NCBI GenBank assembly: GCA_964616825.1
Contig: CAZTSX010000010.1
Location: 525-64,524, forward strand
Direction of reading: 5' to 3'
Source: an uncultured Prolixibacteraceae bacterium
GTDB lineage: Bacteria > Bacteroidota > Bacteroidia > Bacteroidales > FEN-979
Length of the DNA stretch: 64,000 nucleotides
Positions within the stretch are counted from its first letter, which is position 1. Every line of letters begins with the position of its first letter. Below, piece by piece: positions 1 to 64,000 of this stretch. The notes beneath the pieces are model-generated. The model saw only the letters and a list, made by a program, of their open reading frames with translations. It made no database searches and was not told the DNA's origin. The position numbers and the translations under genes were made by a program.

Positions 1-402
1 TTTCTGCATGCCTATAAAATCGGAGAGATGCCTGATATTACAGGAGTGCCGGTATTTTTCACATCTTCTGTGAATACCAGGGTCTGGGAAGCGATCCTGA
101 TTTCCAGAGGAACTGATGTGCTGGATTTTGCAACCATCCGGATGATTGATACCTACGAAAACAGTAAAATGGGTCTGTTCAAATTGTTTGAAAAAGGTGA
201 AATTTACTCCATGGAGTTCCTCCTTCCCAATATGGAGAAGACCAGATTTGAGTACTATAATTACCGGACAAAAGAGTTGAGGCCGAAATATAGCTGGTTT
301 ATCAAATTTCTGTTGAGTGTTCAACAGCAATATACTGATCTTCTCAATGCAAATATTAAGTTGTCGACCTACCTGACCGAAAAAGTGTCGGAATCAAACT
401 AA
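1..402 (+). CDS. Hypothetical protein, 5'-truncated by the window edge
   Basis: Frame is open from base 1 (FLHAYKIGE-MPDITG...) to the stop at 402; no recognisable motif. Confidence 0.6.
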   Translation, partial: FLHAYKIGEMPDITGVPVFFTSSVNTRVWEAILISRGTDVLDFATIRMIDTYENSKMGLFKLFEKGEIYSMEFLLPNMEKTRFEYYNYRTKELRPKYSWFIKFLLSVQQQYTDLLNANIKLSTYLTEKVSESN

Positions 403-447
403 TCCTTTTATCCAATCCAGCTATGCTAAGACGCAATTGTTGATCCG

Positions 448-3400
448 ATGACCGAGCTCTCCAAATCCCGCAAATCCCGGCAAGGTTGGGTGCTTGGGAT
501 CGATATTGGTTCGGTCGCCCTATCCATCGTGCGGATGGATTTATCAGGGAGAATCCAAAATACCACGTACCTTTTTCATAAAGGAAAGATAAAGGAAAGT
601 CTGCTCTCTGCTACAGAGGGGATAGATATCGCTGCTGTTCGGGGAATTGCTTGCTGTGCTTCTCCCTGTTTCAATTCTGATTTCATTCATTCCTATAATT
701 CACAGATAGCTGTCATCGCGGCGACCAAAAAGCTATGTCCGACAGCACGATCCGTCCTGATGGTTGGTGCAGAGAAATTCATGCTGATCAACTTTGACAG
801 GCAGGGTGTCTACGCTTCCACTGAAACAAACTCTTCATGTGCTGCAGGAACAGGAAGCTTCCTGGATCAACAAGCATTCAGACTAAATCTTGCAGATATT
901 GGGGAGCTGTGTATTACAGCATTAAGAAACAATGGAAAGATCCCTGACATTGCCTCCCGCTGCTCCGTGTTTGCCAAGACAGATCTTATCCATGCACAGC
1001 AACAAGGCTACCCACTTGAAGCCATCTGTGACAGCCTTTGCAAGGGACTGGCAAAAAACATTGTGGATACGTTGTTCAATAAGGAGATCCCAAATCAGCC
1101 TGTTCTTTTTGCAGGAGGAGTATCTAAAAACAAAGCCGTTATTAAGCATCTGGAAAACCAATTGAATACACGTTTCCTGCTGCATGAACATGCTCATTTG
1201 TTCGGGGCAATCGGAGCCTGTTTCATGCTGTTGGAAAAGGAGGACCTTAGTCATGGGAAGAGAATCGATTTGTTCGATGAGATCTTGCTGACCGGGGAGA
1301 ATTCCAGGGAGTATTATTTTAAACCATTATCTCTTACCTTGTCTGAATATCCCGATTTTCGTAATGACGATTCCTGGAATTTTACCCCCATCAAATCATC
1401 TCATACAGCCCATGTAGAAGTTGATCCGTACGACTCCTGCAGCGGAAACCGCCATTATCCCGTATTTCTTGGAATCGATATTGGCTCTTCAAGTACGAAA
1501 GCGATCATCACAAACAAGGAAGCTCAACCTATTGCCGGCTTCTATACCCAGACCTCCGGTCAGCCTGTTCAGGCGATTCAAGCACTTTTTGAGGCCATCC
1601 ATGATTTTGGTGTCAGAAAAAATATCTCCTTTTCTATCCGGGGTGCCGGGACAACCGGGTCAGGAAGAAAATTCATCGGAAAAATCATCCGGGCTGATAT
1701 GATCATCGACGAGATCACCGCCCACGCCAGGGCTGCATACGAACTTAATCCATCTACGGATACCATCATTGAGATTGGCGGTCAGGACTCCAAGTTCACC
1801 CTCATGCACAAGGGTTCCGTAACCTTTTCTCAGATGAATACGGTATGTGCTGCCGGTACCGGAAGTTTTCTGGAGGAGCAGGCTAAAAAGCTGGCATGTC
1901 CCCTTTCTGAATATGCCACCCGGGCCGAAGGAGCCGGCGCTCCCCTTGCCAGTGACCGTTGTACTGTATTTATGGAACGGGATATCAACCAGCTCCTCAA
2001 CGCCGGCTATTCCGTGAGTGAGATCCTGGCAACGGCATTGCATTCTGTCATGGAAAACTATCTCCGGAAAGTAGCTGCAGGCGGTTCAATCGGTGAGAAT
2101 ATCTGTTTCCAGGGAGCCACAGCAAAAAACAAAGCGCTTGTTGCTGCATTTGAACAAAAACTGCAGAAAAAGATCTTTGTCTCAAGATTTTGTCATCTGA
2201 CCGGTGCGCTCGGCGTTGCTCTGTTGCTGAAAGAGGAGAAGGAAAACACCACTTCATTTCGCGGATTGGCTCTTTACCAGAAGACCATTCCGGTCACAAC
2301 CGAGACCTGCCAGCTTTGTACAAACCACTGCCTCATTACCCTGGCCACTCTTCAGGGAGAGAAGGAAGCATATGGATTTCATTGCGGCCGGGATTACGAT
2401 ACAGAAAGATATGTTGCCAAAAAGGATGTGCGGATCAGCATACCGGAAAAACACCGGCAGATTTTCAACCTGCCTGAAGAACCTCTTGTTAAACACACGA
2501 TCACAATCGGAATCCCGGCCGCATTGCATCTGTTTGAAGAGCTCTCACTCTGGAAACGCTTCTTTCACAACCTCTCAATCCGTGTAATTACCAGCGAACA
2601 CTATTCTAAACCGGTTCAAACAGGCAAACGCATTGCCGGAGCAGAATTCTGTTCTCCCATCAATGCCACCTATGGTCATGTAGCATACCTGGCTGATAAA
2701 GCAGACTATATATTCTTTCCGATATCACTTGAAGCGAATGGAAAACCGGATCAAATGGAGAGGTACTATTGTTACTATACCATTTACGCCGGCTCTCTGG
2801 TGAAAACCATGAAAGAGAAGAACATTGATGAAATGTGTATCTCGCCACTGCTCTATTTTTTCAAAGGCGAAACCTATGTCGTCAAGCAATTGGTAGAGTC
2901 TCTGGGTCCGATCTTCGGTTCTTCCATCAACCAATTTTCAGTCAGACAAGCATTCAATGAGGCGCTCCAATTCTACACGGACCGGAAAAAAGAGGTGGTC
3001 AGGTTGTTTGATGCGGAATTCCGTCCCGAATCAGAGCTCTCCATTGCGTTGCTTGGAAGACCCTATATCTTGAATTCCAAAGCCATGAATAAAGGAATAC
3101 CGGATATTTTTACGGGGATGGATATCAAGACATTCTTCCAGGATATGATCCCGGTTGAAGATCAAATTCCGGAGGAGGTTGAACGGATGCTGAAAAAAGT
3201 TCCCTGGCATTATGCGGCTAAAATCCTGGAAGCAGCAAATACAATCGCCACTACAAAAAATCTGTATCCGGTACTGATCACAGCATTTAAATGTGCTCCT
3301 GACTCTTTTGTGATTGAATACTTCAAGAAATTAATGAACCATTACGAAAAACCTTATCTGATTCTTCAGATCGATGATCATGATTCCAATGTGGGTTATG

Positions 3401-4659
3401 AGACACGAGTTGAGGCGGCTATCAGGTCATTCAAAAATCATGTTGCTGCTGAAAAAGAGCCTCAAAAAGGAAGGTTGGAAATCCTTCCTCAGCTCAAGAC
3501 AAAAATCAATGGAAAAACACTCTTGTTCCCCAGTTGGGATCCGCTGGTTGCACCGTTACTGGTAGCTAACCTCAAACGTGCCGGTATCGATACCAGGCTG
3601 CTGCAATCCAGCGAACAGATCATGAAAAAAAGTATGGTTCACAACACGGGACAGTGTCTTCCTATGAATATCATCGCACAGGAATTCATCGATTACATTG
3701 AGGCGAATGGATTGAGACCTGAAGATGCCATACTTTGGATGTCGAAAGGATATATTCCATGTAATTTACGGTTTTTCCCATATTACATTAAAAGCATCCT
3801 GGAAGACTATGGAAAAGGATTTGAAAAGGCCTCTGTTTACTTTGGTGAGTTATCCCACCTTGAAATATCCTATGGGGCAGGTTATTACGCCTATTTTGCC
3901 TACCTGCTGGGAGGACTGATCCGGAAACTCGGTTGCAGGATCAGGCCTTATGAAATCAACAAAGGAGAGACAGATGATGTTATAACACAGAGTGTCCGTA
4001 TCCTTGAGGAAGCATTTTCAGGGAACCGGAATATTGAACATGCAGTTCTCGGGATCATCTCCGGATTTGAACAAATTGAGAAGGTAGAGGGTAACCGGCC
4101 GGGAGTCGCTATTTTTGGGGACCTCTATGTTCGGGATAACGATATCATGAACCAAAACCTGATCCAAACCATTGAAAAGGCAGGTGGAGAAGCAATCACA
4201 ACACCCTATACCGATCTCGTAAAAATCAACATCGAGAATACCCTGCGGCGTGCCAGTGCCCGTGGTGATTATTACATGAACGGGGTTTACCGTGTGATGC
4301 TGGCTACATTGAAAGTGATGGAAGAGAAATATTACAAACACTTCCGGCCTTTCCTTGGAGATAAACCGGTCATCAATCCGAAACAGCTTGAGAAACACCT
4401 GGAAAAATTCAATATTAACCTGTACCACTCCGGGGAGTCATACGAAAACATCCTGAAGATCTTCTACATCATCGAAAATTATCCCGATATCTCTCTTTTT
4501 GTGCAAACCAATCCCGCTTTTTGCTGCCCATCGCTGGTCACAGAAGCCATGACCCATGAGATCAAACGTATCACCGGAATTCCGGTGGTTACATTGACTT
4601 ATGACGGAACTATCGGCAAGAAAAATGATGTGATCGAGCCCTATCTGGCCCATCTATAA
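448..4659 (+). CDS. Acyl-CoA dehydratase activase-related multidomain protein (two HgdC/BadF-type ASKHA ATPase domains, DUF2229-like and dehydratase-like C-terminal regions)
   Basis: 1403 aa. Two copies of GIDIGS...CAAGTG.FL..QA..L...RC.VF (4Fe-4S ligand Cys) and GATGSGR/IEIGGQDSK motifs; C-terminal CAPDSF, TGQCLP and NPAFCCP motifs typical of this fused family. Confidence 0.88.
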   Translation: MTELSKSRKSRQGWVLGIDIGSVALSIVRMDLSGRIQNTTYLFHKGKIKESLLSATEGIDIAAVRGIACCASPCFNSDFIHSYNSQIAVIAATKKLCPTARSVLMVGAEKFMLINFDRQGVYASTETNSSCAAGTGSFLDQQAFRLNLADIGELCITALRNNGKIPDIASRCSVFAKTDLIHAQQQGYPLEAICDSLCKGLAKNIVDTLFNKEIPNQPVLFAGGVSKNKAVIKHLENQLNTRFLLHEHAHLFGAIGACFMLLEKEDLSHGKRIDLFDEILLTGENSREYYFKPLSLTLSEYPDFRNDDSWNFTPIKSSHTAHVEVDPYDSCSGNRHYPVFLGIDIGSSSTKAIITNKEAQPIAGFYTQTSGQPVQAIQALFEAIHDFGVRKNISFSIRGAGTTGSGRKFIGKIIRADMIIDEITAHARAAYELNPSTDTIIEIGGQDSKFTLMHKGSVTFSQMNTVCAAGTGSFLEEQAKKLACPLSEYATRAEGAGAPLASDRCTVFMERDINQLLNAGYSVSEILATALHSVMENYLRKVAAGGSIGENICFQGATAKNKALVAAFEQKLQKKIFVSRFCHLTGALGVALLLKEEKENTTSFRGLALYQKTIPVTTETCQLCTNHCLITLATLQGEKEAYGFHCGRDYDTERYVAKKDVRISIPEKHRQIFNLPEEPLVKHTITIGIPAALHLFEELSLWKRFFHNLSIRVITSEHYSKPVQTGKRIAGAEFCSPINATYGHVAYLADKADYIFFPISLEANGKPDQMERYYCYYTIYAGSLVKTMKEKNIDEMCISPLLYFFKGETYVVKQLVESLGPIFGSSINQFSVRQAFNEALQFYTDRKKEVVRLFDAEFRPESELSIALLGRPYILNSKAMNKGIPDIFTGMDIKTFFQDMIPVEDQIPEEVERMLKKVPWHYAAKILEAANTIATTKNLYPVLITAFKCAPDSFVIEYFKKLMNHYEKPYLILQIDDHDSNVGYETRVEAAIRSFKNHVAAEKEPQKGRLEILPQLKTKINGKTLLFPSWDPLVAPLLVANLKRAGIDTRLLQSSEQIMKKSMVHNTGQCLPMNIIAQEFIDYIEANGLRPEDAILWMSKGYIPCNLRFFPYYIKSILEDYGKGFEKASVYFGELSHLEISYGAGYYAYFAYLLGGLIRKLGCRIRPYEINKGETDDVITQSVRILEEAFSGNRNIEHAVLGIISGFEQIEKVEGNRPGVAIFGDLYVRDNDIMNQNLIQTIEKAGGEAITTPYTDLVKINIENTLRRASARGDYYMNGVYRVMLATLKVMEEKYYKHFRPFLGDKPVINPKQLEKHLEKFNINLYHSGESYENILKIFYIIENYPDISLFVQTNPAFCCPSLVTEAMTHEIKRITGIPVVTLTYDGTIGKKNDVIEPYLAHL

Positions 4660-4676
4660 TATGAATTATTATAACA

Positions 4677-7600
4677 TTATTCTTTCCGGAGTGTTTGGAT
4701 CAGATCCCTTTTAAAAAGGAGTTGGACCGGGATCAGGATCCACACCGCTCCGCTTATCCATATCATCCCCAGTACCACCACGAGAAATCCTCCCGGCATC
4801 TGGTAGGCCGGTGAGATCAGAGAGGGAAGTATTCCCGCTACCGCTCCGATAATTCCCAGGACCATCCCGGCGAGAAGAATCAGAAGATATTCGATCATCA
4901 GCATTTTGCGGATGAAGTTCTTTCGAAATCCAATAGCCATATAGAGCGCCAGCTCACTGGTTCGTTCGAGGTTGTTACGCCAGAGGATGATGCCAAAACC
5001 AACCGTTCCGATCAGCACACCCAGTGCACCGAGGAGCATGAAGACCGACAGATAGGTGTTCTCTACGGAGTTGAATTCAGCCAGGCGTTCGGAGGCCGGA
5101 ACTGCCACCAGTCCATAGTCCACAAACAGCTCTTCAAGCCGGTTTGTGATCTCCTTTCGATGGTCAAATGGCCCCTCCACCAGCATGATCCGGGTTCCAC
5201 TGATAGAGGGGAACCGGTTTTTTAACAAGCTGTCGGAAACCAGGATATGTCCCTGGAAAATGGAGTTCGCCAATCCTCCCATCAGTTTTACCTGCAATAC
5301 CCTGCCTGCTTCATCAAGGTACCGGAGGGTATCGCCAACCGTTTTCCGCAATCCCCAGGTAATGACCGACTGATCCGCGAAGGCCGGGATCACGCCTGGT
5401 GAAAGCTCCTGGCTAAGCGTCAGCCATGGATGTTCCGGGTCTACTTCAGGGAGGAGATTCTCAAAGTTGAATGCGCCCAATGTATCAAAATTTCTTCCCG
5501 GGATCCCCAGCATCATGGGTTGCGTAACCTGGTTCAGGTTCAGGCAGCTGGCGTCATTGCCATCCAGCCGGTGCAATTGAAGATACCGGAGATCCTGCAA
5601 CAGGAGCTCATCGTCCAGCGCAAAATAGGCTTTCCCTGAAGTGGTGTTCAGGTCGTACAACAGGGGTATCGTCGTTTCGGCCCACAGGAGAAAACCTCCT
5701 GTTCCAGATTGGCGGTCTCTCTCGGTTCCAAAGAATGTTTTTCGGTTGGCTCCGGTGATGATGACAGTAAATGTCCCCAGGGCTAATAAAGATATCGCAG
5801 CCATACTCCTTCCCCGCTTCATGGATCCGAGCCTTACTATCATGGGCAACAAACCTGTATGGCCGGTAACATGTCTCTTTGATCGCCAGACAAGGAACAC
5901 ATAAACAAGAGCGATCCCTCCGCCCATCATCAGTCCACCAGCAGTGAGGTATAAGCCGGCATCAGGGACCATTAAGTCTGCCAGCAAAACAACCAGCAGC
6001 ACAATGGAGATGATCACAAGCATGATCCCGGTTCCCATCCATGCCTTTTTTTTCCGCTGAAGCCTACGTCCGGGAAGTCGTGGCGTCTCCTTCACCAGGC
6101 CGGTAACAGGTCGCCGGAGTTGTCTTCTCAGGGTTAAAAAGAGAACACATCCCGCCAGAATAAATCCTACAGCAGCTCCGGCAGCCAGAGAGGGAAGATT
6201 CACCTCCATCCGGAGCATCGAGGTTCTCACAGCATCCTGCCATAGTGTGTTTAGCCCTAAGAGGATAAGCTTATTATATAGAATTCCTGCGATGGCTCCA
6301 AGGATCACACCCGGAATTGCCACCAGGAGGGCTTCGGAAAAGAGGATCCGCATGATCAGCCATTTCCGGAATCCGAGCCCGGCTAACACCCCTGTTTCCG
6401 ACATCCTTGCTCTGGCATGAAGAGAGAATAGCAGTGCTGTGAGCAGGAGGGAAGAGGCAAGGAGAAAAAAGCTGAGACTCAGGAAGAGGCCTCCGAAATC
6501 AGTGGAATTCGCAGCTGCCTGTTGTCCCTGTTCCCTGACATGCTGAAAGACAAACCGGTGCCAGGAGGGATTTATCGCTGTCATAATGAGGGAGTCAACG
6601 GATGCCTGATTCCGGATGCCGTTGCCACATTGCGCTCGCAATGACAATGATGCCGGATTAGAAATGAAGCGGAAGGCTGTGACCGTTCCGAATGGATTAT
6701 CCCAGAGTTTCTCCCCATCTTCCAGGGTGATGAACGCTTTCGGGGTTCCTTTGAATGTATTCCAGTAGGCTTCATCCTTATCACGGATCCGATCCAGGTT
6801 CACCGGCGCTCCTGTTTCCCAGTCCCTGCAGTTACCGGCGCCGCTCATACCGGGAAAATCGGGCATCATTGTTTTGCCATCCGGAATGGCCTGCAGGGGA
6901 ATGATACCGGAGACTGTGAATCCTGCCTCTATTTCATTCAATCTCCTCAGCGGGCCCATAACATAATAGGTCATGTATAGTGAGTCTCCCGGCCTGACAC
7001 CCAGATCGGTAGCGAGCCAGTCGGTGACCAAGATCTCTCCGGGTGATAATGGCATCGGTAAAATTCCTTCATCCACGGCTGCCACAAACGAATAGGGTGT
7101 CTCTTCCCCGTTGGAAGTAAGGGTGTTGGCCAGGTAGGTAAAGAGGGGCAGGGCATCTGGAAGAGCAGTCCGGATGGCATTGGCAGTGAGATCGTCGAAG
7201 AAGATCCTGTCTGTGGTTATCCGGGATAATCCGCTTTCATCAAGTAGATTAATCTTGATTCCGGCATCTGCCATCTGCCAGGTTGACTCAAGGGCTTGAT
7301 CCAGTTTGTCTGCTGTCAGTTCATCGTTCTCTTCTGCGGGTATCAGCAACAGATTGGCAGATCCCGGGAGGCCGACCCGGCCGGCGAGCTGATCCATCAA
7401 GACAAACGCATTGTAAGGAGCCCGTTGATTGCTTTTCAGGCTGAACCTTCCCATTACCTCATTTCCTGCAATAGCTATAACCGTTAGCCGGATGGATGCT
7501 GCAGGCGTTTCATCAGCCACGAATGGCGCATTTTGAGGCACATTTCCCGGTTGCGGCAGACGAATCAATAGGGGATCTCCTGGTTCAAGAGCCAGACGTG

Positions 7601-8015
7601 ATGCCACGTTTTCACTGATAATCACTTCGTTCGCCTTAGGCAGTACCGGAGATGCTTTCCATAAAGAGGAAAAGCTGTTGTCGACTCCCACCACCTGTAT
7701 ATCCTGTAATCGATTGCCTGTCATGACATTGACCCCAATACCTGTCAACTGCATTACCGGCACCACAGGTTGCTCCAGTTCACGGGAGAGGTCAGCAGAA
7801 AGCGCTGACCTGAAATAGCGATCGCCCGGTTGCATCGCCCATTGTGTATCGCCCAATCTCAGTTCGGCCAGTCTTCCCAACGAACCTCTCACCGAATCCC
7901 CTACCAGTAGAGCTCCGGTCAGCACCGCTGTACTGACTATCACCCCAGCCAAAATAGCCAGGTAGGGCCACCGGTAAAAAATTACATTCCGGAAGATCAG
8001 CTTACCAATACTCAT
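4677..8015 (-). CDS. Large ABC transporter permease, MacB/FtsX/LolE type with duplicated FtsX domains
   Basis: 1112 aa. N-terminal TM with ALLVGDSVRGSL, two clusters of TM helices with R..E.G.L.G.GF and E.ALY.AIGF motifs and large periplasmic loops; overlaps the ABC ATPase by 4 bp. Confidence 0.88.
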   Translation of the reverse strand: MSIGKLIFRNVIFYRWPYLAILAGVIVSTAVLTGALLVGDSVRGSLGRLAELRLGDTQWAMQPGDRYFRSALSADLSRELEQPVVPVMQLTGIGVNVMTGNRLQDIQVVGVDNSFSSLWKASPVLPKANEVIISENVASRLALEPGDPLLIRLPQPGNVPQNAPFVADETPAASIRLTVIAIAGNEVMGRFSLKSNQRAPYNAFVLMDQLAGRVGLPGSANLLLIPAEENDELTADKLDQALESTWQMADAGIKINLLDESGLSRITTDRIFFDDLTANAIRTALPDALPLFTYLANTLTSNGEETPYSFVAAVDEGILPMPLSPGEILVTDWLATDLGVRPGDSLYMTYYVMGPLRRLNEIEAGFTVSGIIPLQAIPDGKTMMPDFPGMSGAGNCRDWETGAPVNLDRIRDKDEAYWNTFKGTPKAFITLEDGEKLWDNPFGTVTAFRFISNPASLSLRAQCGNGIRNQASVDSLIMTAINPSWHRFVFQHVREQGQQAAANSTDFGGLFLSLSFFLLASSLLLTALLFSLHARARMSETGVLAGLGFRKWLIMRILFSEALLVAIPGVILGAIAGILYNKLILLGLNTLWQDAVRTSMLRMEVNLPSLAAGAAVGFILAGCVLFLTLRRQLRRPVTGLVKETPRLPGRRLQRKKKAWMGTGIMLVIISIVLLVVLLADLMVPDAGLYLTAGGLMMGGGIALVYVFLVWRSKRHVTGHTGLLPMIVRLGSMKRGRSMAAISLLALGTFTVIITGANRKTFFGTERDRQSGTGGFLLWAETTIPLLYDLNTTSGKAYFALDDELLLQDLRYLQLHRLDGNDASCLNLNQVTQPMMLGIPGRNFDTLGAFNFENLLPEVDPEHPWLTLSQELSPGVIPAFADQSVITWGLRKTVGDTLRYLDEAGRVLQVKLMGGLANSIFQGHILVSDSLLKNRFPSISGTRIMLVEGPFDHRKEITNRLEELFVDYGLVAVPASERLAEFNSVENTYLSVFMLLGALGVLIGTVGFGIILWRNNLERTSELALYMAIGFRKNFIRKMLMIEYLLILLAGMVLGIIGAVAGILPSLISPAYQMPGGFLVVVLGMIWISGAVWILIPVQLLFKRDLIQTLRKE

Positions 8016-8683
8016 GGTTGGTCAATTTTTTCGAGCCTGCCTGAGTGGAGTTTATAAATGACTTTCATTCGCCTGGCTATCTCCATCGAGTGGGTAACGA
8101 TTACCATCCCCATCTCCTCTTCTCTGTTTAATTCTCCAAGTAGTATCCCAAGGGAGGCGGTATTCACCTCATCTAGTGAACCTGTAGGTTCATCAGCCAG
8201 GAGGAGCCCCGGATTATTGATCAGGGCTCTCACTACAGCGGCACGCTGGCACTCACCTACTGACAGTTCGCCGGGAAGGTGTTTCACACGATCGTTCAAA
8301 CCAACTCTGTCAAGGAACTTGTAAGCTCTCTGTTCGGCCTTTTTCACGACAAGTTTATCCTTTACAGGAAGCACTGGAAGAAGAGTATTTTCCAGCAATG
8401 TAAGCTGGGGGAGCAGGTAATGAAGCTGAAACACAAAACCGATAAATTGATTCCTGATTCCGGCTAATTGATTATCATCCAGCTTGTCAACTGCTTTACC
8501 ATTAAGAATGACCCGTCCGGAGGTGGGGCGGTCAAGTGTTCCCAGGATATTCAGCAACGTACTTTTCCCGGATCCTGAGGGGCCGACGATCGCGATTGAA
8601 TCTCCACGATGAATGGTCAGGGAGATCTCTTTCAGTACGGGGTGATCGTATTGTTTGGATACGTTTTGAAACTCTGCCAGCAT
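8012..8683 (-). CDS. ABC transporter ATP-binding protein (LolD/MacB type)
   Basis: Walker A GPSGSGKS, Q-loop FVFQ, signature LSVGECQR, Walker B LLLADEPTG, H-loop VTH. Confidence 0.93.
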   Translation of the reverse strand: MLAEFQNVSKQYDHPVLKEISLTIHRGDSIAIVGPSGSGKSTLLNILGTLDRPTSGRVILNGKAVDKLDDNQLAGIRNQFIGFVFQLHYLLPQLTLLENTLLPVLPVKDKLVVKKAEQRAYKFLDRVGLNDRVKHLPGELSVGECQRAAVVRALINNPGLLLADEPTGSLDEVNTASLGILLGELNREEEMGMVIVTHSMEIARRMKVIYKLHSGRLEKIDQP

Positions 8684-8687
8684 AATA

Positions 8688-9983
8688 TTATTGTTTTTTG
8701 TTCAGGATCTGTTGATATATTTCTACCATCTTCCGGGTGAGGTTCCTACAATTAAACTGCCTTCTAACAGCTTTGATTCCTTCAGTACTCATCTGCTCAA
8801 TTTGTTCAGCAGAACCCAGCACATCTGAAAGTTTTGCTGCCAGGGCAGAAGAGGTATTTGGCCGGTAAACCACGCCACCGCCGGTGGCTTCTATGATCTC
8901 AGGAAATGCACCCAATGCAGGTTGAACCAGGGGAACTCCCGAGGCCAGTGCTTCGAGCTGGTAGAGCCCGAATGCTTCTCCTTTCAGCACCGGAACAGAC
9001 AGCAGTGTGATCTTCCGGAAAAAGTCGCTGAGTTGGTCCTGCCGAAAATCATGCATGATCTCCACCTGGCCGGAGAGATTAGCTTGCTTCAGTTTCTGCA
9101 TCTGCTTGTTGATAAAGGGCTTGTCGTCACCAGTCATCCCCCCGGTAGCATAGAGTCGCAATGGGGCAAACGAATTATTCTGTTTCAATTCAATAAATGC
9201 ATCGATGAGCAATTCAAATCCATTCTCTTCATTCATCCGGGAAAGATATCCGATGGCAGGAGGATCGGTGGCCAGCCGGGTAGGCTCATAGGCATCGGCA
9301 TTTACACCAATATAGACAACATGGAGTTTTTCATCTGGGATCTTCATCCGTTGCTGCATCACCCCTGCATAAAAGTGGCTGACTGCAATAAATCCATCCA
9401 CATCCTCTCCTTTCTGAGCCATCAACTCCCAGATACGTTTCCGGAACGATTCATGCATGGCATCCACCCAAACATCTTCATCCTGCAGAGAGAAAATCAC
9501 CGGAGTTTTCACCTCTTCCTTGATTCGTTTCGCTAATCCAAGAAGCAATGCATTCGAAAGATGCACTACGTCGGGTTTTTCCTTTTTGAGAAAGTCAACC
9601 AGCTCTTCAAGTTCTTGGTGTTGGTTTCCTTCACTTCCCAAAAGCATCGATTCGGTCATCTCCTCGAGTCCTGTTGCCCTCGTAGAACCTGCTTTGTGCG
9701 CTGCATAGCTGAGTATGGCTTTGGAGTTCAGGAACCGTTCCATAAATCCCGGCATGCTTCTTAACCAGGGATAGTTCTGCTTCAGGTAAAGGATTACTGC
9801 GCCGTAAAAAACCGGGACTTCGTCAGGTTTGGTTTGTCCGTTCAACGTTAATGGCAGGTACATAGGAACTGTGAGTGCATCGTGCCCCTCATTGCGAAGG
9901 GATTGCACCAGGGCACTGTCGCGAAGGCAATTCCCGCAATAAAATGTTCCTCCAAAACCCGGTACGATCTGGATAATTTTCAT
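8688..9983 (-). CDS. Glycosyltransferase family 4 (GT-B) with N-terminal CxxC
   Basis: EAFGLYQLEALASG (EX7E) motif and GT-B layout. Start placed at MKIIQIVPG (9983), giving an ATGA overlap with the upstream gene; the ORF-track extension to 10085 overlaps that gene. Confidence 0.85.
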   Translation of the reverse strand: MKIIQIVPGFGGTFYCGNCLRDSALVQSLRNEGHDALTVPMYLPLTLNGQTKPDEVPVFYGAVILYLKQNYPWLRSMPGFMERFLNSKAILSYAAHKAGSTRATGLEEMTESMLLGSEGNQHQELEELVDFLKKEKPDVVHLSNALLLGLAKRIKEEVKTPVIFSLQDEDVWVDAMHESFRKRIWELMAQKGEDVDGFIAVSHFYAGVMQQRMKIPDEKLHVVYIGVNADAYEPTRLATDPPAIGYLSRMNEENGFELLIDAFIELKQNNSFAPLRLYATGGMTGDDKPFINKQMQKLKQANLSGQVEIMHDFRQDQLSDFFRKITLLSVPVLKGEAFGLYQLEALASGVPLVQPALGAFPEIIEATGGGVVYRPNTSSALAAKLSDVLGSAEQIEQMSTEGIKAVRRQFNCRNLTRKMVEIYQQILNKKQ

Positions 9984-11158
9984 GGTCCGAATGCATATAA
10001 AGTTCCATCGTGTGCTCCTACGAGGATCATCCCGGAGGTAACTGCCGGTGTTGCTGTGATCTGGCTTCCGATTTCGTAAACCCAAACCTTTTTTCCACTA
10101 TCTAATTCCAGCAGGTGGAGCCTGCCATCGGAGGAGGCAACTACCACCAGGTTTTCGGCAATGACCGGAGAGGCATCTACTTTTCCCAACGCTTTGTATT
10201 TCCAGAGCAGCTCTCCTGTCTCAGCCTGGTAACAAAAGAGGTACCGGTTCTGGGATCCGATCACTACCCGATCCCCCTGAATAGCCGGTGAGGAGAGAAA
10301 AGGACCTCCTCCTCCCGTTTTCCATTGTATCTTTTTTTGTTTCAGGTCGGCACAATAGAACTCTCCGTCGTAGTTTCCAAACCAGGCTTTATCTCCGCGG
10401 GTCGCTGCCGATGAGGCGATGTAGGTTCCCAGGTCAATCGTGTCATCTGCCATTCCTGTTATCGTGTTTACCAGGTGCAGGTATCCGTCACAACCACCAA
10501 AAACAGCTATCTCCCCGCTGATGGCAGCTGCTCCGTTTATGAAGTTGTTTGATTCGTATTTCCACAATTCCGCCCCTGTGGTGGCATCTACCGCATGGAG
10601 GTTATAATCATAGCTCCCGGTCAATATCTCTTTCCGTTTTTTGTCGGCCGACCATGCCCAGTTGGAGGAGCCCGATATTTGCCCCTCTGTGGTGTATTTC
10701 CATTTTCGTTTTCCCGATTCAGCATCCAGGGCCCATAGGACACCTTCGAGTGTCCCTACGTAAATAGTCTGATCCAGATAGAGTGGAGCCGCTTCCACAG
10801 ATGTTCCCGCGTTGAATTGCCATTGCAACTTTCCATTAAGAGAGAGGGCATAGATAAATCCGTCGTCGGATCCAAAACAGATCAGTCCATCGCAAATCAC
10901 CGGGGAGGATTTGATGGCGCTATTGGCATGAAAGGTCCACAGAAGTTTCAGTGGTGGTTGTATCGAAACCGGCGACGTACCAGTAAGCTGTGGATCTCCC
11001 CTGAACGAAGGCCAACAGTCCGCGTTTTTGGTCTGAGCGAGACCTGCTCCGGCTGCGATAATATTCAGTAATAAAACACAGACTTGTACCGCAAAGGCGC
11101 TAAGCCGTAGAGCACGCCAATTATACCAAAAATTAACTGTTATTTCGTTTAATCTCAT
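9980..11158 (-). CDS. PQQ-binding-like (BamB-type) beta-propeller protein, exported
   Basis: Signal-like N-terminus, WPSFRG motif, repeated G...W docking repeats and SSP motifs. Start uncertain (ATG 11158 chosen; the ORF-track GTG at 11185 lies in a repeat array). Confidence 0.8.
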   Translation of the reverse strand: MRLNEITVNFWYNWRALRLSAFAVQVCVLLLNIIAAGAGLAQTKNADCWPSFRGDPQLTGTSPVSIQPPLKLLWTFHANSAIKSSPVICDGLICFGSDDGFIYALSLNGKLQWQFNAGTSVEAAPLYLDQTIYVGTLEGVLWALDAESGKRKWKYTTEGQISGSSNWAWSADKKRKEILTGSYDYNLHAVDATTGAELWKYESNNFINGAAAISGEIAVFGGCDGYLHLVNTITGMADDTIDLGTYIASSAATRGDKAWFGNYDGEFYCADLKQKKIQWKTGGGGPFLSSPAIQGDRVVIGSQNRYLFCYQAETGELLWKYKALGKVDASPVIAENLVVVASSDGRLHLLELDSGKKVWVYEIGSQITATPAVTSGMILVGAHDGTLYAFGP

Positions 11159-11181
11159 CACATTATTCCTTAATACAATAC

Positions 11182-11248
11182 TCACTTATTCACCATTTCA
11201 CCACCTCACCATTACTCACCAACTCACCAGTTCACCAGTTCACTAGTT
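11182..11248. repeat. Imperfect 8-bp tandem array (TCACCA core) containing the stop codon of the upstream Fe-S flavoprotein gene
   Basis: TCACCA-type cores at 11182, 11190, 11198, 11206, 11216, 11224, 11232 and 11240; TGG TGA at the end of 11224..12801 is one unit. Confidence 0.85.
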
Positions 11249-12801
11249 CTATCTGCCAACGCCCCGGTGGGACATCCCTCCACACAAGACTGCGCTGTTT
11301 TAACCAATCCTTCCTGCATGGTTTTACTGAAAGGCACTGTGATCCTTACGTCAAAACCTCTGCCAATATAAGCCAACCCCAATGTTTCTCCATCTTTTTG
11401 CGTGATCTCCACACACAATCCGCACCGGATACATTTTTCTGGCTCGTAGACCACCAGGTCATGTTGCAGGTTCCTTGTCAGCTGATTCCTTTCTGCTGCA
11501 TCAAACCGTCTCTTGTTAACCCCGTATTGATCGGAAAATCTCCTCAACTTACAACTTACCGGCTTGCGGCAGTCGCAATGCATGCACCGCTGGGCTTCTC
11601 GGATTGCCTCATCCTGAGTAAATCCGGTCAGGTATCCCGACCCGGGATCGGTTCTTTCCTCAAAAGAAGCCTCCTGCATATACTCTTTGTTCTCTTCCTC
11701 TTTTAGCGGGCCGATGGATGAATTGAACATCGGCGTTCTACGAGGGATTGTTTCCCCTGAAAGATAGGCATCAGCCTCGAGTGCAGCTTTTTTTCCCTGG
11801 GCTACCGATCTTACGGATAGCAGCTGTTCGGAGATGATGCTGCCACAACCAAACACACCCGGCTTGCCTGAAGCAAAACTTTTTTTATGGATGACCGATT
11901 CATATTCCAAAATCGGCAAGTCAAATTCATCTACGGGGTGCTCCTCGCTAAATCCGGTTGCCAGGATCACCGCATCGAACCCGGGGAGGATCTCCTTATC
12001 CCACTTCTTCCCGGTAACCGGATAGTTAAGCTGAAACTCGCCTCCAAGTGCGCGAATGGATTCGATATCGGCATCGAGCATTTCTTTGGGAAGAAGATCA
12101 TCAGGGATACGATAACGCAGCGCTCCTCCGGCCTGTTCGTTTTTATCAAAAAGCGTACAGGCGTGACCTTGCTGAAGAGTATAAAACGCCGCTGCCAGTC
12201 CGGCCGGACCGGTACCGATCACAGCTACCTGTTTTCCGCTTTTTTCTGAGACCACCTCCAGGCCGGTTTTCCGAATGGCTTCATCCTGTGCTGTATATCG
12301 TTTCAACAGACAGATCGAGACCGGCTCATCAACCTTTTTCCTGCGGCAGGCTTTTTCGCAGGGGGCCGGACAGATATATCCGAGTATCAGAGGGAGAGCG
12401 ATCTCTTCCCTGACTACCCGAAGCGCTTCTTCATTCCTGTTAGCGGTAATCAATCTGTTCATCAGGGGTATGTTCATGAAGGCCGGGCACGAGATACGGC
12501 AAGGGGCCTCGCAATCCCCAACATGATCGCTTAGGAGCAGCTCCAGAGCCTCTTTCCGTGCTTCCATCACCTCTTTGGCAGATGCTGAAAGATTCATTCC
12601 GTCTGCGACAGGCATAGCGCAGGAGGGGAACAGTGTGCCACGATCAAGATCCTTAACCAGGCATACCATGCAAGAGGGGTGGTTGGAGTGGCCCGGCAGG
12701 TAACAGAGAGAGGGAATTTCGATTCCCTTCAGTGCCGCAGCCTGCATGACGGTCATGCCCTGCTCCACTTCTATAGCTGTATGGTCAATCGTGATGTGCA
12801 T
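11224..12801 (-). CDS. Fe-S flavoprotein, StnC/NfnA/SfrB-like: 2Fe-2S domain, GltD-type Fe-S/FAD module and HydA/NuoG-type 4Fe-4S region; NAD(P)H domain apparently absent
   Basis: 2Fe-2S motif SLC..PSCMVC..PSC; GltD-type CEAPCRISCP and ICPAPCEKACRR; FAD motif IGTGPAG; CMHCDC..SC and CIRCGLC...CPTGAL. No second GGGxxA Rossmann motif. Confidence 0.82.
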   Translation of the reverse strand: MHITIDHTAIEVEQGMTVMQAAALKGIEIPSLCYLPGHSNHPSCMVCLVKDLDRGTLFPSCAMPVADGMNLSASAKEVMEARKEALELLLSDHVGDCEAPCRISCPAFMNIPLMNRLITANRNEEALRVVREEIALPLILGYICPAPCEKACRRKKVDEPVSICLLKRYTAQDEAIRKTGLEVVSEKSGKQVAVIGTGPAGLAAAFYTLQQGHACTLFDKNEQAGGALRYRIPDDLLPKEMLDADIESIRALGGEFQLNYPVTGKKWDKEILPGFDAVILATGFSEEHPVDEFDLPILEYESVIHKKSFASGKPGVFGCGSIISEQLLSVRSVAQGKKAALEADAYLSGETIPRRTPMFNSSIGPLKEEENKEYMQEASFEERTDPGSGYLTGFTQDEAIREAQRCMHCDCRKPVSCKLRRFSDQYGVNKRRFDAAERNQLTRNLQHDLVVYEPEKCIRCGLCVEITQKDGETLGLAYIGRGFDVRITVPFSKTMQEGLVKTAQSCVEGCPTGALADRTSELVNW

Positions 12802-12804
12802 GGG

Positions 12805-15162
12805 TTAACTGATCATAATCGCATCTTCCGGACATGCCTGGCGGCAGATGTCGCACTTGATACATTTTTCCTTATCGATAACATGTTTTTCAAAAGGTGT
12901 GTATTCGATTGCTTCCGATGGACAACGCTGGGCGCATTTGGTGCAACCGATACATTCGTCAGTAACAGAATAGCTGATCAACGGTGCACATTTTCCGGCG
13001 GGGCACTTACCCTGAAGATGAGCTTCATACTCTTCCCTGAAATAGGTCAGTGTCGATAACACGGGATTAGGGGCCGATTTGCCCAATCCGCATAAGCTGC
13101 CTCTTTTGGTGGATCCCGCCAGGTGTTCCAGGTTGTCGAGATCTTCAGGGACACCTTTTCCATTTCGGATCTTCTCCAGTAATTCCAGCATTCGTCTCGT
13201 TCCAATCCGGCAAAAGGTACATCTTCCACACGACTGGCTCTGGGTGAAGGATAAAAAATAGTAAGCGATATCCACCATACAGTCATCTTCTTCCAACACA
13301 ACCATTCCGCCCGATCCCATCATCGATCCAACTTCAATGAGGGCTTCGAAATCAACCGTCAGATCGGCCAGAGAGGCTGGGATACAACCTCCCGAGGGTC
13401 CTCCGATCTGCACTGCTTTGAAACTTTTCCCTTTAGCAATCCCGCCGCCAATCTCTTCGACAATCTGCCGGATGCTCATTCCCATCGGAACCTCGATTAA
13501 ACCGCCTCTGTTTATCTTGCCGGCCAGGGCAAAAACCTTGGTCCCTTTGCTATTATTTATTCCAATACGTGCAAATGCTTCCGCTCCATGCCGGATGATC
13601 CAGGATATGAACGCGAAGGTCTCCGTGTTGTTCACAAGCGTTGGCTTGCCGTTTAATCCTTTCAGGGCCGGATAGGGTGGCCTGATACGTGGCTGGCCAC
13701 GATTCCCTTCCACTGAAGCGATAAGAGCTGTCTCTTCCCCGCAAACAAACGCTCCGGCTCCCTCAAAAATCCGGATATGAAACGAGAAGCCGCTTCCCAG
13801 GATATTCTCTCCCAGGAATCCGGCATCAGAACATTTGGTGAGTGCTTCTTTCACCCGGCTCACAGCTAACGGGTATTCAGCCCGGATATAGAAGATCCCT
13901 TCTGTAGCTCCTGTTGCGAATCCCGCAACAGTCATCCCTTCGATGACGCGGTAGGGATAAGATTCCAGGATCATCCGGTCCATAAATGCGCCCGGATCTC
14001 CTTCGTCACCATTGCAAATGATTAATTTTGAGGAATCCTCCTGGTCTTTCACCAGCTGCCACTTCCTCCCTGTAGGGAATCCGGCGCCACCGCGACCACG
14101 AAGACCACTCGCAGAGATCACATCGATTACATCCTGCGGAGAAAGTTCCTTCAAACATCCGGACAGCGCTTCAAATCCTCCCGATCGCTTGTATTCTTCA
14201 AGGTCTGTTGGGCGTATTACTCCCCTGTTCTCTGTAGCAATATTCATTTGAGGACCAAGAAATTCTTCCACCGGAGTGCCACGTTCTTCAGCCTGGTATC
14301 GCCTGACCGATAGTGGAGATCCATCGTTAAGGATCTGCTCAAATAGTCCGATCACATCTAACTTCATCCGGTGAATGAGCCCTTCCGGTCTGAAATGGTT
14401 CAAGACTACCTCCTTCACCTCTTCAGGTTTGATCTTTGCATAATAAGCTACCGGCTCCCCGGATTTGACCACCTCCAGGACCGGTACCTGGTGACAGATC
14501 CCCACGCATCCTACCTGCTTCACCTCCACGTGGATACGGGCATCAGCCAGTGTCTTCTCCAGTTCTGATTTCACCTCTGAACTGCCACTGGCAATACAGC
14601 AGGATCCCAATCCGATCCGGATCTCACCCTGACCATTTGGCTCAGCCTGTTCTATGGGCAAATCATCCAATTTCCGGTTGGCTTTGTGAAGCAGGAAGTC
14701 CTGAAGGATCCCGCCTGCTTTTTCCGGTACCACCTGTCCGTAAGTGACCGAATCGATCCGTATCACGGGAGCAATGGTGCAACAACCCAGGCAGGCGACT
14801 TTGCTGATAGTAAAGAGACCCTGGCTATCGGTATCTTCCAATCCTGTAAGGTTCAACTCCCGGCGGAAAGCATCATAAACCTTTGAAGCTCCTTTCATAT
14901 GACAGGCTGTACCGGTACACACTTTGATGCTGTGCTTTCCGGCAGGCTGATGCCGGAACTGCCCGTAAAAAGTGGAGATGCCGGTGATACGTGAAGGGGT
15001 GATTTCAGTGGTGGCACATACCTTCTCAAGGGCCTCCTCAGGAAGGTAATTGAACTCTTCCTGGATCGCCTGTAAAATCGGGACTACCGCATCCACAGTT
15101 TTCCCGTGAACATCGACAATTCTCTCGACAATCTCGTTTATTTTATGTTCGGTTTCCGGCAC
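12805..15162 (-). CDS. NuoE-NuoF (HydC-HydB) fusion, NADH-binding FMN/Fe-S subunit of the electron-bifurcating type
   Basis: NuoE 2Fe-2S motif CTGTAC..CLGCC; thioredoxin-like Fe-S domain SCC..CVGIC; FMN motifs SGLRGRGGAGFPTG, NGDEGDPGAFMDR, GAGAFVCGEETAL; SCGRCTFC..LCGLG; H..CPAGKC; C-terminal 2x4Fe-4S. Confidence 0.9.
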   Translation of the reverse strand: MPETEHKINEIVERIVDVHGKTVDAVVPILQAIQEEFNYLPEEALEKVCATTEITPSRITGISTFYGQFRHQPAGKHSIKVCTGTACHMKGASKVYDAFRRELNLTGLEDTDSQGLFTISKVACLGCCTIAPVIRIDSVTYGQVVPEKAGGILQDFLLHKANRKLDDLPIEQAEPNGQGEIRIGLGSCCIASGSSEVKSELEKTLADARIHVEVKQVGCVGICHQVPVLEVVKSGEPVAYYAKIKPEEVKEVVLNHFRPEGLIHRMKLDVIGLFEQILNDGSPLSVRRYQAEERGTPVEEFLGPQMNIATENRGVIRPTDLEEYKRSGGFEALSGCLKELSPQDVIDVISASGLRGRGGAGFPTGRKWQLVKDQEDSSKLIICNGDEGDPGAFMDRMILESYPYRVIEGMTVAGFATGATEGIFYIRAEYPLAVSRVKEALTKCSDAGFLGENILGSGFSFHIRIFEGAGAFVCGEETALIASVEGNRGQPRIRPPYPALKGLNGKPTLVNNTETFAFISWIIRHGAEAFARIGINNSKGTKVFALAGKINRGGLIEVPMGMSIRQIVEEIGGGIAKGKSFKAVQIGGPSGGCIPASLADLTVDFEALIEVGSMMGSGGMVVLEEDDCMVDIAYYFLSFTQSQSCGRCTFCRIGTRRMLELLEKIRNGKGVPEDLDNLEHLAGSTKRGSLCGLGKSAPNPVLSTLTYFREEYEAHLQGKCPAGKCAPLISYSVTDECIGCTKCAQRCPSEAIEYTPFEKHVIDKEKCIKCDICRQACPEDAIMIS

Positions 15163-15239
15163 GCTGATTATATTCTTTTTCTTCTTTTAACCAATGGAAA
15201 GCAGATGACACGGATTTAAATCAGTGTTCAATTTTATCT

Positions 15240-17069
15240 CTATTTCCCAATACAATACAAGTTATTATCTCCTCTGATATAAATTTTTCCACCGGCAAAC
15301 GCAGGTGTGCAAACAGATCCTTCTCCCAGTGGCGACTGCCCAACCGAGATAAAAACGCTGTCGGATTTGAATATATGCATGATTCCTTCTTTATCCATTT
15401 GATAGATCTTATCATACACCAATACAGGTGAGGCATATGTGCTGTTATCCAGTTCGTGGACCCAATACTCTTCTCCGGTTTTGGCATCGTAACAGACGAT
15501 CACGCCATAACTGGTAACCAGGAAGAGGTAGTTCTCATTCGCCACCGGGCTGGGGATATCAGAGAGGTAATCATTGAGCTCCCAGTCAACCTGAGGAGGA
15601 TTCCCTAATTTGATGGCAACCAGTTTAGCATATTCATTGGTGGCAAACAGATAGCCATTTGCATAAGCTGCTGAAGGTCCTACCTCTCCATAAATGCAAT
15701 CGATCTGCCAGCGTTCTTTTCCTGTAGCGGGATCATACGAAGCTACTATCGGGTCGGCTACAAGGATGAGCTCTGTTTGATTGCCGGTATTAACCAGGAT
15801 GGGTGAAGCCCATGATACCCGTACAGGTCGGGGGGTATTCCAGGCCAGTTCGCCCGTAGCACCGTCAAACGCTTTTACACTCGCGCCCTGTGATTGGTCC
15901 CATTGTACAATTATCAGGTTGCGGTACATGATGAGAGAGGAGGAGTGTCCGTAGTGATTCTTCGGTATGCCCAGGTTCTTTGACCATACCAGATTTCCTT
16001 CCAGATCCAGCGCCACCAGATCGCCGGTAGCGAAAATTGCATAAACACGACGACCATCGGTAGTCAGGGTTGGAGCAGCCAAACCCGTTTCCCCGTCTAC
16101 TTTCGGAACAGCTGCTGGTGTTCCCGGCACGGCAGAGACATCTGTCTGCCACAGGATCTTCCCTGAATTAGCATCAAAGCAATATATATCTCTTTTCGTA
16201 TCACTAGCCCCGGAAAGGAATACCCGGTCATTCCAGACAATCGGTGAATTATACCCGGGTAGGGGAACTTCAGTTTTCCATTTGATATTTGATCCGGTGG
16301 TACCGTTCCAGTTCACTGGAAAATTCTTCATGTTTACTACTCCGTTTCCATCAGGACCACGAAATGTCAACGCATTGTTGAGGATCTCCCGCCTCGAAGG
16401 AAATGACCTGGCTGGAGCTGACTTTACTGTTTCAGTGGAATCGGGATTCCCGGTTATGGCCGTTGTGGTGATCAGGCTGTCGGGTTCACTTTCAGGGATC
16501 GTTTCCGGGATAACTGGTTGGTTTGTTATCTTTTCCATCGAATCGACTTCCGCATGTGATATGGCTGTTTGATCACGAAGTGTTTTTCCGATCTCAGTGT
16601 AGGTGAGGTATGCCAGAATGAGAGAGCCAGCCACCAGAAATATCCCGGTATAGATGATCCATCGCTGGTTGGTTTTCCTGTGTTCCCAAAACCGATCTCT
16701 GACCGGTTCGGGAAGAGGCGGGATCTTCGGCCGGATCAGTTCGATCCATTTCATACAGATGATGATGATCAACACACATGCCAGGAGAATATATCCCCCC
16801 GTGCGGATCTGCCACCGACTGGTAAAGAACGCCTTGCGTGAAAGCAGATCGAGTTCGCGGATCTCGTTCCGGAGCGCTTCATCACCGGGGTTGCTCTTCA
16901 ACTTTTCCAGCATAATCGTCATCGCCGGTGTATTGAGCGGATCAACCCGTGTTACCTGGATGAAATTAGCAATGATCAGGATACACAGAATAAAAGCCAC
17001 GATCCCGCTGATGAGAGCGATTCGTCTCAGCAGTTGCATCGTCTGTTCTTTTGATGTCTCGTTTTCCAT
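15240..17069 (-). CDS. Membrane-anchored PQQ-binding-like beta-propeller protein
   Basis: Two N-terminal TM segments, Pro/Thr-rich linker, FRGPDG motif, W-docking repeats, YNSP/WASP/YASP motifs. Confidence 0.82.
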   Translation of the reverse strand: MENETSKEQTMQLLRRIALISGIVAFILCILIIANFIQVTRVDPLNTPAMTIMLEKLKSNPGDEALRNEIRELDLLSRKAFFTSRWQIRTGGYILLACVLIIIICMKWIELIRPKIPPLPEPVRDRFWEHRKTNQRWIIYTGIFLVAGSLILAYLTYTEIGKTLRDQTAISHAEVDSMEKITNQPVIPETIPESEPDSLITTTAITGNPDSTETVKSAPARSFPSRREILNNALTFRGPDGNGVVNMKNFPVNWNGTTGSNIKWKTEVPLPGYNSPIVWNDRVFLSGASDTKRDIYCFDANSGKILWQTDVSAVPGTPAAVPKVDGETGLAAPTLTTDGRRVYAIFATGDLVALDLEGNLVWSKNLGIPKNHYGHSSSLIMYRNLIIVQWDQSQGASVKAFDGATGELAWNTPRPVRVSWASPILVNTGNQTELILVADPIVASYDPATGKERWQIDCIYGEVGPSAAYANGYLFATNEYAKLVAIKLGNPPQVDWELNDYLSDIPSPVANENYLFLVTSYGVIVCYDAKTGEEYWVHELDNSTYASPVLVYDKIYQMDKEGIMHIFKSDSVFISVGQSPLGEGSVCTPAFAGGKIYIRGDNNLYCIGK

Positions 17070-17086
17070 AACTCAAAGGGGCCTTA

Positions 17087-18349
17087 TCATGATTTTATCG
17101 GACAATAATCAACACACCGGGCACAACTGAAGCAGGTACCCCGGTTGGGTTCAAAATCGGTTCGGTATCTGGTGATCAGGCGGCCAGCAAGCAATCCGCC
17201 AATGGTCAGCCCGATAAAACCTCCCAGGATCCACCCTCCGATGTAAAACTGACGGAGGATCCGTGATGCTTCATTATACAGTTCCTCTACCGACTTCCCG
17301 GAAGCTTTAAAGGCGGTCATCTCAATCGATTCAGGTTCTCCCTGTGTTTTTTCAGGGTGCAATAATTCATCTGCCATACGAACTTTTCCATTTACTTTAG
17401 CTAATGATTCATGAATCTGTGAGCCGGTCCATCCCCCAAGCAGCATGAAAAATGGGATCAGCAGCATGATCAGGATAAACTTTCTGACGACCGTTTTCCG
17501 GTTTTCCGGGTTCTTCACTGTGACCGGTTTTTCGATCGATTCGTAGGGACAGGAGTCTTCGCACAACCGGCATTCGACACAAATCGATGGAGTGATCGTC
17601 ATGTGGTATTTCGAAAAGCGGCTGATCCAGTTCAGCAATACGCCATAAGGGCATAGGAATCGACAGTATGGCCGGGCAATGAAGACCCCGCAAAGAAGCA
17701 ATATTCCACCGAAGATGAACATGCTAAAAAGAGCATCAAATCGAAAAATCCCTACAAATGGATCGTATCGGCAGATGATGAAGTCGGTTGCGGTAGCTGC
17801 ATATAACACAGCCAGTCCAAGGTAGATGTAAGGGATTACACCAAGCACAGCATTCAACCGGGTTCCAATTTTTTGAGGGCGCCAGGAGACGAGGTCCTGA
17901 AACGCTCCGAATGGACAAACACCCGCACAAAATGTTCTTCCAAAGAGAAGTGTATAGACCAGGGGTGCCAGGAAGAAAACGAGAACCGTCCACGGAATCA
18001 CATATGAACCGGCGAAGATAGCCAGGGCCACATTCTGGATGGATCCAATCGAACAGACACATCCTTCCCGGTAAAATCCGAAATAGGCCAGGGAGAAGAT
18101 AGAGATCCAGAAGACCATGTTGCGGGATCGACGTTTCAACACAGCCCAGGTAACCACAGAGAGTGCCAGCAACAGAATAGCTACATCCATCACCTCCAGG
18201 ATCTCTGCACGTGGAGTAGGGAGGAGTGTTTCGGGTGTAATGTATCCCGATTCAAATTCCGGTTTTGGAAATCGCTGGATCGCATAGGAGGAGACCATTT
18301 GCCAGGCAAACAGGATGGTCAGAACAACTAATGCAATCCCTTTTTTCAT
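17087..18349 (-). CDS. Membrane-bound 4Fe-4S-binding protein (NapH/MauN/RdxA/NosR-C-like)
   Basis: Multiple TM helices; GRTFCAGVCPFG and RPYCRFLCPYG (CxxxCP pairs); CVECRLCEDSCP and C-terminal CFSCARCVDYCP ferredoxin motifs. Confidence 0.85.
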   Translation of the reverse strand: MKKGIALVVLTILFAWQMVSSYAIQRFPKPEFESGYITPETLLPTPRAEILEVMDVAILLLALSVVTWAVLKRRSRNMVFWISIFSLAYFGFYREGCVCSIGSIQNVALAIFAGSYVIPWTVLVFFLAPLVYTLLFGRTFCAGVCPFGAFQDLVSWRPQKIGTRLNAVLGVIPYIYLGLAVLYAATATDFIICRYDPFVGIFRFDALFSMFIFGGILLLCGVFIARPYCRFLCPYGVLLNWISRFSKYHMTITPSICVECRLCEDSCPYESIEKPVTVKNPENRKTVVRKFILIMLLIPFFMLLGGWTGSQIHESLAKVNGKVRMADELLHPEKTQGEPESIEMTAFKASGKSVEELYNEASRILRQFYIGGWILGGFIGLTIGGLLAGRLITRYRTDFEPNRGTCFSCARCVDYCPIKS

Positions 18350-18364
18350 GCCGGATTAATCCTC

Positions 18365-18952
18365 CTATTTGATGTCTAAGTTTTTCTGTCCGAATCCCTT
18401 CAGAAGGTATGGTTGATCTGCCGGTATCCGCGAATATGCTTCTGACGGACAGTTGCGGGCAACGGAACATTCGTTGCAGTTGTCACACCTGTCTTGCCTT
18501 ACCTGCAGCTGTAGTGAGCCATTTCCGAAGGCACCACATCCTTTAACGCATTTTCCGCATCCGATACAGATCTCCTCATCAATTGTATATTCAAAAAATG
18601 GATCCTCAATAAATGTGCGTTTGATTGCTTTAGTTGGACAAAGCTGGTTTTCAGCCCCTGTATTGAGTGTTTTGGTATCAGGGAGGAAATAGCCACCACA
18701 GAGATCACAATAACCGCACATAGCATAGACATGGACACATTTAACCGCCGATGGAGTCTTGATGCAGCTGGTGGCACAACGGCCACACTGGGTGCATTTG
18801 GTGGGATCAAGCTGCCAGACATATTCACTGGATCCTGCTTTCTTTGCTGCCAGTACTGCAATTCCGCCGATGCTGATCAGCAATCCGGCCTGAGCTCCGG
18901 TTTGGAAGAATTTGCGCCGGTTGATCCGTTTCTCCTCTCCCTTGCCATCCAT
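18365..18952 (-). CDS. Tat-exported polyferredoxin (NapG/MauM/NrfC-like, about four 4Fe-4S)
   Basis: NRRKFF twin-arginine motif plus hydrophobic stretch; CTQCGRCATSC, CGYCDLC, LCP, CIGCGKCVKGC, CDNCNEC..CP. Start placed at ATG 18952, just after the upstream stop. Confidence 0.82.
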   Translation of the reverse strand: MDGKGEEKRINRRKFFQTGAQAGLLISIGGIAVLAAKKAGSSEYVWQLDPTKCTQCGRCATSCIKTPSAVKCVHVYAMCGYCDLCGGYFLPDTKTLNTGAENQLCPTKAIKRTFIEDPFFEYTIDEEICIGCGKCVKGCGAFGNGSLQLQVRQDRCDNCNECSVARNCPSEAYSRIPADQPYLLKGFGQKNLDIK

Positions 18953-18953
18953 A

Positions 18954-19199
18954 TTATTGAGTCTCCTGTTTTTGTTGTTCATATTTCCGGTAAGATTTGG
19001 CTGCCGGTAATCCACATTGTTCTGTTTTCCCACAGAGGGTACATGTAAAGTCAAGGGTACATGCCTCCGCAGGTTCTTCTTTTAAAAGCAGGTATCCGCC
19101 CGTGACAGCTAATCCGGTTCCAATGGCTCCCCGCATCAGCAGGGAGAAGAACTTACGCCTGGATTGCTTCACACCCTTATTACCTGGTCTATCTTTCAT
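18954..19199 (-). CDS. Small twin-arginine, Cys4 protein (C-x5-C-x2-C-x5-C)
   Basis: 81 aa; SRRKFF plus TM helix, then CTLDFTCTLCGKTEQC; fills the gap between two operon genes exactly. Confidence 0.72.
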   Translation of the reverse strand: MKDRPGNKGVKQSRRKFFSLLMRGAIGTGLAVTGGYLLLKEEPAEACTLDFTCTLCGKTEQCGLPAAKSYRKYEQQKQETQ

Positions 19200-20175
19200 T
19201 GCTATCCTCTCCTTTTTTAATGAAAATCCTGATTTGATTCCGCCAGGGGTCGAGGACCAGGATCCTCTCCTCTGAATCTACTGCCAGGTCAAGTCCTCTC
19301 GTTCCCTGGTCAAACTGATCGGGTGCAGCTACCAGGCATTTGAACTCTCCCGATGGATGAAAGACTTTCACATGTTCAATTCCCTTTTCACTGGTTACGA
19401 ACGAACCATCAGAAAGCATGGCAAAATTTGAGGGATTACAACATCCGCAAAAGCCTTCCACTCCCGTGGAGGTCTCACCCCAGGTGGAGATCAATGAGCC
19501 ATCGGGACGGAATGCCTCAAACAGGTGTCGTCCGGAGTTGACCACCCACAGTTCGTCATCGCGGCCGATTCCCAGGTCAAAATATGGACTGGGGATCACA
19601 AATCTAGGAATCCCTTTCAGGGAATCCTTTTTTCCGATCAGGTTCAGTAATGTCCCATCACGGTCATAGTGGTAAACAATCTTTTTGCCGGCATCGGCGA
19701 CAAAGATATCGGTTCCGTTTGTGGCTATACTGGTCAGAACAGATGCATCACTCTCCGGTTTCCACCGGTTGATGATCTCTCCTTCCGGATTCATGATCTC
19801 AATGTGGTCAATCATACCCAGCAGGAGGTTCCCATTCGGCGCAACCGCAATACAATATGCTGTATCAGGAAAAGGGAGTTCCGATATTTTCTCTCCGTCA
19901 TGGCTATAGATCTCTACTCCGTTTGCACCAGCTACATAGATCCGATTATCAGTATCTGCGGCTATCCCGTAGATCTCTGATAATCCGGCTGGAAAATGCT
20001 TTATTTCGCGGTATTCGATAAGCGATGTATCACTTTTCCGAAGTTCATTCAATCCTAAATCAAATGGATTATCGCTGGCACCTGATTCAGAGTAAAAGAG
20101 ATCAACCACCAGGTATCCGATTCCTGCTATCAGGAGGATCAGGGCGGTAATAATGATTAATCGTTGTTTCATCAT
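19189..20175 (-). CDS. NHL-repeat beta-propeller protein, membrane-anchored or exported
   Basis: N-terminal hydrophobic anchor; NHL-like repeats (GIAAD, IFVADAG, LAVDSEERILVLDP..QIRIF); FCGCCNP motif. Start at MMKQRL (20175) gives an ATGA overlap. Confidence 0.8.
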   Translation of the reverse strand: MMKQRLIIITALILLIAGIGYLVVDLFYSESGASDNPFDLGLNELRKSDTSLIEYREIKHFPAGLSEIYGIAADTDNRIYVAGANGVEIYSHDGEKISELPFPDTAYCIAVAPNGNLLLGMIDHIEIMNPEGEIINRWKPESDASVLTSIATNGTDIFVADAGKKIVYHYDRDGTLLNLIGKKDSLKGIPRFVIPSPYFDLGIGRDDELWVVNSGRHLFEAFRPDGSLISTWGETSTGVEGFCGCCNPSNFAMLSDGSFVTSEKGIEHVKVFHPSGEFKCLVAAPDQFDQGTRGLDLAVDSEERILVLDPWRNQIRIFIKKGEDSNER

Positions 20176-21608
20176 TCTGCTTTGATGTTTATGCAAACAA
20201 GTTGTTTTGAATCCCTCATCAGCAGGTACCCTCCGGTAATCGCAATCGGTCCCCACGAATCCTGTCCGTCAATGATTTGAGCACGGTCGAGTATGGTAAA
20301 GCGATTTGTTGAAAGTTTCGCAATAGTCATCTCGCCATCGTCATTAAGGATGAAGAATTTACCATCGGCGATGATGTAAGGCCCCATGCCAAACCGGTCT
20401 GTTTTTCCGCTCCTCATCACCACTTCCGTGCAATCGTCGGGGTGAAAACAGACAAATTCATTCCGTAATCCCCCGGCATCTTTTGGCATAATGCCAAAGA
20501 GGTGTCCATTGGAGTAGATCGGGGTTTGTTGCTCAGAAGCCAATCCTTTAGCTGGTTTATATTTCTGAATGATCCCGGCTGAGAATTTTCCGTTTTGTTC
20601 GTTCACTTGCATCACAACTCCACCATATCCGTACCCGGCTGTGAGGAAGATCCTTCCCTGATCCATGATCACCGGCGATGGAGCCACAACCGTTGGAGAG
20701 AACTCCAGGCTCTCCCATAAGATCTCGCCCTGATCCGCTCCTTCGGCAGAGATCCCGCAGACACCTCCTACCGCAGGATAGATGTACATCTTTTTCCCGT
20801 TGAACTGCATGGGCATCACCGATGCATGAGACATCTTCCAACCGTTGGGATTTGGTGTTTTCCAGGCAATGTTCCCTGTTTTGCAATCCACTCCGATCAT
20901 AAGGGATGATCCTCCCACGGCTATGATAGCCGTGTCGTCAACGATCAACGGGCACTGGCCTGTATACCAGAACGGAATTTCTGTTCCGAACTCCTTTTCA
21001 AGGTCTATTCCCCATAGAAAGTCGCCGGATTGCCTGTCCACACACATCACCTGGCACCGTGGACCGATGGTGACCACATATTTGTCGGTTACAGCGGGGA
21101 TTGTCCGGGATAGCCCGTGGTTTCGTTTCAGGTGGACACGATACGAACGACGCCATAACTCCTCTCCTGTTTCCAGGGAGAGACAACGTAAAGCATCCTG
21201 TTTTCTGACTTCATCGTAATCGAGCAGGTAGATCAGACCATCGTATACTGCCGGTGCGGCGTGACCTTCACCCAATTCCAGCGTCCAGAGGATATCCGGA
21301 CCGGAAGGTCCCCATGAGTCAATCAAATGAATTTGTTCTTTGCTGATGTTATCGAGATCGGCTCCACGGAATCGTGGCCATCGGGTACCCGGAACAGGTT
21401 CAACATCACCACCAAATGAGAAAAACTCACCGATATTGACAATTTCCAGTGCCCGGGAAGAATCTACGGTCCGGTTATCCATGCCAGGCGCCGCTATCGA
21501 CAACGATTTCACCGGGTTGTGTGAAAACCACCAGGAAACTACTCCAACAGCAAGAACAACAACTACATACGGAATGTATTTAACTATGTGCTTTTTTGTA
21601 ATTGTCAC
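20172..21608 (-). CDS. PQQ-binding-like beta-propeller protein with N-terminal TM anchor
   Basis: WPRFRG motif, GHAAP, W-docking repeats, SWGP..GG.L.MRD C-terminus; GTG start. Confidence 0.82.
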   Translation of the reverse strand: MTITKKHIVKYIPYVVVVLAVGVVSWWFSHNPVKSLSIAAPGMDNRTVDSSRALEIVNIGEFFSFGGDVEPVPGTRWPRFRGADLDNISKEQIHLIDSWGPSGPDILWTLELGEGHAAPAVYDGLIYLLDYDEVRKQDALRCLSLETGEELWRRSYRVHLKRNHGLSRTIPAVTDKYVVTIGPRCQVMCVDRQSGDFLWGIDLEKEFGTEIPFWYTGQCPLIVDDTAIIAVGGSSLMIGVDCKTGNIAWKTPNPNGWKMSHASVMPMQFNGKKMYIYPAVGGVCGISAEGADQGEILWESLEFSPTVVAPSPVIMDQGRIFLTAGYGYGGVVMQVNEQNGKFSAGIIQKYKPAKGLASEQQTPIYSNGHLFGIMPKDAGGLRNEFVCFHPDDCTEVVMRSGKTDRFGMGPYIIADGKFFILNDDGEMTIAKLSTNRFTILDRAQIIDGQDSWGPIAITGGYLLMRDSKQLVCINIKAE

Positions 21609-21612
21609 CTCG

Positions 21613-21620
21613 CAAAGATA
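21613..21620 (-). promoter_or_regulatory. Bacteroidota sigma-A -7 element (TATCTTTG) upstream of the 21608 gene
   Basis: The reverse complement of 21613-21620 matches TAnnTTTG, in the only sizeable gap (about 200 bp) in the cluster. Confidence 0.55.
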
Positions 21621-21812
21621 ACTGCTTTTGCTTAGTTTTCTTTGATATTATAGGCCATTAGTGTATCGCCATCAATTAAAAACGATTCTGAAAATCCATA
21701 AAATACCTGGCTTCCGTGAAGGTCTTCAAGCATATCCAATGACCATACTATCTCCCTGTTGCCGGCATGAAAACAGGTAATTTTCCCGGGCCCTGTCCTA
21801 GCCAACTTTTCA

Positions 21813-23111
21813 TCAATCCGGTTCTCGGATATTGAATGCCATCAGGACTTCACCATGCCGGACATATAAAATACCGTCGTTGATCACGGGATGCGACCAG
21901 TGGGGGCCGTTCCCTTCTGTAATTTGAAAGCTACTCAGGGGTTCAAATGTTGCCGGATCCGTATTTACCAGAGCCAGGTTCCCATTCTTCTCTTCATAGC
22001 AGTAGAGCATACCATCGGCGAAGATGATGGATCCTTTATTGTGCCATTCTGTTTCATAGGCGGGCTCTCCTGTCTCCCAGTCGATGCAGCACCAGTTCCC
22101 GCTTCGGTTATTGATCCAGTTTGCCCCATAGATATATCCATCCACCAGGACAACTCCCCCATGATGGGTGTCAAGCGTATGATCTGTCCACAGCAGCTCA
22201 ATCTCTGATCCATCTTCAGAGATGGCGAACATAGCGCCTACGTGGTTGTATCCGCTTGTAATATACAATTTGCCATCACGGTACAGGGGTGTGTTGATGT
22301 TGATCTTTGGTGAGTTGATCCATACCTCTTTGCATGCATCGGAATCTGTTTCGTAATAATTATGTTTCCAGATAATTGTTCCATCACTGGCATCCACTCC
22401 GATCAGGTAATTGGCCAGGAAGGTCACAATGATTTTCTTTCCTCCACGTTCGATCAGCAAGGGTGATACATAACCGCTGGTATCCGTGATGCTCTTCGAA
22501 GCCCAGATGGTCTCGCCGGTTATTTTATCCATTGCTACCATGGTTGTTTCTGTGCCGGCAGGGGTATAGATCACTTTATCGTCTGTGATCAGCAGGGATT
22601 CACAAATGCCCCAAACTCCCCATGCGGCATTGAATTTTTTTTCTGCATCGAAGGTCCAGTTAACAGAACCGTTGCTTGCATCTATACATGCGATGGTACC
22701 AGCTCCGCTCAGGACATAGATGCGATCTTCCTCGATTGTGGGGGTTGTTCGCGTTTCAGGGAAGGATTTCTGCCAGGATCTGCCAAAAGGTACTTTCCGG
22801 AGGATTTCGCCCTGCTTTGTCAATTTGATTAAATAATCGGTTGAATCCTGCATGCCCGTAACAAAGATCGCATCATCTGCAATGGCTGTAGAGGAGAAAC
22901 CTTTACCAATACCATCGACCGACCAGATAAGTGCAGGTCCTTCATCGGGCCACGTAGAGAGCAGGTTGGTATCTGTATAGATTCCATTTCGTTCAGGCCC
23001 ACGCCATTGAGCTACGTTCTGGGTGTTGACTGTATATCCAATAAAAAGTAATACAATCAGAAAAGTAATCGGCTTGCAGGTGAGTATCCATTTATACCTT
23101 TGCTGTTTCAT
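21813..23111 (-). CDS. PQQ-binding-like beta-propeller protein, exported
   Basis: Signal-like N-terminus, AQWRGP motif, W-docking repeats, HWSHPVI..G.LYVRHG C-terminus; start at MKQQRY chosen to avoid overlap. Confidence 0.82.
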   Translation of the reverse strand: MKQQRYKWILTCKPITFLIVLLFIGYTVNTQNVAQWRGPERNGIYTDTNLLSTWPDEGPALIWSVDGIGKGFSSTAIADDAIFVTGMQDSTDYLIKLTKQGEILRKVPFGRSWQKSFPETRTTPTIEEDRIYVLSGAGTIACIDASNGSVNWTFDAEKKFNAAWGVWGICESLLITDDKVIYTPAGTETTMVAMDKITGETIWASKSITDTSGYVSPLLIERGGKKIIVTFLANYLIGVDASDGTIIWKHNYYETDSDACKEVWINSPKININTPLYRDGKLYITSGYNHVGAMFAISEDGSEIELLWTDHTLDTHHGGVVLVDGYIYGANWINNRSGNWCCIDWETGEPAYETEWHNKGSIIFADGMLYCYEEKNGNLALVNTDPATFEPLSSFQITEGNGPHWSHPVINDGILYVRHGEVLMAFNIREPD

Positions 23112-23118
23112 CGATGAG

Positions 23119-24336
23119 TTATCTTTTTTGGATATCATATACCATCAGGGCATCTCCGTGTCGGATAAAGAGCTTTCCATCAGCAATTACCGGGTGTGCC
23201 CAATGGTGGTCCTCACCATAGGGAACCTCAAATGAACTCACTTTATTATACCCGGAGGTTGTTGGTTTCACCAGTACAACTTCACCACTGTCATTATAAC
23301 AATAAAGCATTCCATCGGCATAGATGACCACCCCTCTGCCCATCATATCCACTTCACCGATATCCAGTCCGGTTTTCCAGTCAACACAGAACCACCCTTC
23401 ATTCGAATCGTCTGATCCATAGATCCGATCTCCAAGCACCACAAATCCGCCCATCCGGTTGTCGATTGAAATATTACGCCACATCTCCTGCTTGACTGAG
23501 CCATCGGCTGAAAGTTTTAGCTGGATTCCTCCTTTACCGTACCCGGATACACAGTAAAGATAACCATCCCTGTAATAGGGTGTGTTGGCATGGACCGACC
23601 ATCTGTTGGTTTGTGGATGTGACCAGAGCAGTTTCCCGTCATTCGCGTCAATACCCATAATGGAATTAGCTGTCTGGGTTACAAGGAGTTTTCGCTTTGG
23701 CAGTTTTACCAGCAGAGGTGAGCAATAGGCACTTACTTCTGATTTTCCCTCACCAGACCAGATCAGTTCGCCGGTATTTCGGTTAAGTGCAATCACGTTA
23801 TTTTTTTTACCTCCCGGAGCGCAGAAGAGGATATCTCCATCGATCAGCAGATTTTCAGTGACACCCCATTTGATATTACGTCCGTCGTAATCCTTAAACA
23901 GGTCAACCTCCCAGAGTTTTTTCCCGTTTGCAGCATCCATACAAAAGATCTTGCCGAAAGCACTCATCATATATAATTTACCATCTACATATAGTGGAGT
24001 GCTTCGGGTCCCTGGCCAGCTTGCGACCCAATCAGGACCATAAGGAACTTTCCACTGCAGTTCTCCTTCCGGTGAAAAACAAAAGATATATCCTGTCTCC
24101 TCCAGTGTTCCGGCAGTATAAATCTTGTCTTCCGTTACTACTGCAGAGGCATGGCCCTGACCCAGGCCATCAATATGCCAAAGAAGGGTGGGGCCTGCTT
24201 CAGGCCAAGATTTCAGGAGGCCGGTTGCCGGGTATTTTCCATTGCGGTGAGGGCCGCGCCACTGGACAATTTCCTGTGTCATCAACTCTCCGCTGAAGAT
24301 CAGTATACAAAGGATCAATGAAAAAATTCTGCTCAT
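23119..24336 (-). CDS. PQQ-binding-like beta-propeller protein, exported (tandem paralog of the 21813 gene)
   Basis: Signal peptide, VQWRGP, RSTP, HWAHPVI..G.LFIRHG; collinear similarity to the neighbouring gene. Confidence 0.84.
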   Translation of the reverse strand: MSRIFSLILCILIFSGELMTQEIVQWRGPHRNGKYPATGLLKSWPEAGPTLLWHIDGLGQGHASAVVTEDKIYTAGTLEETGYIFCFSPEGELQWKVPYGPDWVASWPGTRSTPLYVDGKLYMMSAFGKIFCMDAANGKKLWEVDLFKDYDGRNIKWGVTENLLIDGDILFCAPGGKKNNVIALNRNTGELIWSGEGKSEVSAYCSPLLVKLPKRKLLVTQTANSIMGIDANDGKLLWSHPQTNRWSVHANTPYYRDGYLYCVSGYGKGGIQLKLSADGSVKQEMWRNISIDNRMGGFVVLGDRIYGSDDSNEGWFCVDWKTGLDIGEVDMMGRGVVIYADGMLYCYNDSGEVVLVKPTTSGYNKVSSFEVPYGEDHHWAHPVIADGKLFIRHGDALMVYDIQKR

Positions 24337-24360
24337 ATTGAATTGTATTTATGGTTGCTT

Positions 24361-25059
24361 TTATTTGTTCTTTTTTGAGAAACTGATTTGGTCCAGAGGC
24401 AGGGTATATCCAACATCTATCCCAACGCAAATCGTTTTCCCCACGACGTAAGAATCCCGCAAGACATCGCTCAATCCCTGGAAGTAATTTATTTTCGCAA
24501 AGAAGGTTCCGGGACCTAAACGATAGGTTGCTCCTGCCTCCACAGCAATGGAGAAATCAACCACGTTGAACCGGGCAAACGGAGTCATTGAATCGCGGGC
24601 CCGGTAAGGGGCCTGTTCGGCGATATTCAGGTATCCTACAGCAAAATCGACCTTCGGGCCAACACCGGCAAAGATTCCGAATTTACTCTCACGGAATTGA
24701 TAATGGTATTTCAACAGGAATGACCATCCTATGTAATGCTGGTTGGCTTTATAGGAGAAATAATCGTTCAGTGTATCAACGAAAGTGATATTCGAGATTC
24801 CCATCTCCTGATAATGCAATCCTGTTGAGATATAAAACTGGCTCCCAATATCCAAATCGATTGAGAGGGAAGCGTGAAATGAGCTTCTGTTCGGTTTTAG
24901 AGTGACGTAATCGAGGAGATAATAGTTATAATCAGGGCGCTTATATTCAGCTACGCTTGTATGGGTGAACAGGTATCCTGCTGCAAGACTGAAGCTATTC
25001 TGGCCCTGAAGGGTTCCCAGCGAAAAAACCATGATCAACACAAATAGGAGTTTCTTCAT
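24361..25059 (-). CDS. Outer-membrane beta-barrel protein (porin/PorT-like)
   Basis: Signal peptide MKKLLFV..., alternating aromatic beta-strand pattern, about 230 aa. Confidence 0.68.
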   Translation of the reverse strand: MKKLLFVLIMVFSLGTLQGQNSFSLAAGYLFTHTSVAEYKRPDYNYYLLDYVTLKPNRSSFHASLSIDLDIGSQFYISTGLHYQEMGISNITFVDTLNDYFSYKANQHYIGWSFLLKYHYQFRESKFGIFAGVGPKVDFAVGYLNIAEQAPYRARDSMTPFARFNVVDFSIAVEAGATYRLGPGTFFAKINYFQGLSDVLRDSYVVGKTICVGIDVGYTLPLDQISFSKKNK

Positions 25060-25083
25060 TTCATTAAAATTAAAGTCCGAATG

Positions 25084-25091
25084 CAAAAATA
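25084..25091 (-). promoter_or_regulatory. Bacteroidota -7 element (TATTTTTG) for the minus-strand cluster
   Basis: TAnnTTTG match about 25 nt upstream of the barrel gene ATG. Confidence 0.5.
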
Positions 25092-25190
25092 GTTTTTTTT
25101 AAATAGCTAAGGATAAGGAGGAAAATAATCAAGCTGTTTAAAATTTCACAATAGTCGCTTTACCCTGGTTGTCAAAGTGAAATTTATTAA

Positions 25191-25198
25191 TATCTTTG
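25191..25198 (+). promoter_or_regulatory. Bacteroidota -7 element (TATCTTTG) for DUF485-actP
   Basis: TAnnTTTG match about 30 nt upstream of ATG 25230, in an AT-rich divergent intergenic region. Confidence 0.55.
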
Positions 25199-25229
25199 GC
25201 CACAAATAAAAAAAATAAAGGAGGAAAAC

Positions 25230-25502
25230 ATGATACATGAACCAGCAGCACCCGTTGAAAAAGATAATGCGATCCAAAGAAAAACCAGATTAGGTGTCAT
25301 ATTATTTATAATATACACCCTGATTTATTCCGGTTTCGTTGTTATTGGATTAACAGATCCTGAGTTGATGGGAGTAGACATTATTGGAGGTCAGAATCTG
25401 GCAATTATTTATGGATTTGGTTTAATCTTATTAGCCATAATAATGGGATTCTTCTACAACTACTTTTGCACCAAATTTGAGAACGAAATGAATAAAAACT
25501 AA
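25230..25502 (+). CDS. DUF485 (YjcH-like) small membrane protein, ActP partner
   Basis: 90 aa, two TM helices, directly upstream of an SSS permease (conserved pairing). Confidence 0.85.
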   Translation: MIHEPAAPVEKDNAIQRKTRLGVILFIIYTLIYSGFVVIGLTDPELMGVDIIGGQNLAIIYGFGLILLAIIMGFFYNYFCTKFENEMNKN

Positions 25503-25520
25503 CTACTCAAAACTAAAGAT

Positions 25521-27446
25521 ATGATTTACGGAGTTTCAAACCTGGCCATAATCATTTTTGTATTTATCGTTGCTGTTGTTCTGGGATTGTCCTTTTTCTT
25601 CGCCAGAAAAACAAAATCCTCAAAAGGCTACTACGCTGCCGGAGGAAAAATTCACTGGGGAGTTAATGGTATTGCATTTGCCGGTGACTACCTGTCTGCA
25701 GCCTCTTTTCTGGGAATCTGTGGTATGATTGCCTTTGCTGGTTACGATGGATTTCTCTATTCTATTGGATTTCTTGCTGGCTGGGTCGTTGCCCTTTTCC
25801 TGGTTGCCGAACCCTTGAAAAGGCTTGGCAAGTATACATTTGCAGATGCGTTAGATGCAAAATTCAATTCGAAGTCGATCAAACTTGCTGCAGCAATAAG
25901 CACCCTTGTTGTCTCTATCTTCTATCTCATTCCTCAGATGGTTGGAGCAGGTGACCTGGTTGTTCCATTGCTTGGACTGCCTCACTGGATGGGCGTTGTT
26001 ATTGTTGGTTCGATTGTGATTTTTATCGTCGCCACTGCCGGTATGACATCAACCACCTATGTTCAGTTTATCAAAGGAGCCCTACTTGTTATTTTCTCAA
26101 CAGTGCTTACTATATATGTGTTGAAAAACGGATTGACGTTAACTCCTAATGACGACTATCACAAATTCGCTAAAATCGAGGCCCTTGTTGCTAATGATAC
26201 AGTGGTAACCATTCCTGACGCCGAATATATTGTTGAAAAAACAAAAGTGGTTGGTAAGCTGGTGTTTGTGAAACTGGAGAAGTCGGATGGCCCATCCTGT
26301 TGGTATAAGTTATCCACAAAAGATGGCAATGCTTCACTGGATGAAGTGATCTATACGACTCTTCTGCCGGATGGAGAGAAATTATATAACGGGGCACCAA
26401 AAGAAGATGGGAAATTCTTCCAGGTCGGTCACCTCAGCAAAATCGTCATTAACGGCAAAGAGGTGGATAAGACAGGCCCTGTGGGTCCATTCAGGTTTTT
26501 GAAAACACTCGAGTCGAGTGAAGTGGTCCGTTTCACTAAAAAATCGTTCATGAATGGTGAAAACAAAATTACCGTCTGGTATCAGAATGTTACGCCAGGG
26601 AAAGCGGTGATGGAGCCGGGTTTAAAGTATAAATTATCAAAAGCATCCGGGGCTACAATCTGGGATAAATTGAATTTCTTGTCGTTGATGCTCGCCTTAT
26701 TTTTAGGGACGTCGGCGTTACCACATATCCTGATCAGGTATTATACCGTACCCAATCAGCGTGCTGCCAGAAAATCCACCATCGTCGCCATTGCCGCCAT
26801 CGGCTTCTTTTATATGTTAACACTGTTTATGGGACTTGGTGCTATGATCAACGGTGTTTTGGATGTTGAAAGCAGTAACATGTCGGGGCCACTTCTGGCT
26901 AAAGCATTTGGTGTTAGCCTGTTTGCCATCATATCGGCCATTGCATTTGCCACTGTACTTGGTACTGTGAGCGGATTGATTATTGCCTCCTCCGGAGCTA
27001 TCGCCCACGACTTTATTGACAACTACCTGAAAGTTCAGATGACGGATAAAGGTAAAGTGCGGGCAGGAAAAATTGCTGCTTTCTCCGTAGGTATCCTTGC
27101 CATAATTTTAGGTATCCTCTTTAAAGGGATGAATGTGTCATTCCTTGTCGGGCTGGCATTCGCCGTGGCAGCATCCGCTAACCTGCCTGCCATCTTATTC
27201 TTGCTGTTCTGGAAGAAAACTACGGCAAAAGGAATTGCATGGTCGGTCATTGTGGGTGTCGTATTCTCTATCGGTATTATTCTTTTTTCACCATCCATGT
27301 GGGAAAGGTATGGACTGGCAGCATCTGATGCTCCTATTCCATTAGATAACCCCGGGATTATTTCAATCCCTTTGGCCGTGATTACACTTGTTGTTATTTC
27401 ATTAATGACTCAGAAGGATAACGCAACCAAAGATTTTGCCAGATAA
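25521..27446 (+). CDS. actP: Cation/acetate symporter (sodium:solute symporter family)
   Basis: NGIAFAGDYLSAASFLG, YLIPQMVGAG, GTSALPHILIRYYTVP and AASANLP motifs; preceded by DUF485. Confidence 0.9.
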   Translation: MIYGVSNLAIIIFVFIVAVVLGLSFFFARKTKSSKGYYAAGGKIHWGVNGIAFAGDYLSAASFLGICGMIAFAGYDGFLYSIGFLAGWVVALFLVAEPLKRLGKYTFADALDAKFNSKSIKLAAAISTLVVSIFYLIPQMVGAGDLVVPLLGLPHWMGVVIVGSIVIFIVATAGMTSTTYVQFIKGALLVIFSTVLTIYVLKNGLTLTPNDDYHKFAKIEALVANDTVVTIPDAEYIVEKTKVVGKLVFVKLEKSDGPSCWYKLSTKDGNASLDEVIYTTLLPDGEKLYNGAPKEDGKFFQVGHLSKIVINGKEVDKTGPVGPFRFLKTLESSEVVRFTKKSFMNGENKITVWYQNVTPGKAVMEPGLKYKLSKASGATIWDKLNFLSLMLALFLGTSALPHILIRYYTVPNQRAARKSTIVAIAAIGFFYMLTLFMGLGAMINGVLDVESSNMSGPLLAKAFGVSLFAIISAIAFATVLGTVSGLIIASSGAIAHDFIDNYLKVQMTDKGKVRAGKIAAFSVGILAIILGILFKGMNVSFLVGLAFAVAASANLPAILFLLFWKKTTAKGIAWSVIVGVVFSIGIILFSPSMWERYGLAASDAPIPLDNPGIISIPLAVITLVVISLMTQKDNATKDFAR

Positions 27447-27553
27447 CTGTTGACTACTATTGTTCACAAATCGAAAGCCAACCTGGTCCTTATTTACAGG
27501 TTGGCTTTCTTCTTTTCCTTATATTTACATGAAATTGCTTAAATTCCCTGTTC

Positions 27554-29845
27554 ATGAAGCGCTTATACAAGATTCTTATCTGGATCATAGGGAGCCTCCT
27601 GGGACTACTCCTGCTGATTCTTCTGGCAGCGCCTCCAATCACCCGGTTCGTGATTGAAAGCAACAGTGAAGAGTGGATCGGACGTACCGTTGAAATTGAT
27701 AAACTGGGAATTAATCTCCTCAACGGTCGTATTAACATCAAAGACCTTGCGCTGTATGAAGCGAATCAGGATACAGTTTTCTTTCACATGAATCACATCC
27801 TGTTGGATATCAATATCTGGAAACTTATCTGGGGAACTTATCATATCGAACAACTCCATATCGTGGATCCGTTTGTCAGGATCATTCAACATGGCGACTC
27901 GATGAACTTCTCTGATTTTATGATCCGGTTTCCAGCAGATACATCTGCAAAACCTGTCGATACCACAACCCCCGAAGAGATCAGGTATGTATTAGAAGAT
28001 CTCTCAATCTCCGGTGGCAATATTCACTATATCAACCACGACTTTGGTGCTGATATTCAGATTGTTGAGATGACATTGGACATTCCTGCAGTAGCCTGGG
28101 ATGATCCGGAATTGGGTCTCGAATACAGCCTTTCGCTTGCATCCGGAGGAAATGTAAAAGGAAGTTTTCACCTGAACCGGCAGAGTCTTGATTACACTCA
28201 GCAAGTAGACATAGACAGCCTCAATATCTCCTTCATCCTCCCTTACCTGAAACCCTATTTAAAGATAAAACAGCTTGACGGAGCTGCATTCATAACTATG
28301 GCTACCGGGGGAAATATCAACGATCCATACAGAACGGCAATGCAGGGCCAGGTAAACATTCGGGATTTTGATCTGATGGGATCGGCTGAACAAAAAAAGG
28401 TTGCCTTTGATCAGTTCAGCATCGCCTTTGACTCCATGAATACCTACCAGGGCTTCGCGACAATCGGAGACATCCTGCTTGACGGACTGTACCTGAAAGA
28501 GGAGCGGTTCGATAGTATCGACTCCTTCTCGCGAATGATCATCCGGAATTTCGACGGCTATACCCCTGACGGAAAGCCTCCTGATTCCACTTTCATCATT
28601 GCCAGCCAATCAAATCCGGTGATTCTGCTGAAGGACTATATCGAAAAGATGCAGGAGGTGGTGGTGATTGACTCTTATTTCGTCAAGCAGATCCAGCTTT
28701 CCAACGGGAAAATGGATTTCGTTGATCATACCTTGCTTGAGCCCAGTTCCACAAATATCGATAAACTGACTCTGGCTATCAAGAATATCTCTTCAGATAA
28801 AAACAGCAAGCGGGCAACCGGAACATTCAGTACGCGGGTTGAGGGGGATGGATGGATCAAAGCTGCATTCTCATTCTACGCATATGAACCTTTTGATTTC
28901 GATGCGACTTACCAACTGAAGAATGTTGCTCTAGTCGATTACAATCCATATTCTGTCTGGTATACGGATTACCCATTTAAAAAAGGGCAGATCTTCTACA
29001 ATGGAACCATCTCTTCCAGGAATCATGTAGTTAAAATGAACAACAAATTATTTGTGAAAAATATCTACCTGGCAGAGAAGGTCGATAACAATGTGGGAAT
29101 GCACCTTCCGCTGAAGCTGATCCTGGCTATCATCCGTGATAAAGAGGGAAATATTTCACTCGAATTTCCGGTGGAAGGAGATCTGAAAGATCCTAAAATC
29201 AACTATTGGAATCTGATCGGCCAGGCATTGAAGAATCTCTTTAAGAAAATCTTCTCCCCACCATCAAAGCAACTGGCGATAATATACGGGGAAAAGGTGA
29301 AGCTATTCAAGGAGATTCCATTTAATTACGGACAGGTTCAGGCAAACAAGAAGCAGGAGGAACAACTGACGAAGCTGGCCAGGGTGATGAAGGAGAAACC
29401 TCCGTTGATACTTGAATTTTCACAATCCATTGATACAGCGACCGAACTTGAATTTCTGGCCTGTTTCGAAGCCAAGAAACGATTCATTTTTGATACCCTT
29501 AATAAAAAAGTCCTTCCCGGTTCCATTACCCAGGCCAAACGAAGGCAGATCAACAACCTCTCCAACACCAATAAGAAATTCAATCAGTGGCTCGACAAAC
29601 AGCTGGCTAATACCGATCCGGAGCTCTCTCCGCTGGAGAAATGCTTGCGCTTAATTGATGAGGCAGAGTTACTGGCAATCCAACAAACCAGGATGGAAAA
29701 AAGAAACCTAATAGTCGAAAATTACCTGCTGAATTCTCTCGGCATTCCCAATTCCCGTTTTAAGGTATATACAAATCGTGACCCGGAACAAATCCCTGAT
29801 AAAGACAGGCCTCGTTACCTGATCTTCTTTTCAATTGAAGAATAA
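27554..29845 (+). CDS. DUF748/AsmA-like envelope protein
   Basis: N-terminal TM, repeated beta-rich segments, LPLKLILAIIRDKEGNISLEFPVEGDLKDP motif typical of DUF748 proteins. Confidence 0.8.
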   Translation: MKRLYKILIWIIGSLLGLLLLILLAAPPITRFVIESNSEEWIGRTVEIDKLGINLLNGRINIKDLALYEANQDTVFFHMNHILLDINIWKLIWGTYHIEQLHIVDPFVRIIQHGDSMNFSDFMIRFPADTSAKPVDTTTPEEIRYVLEDLSISGGNIHYINHDFGADIQIVEMTLDIPAVAWDDPELGLEYSLSLASGGNVKGSFHLNRQSLDYTQQVDIDSLNISFILPYLKPYLKIKQLDGAAFITMATGGNINDPYRTAMQGQVNIRDFDLMGSAEQKKVAFDQFSIAFDSMNTYQGFATIGDILLDGLYLKEERFDSIDSFSRMIIRNFDGYTPDGKPPDSTFIIASQSNPVILLKDYIEKMQEVVVIDSYFVKQIQLSNGKMDFVDHTLLEPSSTNIDKLTLAIKNISSDKNSKRATGTFSTRVEGDGWIKAAFSFYAYEPFDFDATYQLKNVALVDYNPYSVWYTDYPFKKGQIFYNGTISSRNHVVKMNNKLFVKNIYLAEKVDNNVGMHLPLKLILAIIRDKEGNISLEFPVEGDLKDPKINYWNLIGQALKNLFKKIFSPPSKQLAIIYGEKVKLFKEIPFNYGQVQANKKQEEQLTKLARVMKEKPPLILEFSQSIDTATELEFLACFEAKKRFIFDTLNKKVLPGSITQAKRRQINNLSNTNKKFNQWLDKQLANTDPELSPLEKCLRLIDEAELLAIQQTRMEKRNLIVENYLLNSLGIPNSRFKVYTNRDPEQIPDKDRPRYLIFFSIEE

Positions 29846-29850
29846 AATCC

Positions 29851-29858
29851 TATATTTG
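29851..29858 (+). promoter_or_regulatory. Bacteroidota -7 element (TATATTTG) upstream of the response regulator
   Basis: TAnnTTTG match 5 nt before ATG 29864. Confidence 0.55.
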
Positions 29859-29863
29859 CGTTT

Positions 29864-30223
29864 ATGAAAAAGGTGTTAATCATTGACGATGACAAGGTGT
29901 TCAGAACCTCATTAACAAAAATGCTTGTCAAGGCCGGTTATGCAACGGTTACAGCCAGTGAAGGTGAAGAGGGATTAACCCTCTTTAAAGAAGGAGATAT
30001 TGACCTGGTAATTACAGATATCATCATGCCCAGGATGGAAGGCATAGAAACCATCGTTGAACTCCGTAAGTTACAGTCAGATTTGAAGATCATTGCTATA
30101 TCAGGAGGAGGAAAGTTACCACCTGAAAAACACCTGCAAAATGCCAAAGCACTCAAAGTCAATGCCGTCCTTAAAAAACCATTTTCATTCAAACAGCTTG
30201 AAGCGATTTTGAGTACCCTGTGA
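29864..30223 (+). CDS. Single-domain response regulator (receiver)
   Basis: LIIDDD, LVITDIIMP (phospho-acceptor Asp), AISG, KPF. Confidence 0.92.
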   Translation: MKKVLIIDDDKVFRTSLTKMLVKAGYATVTASEGEEGLTLFKEGDIDLVITDIIMPRMEGIETIVELRKLQSDLKIIAISGGGKLPPEKHLQNAKALKVNAVLKKPFSFKQLEAILSTL

Positions 30224-30231
30224 TCAGAACA

Positions 30232-30792
30232 TTACAGACCGATTTCCTCCGCCACAGGCAACATTGATTCGATCGCCAGGGCGGCAAATTCGGGTAACGG
30301 AATCCCGATTTTTTCACACTCCAGGATGATTTCCCGATTTACTGAGGCAGCAAACGCCTTCGCTTTCATTCGTTTCACAACCGACTTTGGCTTTACGCTG
30401 GAAAGTTTTTTATCCGGATAAACGTAGGTGGTTGCAAAAATTAACCCGGTAATGGTCTCTCCCGCAGCCAGCGCATGCTGGAATTCAGTGTGCCGGTCTT
30501 TCCCTGAAGAGCATTCGTTGTGCATCCGGATCACATCCAGGATCTCCGGATCGACATCATAATCCTTCAGTAACACCTCCGTCTGGGTACCATGAGCTGT
30601 CGGTTCGGCGTTCGTGACCTCCACATCCAGGTCGTGCAGCAACCCAGCCATCGCCCATTTTTCCTCATCCCTGCCAAGTCTCCTGGCCAATCCCCTCATG
30701 ACGGCTTCTGAGGCGAGAGAGTGAAAGATCATTTTTTCGTTCTTGATATGAGTGTTGATTAATTCAATGGCTTGTGCTCTGGTTAAAGGCAT
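30232..30792 (-). CDS. HD/HDIG-domain metal-dependent hydrolase
   Basis: HSLASE...GLLHDLD...H motifs; SVVKRMK.KAFAA.V.R segment typical of this family. Confidence 0.85.
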   Translation of the reverse strand: MPLTRAQAIELINTHIKNEKMIFHSLASEAVMRGLARRLGRDEEKWAMAGLLHDLDVEVTNAEPTAHGTQTEVLLKDYDVDPEILDVIRMHNECSSGKDRHTEFQHALAAGETITGLIFATTYVYPDKKLSSVKPKSVVKRMKAKAFAASVNREIILECEKIGIPLPEFAALAIESMLPVAEEIGL

Positions 30793-30809
30793 GTGTTAAA
30801 ATAATTAAT

Positions 30810-30950
30810 TGGCGAACTGGTGAATTGGTGAACTAGTGAGTTGAAGATTTTTAAACAAAAGTATTACCTTTTTGAAATATCTGGATTAATGAAGAAAATC
30901 ATAAAAAATAACTCACCAACTTGCAAGCTCACCAATTCGCCAACTCACCC
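30810..30950. repeat. Inverted pair of 8-bp tandem arrays (TGGTGA cores ... TCACCA cores) between divergent genes
   Basis: Cores at 30810, 30818, 30826 and 30834; reverse-complement cores at 30913, 30929, 30937 and 30945. Confidence 0.8.
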
Positions 30951-31035
30951 TCTCAAATACAGCATTTTACAAAAAAAGTGCTGCCAAACATATAACCTTT
31001 TACCCCTGAACCGGATTAATGTCTAAAAATTGAAC

Positions 31036-33501
31036 ATGAAACGAATCAGGATTACTTGGGCTTTGCTTTTGACGTTGGGTTTTTTGGGTCCCAGTTGTGT
31101 GATCGGCAACGAAATCTCATCTGCACAATCGGGGAACTGGGGCAGCACGACCACATGGGTTGGAGGTGAAATTCCCACCGATAACGACAATGTGACCATC
31201 CTGGATGGACATACTGTAGTAGTTGAAGCGAGCGGGAAACATTGTGGAGACCTCACCGTACATACAGGAGGGAAACTCTATACGAATAACTCATCAACAG
31301 GATCTTATCCCCGATACATTTATACTTATGGGGATATCCTTTGTCATGGTCAGATCGGTAACGGAGTAATATACGATCGGATCGGGTTCAATATCGAAGG
31401 AACTTCCTGTACTATCTCGGGAAACGGGATATTTAATGCATCCCGAATCCGGAAGTATAAAAATGATCATGATACCACCACATTGACAATCTACATGCTT
31501 GTTTCGTTAGATTATGGAGGAACCGCATTCTACAACAACAAATCGGGCACTGTATTCAACTTGATCGTCGAAGAGGGGGATACACTTACAATACCCGGTG
31601 ACGGAATTTCGGCCGGGAACATCGCTATCGACGGTATCAACGGGGGTGCCAGTTCCACTGGCGGCGGGTCAATCACGGTGGATGGAACCCTCCTGGTATC
31701 CGGGATCCTTTATCTGACAAACAGCAATTCGGCCAATCCGGTTTCTGTTGTAATTCACGATGGAGGTGTGATCGAGACAGCCTCAATCAACTGTCCGAAC
31801 AGCGGTTCATCCGGTCATACATTTACCATCAACAACGGGGGGCAACTTACCCTGACCTCAGGTGATTGGGGCGAGATCGGATTTACGAACAATAGTTACA
31901 TTTTTGAAACCGGATCTACTGTCGAATACTCTGGTGACACCGCACAAACTGTCGGGAATCCTTCCAGCTACCATCATTTGGTAATATCGGGAACAGGGCT
32001 GAAAACCATCAGTACCGATCTGGAATCGGGGGGAAATCTATCAATAGAAGACAGTGCCACACTGGAACTGGAAGCCGGAAAATCATTTACCGTATCAGGA
32101 AATTGTACGCTCTCAGGGGAGGAGTGCATGTTGTTGAAATCGCCTGCTGATTCCGGAGCTACCGCTTCCTTCATCCACAACGGATCAATAAGCGGTAATG
32201 GAACAGTGACGATCGAGAGATATATTAAAAAATACCAGAGTACGGATGATTCAAGGTATCATATGCTATCCAGCCCTGTTACGTCCCAGGCTATCCAACC
32301 CGAATTTGTCGGCGATCCCCCTGAAGCGGAAGTTGATTTTTACCGGTGGGAAGAGACAACCGGAACATGGATCAACTGCAAAGACGAAACCGGGATGTGG
32401 AATACCGTTTTCCAGGCAGGCGACAACCGGAACTTCATTCCGGTTCGCGGTTACCTGGTGGCCTATCCTGAAGATGTGACAAAGAGTTTTACCGGCTCCC
32501 TGAATACCGGGGATCTTTCGCCAGGCATTACATATACTTCAGGAGTTTATGCCGGTTTCAACCTGACCGGCAATCCATTTACATCGGCATTGAATGGAGA
32601 GATCGATAGTTGGGTGAAGAGCAATGTCGATAACGCGATCTGGGTGTGGGATGGTGAAACAGGGAATTATAAGAGCTGGAATGGAAGTGTAGGGACGCTG
32701 ACAGATGGGATCATTCCGGCAATGCAGGGCTTTTTTGTTCATACGAATAGCTCTTCTCCTTCGCTCACCATTCCTGCCTCGTCCCGCGTTCATGCCACGC
32801 AAACGTTCTACAAAATAACGCTGGAAAACACCCTTTATATAACTGTAAAGATGGATCGGTTGCGTGATGGTGTAGTCATTCAATGTAACGACTCAGCTTC
32901 CGTAAGTTACGATGGCAACTATGATGTCCTGAAAATGTTCGGATCGCAGGATGCCCCACAGATTTTCATCGAAGAGGATGAGATTAATCTCTCAATAGAT
33001 GTCCGTCCATCGGGTGCATCTGGGTGGTATTTTCCACTTGGATTCATTGCAGGAAACACAGGCGAACATCAATTGATATTCGAAGGGGTTGAAACCTTCC
33101 TGACAGGAGAAAATATTTATCTTGAAGATCATCTGGAGCAACTGATAACGAATTTACGAACCGATACGGTCTACTCATTCTATGCGGAGGAAGGCCCTCA
33201 ATCCGACCGGTTTACTGTCAGGTTTGGAGACCCGGCCTCACTCAGTCAAACAGAAAGCGAACAGCATATTACACTTATGACTAGAGGCAATATTCTGATT
33301 ATCAATGGTCTGAACAACTCACACTATTCCACATATACACAGCTTTATGACCTGACTGGCAGAATGGTTCATGCTCAACATGTGAAATCAGATAATAACC
33401 AAATAGAGACTTCAGTTCCTGCGGGATATTACCTTGTCAGAATAGATACCGGAAAAGAGATCCTAACCAGGAAAATCTACTTATCCGGAAAGATTAATTG
33501 A
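31036..33501 (+). CDS. T9SS type A sorting-domain protein (beta-helix-like passenger)
   Basis: Signal peptide; SAQSGNW..TTW start; Gly/Thr/Asn-rich body; GFNLTGNPF.S; C-terminal LYDLTGR...GYYLVRI..KI CTD. Confidence 0.85.
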   Translation: MKRIRITWALLLTLGFLGPSCVIGNEISSAQSGNWGSTTTWVGGEIPTDNDNVTILDGHTVVVEASGKHCGDLTVHTGGKLYTNNSSTGSYPRYIYTYGDILCHGQIGNGVIYDRIGFNIEGTSCTISGNGIFNASRIRKYKNDHDTTTLTIYMLVSLDYGGTAFYNNKSGTVFNLIVEEGDTLTIPGDGISAGNIAIDGINGGASSTGGGSITVDGTLLVSGILYLTNSNSANPVSVVIHDGGVIETASINCPNSGSSGHTFTINNGGQLTLTSGDWGEIGFTNNSYIFETGSTVEYSGDTAQTVGNPSSYHHLVISGTGLKTISTDLESGGNLSIEDSATLELEAGKSFTVSGNCTLSGEECMLLKSPADSGATASFIHNGSISGNGTVTIERYIKKYQSTDDSRYHMLSSPVTSQAIQPEFVGDPPEAEVDFYRWEETTGTWINCKDETGMWNTVFQAGDNRNFIPVRGYLVAYPEDVTKSFTGSLNTGDLSPGITYTSGVYAGFNLTGNPFTSALNGEIDSWVKSNVDNAIWVWDGETGNYKSWNGSVGTLTDGIIPAMQGFFVHTNSSSPSLTIPASSRVHATQTFYKITLENTLYITVKMDRLRDGVVIQCNDSASVSYDGNYDVLKMFGSQDAPQIFIEEDEINLSIDVRPSGASGWYFPLGFIAGNTGEHQLIFEGVETFLTGENIYLEDHLEQLITNLRTDTVYSFYAEEGPQSDRFTVRFGDPASLSQTESEQHITLMTRGNILIINGLNNSHYSTYTQLYDLTGRMVHAQHVKSDNNQIETSVPAGYYLVRIDTGKEILTRKIYLSGKIN

Positions 33502-33522
33502 AGATAACAAGATCACAAAGAG

Positions 33523-33759
33523 ATGAAAAAGAATTGGAAAGTAATTGGTTTGGGGATTATTTGCTGGGCAGGGATCTCCATTTCGGGATGGGCAGATCCA
33601 CCGGATACCCCCCCTCCTATGCCTGGTAATCATGGCCAGAATGGAAATGCACCTGTAGGAGCACCAATTGATGGCGGACTGGGAATCTTACTGGCGCTGG
33701 GTGCTACTTATGGAAGCAGAAAGGCGTATCAAGCGTGGAAGAAAAAACGTGAGACGTAG
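33523..33759 (+). CDS. Small PID-CTERM sorting-domain protein
   Basis: Signal peptide, short Pro/Gly spacer, PIDGGLGILLALGATYG plus basic tail. Confidence 0.78.
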   Translation: MKKNWKVIGLGIICWAGISISGWADPPDTPPPMPGNHGQNGNAPVGAPIDGGLGILLALGATYGSRKAYQAWKKKRET

Positions 33760-33771
33760 GACGTGAGACGT
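33747..33771. repeat. 7-bp tandem array (GAGACGT) containing the PID-CTERM stop codon
   Basis: acgt-gagacgt-aggacgt-gagacgt between convergent genes. Confidence 0.6.
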
Positions 33772-33777
33772 ATCTTA

Positions 33778-34236
33778 TCAACGCTTCTTCTCGAAAAATA
33801 CCTTCAACAATTTACTGCATTGTTCCGCGAGGATTCCAGAGGTTACCTTTGTCTTCGGATGTAGCAGAGGGTGCTCCACCAACCTGAAGCCCCGTTTTTC
33901 ATCCTCAGCGCCAAATACAATTCTCCCGATCTGTGTCCAGAAAGCTGCTCCGGCACACATCACACAGGGCTCCAGTGTTACATAAAGAGTACATTCGTTC
34001 AGGTATTTTCCTCCCAGGTTCGATGAAGCAGCTGTGAATGCCTGCATCTCCGCATGAGCAGTTACATCGTTCAGGATTTCGGTCAGGTTATGAGCCCGGG
34101 CCAGTACCTCATTTTCACATACGATGACAGCTCCCGCCGGGACTTCCTGTTTGTCAAATGCTTTGGCTGCTTCCTTCAGCGCCTCATTCATGAAGTATTC
34201 ATCGGAAAAGAGTTCGTATGAAGTACCGGAAGGCAT
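33778..34236 (-). CDS. tadA: tRNA-specific adenosine deaminase
   Basis: EVPAGAV, TAHAE, TLEPCVMC, FGAED.KRG. Confidence 0.9.
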   Translation of the reverse strand: MPSGTSYELFSDEYFMNEALKEAAKAFDKQEVPAGAVIVCENEVLARAHNLTEILNDVTAHAEMQAFTAASSNLGGKYLNECTLYVTLEPCVMCAGAAFWTQIGRIVFGAEDEKRGFRLVEHPLLHPKTKVTSGILAEQCSKLLKVFFEKKR

Positions 34237-34262
34237 AGAAAAAAGCTTTTTTCAACGTTCGC

Positions 34263-37016
34263 TTACAATAAAATCACTTTCTCTGAAGCAACAACTTTTC
34301 CTTTCTCTTCAAGAACAAGGATGTAGATGCCTTTAGCCTGGCCTGTTAAATCAATCCGGGTCGAGAGCTTTCCGTCTGTCTGAAAACTCTCTGTGAAAAC
34401 AGCCTGACCCGTGGTATTGATAAGTTTGACTTTCACTGTAACCGGGGTTATCAGATCAAATGAAATATTCACCTGGTTTGTAGCCGGATTTGGATATAGT
34501 GCCAGCGCTGGTTTTGATTGCTCATCCATCCCAACCACAGCATCCCAGGTGGTGGTAAACAGTCCACGACCATGTGAGGCAGCCAAAACCGTATTGTCCG
34601 CTTTCCGGAATCGAAGCATATCTGTTCTTACATTCGCCATGCCATCGGTGACCGGTTCCCAGAGTACTGGGGTAGTCAGAATATCTTCTGTCATCCAGAC
34701 ACCTGTTTCGGTAGCCAGCATTACATTGCGAGAATAATCCGGGTGGATCAATGCCCAGCGGATCGGCATATCCGGAAGGTTGGCTTCTACATCTGTCCAG
34801 CTCTGACCACCATTAGCAGTGACCCAAACTGATGGAATACCATAATTGGAGAAGGTCACTACCAGTGTATCTTCTGAGGCTCCAACCGCAATACAGGAGA
34901 TATTTCCGACAGGAAAGTTGGAGCTTCCTATTTCATTGATTACAGGGGTATTATTGATATTCTCGACTTTAAATACCCTTCCCTCTTGATTTCCTATGAA
35001 AATAGTAGCCTGACCCGTCGGGGAGTGAGGGGAATAGGTCACAGCAGAAAAGTAGAGACTCGATCCTGTATTGATGTTGATGTATGAGCCCTGCTCGTTT
35101 CCTGTGATATTTCGAAGCCGCAATATATGATCAGCATAATTCCCCACGAAATCGACAGCATTGGCATAAATCTCGTTGCGATGAAAATCAAAAGCGGCAG
35201 GCGAGATAAAGGTTCCGCAATACCAATCATTCAGGCTGTTAATCCAGCTACCATTCATGTAAACATAATATCTGTTGTAGTATACTGAAGTGACCTGTAA
35301 ACTGCTTTGATTTTCATCAAAGAAGCAATAGGCTCCGTCACCCCCACTCCACATATCGTCAATCGTTAATGGATTCCCACTGTAATAGAGTGAACCGTTA
35401 TCCTGTAATCCGCCAAGGTATGATATCGCGCCAGCTGTTGGATTGATGGCGCAGGTATAGAATTGAAGGGTATTATAGTTGCTGTTTCGCTGTTCAAAAG
35501 CCGGGTAGTTGACAATCCCGTTGTAGGTATAAAATACACCGCCGTCTGTTCCAAAGAGGATCTCCTGGGATGATCCGGGTTTGTATACAATAATATGCTG
35601 ATCTGCATGAATGTAATCAGATCCTCCACCGCTGTACATTTTAGACCAGTCGCTTACCCTGTACCAATTATCTCCTCCGTTTACTGAGTGGTGCATATCC
35701 AATCCGCCGATATAAACGTTATCCGGATTATTCGGATCTACTGTAGCATCCAGCGCATGCCAGGCGATGGTGGCAAAGTTATCCCCGCTTGTCAGATCCT
35801 GAGGTAATGATTTCTCTGTCCAGGTGACTCCTTTGTCATCGGACCGGAGGACGTAGTAACAATAGAAATACCTGAAGTTGTTGGAAGACCTGATGTAACC
35901 TGATGCCACAAGAGCATATACTACATTCGCATCCGATTTGGAAGCGGCTATAATGACTCGTCCGGGAATGGGATAATCGGGGTCATTTTCGATAATAATC
36001 TTATACTCTTCATTGATAATCCAGCTGCCAGGTAAGCCCGAATCAGAATAGAGGATCGTAGCACCTCCTTCATCATCCAGGTTGGGACGGCTGCCTATAT
36101 AGATCCTTCCGTCGGGTCCCTCTTCAATACAAGCCGGAGAGTAAGGCACATCGGATCCATAAATATCCGGGAGCACCTGTTCCCATGTTACGCCCCCATC
36201 TTCAGACCGGTATAATCCATTGGAAGGTTCGCTTTGATGAACTCCATGATATTGGCCGGATACGACACCGGCGTAGATCACACTCGTTCCATTCTCATCC
36301 CGAACCAAAATGTTTGTGATGTAAACGAAGTCTGAGGTAGAGGGCATCTGTTCCCAGGTTGTTCCTCCATCTTCCGATCTCCAGATTCCCTGTCCCAGAC
36401 CAGAGCTCTCCCGATACGTGATCAAGGCTGTTTCTGGTTCACCTGTGCCTATATAGAACGTCTGCGTATTATTGGGGTCGTATGTCATGCATCGGATGCT
36501 CAGCATCGGCCAGAAGTCGCCAACGGGAACCCAGGATGAAAACTGACTGGTGATGTCGTTATTGTACCACAATCCTCCGGTAACACCACCGGCCCAAACC
36601 TTTTTCACGTCGGGATCGTTGGGATCATACATGATCGCACGGGTTCGTCCGCCCATCTCAGTACCGGTTCCCTGCCAGCTAATCGTTGATGTGCTTTTTT
36701 GAGCCTGGAGGATTTTCGTCTCCTGATACGCTTCGAGCAATCGTTCTCTTGGTACCGTTTTTGTCGCCGGATCGAGCGTCATCAAGTACTCCTGAAAGGC
36801 GGCTGCTCCAGGTTGATCAACTGATTTCCCATTGCTTTTTTCCGCTGTTACCGGTGCATGTTTGTATTCATTCAACAAGAAGGTTTCAAACTGTGTGCGT
36901 TTATCAAATTGAGCATGATTCAAAAATGAGATAAAGTCTGCAAAGACAAATGAAACTAAGATCAGTAAAGCGCCTGCAAGAAAAACAGCAGGATAATTCA
37001 ACGTTCTGGTTTTCAT
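34263..37016 (-). CDS. T9SS type A sorting-domain protein with BNR/Asp-box beta-propellers (VPS10/glycoside hydrolase-like)
   Basis: Repeated S.DGG.TW Asp-box motifs, GGRTRA, HADQH, GG.QDNG; C-terminal YPNPA...GIYIL CTD. Confidence 0.85.
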   Translation of the reverse strand: MKTRTLNYPAVFLAGALLILVSFVFADFISFLNHAQFDKRTQFETFLLNEYKHAPVTAEKSNGKSVDQPGAAAFQEYLMTLDPATKTVPRERLLEAYQETKILQAQKSTSTISWQGTGTEMGGRTRAIMYDPNDPDVKKVWAGGVTGGLWYNNDITSQFSSWVPVGDFWPMLSIRCMTYDPNNTQTFYIGTGEPETALITYRESSGLGQGIWRSEDGGTTWEQMPSTSDFVYITNILVRDENGTSVIYAGVVSGQYHGVHQSEPSNGLYRSEDGGVTWEQVLPDIYGSDVPYSPACIEEGPDGRIYIGSRPNLDDEGGATILYSDSGLPGSWIINEEYKIIIENDPDYPIPGRVIIAASKSDANVVYALVASGYIRSSNNFRYFYCYYVLRSDDKGVTWTEKSLPQDLTSGDNFATIAWHALDATVDPNNPDNVYIGGLDMHHSVNGGDNWYRVSDWSKMYSGGGSDYIHADQHIIVYKPGSSQEILFGTDGGVFYTYNGIVNYPAFEQRNSNYNTLQFYTCAINPTAGAISYLGGLQDNGSLYYSGNPLTIDDMWSGGDGAYCFFDENQSSLQVTSVYYNRYYVYMNGSWINSLNDWYCGTFISPAAFDFHRNEIYANAVDFVGNYADHILRLRNITGNEQGSYININTGSSLYFSAVTYSPHSPTGQATIFIGNQEGRVFKVENINNTPVINEIGSSNFPVGNISCIAVGASEDTLVVTFSNYGIPSVWVTANGGQSWTDVEANLPDMPIRWALIHPDYSRNVMLATETGVWMTEDILTTPVLWEPVTDGMANVRTDMLRFRKADNTVLAASHGRGLFTTTWDAVVGMDEQSKPALALYPNPATNQVNISFDLITPVTVKVKLINTTGQAVFTESFQTDGKLSTRIDLTGQAKGIYILVLEEKGKVVASEKVILL

Positions 37017-37095
37017 ATCAAAAGAAATTTGAGGGTGTAAAATCATTATTATTGGTGCCTTACAAAGATAACAGTTTTTATTCCAGAAGGTTGCG

Positions 37096-37800
37096 TCAGC
37101 GTTTATCGGTTATGCGCTGTTTCAGATCTTCCAGCTCATACGCATCGCGCAAATGATATGGGCCAATCCGGGTGCGGCAAAGCGCCCCCAGGTAAGCTCC
37201 GGTTTTCAAGGCTTTGCCGAAATCCCTGGCCAGTGCCCGAATATAGGTTCCTTTGCTACAGACAATACGGAAATGTACTTCAGGCAATGTGATTGAATCG
37301 ATCTCAAATTCAGCAATATGGACTGGTCTGCTTTCCAGGTTTACCTCTTCGGCCTGTCGGGCATAATCATACGCTCTTCTTCCTTTTACCCACACAGCTG
37401 AGAATGCCGGAGGAACCTGCATAAGATCACCTTTAAACAGATTGGAAGCATTCCGGATCATCCGTTCCGTGAGGTGATCTACCGGAAACTTGTGGTCAAT
37501 TTCACTCTCCCGGTCAAACGATGGAGTTGTAGCCCCCATGATAAATGTACCTGTGTATTCTTTTTCGAAATTTTTGAACTCTTCGATCCTCTTTGTATAA
37601 CGACCTGTACAGAGAATCAGCAACCCGGTGGCCAGTGGATCCAGCGTACCCGTATGGCCAATTTTTATCTTTTTTATCCCCATCTTAGATTTCAGGAAAT
37701 AGCGCAGGTTATTTACCACATCAAATGATGTCCACTTGAACGGCTTGTTGATCAACAACATTTCACCTTCAAGAAAGTTATATGTGCTTGGTAGACACAT
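37096..37800 (-). CDS. truB: tRNA pseudouridine(55) synthase
   Basis: INKP..WTSFDVV, KIGHTGTLDPLATG, CSKGTYIRALARD. Confidence 0.95.
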   Translation of the reverse strand: MCLPSTYNFLEGEMLLINKPFKWTSFDVVNNLRYFLKSKMGIKKIKIGHTGTLDPLATGLLILCTGRYTKRIEEFKNFEKEYTGTFIMGATTPSFDRESEIDHKFPVDHLTERMIRNASNLFKGDLMQVPPAFSAVWVKGRRAYDYARQAEEVNLESRPVHIAEFEIDSITLPEVHFRIVCSKGTYIRALARDFGKALKTGAYLGALCRTRIGPYHLRDAYELEDLKQRITDKR

Positions 37801-37810
37801 ATTAATGAAC

Positions 37811-38602
37811 TTAAAATGCAGTAGCTGAAAGGATCGCAAGCAACCCAACGACAAAGCAATAGATTGCAAAGTAGATTAACTTTCCTTTTTTCACAATTCC
37901 GATCATCCATTTACAAGCGATGAGGCCGGCAATGAACGCTGCAAAAAAACCAACAATCAATGACAACATTCCAACGCCACCTTCAACTGTCGCCCCGCCA
38001 TCGTAAAGATCCTTCATGTTTGCGCCAATGATCGGAATCAAGACCATCAGAAATGAGAATCTGGCTACATTGACTTTCTTATCTCCAAGCAACAACCCTG
38101 TTGAGATGGTCGCTCCTGAACGGGAGATGCCGGGTAACACAGCGAAAGCCTGAGCGATACCCATGACAAATGAATCGAAGAATGAGATCTTCCTTGTATT
38201 ATTTTTTTTAAGGTAGGTTGAGGCCAGGATGAGGGCAGTGACAATCAGCATAGAACCGACAAAGACCACATTTCCGGTAAAGAAACTTTCTATTTCCTCC
38301 TTGAAAAAAATACCAAGAATGATAACAGGTATCATGGAAAGTAATAGCCTGGCGATATATGCAGTCTCCTCGTTCCACCTGAATGCAAAGAGGCCTTTCA
38401 GTAATTTGAAAATATCCTTGTAAAATACGACAATGGTACTGAGCACTGTAGCACCGTGTACCACGACAGTAAACATCAGGCTTCTTTCGGCATTCACTCC
38501 AAGAATGGCTTTTCCCAGTTCAAGATGACCGCTACTGCTTACCGGTAAAAATTCCGTCAGTCCCTGAACAATGCCAAGTATCAATGCTTCCAGCCAATTC
38601 AT
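37811..38602 (-). CDS. uppP: Undecaprenyl-diphosphate phosphatase
   Basis: GIVQGLTEFLPVSSSGH, LPGISRSGAT. Confidence 0.95.
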   Translation of the reverse strand: MNWLEALILGIVQGLTEFLPVSSSGHLELGKAILGVNAERSLMFTVVVHGATVLSTIVVFYKDIFKLLKGLFAFRWNEETAYIARLLLSMIPVIILGIFFKEEIESFFTGNVVFVGSMLIVTALILASTYLKKNNTRKISFFDSFVMGIAQAFAVLPGISRSGATISTGLLLGDKKVNVARFSFLMVLIPIIGANMKDLYDGGATVEGGVGMLSLIVGFFAAFIAGLIACKWMIGIVKKGKLIYFAIYCFVVGLLAILSATAF

Positions 38603-38620
38603 AAATGAAAAGAAACGGGG

Positions 38621-38902
38621 TTAATCTTTGGGTTTTTTCATGATCGCAAAGATCTCCACCACGTAACCCGCAAGAATGAGGATCGGTGCCAGGGTGATCC
38701 GGCGGAAACTGAAAATATCCGGATTGAATTGTGAAGGGTCTTTGGAGCCACCGCCGATCATCAGGATAAAGCCAATAGCGATCAGGGCCAGACCAATCAG
38801 CATGAGGCGGTAGTTTTCCTTACCAAAGGCAAAATCACCTGGTGGAGGTGGTTGTTGTTTTGGCTGTGGTGCCGGTTCACCGTGTTTTTTCTGTTTTTTC
38901 AT
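38621..38902 (-). CDS. DUF3098 membrane protein
   Basis: FAFGKENY..M, FNPDIFSFRRITLAP; conserved position between ftsX and uppP. Confidence 0.88.
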   Translation of the reverse strand: MKKQKKHGEPAPQPKQQPPPPGDFAFGKENYRLMLIGLALIAIGFILMIGGGSKDPSQFNPDIFSFRRITLAPILILAGYVVEIFAIMKKPKD

Positions 38903-38921
38903 TCGATTCTCGTTGGGTGCG

Positions 38922-38929
38922 CAAAAATA
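38922..38929 (-). promoter_or_regulatory. Bacteroidota -7 element (TATTTTTG) upstream of DUF3098-uppP-truB
   Basis: TAnnTTTG match 20 nt upstream of the start. Confidence 0.45.
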
Positions 38930-38950
38930 CGCTATTTTTCTGAATATGGG

Positions 38951-39829
38951 TTAACTGTATAACGAATCTGTCTTCATCCGTATGTATTTCCGTACAGCAA
39001 AAAAAGTGGAGATCCATGAGATCACGATACCCAATAAAATGACCAGTGCAAATAACATTGCGAACATCCTAATGTCCTGTAATTCCATTAGTTCAGGAAT
39101 CTCCTGGGCTGAAAAATACAATAATAACAGAAGCAAGCCGATAGCAATTACTCCACTCAGAAATCCGTTCAGAGCCGCTTTGATCAGGAATGGTCGCTGA
39201 ATGAATTTTTGGGTTGCGCCCACCAGTTGCATGCTCCGTATTAAAAAGCGTTTGGCATAAACAGAGAGGCGGATCGTATTGTTGATCAGAGCGATCGCAA
39301 TAAGCAACAGGATCAGGCTAAAACCAAGAATTACCAGGCTTATCTTGTTCACATTCCGGTTTATTTGATCGACCAGCGATCGGTGATAATCCACCTCCTT
39401 AACACCGGAATAGGCTTGCAGTTCCTTCTCGATAAACAGGATACTGTCGGGATTGGCATAACTGGCGTTCAACCTTAATTCAATCGATGGGAGCAGTGGG
39501 TTGTATCCAAGGAAGCCAACAAAATCTTCTCCCAGCTCATCCGAAAACTCCCGTGCTGCCCGCTCCCGTGTAATGTACTCAGTAGATTTTACAAACCGTT
39601 GCTTGTCGAGTTTTTTCTGAAGCTCAAAGATGTCGACCTCCTTGACTCCCTCATTGATCATAATCGAAAAACCAATATTCTCTTTGACATAATCTGATAA
39701 CTTTTTCGCATGAAGCACCAGCATCCCAAGCAAGCCCAGCATAAACAATACCAGTGTGATGCTGATGATCGTAGTCACATAAGATGTGGCTATTCGTCGG
39801 CGTTGATATTCTCTTTCGTTGGGAATCAT
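38951..39829 (-). CDS. ftsX: Cell-division permease-like protein FtsX
   Basis: 292 aa, four TM helices; GYNPL..S; NTIRL....R..I..MQLVGAT..FI..PF. Confidence 0.92.
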   Translation of the reverse strand: MIPNEREYQRRRIATSYVTTIISITLVLFMLGLLGMLVLHAKKLSDYVKENIGFSIMINEGVKEVDIFELQKKLDKQRFVKSTEYITRERAAREFSDELGEDFVGFLGYNPLLPSIELRLNASYANPDSILFIEKELQAYSGVKEVDYHRSLVDQINRNVNKISLVILGFSLILLLIAIALINNTIRLSVYAKRFLIRSMQLVGATQKFIQRPFLIKAALNGFLSGVIAIGLLLLLLYFSAQEIPELMELQDIRMFAMLFALVILLGIVISWISTFFAVRKYIRMKTDSLYS

Positions 39830-39850
39830 CGTATTGAATTCCGGATAAAA

Positions 39851-41599
39851 TTACTTCTTTTTTCGTCCCTTGCCACTGCTTTCCTTTTTCATTTCCTTTT
39901 GCTCCTTGGTATTGAAACCCATATTCGACTTCAGTCCGCTCAGGGTGCTCTTCCAGATGAAGTTGATGATCGATTTATGTTTATCGCGTTCGAAATAGAT
40001 CATGCCTGTACGCAATTTCCCTTTTGGGCCCGGATTGCTTTTAGGTATCAGTATATCACCGGCGATCCAGTTGATCACTCCCGATTTAATCCCCGACCAG
40101 GCAGTATGTTTTTCGTCCAGAATTTTGAATGAAAGGTTTTGATAATATAATGTCAGGCTGCCTTTTGAGTAATTATCGTTGAATTGGATTCCATGAACAA
40201 TCATTTTACTCACATGTCCGCTTTCGAATTCAGCCGGTAACAGTTTGGAGAGCATTGTATTGACCCGGGGAAGTTCGAAAGAGGTAAGGAGGGCTGACGG
40301 AATGGTAAAGCGATTCATCGGATCACCGAACACGAAGTTGATGGTAGCCTGAAGTTTTCCTGTTCCCTGCAGATAAGCTTCAGCTTTTAACGGAGAGACT
40401 TTTTTCTCTGCCAGCCAGAGAGAGTCGTTTGTCAACCCGGTAAGGGTGCCGTTTAGGCGGTCAAAAAAGATGGTCCCTGCCTCTTTGGCGACCTGTTCCG
40501 AGTATGTTGCTTTCCCGTTGCTCAACACCAGGGAATCAATCCGGATATAGGTTTTCAACTCCCTGATCAGCTGTTGTGGCATCGGAGGTTTGAATCCCGG
40601 CTTCATGGGAATCCGTTTGTCCCGATAATCATCCATCACCAGGCTGTCGATCTGTAATTTTCCGGCTATCAGTCGCTTGTGAAACATCAGCTCGCACCAA
40701 TCGATCCTCAACAGGGAGATCTTTTCAATTTGAATATCCATTCGATCAGTTTGAAAACCCAGTTTTCGGGTAAAATCATATCTGTTATACATGGGTTCCA
40801 GGTGGAAGTTCTTCACATAAACCTGGTTTTGCCGGGTTGATAAACCTATTTCACCCGCACTCAACGCATACATCCCATTACCGGTTTTTTGCCTGATCCC
40901 GCGAAGGATCACCACTATGTCATCGGTGTTGTAAATGCGTGGATCTGTTCTCCAGGTGGAATCAACCCACAGGTTGCTGATCCTGATGTCAAACGAAGGA
41001 ATCGTAAACTCGTTGACCGTGTCAGAGGATCTGTCAATGAATCCAAGGCTGCCTGTTTCCAGTAAAATCTCTCCGATCGTGATAAGTTCCCAGCCTTTCG
41101 GAAGCGGGATCGATTGCGTTGTATCTATTTCCTGACGAGCTGTATCCGCTTCCTGGATAGCCGTATCCTTCACCACTTCTTTCATACGCATGATTTTCAA
41201 ATCCGGCGATTTGATCACGATGCGCTTCACATCAACAATCTTGCGAAAGATGACCTTCTTCAGATGGAGGTCATACACATTAAGCTTGTCAACATGCAGC
41301 TGGATCAACATGGGTGGAGCTGAATCTGCCGCTTTCATATCATTGTAAACAGCAGTATCCGGAATGAGAGAGAAATCACGGATATAGAGATGGCCTCCGA
41401 AAATGCCATAGTAAAGCTTGCCAATATCAGCCTGATACAACCCTTTACTCTCTTTATGAATGGCATCTTCTATGGTTCCCTTAATCAGGTTGCCCCAGTA
41501 GAAATAGCCTACAACAAACACGACCAGGATGATACCAGCCAGGATACTCAGTATCCAGATAAGGATTTTTTTCCATCTGGGCCGTTTGTTCTTTTCCAT
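39851..41599 (-). CDS. AsmA/DUF748-like envelope protein
   Basis: N-terminal TM, beta-rich repeats; shares GFQTDRM, DDYRDKR and NF.WKS segments with the neighbouring gene. Confidence 0.65.
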   Translation of the reverse strand: MEKNKRPRWKKILIWILSILAGIILVVFVVGYFYWGNLIKGTIEDAIHKESKGLYQADIGKLYYGIFGGHLYIRDFSLIPDTAVYNDMKAADSAPPMLIQLHVDKLNVYDLHLKKVIFRKIVDVKRIVIKSPDLKIMRMKEVVKDTAIQEADTARQEIDTTQSIPLPKGWELITIGEILLETGSLGFIDRSSDTVNEFTIPSFDIRISNLWVDSTWRTDPRIYNTDDIVVILRGIRQKTGNGMYALSAGEIGLSTRQNQVYVKNFHLEPMYNRYDFTRKLGFQTDRMDIQIEKISLLRIDWCELMFHKRLIAGKLQIDSLVMDDYRDKRIPMKPGFKPPMPQQLIRELKTYIRIDSLVLSNGKATYSEQVAKEAGTIFFDRLNGTLTGLTNDSLWLAEKKVSPLKAEAYLQGTGKLQATINFVFGDPMNRFTIPSALLTSFELPRVNTMLSKLLPAEFESGHVSKMIVHGIQFNDNYSKGSLTLYYQNLSFKILDEKHTAWSGIKSGVINWIAGDILIPKSNPGPKGKLRTGMIYFERDKHKSIINFIWKSTLSGLKSNMGFNTKEQKEMKKESSGKGRKKK

Positions 41600-41603
41600 T
41601 GGT

Positions 41604-44600
41604 TTATTTTTTTTGCGATTTCATCTCTTGCTTATATTCCTTTTTAAATGCTTTTTGTTCCTTTGAATTGATTCCTTCACTCGATTTCAATCCCTCGAGA
41701 ATTGACTTCCAGAAAAAATTAAAATATCCTTTTTCCTCATTCCGGTGATTCCAGATATATCCTCTTCGGTGAATGCCAAAGTATCCCGGATTCTCCTGCG
41801 GGACAGCCATATTTACCAGGATTTGCATTATGTCTGTACCCACCTTGTTCAGAAAATTTTTCTTCACATGCAGTAATTCAATCTGGAGGCCCTGATAATA
41901 AAGATCCAGGATGCCTGTTGCATAGGTGTTGTTTCCTCGCATCCAGTGGATGTTCACACTATCAACCACGCCGCTCTTGATCTTTACCGGTGCTACTTTT
42001 GAAACCATCGGGTTGAACAGGGTCATATCAACACGACCGGTTTTCCCATTAAAATAAAAGGTATCTGTCGGTGACTGCATCGGGAACCTGAACTCCCCTT
42101 CCATCTTGGCTTTTCCCATCATGTAAACAGATCCGCCTGCAACCAGCTCATCCCCTTCGGAAATCATCAGCGAGTCGGTAGTGAAACCTTTTGCCAGGAA
42201 ATGCATTTGATTGAAAAAGATCATTCCTGGTTCCTGCTCAGTCTGCTCCCTATACGTCACCTCCCCGTTGGTCAGTAGAAGGGAATCGATATCCATAGGG
42301 AACGTAATATTACGGATAGCTTGCTGAATCATGGGTGGCCGTTTCCAGTATGGGAATTTCACCCGCTTGTCGCGGTAATCATCGAGTGACAACCAATCTA
42401 TTGCAATGAGGCCGACATGTAATCGCTTCTCATTCAATAATCGTTTAAAATTCAGCCGCTCCAATTTAATGGTGCCTGTCTGGATTTCCATCCTGTCAGT
42501 TTGATATCCCAGTTTCCGTGAGTACCCAAAATCTGAATAGTTTGGCGTCAGTGCGAAGGAGTCGATCTCCAGGATGGATTGTTGGGTAGATAGATGCAAT
42601 CCGGCAAAGGAGATTGTATTCATGCTGTCTTTGGTAACCATGGCGTATCCACCCGTTCTGAGATCGATATCCTGACAGTGAAAGATCGCCGACTGATCCG
42701 GAAACTGATCTGATGTATCGTAACTGAATCCCTTGATCATTGCATAGATATTATCCAGGGAGAGTGTGGTAGTGGTTGTATCTCTATGGTCGATATAGTT
42801 AATATAGTTGATTTTGCCTTTGTCCAGATTCAGTCTGGAGATCGTCATTTTGTTAAACGGGCTATGAATTTCCGGGTGAGTAAATTGTCTTTTTTTCTTG
42901 TCGGGATGGCTCTTTTTCGATTCCTGTCTGACAAGGGTGACCTCCGGCTCTTTGATGTCGATAGACCCAATTGCCAGCTCTTTGTCAAACAATACTCTCT
43001 CCAGATTGAGGTCGTTGATTTGGAGCGAAGGAATCGAAAGGTCAATTTCAACCGGAGGAGGCGTTTTCTGGTTTGGCCTTTTCATCGGAGCAACGCGCAG
43101 GTCTTTTATAGCCAGGTCTGGAGGATAAGAGTCCGATAAAAATCTCGAAAAGTTGATGGTATAGGCGCTATCAAGAATGAGTGGTGCGGTAGTGTCGAGT
43201 TTAAAAGAGAGATGATCGTACCGGAATATTTTTATTCCTTTATCCCATCCTGAGAGATCCATCAGAAATCCGGACAACTGGTAATCAAAATTCTTTAGCC
43301 GAATACACCCGGGCTTTTCATGGTGGCGCTGGATCATATCAAGTGTGCCCTGATTGATGTTCAACTGCTCCAGTTCGATCCGGTTAACGACTTCATGAAT
43401 CACTTCGAAAAGAGCCCTCTGTTGATGTTTCTTCTTCGTCTTTTTATTTAAGTGAATGAATACACGGGGTTTATCAAGCCGTATATGTTTCGCATAAAAG
43501 TGCCTCGTACGGATCCAGTTCATATGATCAAATCCATTGACATCCAACGCTTCAACCCGGATACTCATTTCCTCTTTGATTGTATCCAGTTTAGATTTTC
43601 CGGTGATATCGGCCAGGTAGGTAAGGTCTTTAACTTCCAGGTTTGCTGCCAGTGTGTTGAAATAGAACTCGTTGAAGGATACCTGATGCTGGTCGTCCCG
43701 TGAGTTGTACCGGAAATCCCTGGCCTGTAGATCCAGGTCGAGTTTCCCCAGAATCTCTTTTTGATCCTGCCATTTCAACGAATCAACATCTATACCGGTC
43801 AGATAGAGATCGATCAATCCGGATATCCGTTCATCTTGCTGTCCACGGGTTTTATCCAGAAACCTGATCTTTCCATTGCTGATCTCCACGGAACCTGCCC
43901 GTAATGATTTCATATAAGGCGATACCAGGTGAGGAATGATATTGAGTTTCGTAATGAATGTCGTCTTCTTCTCTGCGCTATCTGACGGAGGCTCTTTTCC
44001 TCTGTATTGAATAATGTCGAGGTCAGGTTCCAATACGGATAACTTAGCAAAATTCAACCTCCTGAAGTTGAACATTTTACTTATATCGACCTGGTAAAAC
44101 CGAACTTCAGGGAACATCAGGTGGTAAAAAGAGTTGCTTTTATATCTCACTGTTTCATCCTGATGTTTGGAGATGGAAAGTAAGGTATTTAAGACCTCAA
44201 TACTGGATTTCCGGGTATTCACTTTTACCTTATATGCGCGTAATTCATGCAGCTTGTCCTCCAAAGCCAGTGTGAAGTTAGTCAGATCCAGTTCAATATC
44301 TTTGGCATAGATGATTTTGGTTGTATCAAGATGAGCCAGGGAGTCGAGTTGAAACTGATGAAACTGAACATCAGCTTTGGAAATATTGACCTCCGGATAA
44401 GGATCCCTGATGGATGCGAAATAATCAAATGAGGCGTTTTTTAGTGAAAAGGTGTCGATCCTGAAACTTCTGATCTTGTTGTCGAAGACCGTAAAGAGGT
44501 TCGCGATGGTAATCTTCTTTTTCGCTCTGTGCCTGACAGGATCTTCAGGGTTCCTGTGTTTGAACACTTTCACAGATAGATCTTCGATTTCAATCGCATT

Positions 44601-45542
44601 GATCCATATCTCCTTGTCAAGCATGGCCTTGAATATATCCACGTCATCAATTGAGAACTCAGGAAGGTAAATCTGGAACAACTGACCTGCTCTGGATGCT
44701 GCAACTCTCTTTTCGGTTAAATTAGGGGTTAGCGTTAGCTCTTTCCCAAATAACCGTGAACCTATTAACGAAAATCCTACTTCATCGGCATGCAGAAAAT
44801 AGAGACTGTCGGCCAGGCTGTATTTAAAATTCTTGATGATCAGCTCAATATCTTTGGAATAGAAGACGCGGTCTTGTTTGTAATATTGAAATGCATTGAG
44901 ATCAAAATCCCTGAGAATGGCTGAGAAAAGATACTCCCCTTCGTTGATTTGTCCGGATTTAATGGTCTGCTTTCCGGTAAATGATCCATCGTTCACACTG
45001 ATCGAATCAATTTTAACTTCCGAAAAGAAAATCGACATCATGGGGTAAATATCCTTGTATATCCGCTTGAATTTCTCCTTTTTCTTATGGATCGTATCAG
45101 GGTAGGCTACAAAATTGATGACTGGTTTGTTGAGTTCAATCTCTCGAAGATGAATGATCCGCTCAAAATATATTTGTTTAATATCCAGTGATTTAAGAAC
45201 AAGTTTTTCGTAGGATAGCCCATACAATGAACTTTTCGCTTTTCCCTCTTTTTTCAACTCCTGGTAGAGTTCCTCATTGGGGATCAGCTTGAAATCTGTG
45301 ACCGTTGCCTGGCCTGTGAAAATATTATACCGGAATTTGTCGAAATTGATCTCATAGAGCCCGTTGCTGGTTTTATGAATTTTATTTTGAAGAAAACCTT
45401 TGATAAAATATTCCCCAAAATGGCTGAGAGCAATGTACAGCGAAAACAAGATTACGAAGCTCAAGACAAACAGTGCTGTAAGAATTTCCAAAACAATTCT
45501 CGAAACACTTCTTTTATTGGATTTTTTTTTGTCGCTGGCCAT
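41604..45542 (-). CDS. Large AsmA/DUF748-like envelope protein (tandem paralog)
   Basis: 1312 aa, N-terminal TM, repeated beta-rich modules; C-terminal part similar to the 39851 gene. Confidence 0.65.
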   Translation of the reverse strand: MASDKKKSNKRSVSRIVLEILTALFVLSFVILFSLYIALSHFGEYFIKGFLQNKIHKTSNGLYEINFDKFRYNIFTGQATVTDFKLIPNEELYQELKKEGKAKSSLYGLSYEKLVLKSLDIKQIYFERIIHLREIELNKPVINFVAYPDTIHKKKEKFKRIYKDIYPMMSIFFSEVKIDSISVNDGSFTGKQTIKSGQINEGEYLFSAILRDFDLNAFQYYKQDRVFYSKDIELIIKNFKYSLADSLYFLHADEVGFSLIGSRLFGKELTLTPNLTEKRVAASRAGQLFQIYLPEFSIDDVDIFKAMLDKEIWINAIEIEDLSVKVFKHRNPEDPVRHRAKKKITIANLFTVFDNKIRSFRIDTFSLKNASFDYFASIRDPYPEVNISKADVQFHQFQLDSLAHLDTTKIIYAKDIELDLTNFTLALEDKLHELRAYKVKVNTRKSSIEVLNTLLSISKHQDETVRYKSNSFYHLMFPEVRFYQVDISKMFNFRRLNFAKLSVLEPDLDIIQYRGKEPPSDSAEKKTTFITKLNIIPHLVSPYMKSLRAGSVEISNGKIRFLDKTRGQQDERISGLIDLYLTGIDVDSLKWQDQKEILGKLDLDLQARDFRYNSRDDQHQVSFNEFYFNTLAANLEVKDLTYLADITGKSKLDTIKEEMSIRVEALDVNGFDHMNWIRTRHFYAKHIRLDKPRVFIHLNKKTKKKHQQRALFEVIHEVVNRIELEQLNINQGTLDMIQRHHEKPGCIRLKNFDYQLSGFLMDLSGWDKGIKIFRYDHLSFKLDTTAPLILDSAYTINFSRFLSDSYPPDLAIKDLRVAPMKRPNQKTPPPVEIDLSIPSLQINDLNLERVLFDKELAIGSIDIKEPEVTLVRQESKKSHPDKKKRQFTHPEIHSPFNKMTISRLNLDKGKINYINYIDHRDTTTTTLSLDNIYAMIKGFSYDTSDQFPDQSAIFHCQDIDLRTGGYAMVTKDSMNTISFAGLHLSTQQSILEIDSFALTPNYSDFGYSRKLGYQTDRMEIQTGTIKLERLNFKRLLNEKRLHVGLIAIDWLSLDDYRDKRVKFPYWKRPPMIQQAIRNITFPMDIDSLLLTNGEVTYREQTEQEPGMIFFNQMHFLAKGFTTDSLMISEGDELVAGGSVYMMGKAKMEGEFRFPMQSPTDTFYFNGKTGRVDMTLFNPMVSKVAPVKIKSGVVDSVNIHWMRGNNTYATGILDLYYQGLQIELLHVKKNFLNKVGTDIMQILVNMAVPQENPGYFGIHRRGYIWNHRNEEKGYFNFFWKSILEGLKSSEGINSKEQKAFKKEYKQEMKSQKK

Positions 45543-45642
45543 GAACCAAAGGAGGGTATGAATCTACGGTAAAGATAGAAAATTCCCTCTAAATTGCTAT
45601 CTTGCACACCAAAAATGGAATAATTCGTTTTTTCAATTGACA

Positions 45643-48489
45643 ATGGAATACAACTTTTCTGAAGTAGAGAAGAAGTGGCAAAAATACTGGCTGGATCACG
45701 GAACATTCCGGGTTGAAATAGATTACTCAAAACCCAAATTTTACGTTCTCGACATGTTCCCGTATCCATCCGGGGCTGGCTTACATGTAGGGAATCCTTT
45801 GGGATATATTGCTTCAGACATTTATGCACGATTCAAGCGATTAAAAGGATTTAATGTTCTGCATCCGATGGGATATGACGCCTACGGATTGCCAGCTGAA
45901 CAATTTGCCATTCAAACCGGGACCCATCCATCAGTCACGACCGAAAAGAATGTCATTCGCTACCGTGAACAGATGAGTAAGATCGGTTTTTCCTACGACT
46001 GGTCACGAGAAATAAAGACCTGTGATCCGGATTATTACAAATGGACCCAGTGGACTTTCATCCAGCTATTCAACCATTGGTACGATCCGGATAAACAGAA
46101 AGCTGAACCGATCGAAACGCTGATCAGCAGGCTTTCAACGGAAGGCTACGATGAGGTCACGTCATCTCAATGGAATAGCAAAACAAAAAAGGAGCAACAG
46201 GAGTTTCTGATGAACTACCGCCTGGCGTACCTTTCCGATGCTATGGTGAACTGGTGTCCGGAGTTGGGAACGGTTCTTGCCAATGATGAGGTAAACAACG
46301 GAATTTCTGTACGGGGAGGTCATCCCGTTGAACGGAAGCTGATGAAACAATGGTTCTTACGTATCACCCCTTATGCTCAACGCCTGTTGGATGGCCTGGA
46401 TACGGTCGATTGGTTTGAATCACTGAAAGAGATCCAGCGGAACTGGATCGGTCGTTCGGAGGGTGCTGATATATTCTTCCCGATCCAGGATACCGATTAC
46501 AACCTGGAGATCTTCACAACACGTCCGGATACCATTTTTGGATCAACCTATATGGTTCTGGCTCCTGAGCATAAGTTGGTGGAGAAGATTACCAGCACCG
46601 ACCGGAAAGAGGTAGTGATGGCTTATGTTGAGAAAGCCAGGAACCGTTCCGAAAGGGAACGCATGATCGAGGTTAAGCATATCACAGGAGAGTTTACGGG
46701 CGCCTATTGCCTCAATCCGATCAACGGTCAACCGATCCCCATCTGGGTAGCCGATTATGTGCTGGCTGGCTACGGAACCGGTGCCATCATGGCTGTTCCG
46801 GCACATGATCAACGCGACTATGAGTTTGCAAAACATTTTGGCTTGCCCATTATTGAAGTGGTTTCCGGAGGTGATATCTCAGAAAGCTCCTACGATGCAA
46901 AAGAGGGGATCCTGATTAACTCCAACTTCATCAATGGCATGTCTGTGAAAGAAGCGGTACAAGCCGTAACCGAGCGATTAGAGGAGATGGGAATTGGTCA
47001 AGGGGCTATCAATTACCGGCTGCGCGATGCCATTTTCAGCCGGCAACGTTACTGGGGTGAACCATTTCCGATCTACTACAAAGATGGAATTCCCTACCCT
47101 CTCGATGAATCTGAACTTCCGTTGCGGCTTCCCGGTGTTGATAAATACCTTCCTACCGAAACGGGTGAACCACCTCTGGCAAGGGCGAAAGAGTGGAAAA
47201 CCAGGGAAGGATATCCGCTCGAAACTTCTACTATGCCAGGATTTGCAGGATCCAGTGGGTACTACCTCCGGTACATGGATCCGAAAAATGATAACGAATA
47301 TTTCTCCGGGGAAGCAGCGGAATACTGGCAGAATATCGACCTCTATATTGGCGGTTCAGAGCATGCAACGGGTCATCTAATTTACTCCAGGTTTTGGAAT
47401 AAATTTTTATATGATATTGGATTAATCCAAAACGAAGAACCCTTTAAAAAGCTGATAAATCAAGGGATGATTCAGGGAATTAGTCAAAAAGCTAAAGGTT
47501 TTAAATCTGGATCCCTTGACGATATGAAATTTTATATTATTCCACCTGATTTTACATATATAGAAAACAATATATCAGAAAAATACCCGAGTTGGCGTAA
47601 TATTCCTATTGAATTTGTCAAGGATGGCAAATTAACTGCTATGAACCTTGAACTTATGAAACAGAAATATCCACTCTTTGATGACTTACAAATAGCTACA
47701 GTAAAGGATATTATTGATTTACCTCCTAAAAGGAAAGACAGATTGACACAAACCCAAAAAAGTCTTATTCATGATGGCTGGGTGGAATTAAAGCCTGAAT
47801 TGGAGAAAATGTCAAAATCAAAATTCAACGTGGTGAATCCCGACCAGATTATTGAAGAGTATGGCGCCGATACTTTGAGGATGTATGAGATGTTTTTGGG
47901 TCCGCTTGAGCAATCAAAACCATGGGATACACATGGTATCGAGGGTGTATTCCGGTTTATCAAAAAGGTGTGGCGGCTCTATCACGACGATACTAATCAG
48001 TTTCGTGTTACCGATGAGGCTCCAACAGCGGAGGAACTCCGGGTATTGCATAAAACCATTAAAAAGGTACAGGAAGATATTGAACGGTTCTCGTTCAATA
48101 CCGGAGTAAGCACATTCATGATCTGTGTAAACGAATTGACCGAACTGAAGTGTCACAAGCGGGCTATCCTTACCGATCTGGCCATCATCTTATCGCCATA
48201 TGCTCCGCATCTGGCGGAAGAATTATGGGAACAACTTGGTCATAAGGAGAGTATCTCCAAAGCCTTTTTTCCCGATTTCAACGAAGAATTTCTGAAAGAT
48301 AATACGTTTGAGTATCCTGTTTCGTTTAATGGTAAACTTCGCTTTAAGATCACGCTTCCACTCGACCTGAATGTGGCCGATATCGAAAAAGCTGTCCTTG
48401 AAGCTCCGGAATCAGCAAGATGGTTGCAGGAAAAACCTCCAAAGAGAGTCATTGTCGTTCCGAAAAAGATCGTCAACGTGGTGATATAA
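45643..48489 (+). CDS. leuS: Leucine--tRNA ligase
   Basis: [15 protein letters not shown] (HIGH-like), [28 protein letters not shown]-terminal VPKKIVNVV. Confidence 0.97.
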
Positions 48490-48521
48490 GCGGGAATTTA
48501 TGTAATGGCGACCGGGTTTAT

Positions 48522-49349
48522 ATGGGTTATTACATCCTTGCATTCCTTCTTATTCATTCCTTATTCCTCATTGGACAGGATTTAACCCCAGTGAAGAACG
48601 AAGCCTTCACCCAAGGCGAATTCCTGAAATACCGTGTCTATTACGACTCCTATGTTACAGGAAAGGTAACTGCCGGAATTGCTACGGCCGAGGTCAAATT
48701 TGATCTGGAAGAGGTGAACGGAAGGCAAACCTATCACCTGGTTGGAAAAGGCAAAACCCAGGGAGCGTTTAACTTATTTTTTAAAGTAAACGACCGGTTT
48801 GAAAGTTTTATAGACAGGGAATTGCTGGTTCCATGGAAATTCATCCGGCGAACAAAAGAGGGAGATTACGAATACGATGATGATGTAAAGTTCAACCAGT
48901 TCACAGGAACTTATTCAAGCACACGCAAGAATAAATCAATGCCCAAAGGAACGCAGGATCTGATCTCTGCATTATATGTTGCCCGAACGTATGATCTTTC
49001 TAACGCTTCGCCTGGAGATAATTTTCCTATTACCTTTTTGCTGGATGACTCGATTTACGTTTCGGCAATCATGTATATGGGAAAAGCTGATGTTCTGACT
49101 GACCTTGGGACATTCCGTTGTCTCCGGTTCCAGCCCATGGTCGTGTCCGGAAACGTCTTCTCCCAGCCCTATCCCATGGATGTCTGGATCACAGATGATA
49201 AAAATCACATCCCCCTGCTGATTAAATCTGCTGTGATTATCGGATCTATCAAGATGGAGCTCATGGAATACAAAGGGCTGGCAAATCCCATGACTTCGAT
49301 GATCAAGCCTCCAAAGAGAAATCGATCCAAAAAGAAGAGAAAAAACTGA
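48522..49349 (+). CDS. DUF3108 domain protein (exported)
   Basis: Signal peptide; AF..GE.L.Y; FFKVND.FES..D; W.TDD.N.IP; start at MGYYIL after the leuS stop. Confidence 0.8.
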   Translation: MGYYILAFLLIHSLFLIGQDLTPVKNEAFTQGEFLKYRVYYDSYVTGKVTAGIATAEVKFDLEEVNGRQTYHLVGKGKTQGAFNLFFKVNDRFESFIDRELLVPWKFIRRTKEGDYEYDDDVKFNQFTGTYSSTRKNKSMPKGTQDLISALYVARTYDLSNASPGDNFPITFLLDDSIYVSAIMYMGKADVLTDLGTFRCLRFQPMVVSGNVFSQPYPMDVWITDDKNHIPLLIKSAVIIGSIKMELMEYKGLANPMTSMIKPPKRNRSKKKRKN

Positions 49350-49526
49350 GATTCGGTATGACGAAAAGCGCCTGTTCAACCGGGAGGAGTGTTAATTTTA
49401 CTCTTTCTGCATTATTTTTATGGAAATCCCGGAATTCGCTTATCTTGATAGATGAAAATCAAATCACTTTCTTGCATTCATGTTTTCCGATAATATTGTA
49501 CCTTTAATGATTCCAAATAAATAATT

Positions 49527-52500
49527 ATGAGATCACTACATGTGCTTATCGCCCTATCGTTTGTAGTAACTGGTCATGCGGAAATACGGTCATACGGTCA
49601 TCCAGTCATGGCATCAACTCCCTTATTCACCTGGTCACCCGTTCACCTGATTACTTGTTCACCTGTTCACCTGTTCACCAGTTCACTCAATCGAGATTAC
49701 CAAAAGCAATGGGCAAAAGTCGACTCACTCACCAAATCGGGACTTCCCCGGTCAGCTTTGAAAGTTGTCGATAAAATATATTCCCTGGCGAATTCAGAGA
49801 AAAACAATCCCCAGGTGGTCAAAGCAATCCTCTACCGGCTCAGGCTGAATTCCGATTTTCAGGAAAATTTTCCTGTTCATGCCATCCGGGAGATTCAAAA
49901 GGAGATTGCCATTTCACAGGAGCCTGTTAAACAGATTCTGCACTCCATCCTCGGAGAGCTCTGCTGGAACTATTTCCGGATGAATCAATACCGTTTTCAA
50001 AATCGCACTTTCATTCCCGATAATCAATCAGATGATCCGGAAACATGGGATCTCAATACACTGGCCTCCCAGATCATCCTCAACTACAGATTGTCCCTAT
50101 CTAATGATATCGTATTACAGGATATCCCTATTGAGCAATTTCAAGCTATTCTTGATCAGCCTGTTCTTGCTGAAGGAGAATCAGATCCAACACCTGAGTT
50201 TCGCCCTACACTCTTTGATTTCCTGGCCCACCGGGCACTTGACTTTTTTACAACATCGGATCTCCTTTTAAATCAATCCGTCTATACATTCAGTCTGGAT
50301 AATGCAGCTTTCTTTGATCCAGCTCAAAAATTTATCAACTACCCCCTCCAGTCCAAAGGGATTCATTCACGGTCCGGTGATGGTTCGTTTATCCCACCAG
50401 AAAATGATACCTTATCACTTCCCTGGTATGCGATTCGGATATTTCAGGCACTTGATCAGTTTCACATTAACGATAAAAATCCCCGTGCATTGATAGATGT
50501 GGAGCTTGACCGCTATGCATATGTTCTGAATGAAAGCACGTTACCAGCGAAAGATAGCATCTACCTTCAAGCCTTGCAGCAATTTGAACAGGATTATACC
50601 TATTCCCCTTTTTCAACTGAAATTTCATTTGTTATAGCTGAAAAACTGATACAAGAAGGAGCAACATACGATCCTCTGGTCTCAGATAGTCATAAGTGGG
50701 ATCTGAAAAAGGCCCTTCAGATATGTATTCAGGCGAATGAAAAATTTCCCGATGCTGACGGGAGTAGGGCATGCCGGAGACTCATCAAGGAGATCAAAGA
50801 GCCTTCCCTGACAATTACATCAGAATATGCTATTATCCCTTCCCGGCCAGCGTTAATCTCATTGGGATTTAAAAATGTTTCAGCATTACATTTCAGGATG
50901 GTAAAAGCTAATCCGGATCAATTTCCGTCGGCTCTTTCGGGATTGAAGCAAGCACAGATTCTCAACTACCTGGCCCGTCTGGAAATGGTATCCGACTGGT
51001 CTGTTTCATTGCCTTCCGACGGCGATTACCAGGAGCATCAAACAGAGATATCAATCCCTGCAGTTGAACCGGGTTTCTACATCCTTTTCTCTTCATCAGA
51101 CTCCTCCTTTCAAAATCCTGAAATGCCATTTACCTATCAATCTCTCTGGTCATCACAAATCAGTTATGTTACGCAGCGTATAGCTACCGGAGGGGTTGAT
51201 GTTTATCTTTTGAACAGGGACAGCGGCAGGCCTTTACCAAACTTGCTTGCTGAATCCTATTCCAGGAGCTATAACTCCAGGGAGAGAGTTTATACCACAA
51301 CGAAAACAGGCGAATATCATTCAGATGCTTCCGGATTTTTCTCAATTCCGGCTCCAGAAAAACGCGGCATCCATACCAATCTCTACCTGAAGATCCACTC
51401 GAAAAAGGATCTGTTGATTACCGAATCATTTTATCTCTATCCTGCCGTTACAAAAGCAACCAGGACCGTTGAGCAGACACGGTTTTTCACCGACCGTGCG
51501 ATATACCGGCCGGGACAAATTATCTATTTTAAAGGGATTATACTGGAGCGGACTGGAGATTCGTCCTCTTTGAAAACAAACAAAACAACCCGTGTTGCAT
51601 TCACTGATGTGAATGGACAGAAGATTTCAGAACAGACCTTCACTACCGATTCCTATGGCGCTTTCAATGGCTCCTTTATTGCTCCGGGTGGTGTGTTATT
51701 GGGCGATATGCGTATCTTCAATGAGTCGGGTTCCATTACTCTTTCCGTGGAAGAGTATAAAAGGCCCACTTTTGAAGTGCTGTTTGATCCAATAGAAGGA
51801 AATTATAAATTGGGAGAGAAGGTGACGGTGATTGGCAAGGCAATCGGGTATGCCGGGAATGCTGTCGATGCCGGCAGTGTCAGTTTTCGTATAGTACGAA
51901 CCGCCCGTTTCCCTTTTTGGAACCGGATGTGGTACTACCCCTTTCCCTCTTCCCCCGAAACAGAGATCATCAACGGTACTGTTATCACGCAACCTGACGG
52001 ATCGTTTACCATTTCCTTTGATGCGATCCCTGACCTCACCGTGCCGGCCCAGACCAAGCCGGTATTCACATTCCAGGTTTATGTCGATGTAACCGATATC
52101 AATGGGGAGACCCGTTCGGCACAAGAGTCGATATCGGTAGGCTATATTTCACTGATTATCGATATCGAAATTCCTGAAAAACTGAATCTTAAAAAAGTAT
52201 CTGCACTCTCACTCAGCACAACCAACCTGAATGGCAGGCCCACTCCTTCCGATGTACAAGTTGTCCTGTCCAGATTGGATGAGCCGGAACGAGCGTTCAA
52301 AAAACGTCTTTGGGGCCGTCCTGATCTTACCCTCATGTCGGAAGAGGAATTTTATTCTCAATTTCCGAACGATATTTATGAAAACGACGATGACCCGGCG
52401 ACCTGGAAAATATCGTCAACGGTATTCGATAAGGTGTTGAACACCTCCAGAGATACCCTGTTGAATTTCGCAGATACCGGATGCCGGATACCGGATGCCG

Positions 52501-55500
52501 GATATTATAAAATCGAATTGAGTGCGACTGATCCTTTCGGCCAAAAAGTTGAAAAAACACTCTATTTCATTGCATTTGATCCGGATAGCAATCAGATTCC
52601 TGTTCCCGAAATGAACTGGTTTGTTCCATTACAGATCGAAGGAGAGCCGGGAGAGCAAGCCTCCTTTCTTATTGGCACCAGTGAAAAAAATGTACAGGTT
52701 ATCTGGGAAATCCGGGTGAAAGATCAGCTCCAATCCAGGGAGTGGATCAAACTCAACAACCAGCAAAAAAAGATCGAGATTCCGATCCTGGAAGCATACC
52801 GGGGTAATTTCTCGGTGAATTTTCTCTTTGTCAGGGATAACAGGGTATACCAGAACAGCCAGGTGATCACAGTTCCCTATACAGATAAAAAACTCGACAT
52901 CACATTTGAAACATTCCGGAACAAGCTGATCCCGGGACAACATGAAGAGTGGAAGATTTGGATCACCAATGCCGATAAAGAGGGGGTTGAAGCCCAATTT
53001 TTAACCACAATGTATGATCGTTCTCTTGACGTTTTCAGGAGTAACTCATGGACTTTCGATCTTTACCGAAAATTCTATTTCAACGATCCGTGGGAGATCC
53101 ATAATGATTTCAGAACATCAGCAAATTCCTGGTACTCAACCTGGTCCCATGAAGTTGTCTCTCCCCGTGAATATGACCGGTTGAACTGGTTTGGAATTCG
53201 GGTAGCACAGCCTTTCTACTCACGATCGGGAGGATTAAAAGGAGTATACATGGTGGAAAAGATGGATGCCCCGGAAGCCGAACCTTCTATGGGTGGCAAC
53301 GAAGATGTTGTGCCTCCTCTTTCTCACGATCAAACCAAATCAGGAAGTAGCACTAGCCAGGATGTACCGGTAATTCCGATTCGGAAAGATTTTAGTGAAA
53401 CAGCGTTTTTCTATCCATCCCTGACCACAGATTCAGACGGGAGGTTATATCTGAAATTCACCGTGCCGGATGCATTGACCTCCTGGAAATTGCTCGGCCT
53501 TGGCTACACCAAACAGCTTGATTACGGATTGATTGAGAAAGAGCTGATCACCCGGAAGGACCTGATGGTATTTCCCAATCCGCCCCGTTTTCTCAGGCAG
53601 GGGGATACCATTGTGTTCAGTGCTAAGATTGTCAACCTGAGCAATCATGAGATCAGTGGTGAATCAATGCTCAATTTGTCGGAAGCAGTTACGTTACAAC
53701 CATTAGATAATTTGATCCTGGATCCTGGATCCTGGATGCCGGATAGCAAATTCTTCACTATTCCCGCCGGTCAGAGTGCCGGTGTCTCCTGGACCATCGC
53801 TATCCCGGTTACGAACATCATAAGCCTGTTGAAATACCGTGTCACAGCACATGCAGGAAATTTCAGTGATGGAGAAGAGAACACCATCCCGGTGCTCACC
53901 AATCGAATGCTGGTCACCGAGTCGCTCCCGTTACCGGTCAGAGGGCAAGGTACATTCAATTTTACGTTCGATAAATTAAAAAACTCCGCTTCCCAGCCAG
54001 ATGCCACTCTGGAAAACTACAGGCTGACACTTGAATTTGCCTCGAATCCTGCCTGGTATGTAGTTCAGGCATTGCCCTCTTTGAATGAAGTGATCTATAA
54101 AAATGCCGGTCAAATCTTCGGGGCTTTCTATGCGAATGGTTTAGCTGCACATATTGCTAACTCACGGCCGGAGATCCGACTTGTATTTGAGAGCTGGAAA
54201 GCATTGACACCAGATGCTCTGGTATCGAATCTGGAAAAGAATGAGGAACTCAAAACAGCGATCCTGGAGGAGACACCCTGGGTGATAGAGGCTAAAAGCG
54301 AAACCCAGAACAAGCGTCGGATAGGATTATTTTTCGACATGAATAACCTGGAAAATAACCTGAAGCAAAACCTTTCAAAACTCATCGAGATGCAGAAACA
54401 TTCAGGTGGCTGGCCATGGTTTGAAGGGATGCGTGAGAGCCGGGTGATCACATTAAACATCTTGACCGGACTTGGTCGCCTTAAGCATCTGGGAGCCAGA
54501 TATGCTTTGCAGGAGGCCCAGGTGTCTGCGATGATCAAACGTGCCATTCAATACCTGGACGAGGAATTGGTCAACGATTATGAAAAACTGAAAAAAAGAT
54601 TTCCTAAAAAGTTGAACCAGAATCACCTGACGCCCCTTCAAATAAAATACCTCTATGCCCGAAGTTTTTTCAAACAGATACCGGATCCCGGATTCCGGAT
54701 CCCGGATTCATCATCCAGCATCAACCAAGTGCTGCAATACTATACTTTCCAATCTAAAATGTACTGGTTAAAGCAGGACATCTACTCCCAGGGGATGATT
54801 GCACTTGCGTTGAACCGCACTGGAGATCGTGATATTTCGTTGAAAATTCTGCAATCACTGAACGAAAAAGCGTTGCATTCGCCTGAGATGGGAATGTATT
54901 GGGCAACGCAAAATGGCTATGAGTGGTACCGGGCTCCGATTGAAATCCAGGCCTTGTTGATCGAAGCGTTTGATGAGATTGTTAATGACCGGAAATCTGT
55001 TGAAGAGATGAAAATCTGGCTGTTGAAACAGAAACAAACCCAGATGTGGCGAACCAGGCAGGCAACGGTGGATGCCTGTTATGCACTGCTCTTAAGAGGG
55101 GTAAATCTGCTTGCAGACGATCCACAAGTATCCATTACCATCGGTGACTTGAAGATTGATCCTTCGAAATTGACCGATTCAAGAACAGAGGCTGGAACCG
55201 GGTATTTTAAGATGTCGTGGATGGGAGATCAAATCAAGCCGGATATGAGTACCATTCAGATTACAAAATCGACGGATGGTATTGCCTGGGGCGGATTGTA
55301 CTGGCAGTATTTCGAAAACCTCGATAATATCACCCCGCATGAAACACCATTAACGGTTGAGCAACAATTATTTCTTGAGAAGAACACTGAATCCGGTCCA
55401 GTATTAGAAAAGATACCGGATGCCGGATATCAGAAACCAGATTCAATATCCAACATCCAACATCCAACATCTCTTGAAGTGGGAGATAAAGTCATTGTCC

Positions 55501-55847
55501 GCATCCTTTTAACGGTAGATCGAACCATGGAGTTCGTCCATCTGAAAGCTATGCGTGCATCCGGTCTGGAGCCATTTTACTCACTTAACTCACCAGCTCA
55601 CCAGCTCACCAGCTCACCACTCTCCGGCTATCGATACCAGGATGGGTTGGGCTATTACCAGTCGACAACGGATGTGGCGACAAACTTCTTTTTTGACAAC
55701 CTGCCCAAAGGAACCTATGTGTTTGAATACCCGCTTGTGATAAATAATGCCGGAAACTTCTCTAATGGAATCACAACGGTTCAATGCATGTATGCTCCGG
55801 AATTCTCATCACATACAGAAGGAGTCAGGATTGAGGTAACGAAGTAG
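49527..55847 (+). CDS. Bacterial alpha-2-macroglobulin family protein
   Basis: 2106 aa; FTDRAIYRPGQ (MG2), EEYKRPTFEV, RKDFSETAFFYP, PDALTSW, Q..SGGWPWF, G.FSNG...VQCMYAPEF. Confidence 0.92.
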   Translation: MRSLHVLIALSFVVTGHAEIRSYGHPVMASTPLFTWSPVHLITCSPVHLFTSSLNRDYQKQWAKVDSLTKSGLPRSALKVVDKIYSLANSEKNNPQVVKAILYRLRLNSDFQENFPVHAIREIQKEIAISQEPVKQILHSILGELCWNYFRMNQYRFQNRTFIPDNQSDDPETWDLNTLASQIILNYRLSLSNDIVLQDIPIEQFQAILDQPVLAEGESDPTPEFRPTLFDFLAHRALDFFTTSDLLLNQSVYTFSLDNAAFFDPAQKFINYPLQSKGIHSRSGDGSFIPPENDTLSLPWYAIRIFQALDQFHINDKNPRALIDVELDRYAYVLNESTLPAKDSIYLQALQQFEQDYTYSPFSTEISFVIAEKLIQEGATYDPLVSDSHKWDLKKALQICIQANEKFPDADGSRACRRLIKEIKEPSLTITSEYAIIPSRPALISLGFKNVSALHFRMVKANPDQFPSALSGLKQAQILNYLARLEMVSDWSVSLPSDGDYQEHQTEISIPAVEPGFYILFSSSDSSFQNPEMPFTYQSLWSSQISYVTQRIATGGVDVYLLNRDSGRPLPNLLAESYSRSYNSRERVYTTTKTGEYHSDASGFFSIPAPEKRGIHTNLYLKIHSKKDLLITESFYLYPAVTKATRTVEQTRFFTDRAIYRPGQIIYFKGIILERTGDSSSLKTNKTTRVAFTDVNGQKISEQTFTTDSYGAFNGSFIAPGGVLLGDMRIFNESGSITLSVEEYKRPTFEVLFDPIEGNYKLGEKVTVIGKAIGYAGNAVDAGSVSFRIVRTARFPFWNRMWYYPFPSSPETEIINGTVITQPDGSFTISFDAIPDLTVPAQTKPVFTFQVYVDVTDINGETRSAQESISVGYISLIIDIEIPEKLNLKKVSALSLSTTNLNGRPTPSDVQVVLSRLDEPERAFKKRLWGRPDLTLMSEEEFYSQFPNDIYENDDDPATWKISSTVFDKVLNTSRDTLLNFADTGCRIPDAGYYKIELSATDPFGQKVEKTLYFIAFDPDSNQIPVPEMNWFVPLQIEGEPGEQASFLIGTSEKNVQVIWEIRVKDQLQSREWIKLNNQQKKIEIPILEAYRGNFSVNFLFVRDNRVYQNSQVITVPYTDKKLDITFETFRNKLIPGQHEEWKIWITNADKEGVEAQFLTTMYDRSLDVFRSNSWTFDLYRKFYFNDPWEIHNDFRTSANSWYSTWSHEVVSPREYDRLNWFGIRVAQPFYSRSGGLKGVYMVEKMDAPEAEPSMGGNEDVVPPLSHDQTKSGSSTSQDVPVIPIRKDFSETAFFYPSLTTDSDGRLYLKFTVPDALTSWKLLGLGYTKQLDYGLIEKELITRKDLMVFPNPPRFLRQGDTIVFSAKIVNLSNHEISGESMLNLSEAVTLQPLDNLILDPGSWMPDSKFFTIPAGQSAGVSWTIAIPVTNIISLLKYRVTAHAGNFSDGEENTIPVLTNRMLVTESLPLPVRGQGTFNFTFDKLKNSASQPDATLENYRLTLEFASNPAWYVVQALPSLNEVIYKNAGQIFGAFYANGLAAHIANSRPEIRLVFESWKALTPDALVSNLEKNEELKTAILEETPWVIEAKSETQNKRRIGLFFDMNNLENNLKQNLSKLIEMQKHSGGWPWFEGMRESRVITLNILTGLGRLKHLGARYALQEAQVSAMIKRAIQYLDEELVNDYEKLKKRFPKKLNQNHLTPLQIKYLYARSFFKQIPDPGFRIPDSSSSINQVLQYYTFQSKMYWLKQDIYSQGMIALALNRTGDRDISLKILQSLNEKALHSPEMGMYWATQNGYEWYRAPIEIQALLIEAFDEIVNDRKSVEEMKIWLLKQKQTQMWRTRQATVDACYALLLRGVNLLADDPQVSITIGDLKIDPSKLTDSRTEAGTGYFKMSWMGDQIKPDMSTIQITKSTDGIAWGGLYWQYFENLDNITPHETPLTVEQQLFLEKNTESGPVLEKIPDAGYQKPDSISNIQHPTSLEVGDKVIVRILLTVDRTMEFVHLKAMRASGLEPFYSLNSPAHQLTSSPLSGYRYQDGLGYYQSTTDVATNFFFDNLPKGTYVFEYPLVINNAGNFSNGITTVQCMYAPEFSSHTEGVRIEVTK
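49571..49688. repeat. Two in-frame 8-bp arrays at the A2M N-terminus (CGGTCATA x5; GTTCACCT x8)
   Basis: 49571-49610 and 49625-49688, imperfect units read directly from the sequence. Confidence 0.8.
52472..52506. repeat. In-frame 7-bp array (GGATRCC x5) in A2M
   Basis: agatacc ggatgcc ggatacc ggatgcc ggatatt. Confidence 0.8.
53714..53748. repeat. In-frame 7-bp array (GATCCTG x3 plus variants) in A2M
   Basis: gatcctg gatcctg gatcctg gatgccg gatagca. Confidence 0.8.
54676..54724. repeat. In-frame 7-bp array with inverted tail in A2M
   Basis: agatacc ggatccc ggattcc ggatccc ggattca tcatcca gcatcaa. Confidence 0.8.
55411..55473. repeat. In-frame 7-bp array with inverted tail in A2M (nine units)
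   Basis: agatacc ggatgcc ggatatc agaaacc agattca atatcca acatcca acatcca acatctc. Confidence 0.8.
55579..55625. repeat. In-frame 8-bp array (AGCTCACC) in A2M
   Basis: actcactt aactcacc agctcacc agctcacc agctcacc actctcc; same core as the arrays at 11182, 30913 and 60189. Confidence 0.8.
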
Positions 55848-55912
55848 TGAGTAAGCGAGAAGTGAAAATTTCGCTATTTCGTTATTTCGTTATTTCGCTA
55901 CCTCGCTATTTT
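55837..55912. repeat. Inverted pair of 8-bp arrays (TAGCGAAA / TTTCGCTA) spanning the A2M stop
   Basis: taacgaag tagtgagt aagcgaga, then tttcgcta tttcgtta tttcgtta tttcgcta cctcgcta. Confidence 0.75.
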
Positions 55913-55946
55913 GTACATTTGTCTCTTCAATTTCAACGATATCACT

Positions 55947-57692
55947 ATGCTTCGAACTCATACCTGTGGAGAGCTCCGCATATCCCAAACCGGTCAGAAC
56001 GTTTCTCTTTGCGGATGGATACAACGAAACCGGGAAATGGGTGGATTGACCTTCATCGACCTGCGTGACCGTTACGGGATCACACAACTTGTATTCAATA
56101 TGGAGCTAAACGACTCTCTTTGCGCGGAGGCCCGGAAGTTAGGACGTGAGTTTGTGGTCTGCATTCAGGGAAATGTGGCAGAACGTTCCAATAAAAATCC
56201 GAAAATTCCGACCGGTGATATCGAAATTCTCGTTGAAAAGCTGACCATTTTAAACACCTCCAAAGTCCCTCCTTTTACTATTGAAGATCATACCGACGGC
56301 GGGGAAGAGCTCCGGATGAAATATCGCTATCTCGATCTCCGCAGGGATGAGAATAAAAGGAATATGTTGCTCCGGCACAGGATGGCAATTGAGGTCCGCA
56401 ATTACTTGAATTCTAAGAATTTTATTGAAATAGAAACGCCCTTTTTAATCAAATCCACACCGGAAGGAGCCCGTGATTATGTAGTTCCCTCCCGGATGAA
56501 TGAAGGGGAATTTTATGCGCTTCCGCAATCTCCTCAAACCTTCAAACAATTGCTGATGATTGCCGGGTATGATCGCTATTTCCAGATTGTCAGGTGCTTC
56601 CGGGATGAAGACCTGCGCGCTGACCGCCAACCGGAATTTACCCAGATTGATTGTGAAATGTCGTTTGTAAACCAGGATGATATCCTGAATACGTTTGAAG
56701 GGCTGGCCACACACCTGTTCAAAACAATCCTTGATGTAGATTTATCTGATTTTCCTCAGATACCTTATGAAGAGGCTATCAAACTCTATGGGTCCGACAA
56801 ACCTGATATCCGCTTTGGGATGACTTTTATTGAGCTGAATACCCTGATGATAGGAAAAGGATTTAAGGTATTTGATGATGCCGGCCTGGTAGTTGGAATA
56901 AAAGCAGAAGGATGTGGAGATTACTCCCGCAAGCAGCTGGATGCATTGACCGATTTCGTTAGAAAACCTCAGGTAGGCGCTACCGGTCTGGTCTATATCA
57001 AATACAATCCTGATGGATCGATCAAATCATCAGTCGATAAATTTTATTCTCCGGAAGATCTGAAACCTGTTCTGGATGAATTCCAGGCCAAACCTGGTGA
57101 TCTGATCCTGATCCTTGCTGGTGATCCCGATCAAACCCGATCTGCGATGAGCGATTTGCGATTGGAGATAGGAAAAAGATTAAACCTGATGATTCCGGGT
57201 GAGTTCAGGCCACTTTGGATCGTCGATTTTCCTTTATTGGAATGGGATGAAGAGAGCCAGCGATATCATGCAAAACATCACCCGTTTACATCACCCAAAG
57301 AGGGAGATATTCCAATTCTTGAATCCGATCCTGTTTCAGTACGGGCCAATGCCTACGATTTGGTTATCAACGGTGTTGAGATCGGTGGGGGTTCTGTCAG
57401 AATTCACAATAAAGAGCTTCAGCAACAGCTATTCAAGGTGCTTGGTTTCTCCGATGAAGAGGCAGCCGCACAGTTCGGATTTCTGATGAATGCCTTTGAA
57501 TACGGCGCTCCTCCTCATGGGGGTATTGCGTTTGGCTTCGATCGTTGGGTCACTTTATTCGGTGGGGGTGAATCCATCCGTGATTTTATCGCCTTTCCGA
57601 AAAACAATGCAGGAAGAGATGTGATGATCGATTCCCCCTCCACGCTCAGTAACGAACAGCTAAACGAGTTGGGAATAAAAACTACGAAGTAG
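55947..57692 (+). CDS. aspS: Aspartate--tRNA ligase
   Basis: [60 protein letters not shown]. Confidence 0.97.
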
Positions 57693-57711
57693 CGAAATCC
57701 AGGTCGTTTTA

Positions 57712-58578
57712 TTATCGAATATACCCGGTTTGAAGGCGTAATGAAATCGAGCTGGCCAATGTTGATACAGCCATTCTTATCAATGATCCTAAATCTTGAT
57801 CTTCCTCAAAATTAGGGGCATGGATGCTTTGAACCCGATGGTATTGAACCATGTTTATGTAAGAGTGCTGGGCTCTTTTGTTGTCTTCAGGACTGAAAAC
57901 CCCAAAACTAGACGCTTTGTGGGCAGCTAAGAGAGAAAAACAGGGGACATCGTTATATCCATCGCCCAGGTAAATCATATTCTCAATCGGAATCCTTCGT
58001 TCGCCTGGTGGAATAAAGGTGTTTATCGCAAATGGATCAACCAATGCATCACGATAACGAATTCCTTTATTGATTTCGAAAATATATCGGGTTTTCTCTG
58101 TATAGGTAATAGCGCGTTTAATGTTTGAAAGAATGGGCGGATCTCCCTCTTCATCCAACATACATCCATAAAACCCATAGAAATAATCATTTACAATATT
58201 ACTTCCGCTGATAATTGCATGTAGTCCACCTGAAATTATATAGAATTCAATAGCTATGAGTTCGTTAATCTCTTTGACAATCGTTTTGAGATCATCGAAC
58301 AGTTCAGGAATGCCGGGGTAAAAGAGTGAATCAAGTGTTGCGCCAAATTCGTTCAGTTGCTGATTGTTCAACTCCCCTAATGGTCTCCCTTTTCCCACTA
58401 AATCGAGTAAAAGCTTGATGTAAGCTAAGGTCGGATCATATCCCTTTGTAACTAATTTTGTGTAGGTGTCTTGCCAAAATTGGTTTGTGTCTACCCCAAA
58501 TTTTTCAAGTAACAAATTCGTGGAATCAGGTACCAATGTGTCATCGAAATCGAATATGACTGCAATGATGTTTGACAT
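57712..58578 (-). CDS. HAD-superfamily hydrolase (AT-rich gene)
   Basis: Motif I FDFDDT, motif II ISGG, motif IV YLGDGYNDVP. Confidence 0.8.
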   Translation of the reverse strand: MSNIIAVIFDFDDTLVPDSTNLLLEKFGVDTNQFWQDTYTKLVTKGYDPTLAYIKLLLDLVGKGRPLGELNNQQLNEFGATLDSLFYPGIPELFDDLKTIVKEINELIAIEFYIISGGLHAIISGSNIVNDYFYGFYGCMLDEEGDPPILSNIKRAITYTEKTRYIFEINKGIRYRDALVDPFAINTFIPPGERRIPIENMIYLGDGYNDVPCFSLLAAHKASSFGVFSPEDNKRAQHSYINMVQYHRVQSIHAPNFEEDQDLGSLIRMAVSTLASSISLRLQTGYIR

Positions 58579-58629
58579 ATCCTATACATTAATTAGACTT
58601 CTTGGTTACTCTCTTTTTATTTGTCTCAA

Positions 58630-59007
58630 TTATTCATTAAGCTCAGCTTCCATCCTTTCACGGTCTTCTACAGAGAGGTGCGGGCAATCGACCAGGGCTT
58701 TGTTCATCTCTTTTTTGAATTTCTTCCCAAATTCCTGGTCCGAGATCTTATCGCCATATTTATCCTGAAATTCCTTGTTGAGAATAGTCATCTCAACCGT
58801 TATCTGATGTTTTTCGGCTTCATATTTGTGGATGTTCAGGGAATCACCTTCTTCCCTGGCTGCTTTCAGATTATTCTGGACCTCAATGAACTTGCACATG
58901 GTTTCACCCAAAGGAGCTACATCCTCTTTCAGTTGGTTGTTTCCACATCCTGATAATCCAAAAATGGCCAGAGCCAGAATCGCGATTGCGATCGTTTTCA
59001 TTTTCAT
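58630..59007 (-). CDS. Hypothetical lipoprotein
   Basis: Lipobox LSGC after a hydrophobic signal; helical body with two further Cys. Confidence 0.75.
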   Translation of the reverse strand: MKMKTIAIAILALAIFGLSGCGNNQLKEDVAPLGETMCKFIEVQNNLKAAREEGDSLNIHKYEAEKHQITVEMTILNKEFQDKYGDKISDQEFGKKFKKEMNKALVDCPHLSVEDRERMEAELNE

Positions 59008-59030
59008 TTTATGTATTATTTAGTTTTTTG

Positions 59031-59038
59031 CAAAGGTA
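59031..59038 (-). promoter_or_regulatory. Bacteroidota -7 element (TACCTTTG) upstream of the lipoprotein gene
   Basis: TAnnTTTG match 24 nt upstream of the start. Confidence 0.5.
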
Positions 59039-59105
59039 AGATTTTTCTTTTCTGCAGAATATTTCTATTTTTATCTGTGTAATCCGTTGTTAATACCTTC
59101 TCATT

Positions 59106-60194
59106 ATGAAAAAGAACTTCGTTTTTCTTCTCCTGGCATGTAGTTGGAGTCTTTTCTCTTTTTCGCAGAACGAAAATTCATCTGTTCAGGAAGAGATCAT
59201 TGAGTTGAAATCAGATCTCCGCGATCTCTCTTTTGATATTGATCGTGTCCGGAAAGCTGTCGACGACATTCGCTGGTACAATCGTGTGGGTGATGTTGCT
59301 TTCATTGACAAAGTGTATATCACAGGCCCTCCTATCAACCAGGAGACAGTAACAAATGAGACCGCCATGGGGGTGAAAAATCCGATTAAATTTTACGCTT
59401 ATGTATTCGTCCCGAAAGGAATTGATGGCAGTAAAAAATATCCCCTGCTGGTCTTTCCGCATGGAGGCGTTCATGGCGACTTTACCACGTATTATGCACA
59501 TATCGTACGGGAGATGATGGCTCAGGGGTATATTGTGATCGCACCGGAATATCGGGGAAGCACCGGATATGGGAAATCATACTGGGAGCGGATCGACTAC
59601 GGCGGACTGGAGGTGGAAGATGCTGATGCCAGCCGGAATTATATGGTGGAGAACTATTCTATTGTCGATAAAAACCGGATCGGAATCCTCGGCTGGAGTC
59701 ATGGTGGAATGATCTCATTGTTGGCTGTATTCAACCATCCTAACCACTACAACGTCTGTTTCGCCGGTGTTCCCGTCAGCGACCTGATCTCCCGGATGGG
59801 GTATCAGGATGATAATTATCGGGCTCTCTACTCTGCCGATTATCATCTTGGGAAAACAGCACAGGAGAATGTTGAGGAGTACAAACGCCGATCTCCAGCC
59901 TGGAATACACACAAACTGAAAACACCTCTGTTGATCCATACCAATACCAACGACGATGATGTCAATGTACTGGAAGTTGAGCACCTGATCAAAGGCCTGA
60001 AAGCGGATGGAAAAACGTTTGAATATGAAATATTTGAAGAGGTGGAAGGAGGTCATTCATTCGACCGTATCGACACCAAGACCGCTAAAGAGATACGCCT
60101 GAAGATTTACTCTTTCCTCGACAGGTATCTGAAACCTCCCAGACCCATAAAAACAATCGGGGAGCTCGATCGGGCAGCATATATGAGTTGGTGA
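59106..60194 (+). CDS. S9 family (prolyl oligopeptidase-like) serine hydrolase, exported
   Basis: Signal peptide; PHGGVHG, YRGSTGYG, GWSHGG nucleophile motif, DDDV, GGHSF. Confidence 0.9.
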   Translation: MKKNFVFLLLACSWSLFSFSQNENSSVQEEIIELKSDLRDLSFDIDRVRKAVDDIRWYNRVGDVAFIDKVYITGPPINQETVTNETAMGVKNPIKFYAYVFVPKGIDGSKKYPLLVFPHGGVHGDFTTYYAHIVREMMAQGYIVIAPEYRGSTGYGKSYWERIDYGGLEVEDADASRNYMVENYSIVDKNRIGILGWSHGGMISLLAVFNHPNHYNVCFAGVPVSDLISRMGYQDDNYRALYSADYHLGKTAQENVEEYKRRSPAWNTHKLKTPLLIHTNTNDDDVNVLEVEHLIKGLKADGKTFEYEIFEEVEGGHSFDRIDTKTAKEIRLKIYSFLDRYLKPPRPIKTIGELDRAAYMSW

Positions 60195-60297
60195 GATGGT
60201 GAGATGGTGAGTTGGTGAGATGGTGAATTGGTGATGTGGTGATGTGGTGAGCTAGCGAGAACCGAGCATCGAGCATCGAATTCCGAGCATCGAGCAT
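60189..60297. repeat. Composite intergenic array: TGGTGA core x8 at 8-bp spacing, then CGAGCAT x5 at 7-bp spacing
   Basis: Cores at 60189-60245 in steps of 8; heptamers at 60263-60297; spans the whole gap between convergent stops. Confidence 0.88.
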
Positions 60298-60588
60298 CTA
60301 GTCTTTAATCAACCGGTCCAATCCGGCGATCATAAATACTTTCTTAACATCCGGTTTTGGGTGGCGGATCCAGAATTTCTCACTCCCCAGCTCTTTGAAT
60401 TTCATCAGGCAGATTCGCAGAAATGTGGAGGAGATATAATCGACTTGTGAAAAGTCAAAGATCAATTTCTTTCCCGGATCAGTACATTTATTGATCTCTG
60501 GTTCAAGATTTTGTGAGATTATTGTATCCAATCTGCCAGATAGATGACAGATCATTTGATCGGTATTGGATTCTGTTTTCAAACTCAT
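60298..60588 (-). CDS. STAS domain protein (anti-sigma-factor antagonist type)
   Basis: LSGRLDT, LIFDFSQVDYISSTFLR, VKKVFMIAGL. Confidence 0.88.
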   Translation of the reverse strand: MSLKTESNTDQMICHLSGRLDTIISQNLEPEINKCTDPGKKLIFDFSQVDYISSTFLRICLMKFKELGSEKFWIRHPKPDVKKVFMIAGLDRLIKD

Positions 60589-60599
60589 GGTTTTCCGTT

Positions 60600-62033
60600 T
60601 TAGTAGTGCTTATTGTATGCTTGTTCCAGGGTATCGGCATCAATTGATTCATCCATGTAAATATCAAAACCCATTTGGAGCATCCGTTCATTCATCCGTC
60701 GTTTGGTAATCCGTTGGATGTTCAGCAGGTGATGTGCCGATACATTATCTGTGGTGATGTTCTTCCCGTATGTTCCACATCCCAGTGTAAATGATGGTTC
60801 CAGTGTATTGTACAGAGATCCGAGAGCGCCCTGTGAGGAGGGCATGTTGACCAGTATCCTGCCGGCATTCATCATGACGGAAAACTTTCTGATTTTCTCA
60901 TCGTCGTAGGAAAAGATAGATGCGGAATGCCCTATGCCGCCATGGAAGTTGAGATCGATACATGTCCGAACGGAATCTTCGAAATCTTCTGTTTCATAGA
61001 AAGCAAGAATGGGGGCCAGGATTTCAGAAGAGAGAGGTTCATCATTTCCGACTTTTTTCAACGGAGCGATCAGCAACCGGGTGCCTTCCGGAAAATCAAT
61101 TCCTACCATCTGGCCGATCTTTTCAACCGATTGGCCCACGATTTCCGGACTCATCGATTTTGTGCCTGCGAAATAGGCAACCTTTTCCACCGCTTTGTGC
61201 TCTTGGGGATTTAGAAAGTAAGCTCCTTTGCGAATGAATTCTTCTTTCACTTTATCGGAGATCTTTTTCTCAACTACCAACGCTTGTTCACTGGCACAGA
61301 TAGTCCCGTTGTCAAATGTTTTTGACAGGATAACCTGTTCTACCGCATATGGAATGTCCGCTGTCTCTTCGATATAAACTGGTACATTACCTGCACCCAC
61401 CCCCAGTGCAGGTGTCCCTGAACTGTATGCTTCATGAACCAACCCGGTTCCTCCTGTTGCCAGGATCATTGCCAGCTTCGGGTGTTGCATCAGGTAGTGA
61501 GTCTCTTCCCTTGTTTTATGAGCAGCCCACTGGATGCAATCTTCCGGAGCATCTTCACTCAACGCTGCTTCATAGCAAATCTTGGCGGTTTCGATAGAAC
61601 TTTTTGGTCCGCGTCGATGGGGGCTGATGATGATCGGATTTCGGGTTTTCAGGGAAATCAAGATCTTAAATATCGTTGTCGAAGTCGGATTGGTTACCGG
61701 AATAACTGCAAGGATAGGCCCGATGGGTTGGGCAATCTCAATAATACCTGTACGCTCGTCCTCAGAGATAATCCCCACTGTTTTCTGGTTTCTGATGTTC
61801 TCATACACATATTGGGAAGCGATAGCGTTTTTCTTCACCTTGTCTTCCCACTTGCCCATTTTAGTCTCTTCTGCCGCCATTTTGGCCAGCATGACCCTGT
61901 TGTTTAATGCTGCCTTGTAAACAGCTCTGACGATCCGGTCAGTTTGTTCCTGGTCATATTGATTGAAGATCGCTGCAGCAAAGGTTGCCTTTTCAAGAAT
62001 CTCATCAATGTTGTTCTTGTGTTGTTCGTCCAT
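60600..62033 (-). CDS. CoA-acylating aldehyde dehydrogenase (stand-alone AdhE N-domain, EutE/PduP-like)
   Basis: PVTNPTST, ATGGTG, GVGAGN, KTFDNGTICASEQ (catalytic Cys), SFTLGCG. Confidence 0.88.
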   Translation of the reverse strand: MDEQHKNNIDEILEKATFAAAIFNQYDQEQTDRIVRAVYKAALNNRVMLAKMAAEETKMGKWEDKVKKNAIASQYVYENIRNQKTVGIISEDERTGIIEIAQPIGPILAVIPVTNPTSTTIFKILISLKTRNPIIISPHRRGPKSSIETAKICYEAALSEDAPEDCIQWAAHKTREETHYLMQHPKLAMILATGGTGLVHEAYSSGTPALGVGAGNVPVYIEETADIPYAVEQVILSKTFDNGTICASEQALVVEKKISDKVKEEFIRKGAYFLNPQEHKAVEKVAYFAGTKSMSPEIVGQSVEKIGQMVGIDFPEGTRLLIAPLKKVGNDEPLSSEILAPILAFYETEDFEDSVRTCIDLNFHGGIGHSASIFSYDDEKIRKFSVMMNAGRILVNMPSSQGALGSLYNTLEPSFTLGCGTYGKNITTDNVSAHHLLNIQRITKRRMNERMLQMGFDIYMDESIDADTLEQAYNKHY

Positions 62034-62106
62034 TGATTGTGCTTATATCCGTTTTATTTGTCAATAATCTTAAGAAAAGATAAATGTAATAAAATTTCCA
62101 ATTCAG

Positions 62107-62114
62107 TACCTTTG
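62107..62114 (+). promoter_or_regulatory. Bacteroidota -7 element (TACCTTTG) upstream of the U32 gene
   Basis: TAnnTTTG match 17 nt upstream of TTG 62132. Confidence 0.5.
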
Positions 62115-62131
62115 CAAAAATTCTATTTTAT

Positions 62132-63367
62132 TTGAAATCCGCTGAAATCACAGCTCCTGTTGGAACCTGGGAATCACTAACTGCTGCTATTCAGGCTGGT
62201 ACTGATTCAGTCTATTTCGGAGTGGGTATACTTAACATGCGAGCCCGGTCATCTATCAACTTTACCCTCCGCGACCTGGTCAAAATCTCCCGGATATGCA
62301 GGAAACATAGCGTTAAGACCTATCTCACGGTAAATACCGTCATTTACGATTCTGAGATCAGGGAGATGAAGCGGATCGTGGATTCGGCAATGAAAAATGG
62401 AATTGATGCCATAATTGCTTCCGACCTGGCTGTGATTCAGTATGCCAGAATGGTAGGGATGCTGGTTCACATGTCGACCCAGACCAACATCACCAACCTG
62501 GAGGCAGTAAAATACTGGGCTCAGTTTGCCGATGTAATGGTTACCGCCCGGGAGTTGAGCCTGGAACAGGTAGCAACTATCTCCCGAGCTATAAAGCGCC
62601 AGAAGATCAAGGGCCCTTCCGGAAATCTCGTTCAATTAGAGGTTTTCGTGCATGGCGCGCTCTGTATGGCAGTCTCCGGAAAATGTTACCTGAGCCTTGA
62701 TAAATACAACGCTTCAGCCAATCGTGGATCGTGTTACCAGCTTTGTCGCCGTCCTTACCGTGTAACCGATTTCGAAGGAGAAATTGAACTGGTGGTCGAC
62801 AACGAGTACATCATGTCGCCCAAAGACCTTTGTACCATCGGATTTCTGGATAAAATTATCAACGCCGGTGTATCTATACTGAAGATCGAAGGCCGGGGGC
62901 GAAGTCCGGAATACGTAAAAACAGTTGTCTCCTGTTATCGTGAAGCAGTTGATGCTATTGTAGAAGGGACATACAGTCAGGAAAAAACCGATAGATGGCT
63001 GGATAAGTTGAAATCTGTTTACAATCGTGGTTTCTGGGATGGGTATTACCTCGGACAAACGTTTGGTGAATGGACCGAGAAGCATGGATCTGTCGCTACA
63101 CAATCAAAAGAGTATATTGGGAAAGTAACGAATTTCTTTACCAAGCTTAATGTAGCAGAGATAAAACTGGAATCAGGATATCTTAAATCCGGTGATCGCA
63201 TTTATATCCAAGGGCCAACCACGGGTGTGATTGAGATGACAATCCCGGAGATCCGTGTGGACAAGATGGCTGTGATGAGAACAAAAAAGGGGGATGTTTG
63301 CTCTTTTCATGTACCGGAGTTCCTTCGACGGGCAGATAAGATTTATAAACTAATTCAACATTTATAA
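62132..63367 (+). CDS. U32 peptidase family protein (PrtC/TrhP-like, Fe-S Cys motif)
   Basis: EITAPVG, HMSTQ, FVHGALCMAVSGKC, SCYQLCRR, MSPKDL, LKIEGR. Confidence 0.9.
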   Translation: MKSAEITAPVGTWESLTAAIQAGTDSVYFGVGILNMRARSSINFTLRDLVKISRICRKHSVKTYLTVNTVIYDSEIREMKRIVDSAMKNGIDAIIASDLAVIQYARMVGMLVHMSTQTNITNLEAVKYWAQFADVMVTARELSLEQVATISRAIKRQKIKGPSGNLVQLEVFVHGALCMAVSGKCYLSLDKYNASANRGSCYQLCRRPYRVTDFEGEIELVVDNEYIMSPKDLCTIGFLDKIINAGVSILKIEGRGRSPEYVKTVVSCYREAVDAIVEGTYSQEKTDRWLDKLKSVYNRGFWDGYYLGQTFGEWTEKHGSVATQSKEYIGKVTNFFTKLNVAEIKLESGYLKSGDRIYIQGPTTGVIEMTIPEIRVDKMAVMRTKKGDVCSFHVPEFLRRADKIYKLIQHL

Positions 63368-63784
63368 TTCCATATAATAGTGTTCGATATCGGCTTCGAA
63401 AAACGTTTCGCCTTGTTTGACAAATCCTGCTCGTTCATAGAGTGGGACTGCGCGTAGCTGAGCATTCAGATAGATCTTTTTACCTAGCGGCCTGACATCC
63501 TCCAGAATCCTCGCCAAGATATTTCCAGCTATCCCCTGGTTCCGGAACTCCGGCAAAACGGCAAATCGTTCCAGCTTCACACCTTTATCTGTCTCACGCC
63601 AGCGTGCTGTTCCGGCCGGCTGATGATCTTTCAAAACAAGGTAATGATTTGATTCAGCCTCAAATTTGTCCCATTCCAGTTCGGGATCTACATCCTGTTC
63701 TTCTACGAAAACTGTTTCACGAATTGCAAAAGCTCTCTTTGCATCCTCCGATTCCAACGACTCTATTTTCCTGATCTCTATCAT
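63362..63784 (-). CDS. GNAT family N-acetyltransferase (YjcF/ElaA-like)
   Basis: IRETVFVEEQ, KLERFAVLPEFRNQGIA, LNAQL.A..LYE..GF. Confidence 0.9.
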   Translation of the reverse strand: MIEIRKIESLESEDAKRAFAIRETVFVEEQDVDPELEWDKFEAESNHYLVLKDHQPAGTARWRETDKGVKLERFAVLPEFRNQGIAGNILARILEDVRPLGKKIYLNAQLRAVPLYERAGFVKQGETFFEADIEHYYMEL

Positions 63785-63787
63785 AGC

Positions 63788-64000
63788 TTACATCCTGCGT
63801 TTTATATTCTGCTTTGCTTCTGCCTCTTTGTTTGATTTCAGTGCCTTGCGATGATAAATAAGCGGTTCTACATAGATTGCCCGTATTGGCCTGGTGGGAC
63901 ATACATATTCGCAAGCACCGCAACCGACACAAAGTTTTTCATGGAGTTCAGGTATTTTCAGTTCTCCCAGGTATGGAACCATCTCAATAGACCTGGTCGG
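63788..64000 (-). CDS. 4Fe-4S dicluster protein, C-terminal fragment (5' part outside the window)
   Basis: Frame open to the window edge (PTRSIEMVPYLG...); CVGCGACEYVCP motif. Confidence 0.75.
   Translation of the reverse strand, partial: PTRSIEMVPYLGELKIPELHEKLCVGCGACEYVCPTRPIRAIYVEPLIYHRKALKSNKEAEAKQNIKRRM

Follow-up and report, generated by a model that had tools for sequence, protein, structure and literature searches.

The cluster lies on the minus strand of the window, by which we mean the whole 64,000-nt stretch of DNA that was analysed, and runs from 25086 to 4677. It comprises 15 co-directional genes, called A to O here, and one gene remnant (Table 1); the preliminary description had counted 14 genes, although its own list sums to 15. 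The tight packing it reported is borne out by the coordinates, intergenic gaps ranging from -20 to +77 nt across the cluster, the remnant region excepted. B and C overlap by 20 nt, E and F by 11 nt, and N and O through an ATGA; D abuts E and L abuts M, and the remaining junctions measure 1–77 nt (77 nt between I and J), apart from the 204 nt between C and D, which contain the remnant. On at least 10 metagenome contigs of identical sequence, gene calls made independently gave the same C, remnant, D, E and F, and also start E at 20175. An alternative start of G is found at 18982, and the probable start of A is the ATG at 25059, an internal ATG of this gene at which the cluster had previously been ended.

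Table 1. Genes and gene remnant of the cluster, in the direction of transcription
Feature	Description	Coordinates	Strand	Evidence
A	Small outer-membrane beta-barrel (OMP_b-brl_2)	24361..25086	-	PF13568, 41 bits
B	Sec-exported 8-blade PQQ_2/BamB-type propeller	23119..24336	-	PF13360, 89 bits
C	Second B-type propeller paralogue	21813..23138	-	PF13360, 81 bits
Remnant	57-aa ORF left by deletion within a third B-type propeller gene	21632..21805	-	
D	N-terminally membrane-anchored 8-blade PQQ_2-type propeller, core component	20172..21608	-	
E	Membrane-anchored 6-blade NHL propeller, core component	19189..20175	-	Pfam NHL
F	81-aa Tat-signal protein, C-x5-C-x2-C-x5-C	18954..19199	-	SRRKFF motif
G	Tat-exported periplasmic polyferredoxin	18365..18952	-	RRKFF motif; four 4Fe-4S motifs
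H	NapH-like polytopic Fe-S membrane protein	17087..18349	-	Pfam Fer4_5
I	Three membrane helices and periplasmic 8-blade propeller	15240..17069	-	PF13360, 116 bits; helix scan
J	Cytoplasmic NuoE-NuoF (BfuC-BfuB) fusion flavoprotein	12805..15162	-	PF01257, PF01512, PF10589, Fer4_21
K	BfuA/NfnA(StnC)-like Fe-S flavoprotein: 2Fe-2S, GltD-like and NuoG-like Fe-S parts	11224..12801	-	
L	Sec-exported ACSF4-type 8-blade propeller	9980..11185	-	PF13570, 205 bits
M	Cytoplasmic GT4 glycosyltransferase	8688..9983	-	PF00534, PF13439
N	LolD/MacB-type ABC ATPase	8012..8683	-	PF00005
O	1112-aa duplicated FtsX-type permease	4677..8015	-	FtsX x2, MacB_PCD

Pfam and NCBIfam assignments confirm all the contents predicted earlier (barrel, propellers, NHL protein, Tat proteins, NapH-like protein, NuoEF fusion, GT4 and ABC system). 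They also bear out the predicted absence of an H-cluster, NiFe or Mo-bisPGD subunit, no hydrogenase, NiFe or molybdopterin domain being present among the cluster proteins. No CxxCH haem motif was detected in these proteins by motif scan, and no catalytic centre was found in them. Twin-arginine motifs occur only in F and G, which are Tat substrates; the propellers have Sec signals or N-terminal anchors, and J, K, M and N have neither a signal peptide nor a membrane helix.

Judged from their sequences, J and K form a pair of the Bfu/Nfn(Stn) type. Pfam assigns to J sites for FMN and NADH and, at the C-terminus, a 2 x [4Fe-4S] domain; the protein matches BfuB over its full length, this domain included, and has as best solved relatives NfnB (9n5u_B, 690 bits; 9bov_B), StnB (8oh5_B) and HydB; 332 of its 785 residues are invariant, all cluster cysteines among them. 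K aligns to residues 5–287 and 455–672 of the 1178 residues of 9bov_A, skipping about 167 residues, and has a single GxGxxG motif. It had been called StnC-like, which is correct for the family, but the NADPH-binding Rossmann domain and the C-terminal, Mo-enzyme-like half of StnC/NfnA are missing. This deletion is common to nearly all lineages; the exceptions are two K variants (L095 and L119) that retain the NADPH domain, which indicates descent from an Nfn-type enzyme. In NfnABC, electrons leave the FAD of NfnA, travel along the Fe-S chain of this subunit and reach first the FMN flavobicluster, then the ferredoxin site (PMC11829005), and Bfu enzymes operate reversibly (PMC9304861, PMC11829005).

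In the membrane protein H, two CX3CP and two 4Fe-4S motifs are both assigned to the cytoplasmic side, while three family-specific invariant cysteines (GCVC and C193) are predicted to face the periplasm; all 15 motif cysteines are invariant, across phyla too. NapH and NosR models match H below their cut-offs, and no solved homologue was found. Identity with Escherichia coli NapH is 23% over the CX3CP region; the latter protein has no cysteine at the position aligned with C193, and the GCVC region is unaligned. NapH-like proteins are viewed as modular transmembrane electron conduits, whose partners include the propeller enzymes ExaA and NirS (PMC8238504). In G, the 16 cysteines of the four cluster motifs are conserved at 98% or more. 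F, whose four cysteines probably hold a small metal or Fe-S centre, is present as a separate gene or as an F-G fusion in the majority of the 78 Bacteroidales loci inspected and in other phyla, and many genomes have it as the N-terminal part of G.

The name PQQ-like given earlier to the propellers holds for their fold but not for an enzymatic activity: B, C, D, I and L were considered as PQQ enzymes and rejected, since none of them, B included, reaches the PQQ-dehydrogenase or BamB threshold. No PQQ, haem or conserved metal site is detectable in D, E, I, B, C or L. B belongs to a paralogue family with one to five copies per locus, the number varying between loci; C is seen in 24 of 64 loci, and the remnant is 76% identical to residues 127–172, and also matches residues 391–406, of an intact 406-aa gene in another locus (L001, 3642–4862). 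D is the most conserved propeller of the set (156 of 478 residues conserved at 95% or more), with a family of 413 clusters (50% identity) at E<1e-30. Its AF2 model (pLDDT 86) has a fold that matches BamB, tetrathionate hydrolase and PQQ dehydrogenases, and for both D and E the structure models give generic propeller matches only. Family conservation reveals no metal site or His-Cys constellation in D, where H116, H164 and H261 are often Tyr or Phe in relatives. D-family domains also serve as the extracytoplasmic portion of a sensor of the BlaR1 type (P0269). In E, a loop G-F-x-G-C-C-N-P is invariant, and its C272-C273 pair, which the AF2 model places in a loop of a canonical NHL fold, is 100% conserved across phyla; when metal-ligand candidates are considered, full conservation is limited to this pair, two histidines reaching 86–89%. 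These vicinal cysteines are the only universally invariant redox-capable periplasmic group besides the Fe-S proteins, although they could be structural or metal ligands rather than redox-active. I is carried by 47 of 47 loci and by most lineages, and is missing from the cluster in a P0315-like lineage.

The four genes L to O travel together, L adjoining the GT4 and ABC genes in Bacteroidales, in Phycisphaerae and in locus L088. M has 156 invariant residues, including C50 and C53, and an invariant N-terminal F-Y-C-G-N-C motif; it is about 41% identical in Phycisphaerae, where O is 36% identical over its full length. N scores 240 bits against the LolD model, whose cut-off is 308, and the helix scan gives O some 10 membrane helices, along with two large domains in the periplasm. 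The outer-membrane barrel A is present at the locus, as had been noted, but it is a peripheral member, found upstream of B in close relatives only (7 of 64 loci).

The preliminary description had made conserved co-occurrence elsewhere the test of its proposal, and the cluster does recur as a unit. We sampled 80 species-level Bacteroidales loci from at least 543 matches, and per-gene counts were limited to loci with enough flanking DNA (denominators 64 or 47). The order B(1–5 copies)-D-E-(F)G-H-I-J-K-L-M-N-O is found in essentially all 80 loci, 12 of which deviate, most only through split or undetected ORFs. Where the flank suffices, D and E are present in 64/64 loci, J and K in 46/47, L in 45/47 and M in 43/47. 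In Phycisphaerae and Sedimentisphaerales the same 12 genes lie together in permuted order, including the GT4, the ABC ATPase and the permease of about 1100 aa, and other lineages, with identities as low as about 35%, still combine D, E, (F)G, H, J and K. Genes flanking the cluster are not conserved between loci. This recurrence is far beyond chance. A near-unchanged operon is present in hundreds of anaerobic Bacteroidota species as well as in Planctomycetota. Those carriers that have a name belong to Bacteroidales, Sedimentisphaerales and Phycisphaerales, groups of fermentative anaerobes; Labilibaculum filiforme is a cultured example. Conservation within the set is highest in J, H and G, and natural fusions (F-G, D-E, and I-D in P0269) indicate physical association of the periplasmic parts. 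The modules do separate in some loci. B, D-E, G and H are present without J/K nearby in L085 and L087, so that the flavoprotein is not always adjacent to the propeller genes; D-E is found with M-L-N-O and without G/H nearby in L088, and D/E-G-H-J-K without M-N-O nearby in L082, L093 and L110. The propellers are thus linked with the ABC/GT4 module no less closely than with the redox module.

It had been proposed that the operon wires cytoplasmic NADH and ferredoxin to periplasmic propellers. The topology fits, and the architecture and co-inheritance of the genes support this proposal; from them we infer an order and a direction of electron transfer. J/K would be the input module, binding NAD(H) at the FMN and probably ferredoxin at the C-terminal clusters of J. 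Since K lacks the NADPH domain, its third substrate is presumably not NADP(H), and may be the next protein of the chain. H is a putative transmembrane wire that would hand electrons on to the polyferredoxin G and its Cys4 appendage F, and the membrane-anchored D, E and I with the soluble B, C and L would form the periplasmic end module. Electrons from NADH and reduced ferredoxin would be confurcated and flow outward through K, H and G/F to E/D, providing fermentative anaerobes with a periplasmic electron sink. The terminal step could be a two-electron chemistry of the thiol/disulfide type at the Cys-Cys pair, in which polysulfide, sulfur or an organic disulfide might for instance be reduced; the cluster has no associated sulfur-metabolism gene. 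Transfer from Fe-S clusters to a disulfide has precedents in ferredoxin:thioredoxin reductase and heterodisulfide reductase. L-M-N-O may be an accessory module that builds, anchors or mechanically services the periplasmic part. The reading that we tentatively favour, with a confidence that stays a little under one half, is therefore a single envelope-spanning, haem-free oxidoreductase, probably a fermentative electron sink, with outward flow, disulfide-type terminal chemistry and L-M-N-O as accessory.

No sequence feature in the cluster fixes the direction of electron flow, and the same complex might work in reverse, the propellers oxidising a periplasmic substrate and passing electrons through G/F and H to J/K, which would bifurcate them to NADH and reduced ferredoxin, as in H2-consuming HydABC. 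The reversibility of Bfu enzymes, the dehydrogenase-like propeller fold and the inward electron transport proposed for NapH-like clusters with the propeller oxidase ExaA (PMC8238504) speak for such a reversal. We consider it unlikely, as ferredoxin-directed bifurcation requires a donor near -400 mV and the cluster contains no hydrogenase, formate dehydrogenase or CO dehydrogenase site. PQQ-type oxidations have a potential far too positive for a ferredoxin-reducing flow, and the propellers fail the PQQ-enzyme thresholds in any case. The cluster could also serve mainly envelope biogenesis or maintenance, a GT4 glycoconjugate or a membrane-anchored protein being handled by the MacB-type ABC system and the propellers, while the Fe-S/flavoprotein chain supplies reducing power or senses redox. 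That L-M-N-O travels with D-E even where G/H are not nearby (L088/L121), that N is LolD/DevA/MacB-like, that BamB-like propellers are typically scaffolds and that a D-family domain is part of a sensor are all consistent with this role. It is nevertheless improbable in our opinion, because many lineages have D/E-G-H-J-K without M-N-O nearby, because the highest conservation falls on J, H and G, and because a flavoprotein pair of 8 to 9 clusters and a five-centre periplasmic wire are a heavy cost for an auxiliary role.

The complex would be NosZ-like if one of D, E and I held a metal or metal-sulfur centre that the ABC system helps to assemble in the periplasm and that reduces a small inorganic molecule. 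The nos clusters offer a formal parallel (propeller enzyme, NapH-type protein, NosGH polyferredoxin, ABC system), the propellers are Sec substrates, so that any cofactor would be inserted in the periplasm, and one lineage adds a TonB-dependent receptor as well as a beta-helix protein that matches NosD faintly. This receptor is however of the siderophore type and confined to that lineage, the conservation patterns of D and E described above do not outline a metal site, and both a cupredoxin domain and a metallochaperone are absent from the cluster, which makes a NosZ-like centre very unlikely. A juxtaposition by chance of independent operons (propellers, Nfn-like transhydrogenase, NapGH-like pair, ABC/GT4 set) is scarcely credible: the gaps at C-D and I-J and the variation of module order between phyla would allow it, but it is contradicted by the co-linearity of 80 loci, the co-inheritance of 12 genes across phyla, the non-conserved flanks and the fusions, and K without its NADPH domain cannot serve as an Nfn subunit.

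The preliminary description knew of no characterised system of this composition, and our literature search likewise found no description of one; several known systems share parts of it. As in the nos clusters (NosZ, NosR or NosGH, NosDFY, NosL), a periplasmic propeller is encoded together with a NapH-type protein, a polyferredoxin and an ABC system, but CuZ/CuA ligands are lacking as well as the cupredoxin domain, the ABC system is of the MacB/FtsX type rather than NosFY, and there is no NosD or NosL in the window. As in the NapGH, MauMN and NosGH pairs, a Tat-exported four-cluster polyferredoxin adjoins a polytopic protein with two CX3CP and two 4Fe-4S motifs. Here, however, the nap, mau and nos catalytic genes are absent, H and G match E. 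coli NapH and NapG locally at only 23–28% identity and stay below the family cut-offs, H has two extra helices in addition to its three extra invariant cysteines, and G is paired with the extra Cys4 protein F. Flavinylated NapH-like systems (NosR, PceC and ExaA/NirS clusters; PMC8238504, Meheust et al., 2021) similarly use a modular NapH-type link between internal electron pools and periplasmic enzymes, some of them 8-blade propellers; our cluster differs in having no FMN-binding domain or ApbE, in its propellers, which are neither ExaA nor NirS, and in that the periplasmic carrier would be an Fe-S protein and the donor a cytoplasmic Bfu-type flavoprotein. The confurcating HydABC hydrogenases share the BfuBC core and, by our proposal, the role of disposing of NADH and reduced ferredoxin in fermenters, but here the H-cluster domain is absent and electrons would exit via the membrane instead of reducing protons. 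Among solved structures, J and K are closest to subunits of HydABC and of the electron-bifurcating transhydrogenases of the Bfu family, NfnABC/StnABC (PDB 9bov, 9n5u, 8oh5). J spans the whole of NfnB/StnB and also contains the NuoE-like NfnC part, and K matches NfnA/StnC in the N-terminal region (2Fe-2S, Fe-S and FAD parts) and in the NuoG-like clusters. The pair differs from these transhydrogenases in that K lacks both the NADPH domain and a C-terminal Mo-enzyme-like domain of 500 aa, that J unites the C and B subunits in one chain, and that membrane and periplasmic partners are encoded alongside.

The segment from 4677 to 25086 of the window contains 15 co-directional genes, all on the minus strand, here lettered A to O in transcription order together with their products; families were assigned with Pfam and NCBIfam, and the features are collected in the table. 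The preliminary description, made by reading the sequence alone, had proposed a 14-gene redox cluster reaching from cytoplasm to periplasm and built on propeller proteins; its composition stands, and the gene count is corrected to 15. Neighbouring genes overlap, abut or are separated by at most 77 nt, except for a 204-nt gap between C and D that holds the propeller remnant. This remnant keeps residues ~127-172 and 391-406 of the parent propeller, which is intact (406 aa) in L001, a locus 97%-related to the window. The gene calls from C through F match on at least 10 independent metagenome contigs carrying identical sequence. Within the cluster, twin-arginine signals are present in F and G only, and none of its genes contains a hydrogenase or molybdopterin domain or a haem c motif.

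Features of the cluster, its neighbours and related loci (L numbers) from other genomes or metagenomes; presence is counted among loci with enough flanking DNA
Feature	Position (strand)	Description	Loci with the gene
Activase ATPase fusion	448-4659 (+)	1403 aa; two BcrAD/BadFG-type activase ATPase domains + DUF2229	
A	24361-25086 (-)	small outer-membrane barrel, first in transcription order	7/64
B, C		Sec-exported PQQ_2-type propellers	
Remnant after C	21632-21805 (-)	57 aa; deletion remnant of a third B-type propeller copy	
D		propeller, N-terminally anchored	64/64
E		NHL propeller, anchored	64/64
F		Tat protein, 81 aa, four Cys	
G		polyferredoxin, Tat	61/64
H		membrane Fe-S protein, NapH-like	
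I		three membrane helices + propeller	47/47
J		NuoE-NuoF fusion + two extra 4Fe-4S motifs	46/47
K		Fe-S flavoprotein, 2Fe-2S/GltD-like/NuoG-like	46/47
L		ACSF4-type propeller	45/47
M	8688-9983 (-)	glycosyltransferase, GT4	43/47
N		ATPase, ABC	
O	4677-8015 (-)	duplicated FtsX permease, 1112 aa	
DUF485/symporter pair	25230-27446 (+)	DUF485 small membrane protein + sodium:solute symporter, ActP-like	
L001	3642-4862	intact counterpart of the remnant	
L095	15708-17774	K homologue	
L082	6564-8687	TonB receptor	
L083	1005-3128	TonB receptor	
L087	3901-8674	TonB receptor/beta-helix region	
L088	1956-6404	TonB receptor/beta-helix region	

Relatives of H number more than 7900 at E<1e-10, and the best 120 are all full-length, from Bacteroidota and at least 65% identical. 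A scan restricted to one genome per species gave at least 543 relatives, of which the best 80 loci were examined, each ORF being assigned to the best-matching window protein. These loci, which include Prolixibacteraceae, Lentimicrobiaceae, Draconibacterium, Rikenellaceae and the isolate Labilibaculum filiforme 59.16B, show everywhere the order B(1-5 copies)-D-E-(F)-G-H-I-J-K-L-M-N-O on one strand. Collinearity is strict in 68 of the 80, and in most of the other 12 an ORF is split or went undetected. The existence of this conserved unit confirms and strengthens what had been observed in the window. A is restricted to close relatives, and no conserved flank was found in Bacteroidales, where the commonest neighbour outside the block occurs in at most 13 loci. 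Because cultured carriers exist, as L. filiforme 59.16B (L080), the role of the cluster is directly testable; a MAG assigned to Draconibacterium orientale also has it. The bin labels of two loci, L066 (Alphaproteobacteria) and L077 (Chlorobiota), are probably wrong; that of L066 is doubted because its gene content is that of the Bacteroidales locus L065, with near-identical identities to the window.

On either side of the cluster in the window, the activase ATPase fusion is convergent with the permease gene and is not a conserved neighbour, and the DUF485/symporter pair, divergent from A, flanks the cluster elsewhere in L005 only. The G+C content of positions 4001-24000 is 0.46-0.52, versus 0.40-0.46 in the remainder of the window, a difference that could be due to the composition of strongly conserved genes or to another history. 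No riboswitch turned up in Rfam scans of the window and of seven loci, promoter and terminator scans gave no signal over background, and no regulator site emerged when k-mers and palindromes were searched in 60 upstream regions.

The D family comprises 413 clusters (50% identity) at E<1e-30, and contexts in other phyla were read from relatives of one of its members, the D-E fusion P0253. In Phycisphaerales (CP070675.1) and Sedimentisphaerales the same 12 genes are found at 35-59% identity in the order L-M-N-O-D-E-F-G-H-I-J-K, that is, with two blocks swapped relative to Bacteroidales, so that the set is co-inherited across phyla. D-E fusions are seen in P0247, P0253, P0272, P0275 and P0315. 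One D-E-fusion lineage carries B, D-E and (F)G together with H, I, J and K, and its variants have B, D-E, (F)G and H only, or C, D-E, M, L, N and O. About 50 further loci of readable length came from a metagenome scan, with one lineage carrying D, E, G, H, J and K without I. The universal core is thus D, E, (F)G, H, J and K; I and L-M-N-O are frequent companions, the copy number of B/C is free, and A is local. Neighbours of distant loci (glycosidases, CotH, GNAT, DinB, PlsY) are unrelated; a siderophore-type TonB-dependent receptor recurs in one lineage only. In that D-E-fusion lineage it lies divergent upstream of the cluster in four of four loci (L082, L083, L087, L088), with a large beta-helix protein, faintly matching NosD in L087, beside it in L087 and L088; receptor and beta-helix protein may hint at an imported substrate.

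J and K resemble the electron-bifurcating flavoenzymes of the Bfu family (BfuABC), which include the Nfn/Stn transhydrogenases and the HydABC hydrogenases. Residues 181-784 of J align full-length with NfnB, StnB and HydB and have the architecture of BfuB, that is, a NuoF-like FMN/NADH/4Fe-4S core, two C-terminal [4Fe-4S] clusters and an N-terminal thioredoxin-like Cys site. Residues 13-155 match PF01257 (167 bits) and correspond to the NuoE-like [2Fe-2S] part of BfuC, fused here to BfuB. Other Pfam matches of J are PF01512, PF10589 and Fer4_21; its closest solved relative is NfnB (9n5u_B, 690 bits), followed by 9bov_B, StnB (8oh5_B) and HydB. Every cluster Cys in J is invariant, as are its FMN and NADH motifs. 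K has Fer2_4 and Fer4_Nqo3 matches together with a His/Cys cluster motif and aligns, like BfuA, with the N-termini of NfnA, HydA and NuoG, its closest solved relatives being the A/C subunits of NfnABC/StnABC (9bov_A, 8oh5_C, 9n5u_A). The alignment skips residues 288-454 of the solved chain while K advances by 20 residues only, and ends near residue 672 of that 1178-aa chain; GxGxxG occurs once in K, which has no molybdopterin Pfam match and lacks the formate-dehydrogenase-like C-terminal domain of NfnA/StnC. Judged from these alignments, the NADPH Rossmann domain and the Mo-enzyme-like domain at the C-terminus have both been lost from K. The deletion is common to Bacteroidales, Phycisphaerae and most other lineages. 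Only the K homologues of L095 and L119 keep an insert of ~133 aa with a second GxGxxG, the NADPH-binding domain, which suggests that K descended from an Nfn-type enzyme; these variants look like intermediates between Nfn-type enzymes and the present system. In NfnABC, electrons pass from NADPH to the FAD of NfnA and through the NfnA Fe-S chain to an FMN/4Fe-4S/2Fe-2S flavobicluster, which hands them on to NAD and to the ferredoxin site (PMC11829005). This NADPH entry point no longer exists in K.

F, G and H are the candidates for an iron-sulfur wire. H has about seven hydrophobic segments in a membrane-helix scan and, like the polytopic protein NapH, two CX3CP and two 4Fe-4S motifs, cytoplasmic by the positive-inside reading. 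The motif Cys are invariant (C141/C145, C229/C233, C257-C267, C406-C416), as are three more, in G-C97-V-C99 and at C193, which the same reading assigns to the periplasmic face; motif and extra Cys are conserved across phyla. E. coli NapH is 23% identical to H over the CX3CP and 4Fe-4S region, where the CX3CP motifs align; it has no Cys at the position aligned with C193, and the GCVC region is unaligned. H scores below the NapH/MauN models (TIGR02163, 52 versus a cut-off of 213 bits; NF007013, 47 versus 234) and, over its membrane part only, below the NosR model (41 bits versus a cut-off of 1000). It has no FMN_bind match, and no related solved structure was found. Neither the window cluster nor the related loci contain napA, napB or napC. 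The four 4Fe-4S motifs of G hold 16 Cys conserved to at least 98%, and G is similar to the polyferredoxin NapG only locally. F is present as a separate Tat protein or as the N-terminus of G in most of 78 Bacteroidales loci, the F-G fusion recurs in the D-E-fusion lineage, and the motif C-x5/6-C-x2-C-x5-C is kept throughout. A small exported protein of this kind could be read as a RiPP precursor or a hitch-hiker signal, a reading rejected because many genomes fuse F to the N-terminus of G and because the four Cys of F are kept.

None of the propellers attains a PQQ-dehydrogenase or BamB cut-off. The PQQ-dehydrogenase model TIGR03075 gives 20-75 bits on them versus a cut-off of 480; PF01011 covers only parts of its 595 positions in B, C, I and L, the shortest matches (40-47 residues) being those of B and C; and the BamB model TIGR03300 gives 24-138 bits versus a cut-off of 285, a likeness of fold only. 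Among the propellers D has the highest conservation (at least 95% at 156 of its 478 residues), and its AF2 model (pLDDT 86) is an 8-blade propeller whose neighbours in a PDB fold search, at 11-16% identity, are BamB, the cofactor-free tetrathionate hydrolase and quinoproteins. E is modelled as a canonical 6-blade NHL propeller, and PDB searches with both models returned only generic propellers (BamB, tetrathionate hydrolase, quinoproteins, TRIM-NHL). Conserved His residues of D (H116, H164, H261) were considered as a metal site, which is unlikely because they are often Tyr or Phe across 210 relatives; nor did the conserved Cys indicate one. In E, the loop G-F-x-G-C-C-N-P contains two vicinal Cys with 100% conservation in everything from Bacteroidales to fusion proteins in other phyla; outside the Fe-S proteins, this pair is the only redox-capable group of the periplasmic module that is universally invariant. 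D is also fused to I behind a BlaR1-type M56 domain (M56 domain-I-D in P0269), and to HEAT repeats and a squalene-hopene-cyclase-like domain, both N-terminal of D; P0269, P0245 and P0250 are the D-family proteins of other lineages in these fusions. Fusion to sensor, cyclase-like and repeat domains suggests that the propellers are able to act as ligand-binding modules.

In the L-M-N-O block, N and O together have the domains PF00005, PF02687 (twice) and PF12704 of a MacB/LolCDE-type (type VII) ABC transporter. N is LolD/MacB/DevA-like below cut-offs (best LolD, 240 versus 308 bits), O, with ~10 helices and two large periplasmic domains, matches the ADOP model only (27 bits versus 622), and N/O could not be identified with LolD, MacB, YbbA or DevA. 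MacB-type transporters act on periplasmic or outer-leaflet substrates. M has an invariant N-terminal P-G-F-G-G-x-F-Y-C-G-N-C-L-R-D (residues 44-56), which to our knowledge is not a usual GT4 feature and may be a metal or redox site; a search of solved structures gave distant GT4 relatives only. Its likeness to BshA/MshA, a possible hint of a low-molecular-weight thiol pathway, was set aside, the scores being generic for GT4 and bshB and bshC being absent. The probable role of L-M-N-O is to build the periplasmic part or to service it mechanically.

We propose that J/K is a Bfu-type module exchanging electrons with NAD(H), and probably also with ferredoxin, whose mid-potential branch would end at H instead of NADP(H). 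H would carry the electrons through the membrane to G and F, whose partners would be the anchored propellers D, E and I; flow would be outward, the periplasmic equivalent of proton reduction by HydABC, and the terminal two-electron site would be the Cys-Cys pair of E, acting on polysulfide, sulfur or disulfide-type substrates. Within the reach of sequence analysis, the interpretation given in the preliminary description is supported. We regard it as likely that the genes form a single system that moves electrons across the membrane. The named carriers belong to Bacteroidales, Sedimentisphaerales and Phycisphaerales, presumably fermentative anaerobes, and for this reason we lean slightly towards the outward direction. 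Ferredoxin:thioredoxin reductase and heterodisulfide reductase, which join Fe-S centres to disulfides, set a precedent for chemistry at the Cys pair of E; our confidence in a thiol/disulfide end chemistry, though it is the one we favour, is low. A tentative proposal, short of probable, is that D-E-I forms a new class of periplasmic redox enzyme that uses neither haem, flavin, PQQ nor a classical metal site and is powered directly by electrons confurcated from NADH and ferredoxin, which reach it across the membrane via the all-iron-sulfur wire H-G-F. Against the mechanism stand the failure of motif, conservation and structure-model searches to find a catalytic centre in the propellers, and the fact that the link of D-E to the ABC/GT4 block is no looser than its link to G-H: in L088, D-E is accompanied by M-L-N-O with no G-H nearby. 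In addition, J/K are not nearby in L085 and L087. Taken together, the cluster looks like an envelope-spanning redox system that is widespread and conserved and has apparently not been described before, in which the electron-transfer modules are new variants of known ones and the terminal module offers candidate chemistry only.

If the proposal is true, the system would be the first of the Bfu type to have its 'third substrate' outside the cytoplasm, and a new branch of the electron-bifurcating family. In anoxic lakes, sediments and groundwater, abundant anaerobic Bacteroidales would share with Phycisphaerae an uncharacterised respiratory or fermentative module through which NADH/ferredoxin pools connect to periplasmic chemistry, with neither quinones nor cytochromes involved. 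It would be a widespread, unrecognised route of electron disposal (or gain) in fermentative Bacteroidota and Planctomycetota, could be an overlooked electron sink in anoxic carbon turnover, and would provide a tractable case of NapH-type transmembrane electron transfer, a question in Nap, Nos and reductive dehalogenase systems.

We found no description of the cluster in open-access papers and bioRxiv preprints, an absence that is no proof. A survey of Bfu enzymes lists membrane-bound variants and mentions neither propellers nor the periplasm (PMC9304861). J and K have the structural features of the Bfu family, but the cluster is not a member of Nfn/Stn, because K lacks the NADPH and C-terminal domains; nor does it belong to Nap or Nos, since H falls under the thresholds, the gene context differs and the FMN-binding domain is missing, or to the PQQ dehydrogenases, BamB or the Lol system. 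NapH-like systems are modular, and some serve the propeller enzymes ExaA and NirS (Meheust et al., PMC8238504). The cluster can be likened to a hybrid, one half like a Bfu enzyme (Nfn/Stn, HydABC) and the other a conduit of the NapGH/NosGH/MauMN type.

Follow-up and report, generated by a model that had tools for sequence, protein, structure and literature searches.

Dispersed arrays of 7- and 8-nucleotide units and their hairpin-forming inverted pairs in a marine Bacteroidota lineage

About 15 arrays of 7- or 8-nt units were found by TRF and a lag scan in a 64,000-nt stretch of DNA (the window, W, by which we mean the whole stretch analyzed) from a marine Bacteroidota lineage. They lie in intergenic regions, at gene ends and, in frame, within a large protein gene. 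They are periodic and recurrent, vary by whole units in the population, turn over at orthologous sites, change at the level of DNA rather than of codons, and in some cases form hairpins. The reading that we favor, with a probability of roughly 0.55, is that these arrays are satellite-like long simple sequence repeats (LSSRs) that slippage, homogenisation and inverted duplication maintain and that persist only where they are tolerated.

Results

Detection of the arrays and their motif families

To separate the arrays from chance periodicity, TRF rows of period 7 or 8 with a score of at least 40 were counted; 11 were obtained in the window and none in 100 dinucleotide-preserving shuffles. An unbiased lag scan agreed, with periodic segments at lag 7 (n=4) and lag 8 (n=6) against at most 0.02 in the shuffles, and none at lags 4-6 and 9-12 in the same scan of the window. 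A first-pass annotation of this DNA had called the arrays non-random and had named a shuffled-sequence control; the shuffles yielded essentially no arrays of these periods and the claim holds. Units of 7 nt and of 8 nt each account for about half of the arrays (Table 1). The units consist of a fixed core and one or two variable positions. In an unbiased tally of substitutions within units, the 'variable' positions accounted for only about half. Within arrays, TRF reported higher-order periods of 14, 16 and 24 nt.

The same cores recur at distant loci, as had been proposed: 13 of the 28 octamer-array pairs were within 2 mismatches in any rotation or strand (null mean 2.1, maximum 9 in 2000 draws). 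Recurrence exceeded chance for octamers (P<=0.0005) and for heptamers (P ~0.007); the cores are also present in relatives, and TCACCAAY even in another phylum. Across 85 sources, arrays of period 7 (n=82) outnumbered those of period 8 (n=41), 9 (n=14) and 6 (n=7), an excess that agrees with the heptamer excess of prokaryotic LSSRs (PMC4679880, PMC4692102). In viral contigs, 18 and 11 stretches of the window families were found compared to 10 and 13 for permuted-core controls. A global enrichment of the window motifs in viral contigs is thus not supported, and since the controls are about as common, arrays of 7/8-nt units of many motifs appear to be a general phenomenon. Outside the arrays, TCACCA and TGGTGA occur 20 and 23 times (~16 expected) and without strand skew; these near-expected counts leave a Chi-like site (TGGTG resembling GCTGGTGG) unsupported. 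Some units contain short motifs that may be of interest: GGTGA recalls the HphI site, GGTGA(8/7), the AATTGGTG unit contains ATTGG (the Y-box), and TCACCT and CTGGATC resemble the 3' end of 16S rRNA. The left edges of the arrays at 11189 and 55589 have TACTCACTTA in common.

Table 1. Arrays and related units in the window (coordinates on the + strand)
Position	Strand	Units	Copies	Setting	Source
6600..6620	+	GGATGCC TGATTCC GGATGCC (CCGGATN heptamer family)	3		sequence read-out
11189..11249	+	TCACCANN octamer	~7.4		TRF
30807..30843	+	AATTGGTG/AACTGGTG octamer, GGTGA orientation		left arm of inverted pair	TRF
30910..30949	+	AACTCACC/AATTCGCC octamer		right arm of inverted pair	TRF
33747..33772	+	ACGTGAG-type heptamer	3.7	weak	TRF (score 31)
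49572..49609	+	GGTCATAC octamer	4.8	in frame, signal peptide/mature protein junction of A2M	TRF
49626..49686	+	TTCACCTG octamer	7.6	in frame, A2M N-terminal linker (..FTWSPVHLITCSPVHLFTSS..)	TRF
52473..52504	+	GATACCG/GATGCCG heptamer	perfect 14-mer x2.3	in frame in A2M (..DTGCRIPDAGY..)	TRF
53714..53744	+	GATCCTG + GATGCCG heptamer	GATCCTG x3	in frame in A2M (..LDPGSWMPD..)	TRF
54677..54711	+	GATNCCG heptamer	4.4	in frame in A2M (..IPDPGFRIPD..)	TRF (54677-54709)
55411..55471	+	degenerate GATNCCG run, then ATCCAAC/CAACATC heptamer	4 (ATCCAAC/CAACATC)	in frame in A2M (..IPDAGYQKPDSISNIQHPTS..)	sequence read-out (55411-55443), TRF (55444-55471)
55589..55619	+	CTCACCAG octamer	3.9, perfect	in frame, A2M bMG10 region (..SPAHQLTSSP..)	TRF
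55837..55911	+	inverted octamers, left arm TAGCGAAA-type, right arm ATTTCGCT	x5.5 (right arm)		TRF (right arm, 55868-55911)
57675..57695	+	ACGAAGTAGCGAAA, TAGCGAAA family	single unit, not an array	aspS stop codon
60184..60251	+	TGAGATGG octamer (GGTGA-orientation TCACCANN family)	8.5		TRF
60263..60298	+	CGAGCAT heptamer	5.1		TRF

Host and gene content of the window

The arrays belong to a marine Bacteroidota MAG lineage: close homologs and syntenic loci all come from Bacteroidota MAGs, and T9SS Por_Secre_tail proteins are encoded in the window. Together with only two occurrences of HIP1 (GCGATCGC), this rules out a cyanobacterial host. The first-pass annotation had framed the arrays by the STRR repeats of cyanobacteria, a frame that has to be given up; STRR1-3 units occur in the window only as 1-5 scattered single copies per strand, never as arrays, and the TAACTGA doublet TAACTGATAACTGA has no match there with up to 2 mismatches. 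Identical arrays in independent JGI and ENA assemblies rule out an assembly artefact. The window holds no transposase, nuclease or IS200/RAYT-like gene and no RT (sought as domains of large ORFs), and its sequenced flanks are devoid of transposase, RT and RAYT genes. Four-helix-bundle, GxxExxY and GIY-YIG genes, near which an enrichment of arrays had been suggested, are absent from the window. Rfam 15 gave no match at the gathering threshold in the window or in 15 hairpin-bearing metagenome loci.

Arrays in spacers and at gene ends

On the minus (gene) strand, the array at 11189 reads GGTGA; its first units form the last codons of a Fe-S oxidoreductase gene (11224-12801) and supply its TGA stop, and the remainder occupies the spacer ahead of a PQQ beta-propeller gene. 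One 2-nt insertion (7% indels in TRF) shows that the period is not strictly kept here, contrary to what had been stated. The first unit of the array at 60184 likewise gives the TGA stop of an S9 peptidase gene. This array has a 24-nt higher-order period, and eight of its units combine a perfect TCACCA core with four different NN; the site carries only 2-3 units in relatives. It is the longest array and the one in which population polymorphism was seen: near-identical variants covering 20-64 kb of W (L085-L088) differ by 14+61 SNP columns and a single indel, which is one 8-nt unit (extra in L088) of this array. The neighboring array at 60263 adjoins the stop codon of a minus-strand STAS gene. 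At this site the relative L001 has AGGATCC AGGATCT and L002 has GTATCTA twice, each doublet with the flank ATCTAG. As judged from these alignments, a different heptamer has been amplified in each lineage, each sharing the local flank.

Three further locations had been listed as arrays. The one at 6600-6620 is in frame in a minus-strand FtsX/MacB-like permease ORF (4677-8015, encoding ..GNGIRNQAS..) and lies outside the stretch beginning at 11182 to which it had been assigned. The GAGACGT array at 33747, in the convergent spacer where a small PID_CTERM ORF and tadA have their 3' ends, was recovered by TRF but is marginal, as is another at 57138 (score 31). Position 57682 proved to hold a single unit, which has ACGAAGTAG in common with the A2M gene end.

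Inverted array pairs fold into hairpins

Direct arrays are unstructured (folding z ~0). The claim that arrays occur together with their reverse complements was confirmed for two pairs, 30807/30910 and 55837/55868, and both form hairpins. The first folds with -41 kcal/mol (z = -6.1; 30805-30952). In W as well as in L098, the two arms carry mirrored copies of a TCGCCA variant unit, which indicates inverted duplication of a multi-unit block. Read on the minus strand, the left arm becomes a TCACCANN array that occupies the 5' leader of an HD-domain gene (30232-30792), between a TAnnTTTG box and the ATG. Three species keep this arrangement; in L100 the HD leader has no such array. The second pair (-23 kcal/mol, z = -3.8) overlaps the last A2M codons with its left arm, which gives the TAG stop, and is followed by a TACATTTG (TAnnTTTG) box ahead of aspS. 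The structure is kept in four species (W, L001, L002 and L003, the last three being relatives with orthologous loci) with differing copy numbers, and a simple sequence-based terminator scan flagged 55854-55875, with a T-rich tail. This hairpin was probably co-opted as a 3'-end element, a terminator or insulator between A2M and aspS, and some arrays were probably co-opted as a 5'-leader element of the HD gene.

A hairpin of TCACCAAY octamers, with the architecture (TTGGTGAR)n-loop-(YTCACCAA)n, was also found in soil contigs that are GC-rich and in part acidobacterial. These copies lie 0-45 nt past gene ends, many have similar loop ends (..GAATTAAY), and the arm order is fixed (12:0 loci by a strict criterion, 27:0 by a loose one). 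The 30807/30910 pair has the same units and arm order. Slippage alone does not explain an arm order that is fixed across phyla, and this leaves room for a putative spreading or recognition mechanism.

Arrays inside the A2M gene evolve at the DNA level

Six arrays are in frame in the gene for a 2106-aa alpha-2-macroglobulin (A2M), in variable loops. They fall in indel-rich alignment columns, and those at 54677, 55411 and 55589 map to coils of pLDDT<50. The bait region was considered as array site and rejected, the arrays being outside the A2M_BRD match. All coding arrays have an orientation in which none of the frames contains a stop; octamers in the reverse orientation have stops in all frames and close two ORFs. 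When the translated heptamer array (DAGYRIP x6) was used as a protein query, the matches were all 'hypothetical proteins' of 36-74 aa and were uninformative; these are mis-called ORFs over arrays.

At orthologous loci, arrays occupy the same sites with other copy numbers and units, and lengths differ by whole-unit steps, or by 21 nt within the gene. The array at 54677 is exactly 21 nt (3 units) shorter in L002, and 21 nt of 55411-55471 are missing in L002 and L003. The array at 49572 is also present in L003, replaced by a different one in L001 and absent from L002, and at the site orthologous to 49626 the array consists of 7-nt TCACCAG units in L003 and of 8-nt CCAACTCA units in L001. Downstream of 53714 are an AAATCGA array in L002, CAATATC in L003 and reversed GGCATCC in L001. 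All differences between W, L001 and L002 at 52473 and 54677 are on the N position. In L003 a core variant (CCGG to CAGG) runs throughout the array and the edge unit is still CCGG. Unit type co-varies at two A2M sites (ATCCAGG-type in L003, CCGGATN in W, L001 and L002). The derived units of L003 had been considered as proof of inter-locus conversion; since more distant homologs also have ATCCAGG-type peptides there, the L003 units need not be the derived ones, which weakens this proof and leaves only the co-variation of the two sites. The motif families are confined to one clade of A2M homologs, and arrays persist at the same sites down to ~55-60% protein identity.

Identity between W and L002 at codon positions 1/2/3 is 0.82/0.84/0.80 in the arrays and 0.83/0.90/0.57 in the rest of A2M. 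The arrays thus evolve at the DNA level, all three codon positions changing to the same extent, and their presence in a conserved gene allows constraints at the DNA and protein levels to be separated.

Discussion

A proposed satellite-like origin and its alternatives

Under the favored LSSR reading, arrays would be born from short local duplications or as copies of existing arrays, and would gain or lose entire units by replication slippage or unequal exchange. Concerted evolution would homogenise them internally, producing the 14-, 16- and 24-nt higher-order blocks, and occasional inverted duplication, probably by template switching, would generate hairpins with complementary array arms. We infer slippage and template switching as the enzymatic basis. 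Selection would decide only where arrays survive: in intergenic spacers, at gene termini, where the stop-containing orientation closes the ORF, at the signal peptide/mature protein junction, and in disordered A2M surface loops, where the orientation is stop-free and lengths change by 3 units. The annotation had argued that pure slippage would give perfect repeats. This is too strong: the one-unit indel shows slippage directly, and the higher-order periods and the homogenised variants are normal satellite dynamics. Several observations do not follow from the LSSR reading. Slippage that starts from local seeds leaves the recurrence of a few cores (TCACCANN, CCGGATN) at independent loci without an explanation, and the concentration of variation at 1-2 unit positions (NN at 60184, N at 52473/54677), the long persistence at A2M sites and the same TCACCAAY units and arm order in GC-rich contigs are also unaccounted for. 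The preference for 7-8 nt is without demonstrated cause.

Some of these observations would be met if the arrays were multi-site platforms for a protein that binds single-stranded nucleic acid with a ~7-8-nt footprint (cold-shock-domain, S1-type OB-fold or another oligomeric RNA binder). Selection would then keep the unit core and leave 1-2 spacer positions free, slippage would be only the source of copy number, and control would be post-transcriptional, in leaders and at 3' ends. The core-plus-variable anatomy of the unit, the HD leader of three species, the lack of structure in direct arrays, as single-strand binders need, and the same octamer at gene 3' ends across phyla are consistent with this, and a comparable proposal exists for TAACTGA repeats (PMC4679880). 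We nevertheless consider it rather unlikely: arrays occur in both orientations relative to transcription (GGUGA in mRNA at 11189 and 60184), a regulatory function is difficult to reconcile with six arrays inside a single ORF, about half of the substitutions spare the 'variable' positions, the L100 leader has no array, and no candidate binding protein was identified.

The first-pass annotation had also proposed a mechanism that writes or spreads arrays. The fixed TCACCAAY arm order across phyla speaks for it, and the window contains no gene for a mobile or templated process. One specific form, which we put forward tentatively, is that the periodic hairpin 5'-(TTGGTGAR)n-short AT-rich loop-(YTCACCAA)n-3' is a new dispersed element of Bacteroidota and Acidobacteriota with a dedicated trans-acting partner, either a ssDNA transposase that copies it or an OB-fold reader with a 7-8-nt footprint, to which it would owe its constant arm order and conserved core, and that direct arrays, including genic ones, are products of its decay or expansion. 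If true, it would give a testable molecular answer to the decades-old question of the origin of STRR-type repeats. A broader form holds that at least the TCACCAAY family is actively propagated (REPIN/MITE-like or templated) by a trans enzyme encoded elsewhere in the genome and has moved between phyla. The arm order, the similar loop ends and the matching pair in the window favor such propagation, as do the restriction of motif families to one A2M clade, the co-variation of two A2M sites and the common TACTCACTTA. It is improbable in our view, because no transposase, RT or RAYT is encoded in the window and sequenced flanks, terminal inverted repeats and target-site duplications were not seen, the history of orthologous sites and the flank-derived units point to evolution in situ, viral contigs show no excess over permuted controls, and the likeness across phyla could be convergence on an expansion-prone, stop-free motif.

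That the coding arrays are contingency loci, in which slippage by 1-2 units shifts the reading frame of A2M and of other proteins that are secreted or at the surface and so gives phase variation, would fit units that are not multiples of 3, arrays in a secreted/surface protein gene and unit-step slippage in the population, but is very hard to sustain, since the five assemblies W and L085-L088 show no indel and no out-of-frame variant in any A2M coding array, these arrays are short and interrupted, length differences between species are all in frame, and the polymorphic array sits past a stop codon.

Significance

Knowledge of dispersed heptamer families (STRR, TAACTGA, Xanthomonas G4 repeats) dates back to 1990, and as far as we are aware their origin has never been explained. 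The present locus is an unusually tractable case of dispersed short tandem repeats. As its species has been assembled in dozens of public metagenomes (the A2M protein P0001 is identical on 28 contigs), it permits direct measurement of slippage rates and of out-of-frame variants. One family that occurs in more than one phylum with a fixed hairpin architecture makes phylogenetic profiling for a partner gene possible. The arrays also enter public protein sets as spurious small ORFs and odd low-complexity loops (DAGYRIPD, HHLTISP, SGIRHPA).

Comparison with known repeat systems

Prokaryotic LSSRs, as far as the summaries of Mrazek et al. 2007 in PMC4679880 and PMC4692102 extend, have 5-11-nt units, an excess of heptamers, a sporadic phylogenetic distribution, mostly non-coding locations and slippage as proposed origin. 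The arrays described here resemble them in being short-unit arrays beyond chance that change by whole units, and differ in that octamers are as prominent as heptamers, that several arrays are in frame in a conserved gene, where codon position has no bearing on their evolution, and that complementary inverted pairs occur. STRRs are heptamers of heterocystous cyanobacteria (STRR1 CCCCAGT, STRR2 TTGGTCA, STRR3 CAACAGT), and we know of no explanation of their origin or function. They too are dispersed families of imperfect arrays, and TTGGTGA, the reverse complement of TCACCAA, is one mismatch from STRR2; here, however, the host is a Bacteroidota and half of the arrays have 8-nt units.

The TAACTGA direct repeats of Beggiatoaceae, Cyanobacteria and few Bacteroidetes often lie just upstream of start codons or past stops; Csp/S1-type binders have been proposed for them and no transfer mechanism is known (PMC4679880). 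Of the literature searched for the 15-mers and for heptamer or octamer repeats in Bacteroidota, only that paper was relevant. In both systems a single short motif forms arrays at numerous loci, also in phyla far apart; ours has another motif, several families, coding-region arrays and inverted-array hairpins. The GGGAATC and GGGGA(C/T)T heptamers of Xanthomonas and Nostoc form G-quadruplexes and prefer four units (PMC4692102). They share with the window a genome-wide family near ORF ends, stop-codon overlap and copy-number variation, whereas the window units are not G-tract motifs and direct arrays are unstructured.

Dispersed intergenic hairpins at gene 3' ends as inverted pairs (55837-55911, 30805-30952) recall REP, BIME and REPIN sequences. 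REP arms are single imperfect palindromes linked to a RAYT transposase, whereas the arms here consist of tandem octamers and the window contains no RAYT. Rickettsia palindromic elements, 100-150-bp mobile palindromes in frame in genes, are likewise DNA-level repeats tolerated at permissive surface positions, but are not 7/8-nt tandem arrays. Diversity-generating retroelements are set apart by the variable positions of the window arrays, which are not tied to adenines, and by large ORFs free of RT domains; CRISPRs are set apart by their 23-50-nt repeats with unique spacers of similar size, compared to strictly adjacent units of 7-8 nt here. We regard the arrays as bacterial "mini-satellites" of a kind already known, found here in an unusual setting.

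Dispersed arrays of 7- and 8-nt units

The first-pass annotation had described imperfect 7- and 8-nt tandem arrays dispersed over the window. Tandem Repeats Finder detected period-7/8 arrays at every coordinate claimed and their sequences read as described, but the array at 33747 is marginal and 57682 holds a single unit; a further array, at 57138, is also marginal. The array at 11189 departs from the stated strict period by a 2-nt insertion. Period-7/8 rows with a score of at least 40 numbered 11 in the window and 0 in 100 dinucleotide-preserving shuffles (45 compared to 9.6 for all rows). In a self-identity lag scan of the window, lag 7 gave 4 periodic segments and lag 8 gave 6, with essentially zero in shuffles; lags 4-6 and 9-12 gave none. 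The proposed recurrence of motif families was also borne out. When any rotation or strand was allowed with a limit of two mismatches, 13 of 28 octamer array pairs matched (null mean 2.1, maximum 9 in 2000 draws); for heptamer arrays, P was ~0.007.

The cyanobacterial setting of the STRR heptamers, to which the arrays had been likened, does not apply: the host belongs to Bacteroidota, and in the window HIP1 occurs only twice and the three classical STRR heptamers only as scattered single copies. No TAACTGA doublet was found in the window either. T9SS-sorted proteins are encoded there, and Bacteroidota/Bacteroidales MAGs are the source of all close homologs and syntenic loci; among named genomes, 'Bacteroidetes bacterium NIOZ-UU56' is the nearest (88%). 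The genes are of ordinary housekeeping type, among them leuS, aspS, truB, tadA, FtsX/MacB and those for an aldehyde dehydrogenase, a STAS protein, Fe-S oxidoreductases and PQQ beta-propellers; genes for a transposase, a reverse transcriptase or a nuclease were not found in the window, and neither were Rfam families. The 33747 heptamer array overlaps the 3' end of a 78-aa ORF (33523-33759, plus strand) located 3' of a G8/T9SS protein gene; this ORF has a PID_CTERM (PF28310) match in public assemblies, and a separate Pfam scan gave no match of any kind at E<=0.001. A contig assigned to a 'Synechococcus sp. UW140' MAG (CALRTD020000009.1) carries a Bacteroidota-type alpha-2-macroglobulin (A2M) gene with 41% identity to the query and is possibly mis-binned.

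Arrays inside and at the ends of genes

Seven arrays lie within a single ORF, the 2106-aa A2M family gene (49527-55847), and encode peptides including FTWSPVHLITCSPVHLF, DTGCRIPDAGY, LDPGSWMPD, IPDPGFRIPD, IPDAGYQKPDSISNIQHPTS and SPAHQLTSSP. In an alignment of 40 homologs they fall in indel-rich columns flanked by conserved blocks. In many homologs, with identity as low as ~55-60%, these sites hold other 7/8-nt arrays that are likewise translated (SGIRHPAS, DTGYGIRD, HHLTISP, HQSPVTS, RDEGRGT), and more distant ones have short ordinary loops there. In an AlphaFold model of residues 1650-2106, of moderate confidence (mean pLDDT 64), the three arrays of this stretch map to coil segments (pLDDT<50) that lie between elements of secondary structure. 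Where the gene starts is uncertain: its reading frame begins at 49527 with a signal-peptide-like sequence (MRSLHVLIALSF..) and the public call P0001 (2079 aa) begins 27 codons later, within the GGTCATAC array; start prediction is probably misled by the array-encoded linker.

One further heptamer array is in frame in an FtsX-like permease, and all other arrays of the window are located in spacers or at gene ends. The TGA stops of the S9 peptidase and Fe-S oxidoreductase genes come from GGTGA-oriented arrays and the A2M TAG stop from a TAGCGAAA-type arm. A simple rule accounts for array orientation. Octamer arrays of these families lack stops in all three frames when read one way only; read the other way, three units are enough to bring a stop into each frame. 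All coding arrays are in a stop-free orientation. In public databases, 36-74-aa 'hypothetical proteins' (P0241-P0277) are mere translations of CCGGATN-type arrays and constitute spurious ORF calls over intergenic arrays.

Array turnover between and within species

Syntenic loci from four other species (L001, L002 and L003, with 87%, 77% and 77% A2M identity, and L098-L100 for the region of the HD-domain gene) carry arrays at the same sites, with different copy numbers and sometimes different units. Length differences within the A2M gene among relatives are of 21 nt, i.e. three heptamers. At the A2M N-terminus the window has 8-nt TTCACCTG units, L003 7-nt TCACCAG units, L001 CCAACTCA and L002 none, and 3' of 53714 a different heptamer is found in each species. 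Where the S9 peptidase and STAS genes converge, the spacer holds 8.5 TGANNTGG units in the window compared to 2-3 in relatives, where different heptamer doublets follow, each sharing the flank ATCTAG, as local seeding predicts. The window's species is present in at least 28 metagenomes. Within it, near-identical population variants covering 20-64 kb of the window differ at 14 + 61 SNP columns and by only one indel, which is exactly one extra 8-nt unit in variant L088 in the longest array (60184-60251); it is the only indel in ~24 kb among five near-identical assemblies.

Between the window and L002, identity at codon positions 1, 2 and 3 was 0.82, 0.84 and 0.80 within coding arrays, compared to 0.83, 0.90 and 0.57 in the rest of the A2M gene, and array third positions were ~3.4 sd more conserved than the gene-based expectation (arithmetic on the identity counts). 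The near-equal identity at the three positions therefore indicates evolution at the DNA level and not at the codon level. In L003, a core change from CCGG to CAGG has spread along an array whose flank-adjacent unit still has CCGG, a textbook sign of concerted evolution. Tandem Repeats Finder also detected higher-order periods (14, 16 and 24 nt), which agree with this.

Hairpins formed by inverted array pairs

RNA hairpins, as had been suggested, are predicted for inverted pairs, which fold far better than shuffles (z = -3.8 for 55836-55912; z = -6.1 on either strand for 30805-30952), but not for direct arrays, which are unstructured (z ~0). L001, L002 and L003 have all retained the hairpin at the A2M 3' end, with arms that differ in length; in L002 both arms show a matching unit change (TAGTGAAA/TTCACTA for TAGCGAAA/TTCGCTA). 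In 4/4 species the hairpin is followed, ahead of aspS, by a TAnnTTTG-type box. Such features make a terminator or insulator plausible. The 30807/30910 pair flanks the promoter box of the HD gene on both sides and thus places a TCACCANN array in the HD leader, as in L098 and L099; L100 has none. A TCGCCA variant unit mirrored in both arms indicates that a block of several units was duplicated in inverted orientation to give this pair. Bacteroidota-type -7 promoter boxes (TAnnTTTG) directly adjoining arrays are conserved in relatives (Table).

Table. Positions of promoter boxes, hairpins and clustered arrays
Feature	Location	Context or units
TAnnTTTG box TACATTTG	window 55903-55910	5' of aspS
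TAnnTTTG box TACTTTTG	window 30870-30880 region	5' of HD gene
AAATCAT/ATGATTT hairpin	L057:18405-18515	Saprospiraceae MAG
AAATCAT/ATGATTT hairpin	L066:1350-1460	Ferruginibacter MAG
~80-nt TCACCAAY hairpin	L159:4629-4705	
~80-nt TCACCAAY hairpin	L171:2214-2298	
~80-nt TCACCAAY hairpin	L234:613-688	
Array cluster	L029:8100-8900	ACTCAGA x18; ATTGCCTT x4.4; ~13-nt TTTCTCACTTTTG unit; ACTGCCTC; CTTACTGC x5

The same design, an array, a loop and the complementary array, is found in other Bacteroidota: in Chitinophaga japonensis (L081), AATGTAA units immediately follow the stop codon of A2M, and L057 and L066 have AAATCAT units. The latter two have opposite arm orders, and AAATCAT/ATGATTT is another motif family common to different taxonomic orders.

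Over 85 loci, arrays of period 7 (82) and 8 (41) outnumbered those of period 6 (7) and 9 (14); high array density is confined to the clade of the window, and arrays elsewhere are sporadic with other motifs. In viral contigs the two main families of the window were no commoner than permuted-core controls. An 800-bp intergenic stretch of a Calditrichia MAG (L029) contains at least five different arrays, so array clusters exist outside Bacteroidota too.

A metagenome scan for four TCACCANN units gave at least 120 matches. Among the matches listed, most loci were GC-rich (median 63%), at least some were acidobacterial (ADOP permease and acidobact_VWFA neighbours), and the commonest units were TCACCAAC/TCACCAAT, the same as in the 30807/30910 pair. 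At least 27 of the listed arrays (23 unique pairs) had an inverted partner, always upstream, in the arrangement 5'-(TTGGTGAR)n - short AT-rich loop - (YTCACCAA)n-3', with no case of the opposite order; with a stricter strand-symmetric criterion the listed matches gave at least 12 loci compared to 0. Gene ends precede the listed hairpins by 0-45 nt, and flanking genes, wherever they could be resolved, are all directed into the hairpin. On soil and rhizosphere contigs of 60-69% GC (L152-L271), an ~80-nt element directly 3' of genes reads (TTGGTGAR)4 - AT-rich loop ending ..GAATTAAY - (YTCACCAA)4 with constant arm order. The TCACCAAY periodic hairpin has no Rfam match, and no description of it was found in the papers searched.

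Origin of the arrays and relation to known systems

The best-supported reading is that the arrays are satellite-like long simple sequence repeats (LSSRs), which would change size by slippage, be homogenised and sometimes inverted, and undergo selection on their position, orientation and frame. Most of the observations follow from this reading, namely the unit-step polymorphism, orthologous turnover, flank-derived units, higher-order repeats, codon-independent evolution and stop-codon rule. It fails to account for the confinement to 7-8 nt, the few recurring cores, the variation focused on one or two unit positions, or the cross-phylum TCACCAAY hairpin with its fixed arm order, and these four facts keep two alternatives alive. 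The arrays may be recognised by a partner that binds single strands sequence-specifically, a proposal already made for TAACTGA repeats (PMC4679880), or may be an actively propagated REPIN-like element; no gene or boundary evidence was found for either. That the coding arrays are phase-variation loci is unlikely on the available data.

The arrays belong with prokaryotic LSSRs and are analogous to STRR, TAACTGA and the G-rich heptamers of Xanthomonas and Nostoc (PMC4679880, PMC4692102); they differ from the STRR and TAACTGA families in sequence and host and are not members of them. New here are the Bacteroidota setting of dispersed 7/8-nt arrays, octamers co-dominant with heptamers, in-frame arrays that evolve at the DNA level while occupying conserved loop positions in a large gene, and a periodic-hairpin element common to the window's lineage and Acidobacteriota.

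Follow-up and report, generated by a model that had tools for sequence, protein, structure and literature searches.

This study finds that the 525-aa protein encoded at 11224..12801 on the minus strand of the window (the whole 64-kb stretch of DNA analysed) is, judging from its sequence, an NfnA/StnC-like subunit in which the NADP(H) domain is absent rather than divergent, and from which the Fdh-like domain is missing as well. We propose, with a probability of about 0.55, that this short BfuA is an NADP(H)-blind subunit of the Bfu type, which functions with a NuoE-NuoF (NuoEF) fusion protein and is wired to a membrane and periplasmic partner. This proposal is favoured by the domain loss, the invariance of the cluster ligands, the retained FAD motif, the Bfu features of the NuoEF fusion and the synteny of the locus.

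The initial annotation had described a StnC/NfnA-like flavoprotein with the NADP(H) domain deleted near 11952, and both points were borne out by comparison with the closest solved relatives, namely NfnA of Caldicellulosiruptor saccharolyticus (Csac) NfnABC (9bov_A, E 7e-85), StnC of Sporomusa ovata StnABC (8oh5_C, E 4e-81) and NfnA of Thermococcus sibiricus (9n5u_A/9n5v_A, E 3e-73). In phmmer alignments to PDB chains, residues 2-284 of the target match 6-286 of StnC and 5-287 of Csac NfnA, and residues 304-516 match 453-674 and 455-672, respectively, leaving 19 target residues opposite 165-167 residues of these two chains. The two blocks place the junction at 11950-11952, where the protein reads ...FDAVILATG (ending at residue 283) followed directly by FSEEHPVDEFDL...GKPGVFGCGS, with residue 284 encoded by nt 11950-11952; the deletion junction itself falls at residues 284/285 (11949..11952, minus strand), the point at which relatives insert an NADP(H) Rossmann domain of ~130-165 aa. 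Foldseek with the AF2 model of the target returned the same StnC/NfnA chains at the top, the alignment spanning ~680 columns for a query of 525 residues. Additionally, an explicit alignment with ten homologues of 645-711 aa indicates that the block absent from the target is the one carrying their second glycine-rich Rossmann motif, and the motif G.G..[AG] occurs in the target only once, at residue 196. A merely divergent NADP(H) domain, a possibility raised with the original claim, is contradicted by this single motif and by the absence of the domain in the alignments, and tblastn with the ten long-form NADPH domains detected neither a remnant nor an in-trans copy in the 64-kb window (best E 0.26). 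The target ends at residue 525, a position equivalent to residue ~675 of the 1172-1178-aa NfnA/StnC chains, such that the C-terminal Fdh/NuoG-like domain of 300-500 aa, with its two further clusters, is also gone. In NfnA/StnC this domain mediates tetramer formation. The target scores below the cut-offs of both NCBIfam NF009454 (PRK12814; 388 bits against 916) and TIGR01317 (glutamate synthase small subunit; 132.5 bits against 447.7).

At least 574 species share this short form; most belong to the Bacteroidales/Marinilabiliales, but five other phyla are represented as well, and the form makes up ~135 of the best 150 clusters at 50% identity. The insert at the junction is bimodal in size among 151 aligned sequences, being 0-55 aa (mode 19 aa) in ~140 of them and 141-164 aa in 10 clusters, with none between 55 and 141 aa. 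That syntenic homologs might share the deletion had been put forward as a check, and the short form is indeed contiguous in all 80 of the 80 loci fetched. A pseudogene, an assembly artefact or a strain-specific deletion, for which no supporting point was found, is hardly conceivable: the open reading frame is intact, a cluster of sequences 100% identical to the target comprises 19 contigs, all cofactor motifs are clearly under purifying selection, and the architecture recurs in the cultured isolates Labilibaculum euxinus, Marinifilum flexuosum, Maribellus luteus, Maribellus mangrovi and Draconibacterium sp. Because the deletion is common to so many species and the frame is intact, it is neither unique to this assembly nor a sign of gene decay. 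In a midpoint-rooted neighbour-joining tree, whose sample is biased towards the query, the 10 long forms fall in one clade of 14 that is nested among short forms. A short form without the NADPH domain was not found described in the literature searched, and the databases label such proteins 'NADPH-dependent glutamate synthase beta subunit-like oxidoreductase'.

What the target retains in common with NfnA/StnC is, in the first place, the set of iron-sulfur clusters along the main path. The N-terminal [2Fe-2S] domain (residues 1-80; 12562..12801, minus strand; Pfam Fer2_4), equivalent to A1 of NfnA, has the ligands C33, C44, C47 and C61, which are invariant in 55/55 sequences. The following NfnL/GltD-type helical domain (residues 93-175; 12277..12525, minus strand; Pfam Fer4_20) has two [4Fe-4S] sites equivalent to A6 and A7, for which the candidate ligands are H93, C97, C101 and C152 at one site and C105, C144, C148 plus either K167 or C164 at the other. 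These ligands are invariant in 82/82 sequences and K167 is kept in 81/82. In Csac NfnA, A7 has K170 as its Lys ligand (PMC11829005), which the phmmer alignment pairs with K167 of the target. C164 is invariant (82/82) within the gene-cluster type of the target, and was considered as a ligand peculiar to short forms; this idea was rejected, as C164 is seen in 5/10 long forms and in only 73/141 short representatives. At the C-terminal end, a NuoG-like Fe-S region (residues 396-516; 11254..11616, minus strand; Fer4_Nqo3) has two further [4Fe-4S] sites. The initial annotation had rightly recognised the CIRCGLC...CP cluster (C457, C460, C463 in CxxCxxC plus C510-P) as complete and the second ferredoxin-type cluster as degenerate, but in calling the former the only complete cluster it had overlooked the invariant CxxCxCx5C site formed by C406, C409, C411 and C417. 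Altogether, the ligands of A1, A6, A7 and both C-terminal clusters are invariant in 82/82 sequences.

In the lost ferredoxin cluster, C656 and C659 of StnC are replaced by V500 and A503, and the fourth Cys of the first motif by T467. The same cluster is absent from the long PRK12814-like forms, and to judge from this comparison its loss accompanies that of the Fdh-like domain and not that of the NADPH domain. The family thereby provides an internal control, in that the ligands have decayed for the cluster serving the lost Fdh-like branch while those of the clusters leading towards the flavin are kept. An extra metal or cluster site formed by the clade-specific Cys215, Cys319 and Cys506 was also considered and rejected: in wider sampling these positions hold V, I, G or A, and are therefore hydrophobic or small-residue positions.

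The gene ending 3 nt ahead of the target ATG (12805..15162, minus strand) encodes a NuoE-NuoF fusion of 785 aa, equivalent to BfuC-BfuB, which adjoins the target ortholog in 72/74 loci. It consists of a NuoE-like [2Fe-2S] part, a second thioredoxin-like 2Fe-2S stretch, an FMN/NADH core, an N3-type [4Fe-4S] cluster and a C-terminal 2x[4Fe-4S] domain. Residues 13-155, the BfuC part, match 2Fe-2S_thioredx/NuoE; the BfuB core matches Pfam Complex1_51K (1e-42) and NADH_4Fe-4S (2e-31), with the N3-type cluster corresponding to B1; and the Bfu-specific extras are the second 2Fe-2S_thioredx stretch and a Fer4_21 match at residues 735-783. In the PDB, the fusion comes closest to T. sibiricus NfnB (9n5u_B), to which residues 181-784 align with E 4e-206, whereas NuoF of complex I covers only ~317-717. 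The bifurcating NfnB, StnB and HydB are matched in full length, with the N- and C-terminal cluster domains included. Non-bifurcating NuoF has neither the N-terminal thioredoxin-like cluster domain nor the C-terminal 2x[4Fe-4S] domain (B3/B4), and the latter is the ferredoxin site in Bfu enzymes, a family characterised by coupling the reduction or oxidation of NAD and ferredoxin with a third substrate. The sequence evidence thus supports a Bfu-type NuoE-NuoF fusion as the partner of the target, which upholds the link to the HydABC/StnABC family drawn at the outset. Like NfnA and StnC, the target is encoded beside NfnB/NfnC-type partners; unlike in NfnABC/StnABC, BfuB and BfuC are fused in one protein.

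The flavin domain of the target is split by the junction. Its first half (residues 190-284; 11950..12234, minus strand) is an FAD-type Rossmann fold with GTGPAG (G196, G198, G201), D219, G225-G226 and ILATG283, modelled by AF2 with pLDDT 82-97; its return strands and second half (residues 285-350; 11752..11949, minus strand) contain F293-G/D294-L, GVFGCGS (315-321) and a helix at 329-348, and align with what comes after the NADPH domain in long forms. Among short forms the ADP-binding motif is nearly invariant (G196 141/141, G198 139/141, G201 141/141), as are the acidic residue ending beta-2 (D/E219, 137/141) and the GG motif (G225 138/141, G226 136/141), and conservation of the domain as a whole is 0.58-0.61, compared with 0.60-0.75 for the Fe-S domains. 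From this retention we infer that the target still binds flavin. It is conceivable, though very unlikely, that the flavin has been lost and the Rossmann remnant is empty or binds another nucleotide as a regulator, which would make the target a pure Fe-S relay. Such a loss could account for the disappearance of the Arg next to flavin N5 and for the replaced Asp of the GD motif, but it is at odds with the near invariance of the three FAD motifs. As the initial annotation had observed, the Asp of GVFAGGD is indeed replaced, by S321 in the target and by N or S in 78/82 relatives; the observation has no evidential value, however, since long forms that bear the NADPH domain and presumably bind FAD vary at this position as well (E, A, N or D), and the replacement is therefore not diagnostic.

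The genes around the target form a cluster of ~15 that is conserved over phyla and encodes, besides six periplasmic beta-propellers, a membrane Fe-S protein resembling NapH and a polyferredoxin resembling NapG, with same-strand synteny in Bacteroidota, Acidobacteriota, Latescibacterota, KSB1, Victivallales and Pirellulales. All genes named here lie on the minus strand. The fusion gene is preceded by that of a membrane-anchored PQQ_2/BamB-like beta-propeller of 609 aa with three N-terminal hydrophobic helices (15240..17069), which in one locus (L001) overlaps the NuoEF gene by 4 nt. The membrane Fe-S protein that the initial annotation had seen nearby is a NapH/NosR-like integral protein of 420 aa (17087..18349) with two CX3CP motifs (C141/C145 and C229/C233) and two CxxCxxCxxxCP motifs; its motif Cys are each retained by at least 90% of 60 orthologs, and it is syntenic with the target in 57/60 loci. 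Next to it are a NapG-like polyferredoxin with a Tat signal (RRKFF) and 16 conserved Cys that would suffice for four [4Fe-4S] clusters (18365..19054, the true start being probably near 18952); a small ORF of 81 aa with a twin-arginine motif and four conserved Cys (C47, C53, C56, C62), detected in only 5 other loci (18954..19199); an NHL-repeat propeller with an N-terminal anchor and a conserved adjacent Cys pair, C272-C273 (19189..20256); and three PQQ_2/BamB-like propeller genes (20172..21608, 21813..23138 and 23119..24336). Directly downstream of the target follows another PQQ_2/BamB-like propeller with a signal-like N-terminus (9980..11185), present in 60/63 loci, and then, likewise conserved, a GT4 glycosyltransferase (8688..10085), an ABC ATPase (8012..8683) and a duplicated FtsX/MacB-type permease of 1112 aa (4677..8015). 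The cluster genes contain no CxxCH motif or cytochrome, and no Nap or Nos catalytic genes. The neighbours thus resemble NapGH/NosGH and NosR in the paired CX3CP and cytoplasmic CxxCxxCxxxCP motifs and in the Tat-exported 16-Cys polyferredoxin, but differ in lacking these catalytic genes and in their genomic coupling to a cytoplasmic NuoEF/BfuA module. A link between Bfu enzymes and NapH, or such a coupled NapGH-like module, was not found described in the literature searched. This membrane and periplasmic context also sets the target apart from NfnABC/StnABC, which are encoded as a soluble three-gene operon.

Based on these findings, we propose that BfuA keeps the full main wire of NfnA, consisting of A1, the two NuoG-type [4Fe-4S] clusters, A6, A7 and the FAD-type Rossmann domain, and has lost the dead-end Fdh-like branch and the NADP(H) Rossmann domain. 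Canonical NADP(H) use would then be impossible for the target, which could instead relay electrons one at a time between the FMN core of NuoEF, where NADH reacts, and a partner that is a protein and not a nucleotide. The likeliest such partner would be the NapH-like membrane Fe-S protein, from which electrons may move on to the NapG-like polyferredoxin exported by Tat and to the propellers in the periplasm, or flow in the reverse direction. Several observations weigh against this proposal. Two orphan short copies occur without NuoEF or NapH (L025 and L065), the NapH-like protein scores 52 bits against a cut-off of 213 for the NapH/MauN family, and the C-terminal third of the AF2 model has low confidence. 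Conserved Fe-S ligands are moreover no proof of electron flow, as StnC conserves its dead-end clusters for the sake of assembly (PMC10482914).

Long forms with the NADPH domain also occur in the same type of gene cluster (L088, L089 and L090), which means that the membrane link either predates the deletion or is independent of it, and which weakens the idea of docking at an exposed flavin face. The membrane partner probably does not need such a face, and docking could be elsewhere. We entertain only tentatively a more specific form of the proposal, in which the locus would encode a bifurcating or confurcating NADH/ferredoxin Bfu module that has, in place of a soluble third substrate, a NapGH-like transmembrane Fe-S conduit delivering low-potential electrons to periplasmic cofactor-less beta-propeller/NHL proteins or receiving them from there, with the truncated flavin end of BfuA docking directly onto a protein partner.

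The occurrence of these long forms also speaks for a rather doubtful alternative, according to which the arm formed by FAD, A7 and A6 turned into a structural dead end, like A4-A5 of NfnA, once NADPH use was dispensable; the exit for electrons from NADH would be the C-terminal 2x[4Fe-4S] domain in NuoF, with the NapH-like protein or ferredoxin as acceptor, and BfuA would be kept only because it aids folding and assembly or stores electrons. The NADPH glycine motif at its canonical position has decayed in 4/10 long forms, which suggests that the NADPH arm was idle before the deletion; dead-end clusters with an assembly role have precedents in StnC and Csac NfnA; and one fusion protein (P0129) carries an entire NfnB-like NADPH module at its C-terminus and not at the remnant flavin domain. 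The loop on the flavin side tells in both directions. P233 is kept in 10/10 long forms but in only 33/141 short ones, and R236, the flavin-N5-proximal Arg, in 10/10 against 36/141. Its StnC equivalent, R239, is essential for the reaction with NADPH (PMC10482914), and the relaxation of this Arg across the short family fits a loss of hydride chemistry at the flavin. Within the clade of the window itself, however, the loop is conserved (I232 52/55, L237 54/55, P238 55/55), and an idle arm is difficult to reconcile with an ADP-binding motif and A6/A7 ligands that are essentially invariant over ~140 divergent clusters while the orphaned A4-like cluster has lost its ligands.

It is also unlikely that the flavin, opened by the deletion, is accessible to a soluble partner or a small molecule as the third substrate of a still-bifurcating enzyme, for which the candidates would be ferredoxin, flavodoxin, a quinone, a disulfide, O2 or peroxide, or NAD(P)H that binds with no domain of its own. 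The FAD motif is kept at the end of an intact wire, the Bfu family does exchange its third substrate by changes in BfuA (PMC9304861), and the short module occurs in other contexts, both in the orphan copies and in a fusion to a URO-D-like domain (P0145). However, no candidate soluble-partner gene conserved in the cluster was found, and the flavin-side residues are not conserved over the short family as a whole.

The target also has longer counterparts, the PRK12814-like proteins of 645-711 aa (P0170, P0226 and P0245 among them), which carry the label 'putative NADPH-dependent glutamate synthase small subunit' and share with it 36-41% identity, the order of domains and the lack of the Fdh-like domain and of the second ferredoxin cluster. 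Their genes adjoin NuoEF fusions and are also found in the same type of cluster, with a membrane propeller, a PQQ401-like propeller and a GT4 gene; unlike the target, they keep an NADPH domain of 122-145 aa. In more distant relatives, namely NfnB/NfnL of NfnAB(SL), GltD and the N-terminal half of dihydropyrimidine dehydrogenase, the two-cluster helical domain and the FAD domain are as in the target. These proteins use NAD(P)H and have two dinucleotide-binding domains, whereas the target has one, together with [2Fe-2S] and NuoG-type cluster domains that are additional to theirs.

Among the clade 53 BfuB subunits that were assigned to Nfn in the 2022 Bfu census are some from Bacteroidetes. Proteins of the kind reported here, having no NADPH domain, should not be canonical transhydrogenases. 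The short form may represent a natural minimal BfuA reduced to the main electron wire, which could help to dissect Bfu mechanisms, and its invariant association with six propellers and a module like NapGH suggests an uncharacterised route from cytoplasmic NADH, perhaps also ferredoxin, to the envelope, in anaerobic Bacteroidota and several other phyla with cultured hosts among them. If the NapGH-conduit reading were true, it would amount to a previously unrecognised multi-phylum envelope redox system, including cultured Marinilabiliales.

As to minor features of the locus, predicted promoters and terminators are as frequent as expected from shuffled sequence (28 vs 25.7 and 19 vs 18.7, in a scan whose models do not cover Bacteroidota promoters). 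The membrane propeller weakly matches tetrathionate hydrolase (7e-9), and the NHL protein weakly matches TRIM-type NHL domains and ScyF; other weak matches among the periplasmic and cluster proteins are to 'acido-empty-quinoprotein' and the ADOP permease. In one relative (P0127), the short BfuA is itself fused to a PQQ_2/BamB-like propeller.

The ORF at 11224..12801 on the minus strand encodes a 525-aa NfnA/StnC-like protein, short BfuA, in which Pfam models place Fer2_4 at residues 2-72, Fer4_20 (the helical domain that carries two clusters in GltD, DPD and NfnL) at residues 96-174, the start of a single dinucleotide-binding Rossmann fold at residues 191-284 and an Nqo3-type ferredoxin-like domain at residues 449-515, with sequence motifs for one [2Fe-2S] cluster, four [4Fe-4S] clusters and one FAD-type site. 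The best NCBIfam model, NF009454 (PRK12814, 657 positions), is matched as two pieces with 388 bits against a cut-off of 916. Searched with phmmer against all PDB chains, the protein retrieved first Csac NfnA (9bov_A, 7e-85), Sporomusa StnC (8oh5_C, 4e-81) and T. sibiricus NfnA (9n5u_A, 3e-73), and the same chains came first, over ~680 alignment columns, in a Foldseek search with an AlphaFold2 model built from 55 family members (mean pLDDT 71.5; 82-97 nearly throughout the flavin domain). By phmmer, residues 2-284 correspond to StnC 6-286 and residues 304-516 to StnC 453-674, the gap between the two blocks being 19 residues in the target versus 166 in StnC; the NfnA/StnC chains also run ~500 residues further, into an Fdh-like domain that the target lacks. 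In a MAFFT alignment with ten homologues of 645-711 aa (the long forms), the short forms pass from 'ATG' directly to the return strands '..G(L/I)....G-I.VD..T..T...GVFA.G', and the long forms carry at this junction an insert of 122-145 residues with a second glycine-rich Rossmann motif. Across 151 sequences (50%-identity representatives of at least 470 aa plus four family members), the insert measures either 0-55 aa (mode 19) or 141-164 aa, with no intermediate values. The target has one G.G..[AG] motif only, at residue 196, and the NADPH domains of the long forms found no match across the 64-kb window (best E 0.26). The initial annotation had proposed that an NADP(H) domain is missing at a junction near 11952; the alignments agree on the loss, and junction residue 284 lies at nt 11950-11952. 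The deletion is real and clean, and the protein has no canonical NADP(H) site.

Confinement to this one assembly had been named beforehand as one outcome that would speak against the deletion, yet in a scan of one genome per GTDB species relatives occur in at least 574 species, and in 80/80 retained loci the protein is contiguous, at about 503-588 aa, which excludes a pseudogene or an artefact. Of the 120 relatives that a word-index search listed (55-100% identity), three, of 489, 494 and 573 aa, are partial or slightly extended, and the others have lengths of 507-573 aa; in an exhaustive HMMER search of 1.84 billion representatives, short forms make up ~135 of the 150 best clusters. The hosts are chiefly Bacteroidales and Marinilabiliales, and further ones belong to Acidobacteriota/Aminicenantes, Latescibacterota, KSB1, Victivallales and Pirellulales. 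The short form is widespread, and it can be studied in cultured strains, the cultured hosts including Labilibaculum euxinus, Marinifilum flexuosum, Maribellus luteus, Maribellus mangrovi and a Draconibacterium. Three fusions of the short form are each known from one cluster representative: to a PQQ401-like propeller via a hydrophobic, signal-like segment (P0127, 867 aa), which read-through might also have produced as an artefact, to a ferredoxin and an NfnB/GltD-like module that is complete with its NADPH domain (P0129, 1133 aa), and to a URO-D-like domain (P0145, 951 aa). Two orphan short forms have no NuoEF, NapH-like or propeller neighbour, one adjoining an alpha/beta-hydrolase and a histidine kinase (locus L025, 9980-11560), the other near a superoxide dismutase, a Fic protein and a TonB receptor (locus L065, 9989-11536).

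The target starts 3 nt past the stop codon of a 785-aa NuoE-NuoF fusion (NuoEF, 12805..15162, minus strand), which comprises a NuoE-like [2Fe-2S] domain, a second thioredoxin-like cluster domain, an FMN/NADH domain, an N3-type cluster region and a C-terminal 2x[4Fe-4S] domain. Because residues 181-784 of this fusion align to T. sibiricus NfnB (4e-206), followed by Csac NfnB, StnB and bifurcating HydB proteins, whereas complex I NuoF matches over ~317-717 only, it is the BfuC-BfuB core of the Nfn-type clade in fused form. A divergent member with 36% identity (P0178; locus L087, 434-2820) has NuoE and NuoF unfused, as two genes of 405 and 393 aa, and keeps the upstream membrane propeller and the downstream PQQ401-like gene.

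The predicted cluster ligands of short BfuA are strictly kept. The four [2Fe-2S] cysteines, H93, C97, C101, C105, C144, C148, C152, C164, C406, C409, C411, C417, C457, C460, C463 and C510-P are invariant across 82 orthologs, and K167 is kept in 81 of them. In the phmmer alignment, C105, C144, C148 and K167 correspond to C108, C147, C151 and K170 of Csac NfnA, the three-Cys-plus-Lys ligands of A7, the cluster beside FAD (PMC11829005), an unusual Lys ligand; PMC11829005 also cites that replacing the Lys by Cys in Sporomusa Stn abolished activity. Cys164 (82/82 in the target's cluster type) stands three residues ahead of Lys167 (12307-12312 for residues 164 and 167), and either of the two may ligate the cluster in the target. 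In NfnA the electron route is FAD-A7-A6-A3-A2-A1-B1, with A4-A5 as a dead-end branch into the Fdh-like domain (PMC11829005). All main-path sites are kept in the target, whereas the side branch is lost, V500 and A503 replacing StnC C656 and C659 and T467 the fourth Cys of the first motif, which bears out the degenerate second ferredoxin cluster first noticed in the annotation. Since the long forms share this loss, it belongs to the missing Fdh-like domain rather than to the NADPH deletion.

In the short forms, the FAD-type ADP-binding signature is almost without exception retained (G196 and G201 in 141/141, G198 in 139, G225 in 138, D/E219 in 137 and G226 in 136), and the flavin domain matches the cluster domains in conservation, with mean column identity of 0.58-0.61 versus 0.60-0.75, the segment 285-303 being variable (0.33). 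From these residues the flavin is probably still bound, and its loss altogether appears very improbable. StnC R239 lies near flavin N5, and NADPH-driven activity requires it (PMC10482914). Its equivalent is Arg in 10/10 long forms versus only 36/141 short forms, and the neighbouring Pro is found in 10/10 versus 33/141; we read this as a hydride-transfer environment that would no longer be under the same constraint. The usual 'GD' Asp is indeed replaced, by N or S in the target family; this is not diagnostic, because the long forms also vary there (E, A, N or D).

When the window's cluster proteins were compared by tblastn with 83 loci, a near-fixed same-strand order emerged: propeller(s), propeller, NHL propeller, (small Tat peptide), Tat polyferredoxin, NapH-like protein, membrane propeller, NuoEF, short BfuA, propeller (9980..11185 in the window), GT4, ABC ATPase and large FtsX permease. 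NuoEF adjoins short BfuA in 72/74 loci, the NapH-like protein, Tat polyferredoxin and membrane propeller are each present in 57/60, and the propeller downstream of short BfuA in 60/63. Two CX3CP and two CxxCxxCxxxCP motifs are conserved in the NapH-like protein and 16 Cys in the Tat polyferredoxin; no protein of the cluster has a haem motif, and the NapH-like protein, polyferredoxin and propellers score far under the cut-offs of named families. We propose that the NuoEF fusion would use its FMN to oxidize NADH, ferredoxin possibly taking part at the C-terminal clusters of the fusion, and that a protein partner would receive single electrons from short BfuA by way of A1, two NuoG-type clusters, A6, A7 and the flavin, the prime candidate being the NapH-like membrane Fe-S protein, which may in turn serve the Tat polyferredoxin and periplasmic propellers, or electrons may flow in reverse; to this model as a whole we give a probability of about 0.55. 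That an exposed flavin reacts instead with a soluble partner or small molecule is unlikely.

Three loci combine this cluster type with a BfuA that has the NADPH domain: membrane propeller, NuoEF, 675-aa BfuA and GT4 (L090, 4288-6315); NuoEF, 675-aa BfuA and GT4 (L088, 1073-3100); and NuoEF, 662-aa BfuA and PQQ401-like propeller (L089, 431-2419). Because such homologues, of 645-675 aa, share the cluster type, they suggest that the link to the membrane module is independent of an exposed flavin face. In the main rival to electron transfer through the flavin, the flavin arm would be a conserved structural dead end and electrons would exit via the NuoF C-terminal domain, a reading that we hold possible and distinctly less probable than the proposed path. 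At its canonical position, the glycine motif of the NADPH domain is lost in 4/10 long forms (GGDAEA, GPLETG, AAGSPG, GLDAAA), which suggests that NADPH use was becoming dispensable in the system and that the domain decayed before it was excised. In an NJ tree, the ten long forms group in a 14-member clade that lies inside the short forms, in a query-biased sample from which polarity is not readable.

Judged by its sequence, short BfuA is descended from NfnA/StnC and should work like them. However, as it lacks two defining features of Nfn/Stn, the NADP(H) and Fdh-like domains, and scores under the cut-offs of both the PRK12814 and GltD models, we do not class it among the Nfn/Stn transhydrogenase subunits; it has the sequence-level features of the wider Bfu family. 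The Bfu-family, structural and other literature searched makes no mention of an NADPH-domain-less NfnA or a Bfu-NapH linkage, and as this coverage is incomplete, the novelty is provisional.

Several neighbours have features of their own. The NHL-repeat propeller (19189-20256, minus strand) has CGCC at residues 270-273; of 56 orthologs, at least 90% keep the adjacent Cys272 and Cys273, which may form a vicinal pair with redox activity or bind a metal. An 81-aa ORF (18954-19199, minus strand), in which the twin-arginine motif SRRKFF accompanies conserved cysteines at four positions (C47, C53, C56, C62), ends at the probable start of the Tat polyferredoxin and was found in just 5 other loci, possibly for its shortness. 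Among solved structures, the membrane-anchored propeller (15240-17069, minus strand) best matches the tetrathionate hydrolase of Acidithiobacillus (6l8a, E 7e-9), a propeller enzyme that has no cofactor, which gives a weak hint of sulfur-compound chemistry. The duplicated FtsX permease (1112 aa; 4677-8015, minus strand) weakly matches the 'ADOP family duplicated permease' model and several propellers (20172-24336, minus strand) weakly match 'acido-empty-quinoprotein group A', both uncharacterised families named first from Acidobacteria. Convergent with the cluster, 448-4659 on the plus strand encodes a protein of 1403 aa, in which two stretches are of the BadF/BadG/BcrA/BcrD ATPase type and one domain is DUF2229, a 'CoA enzyme activase'.
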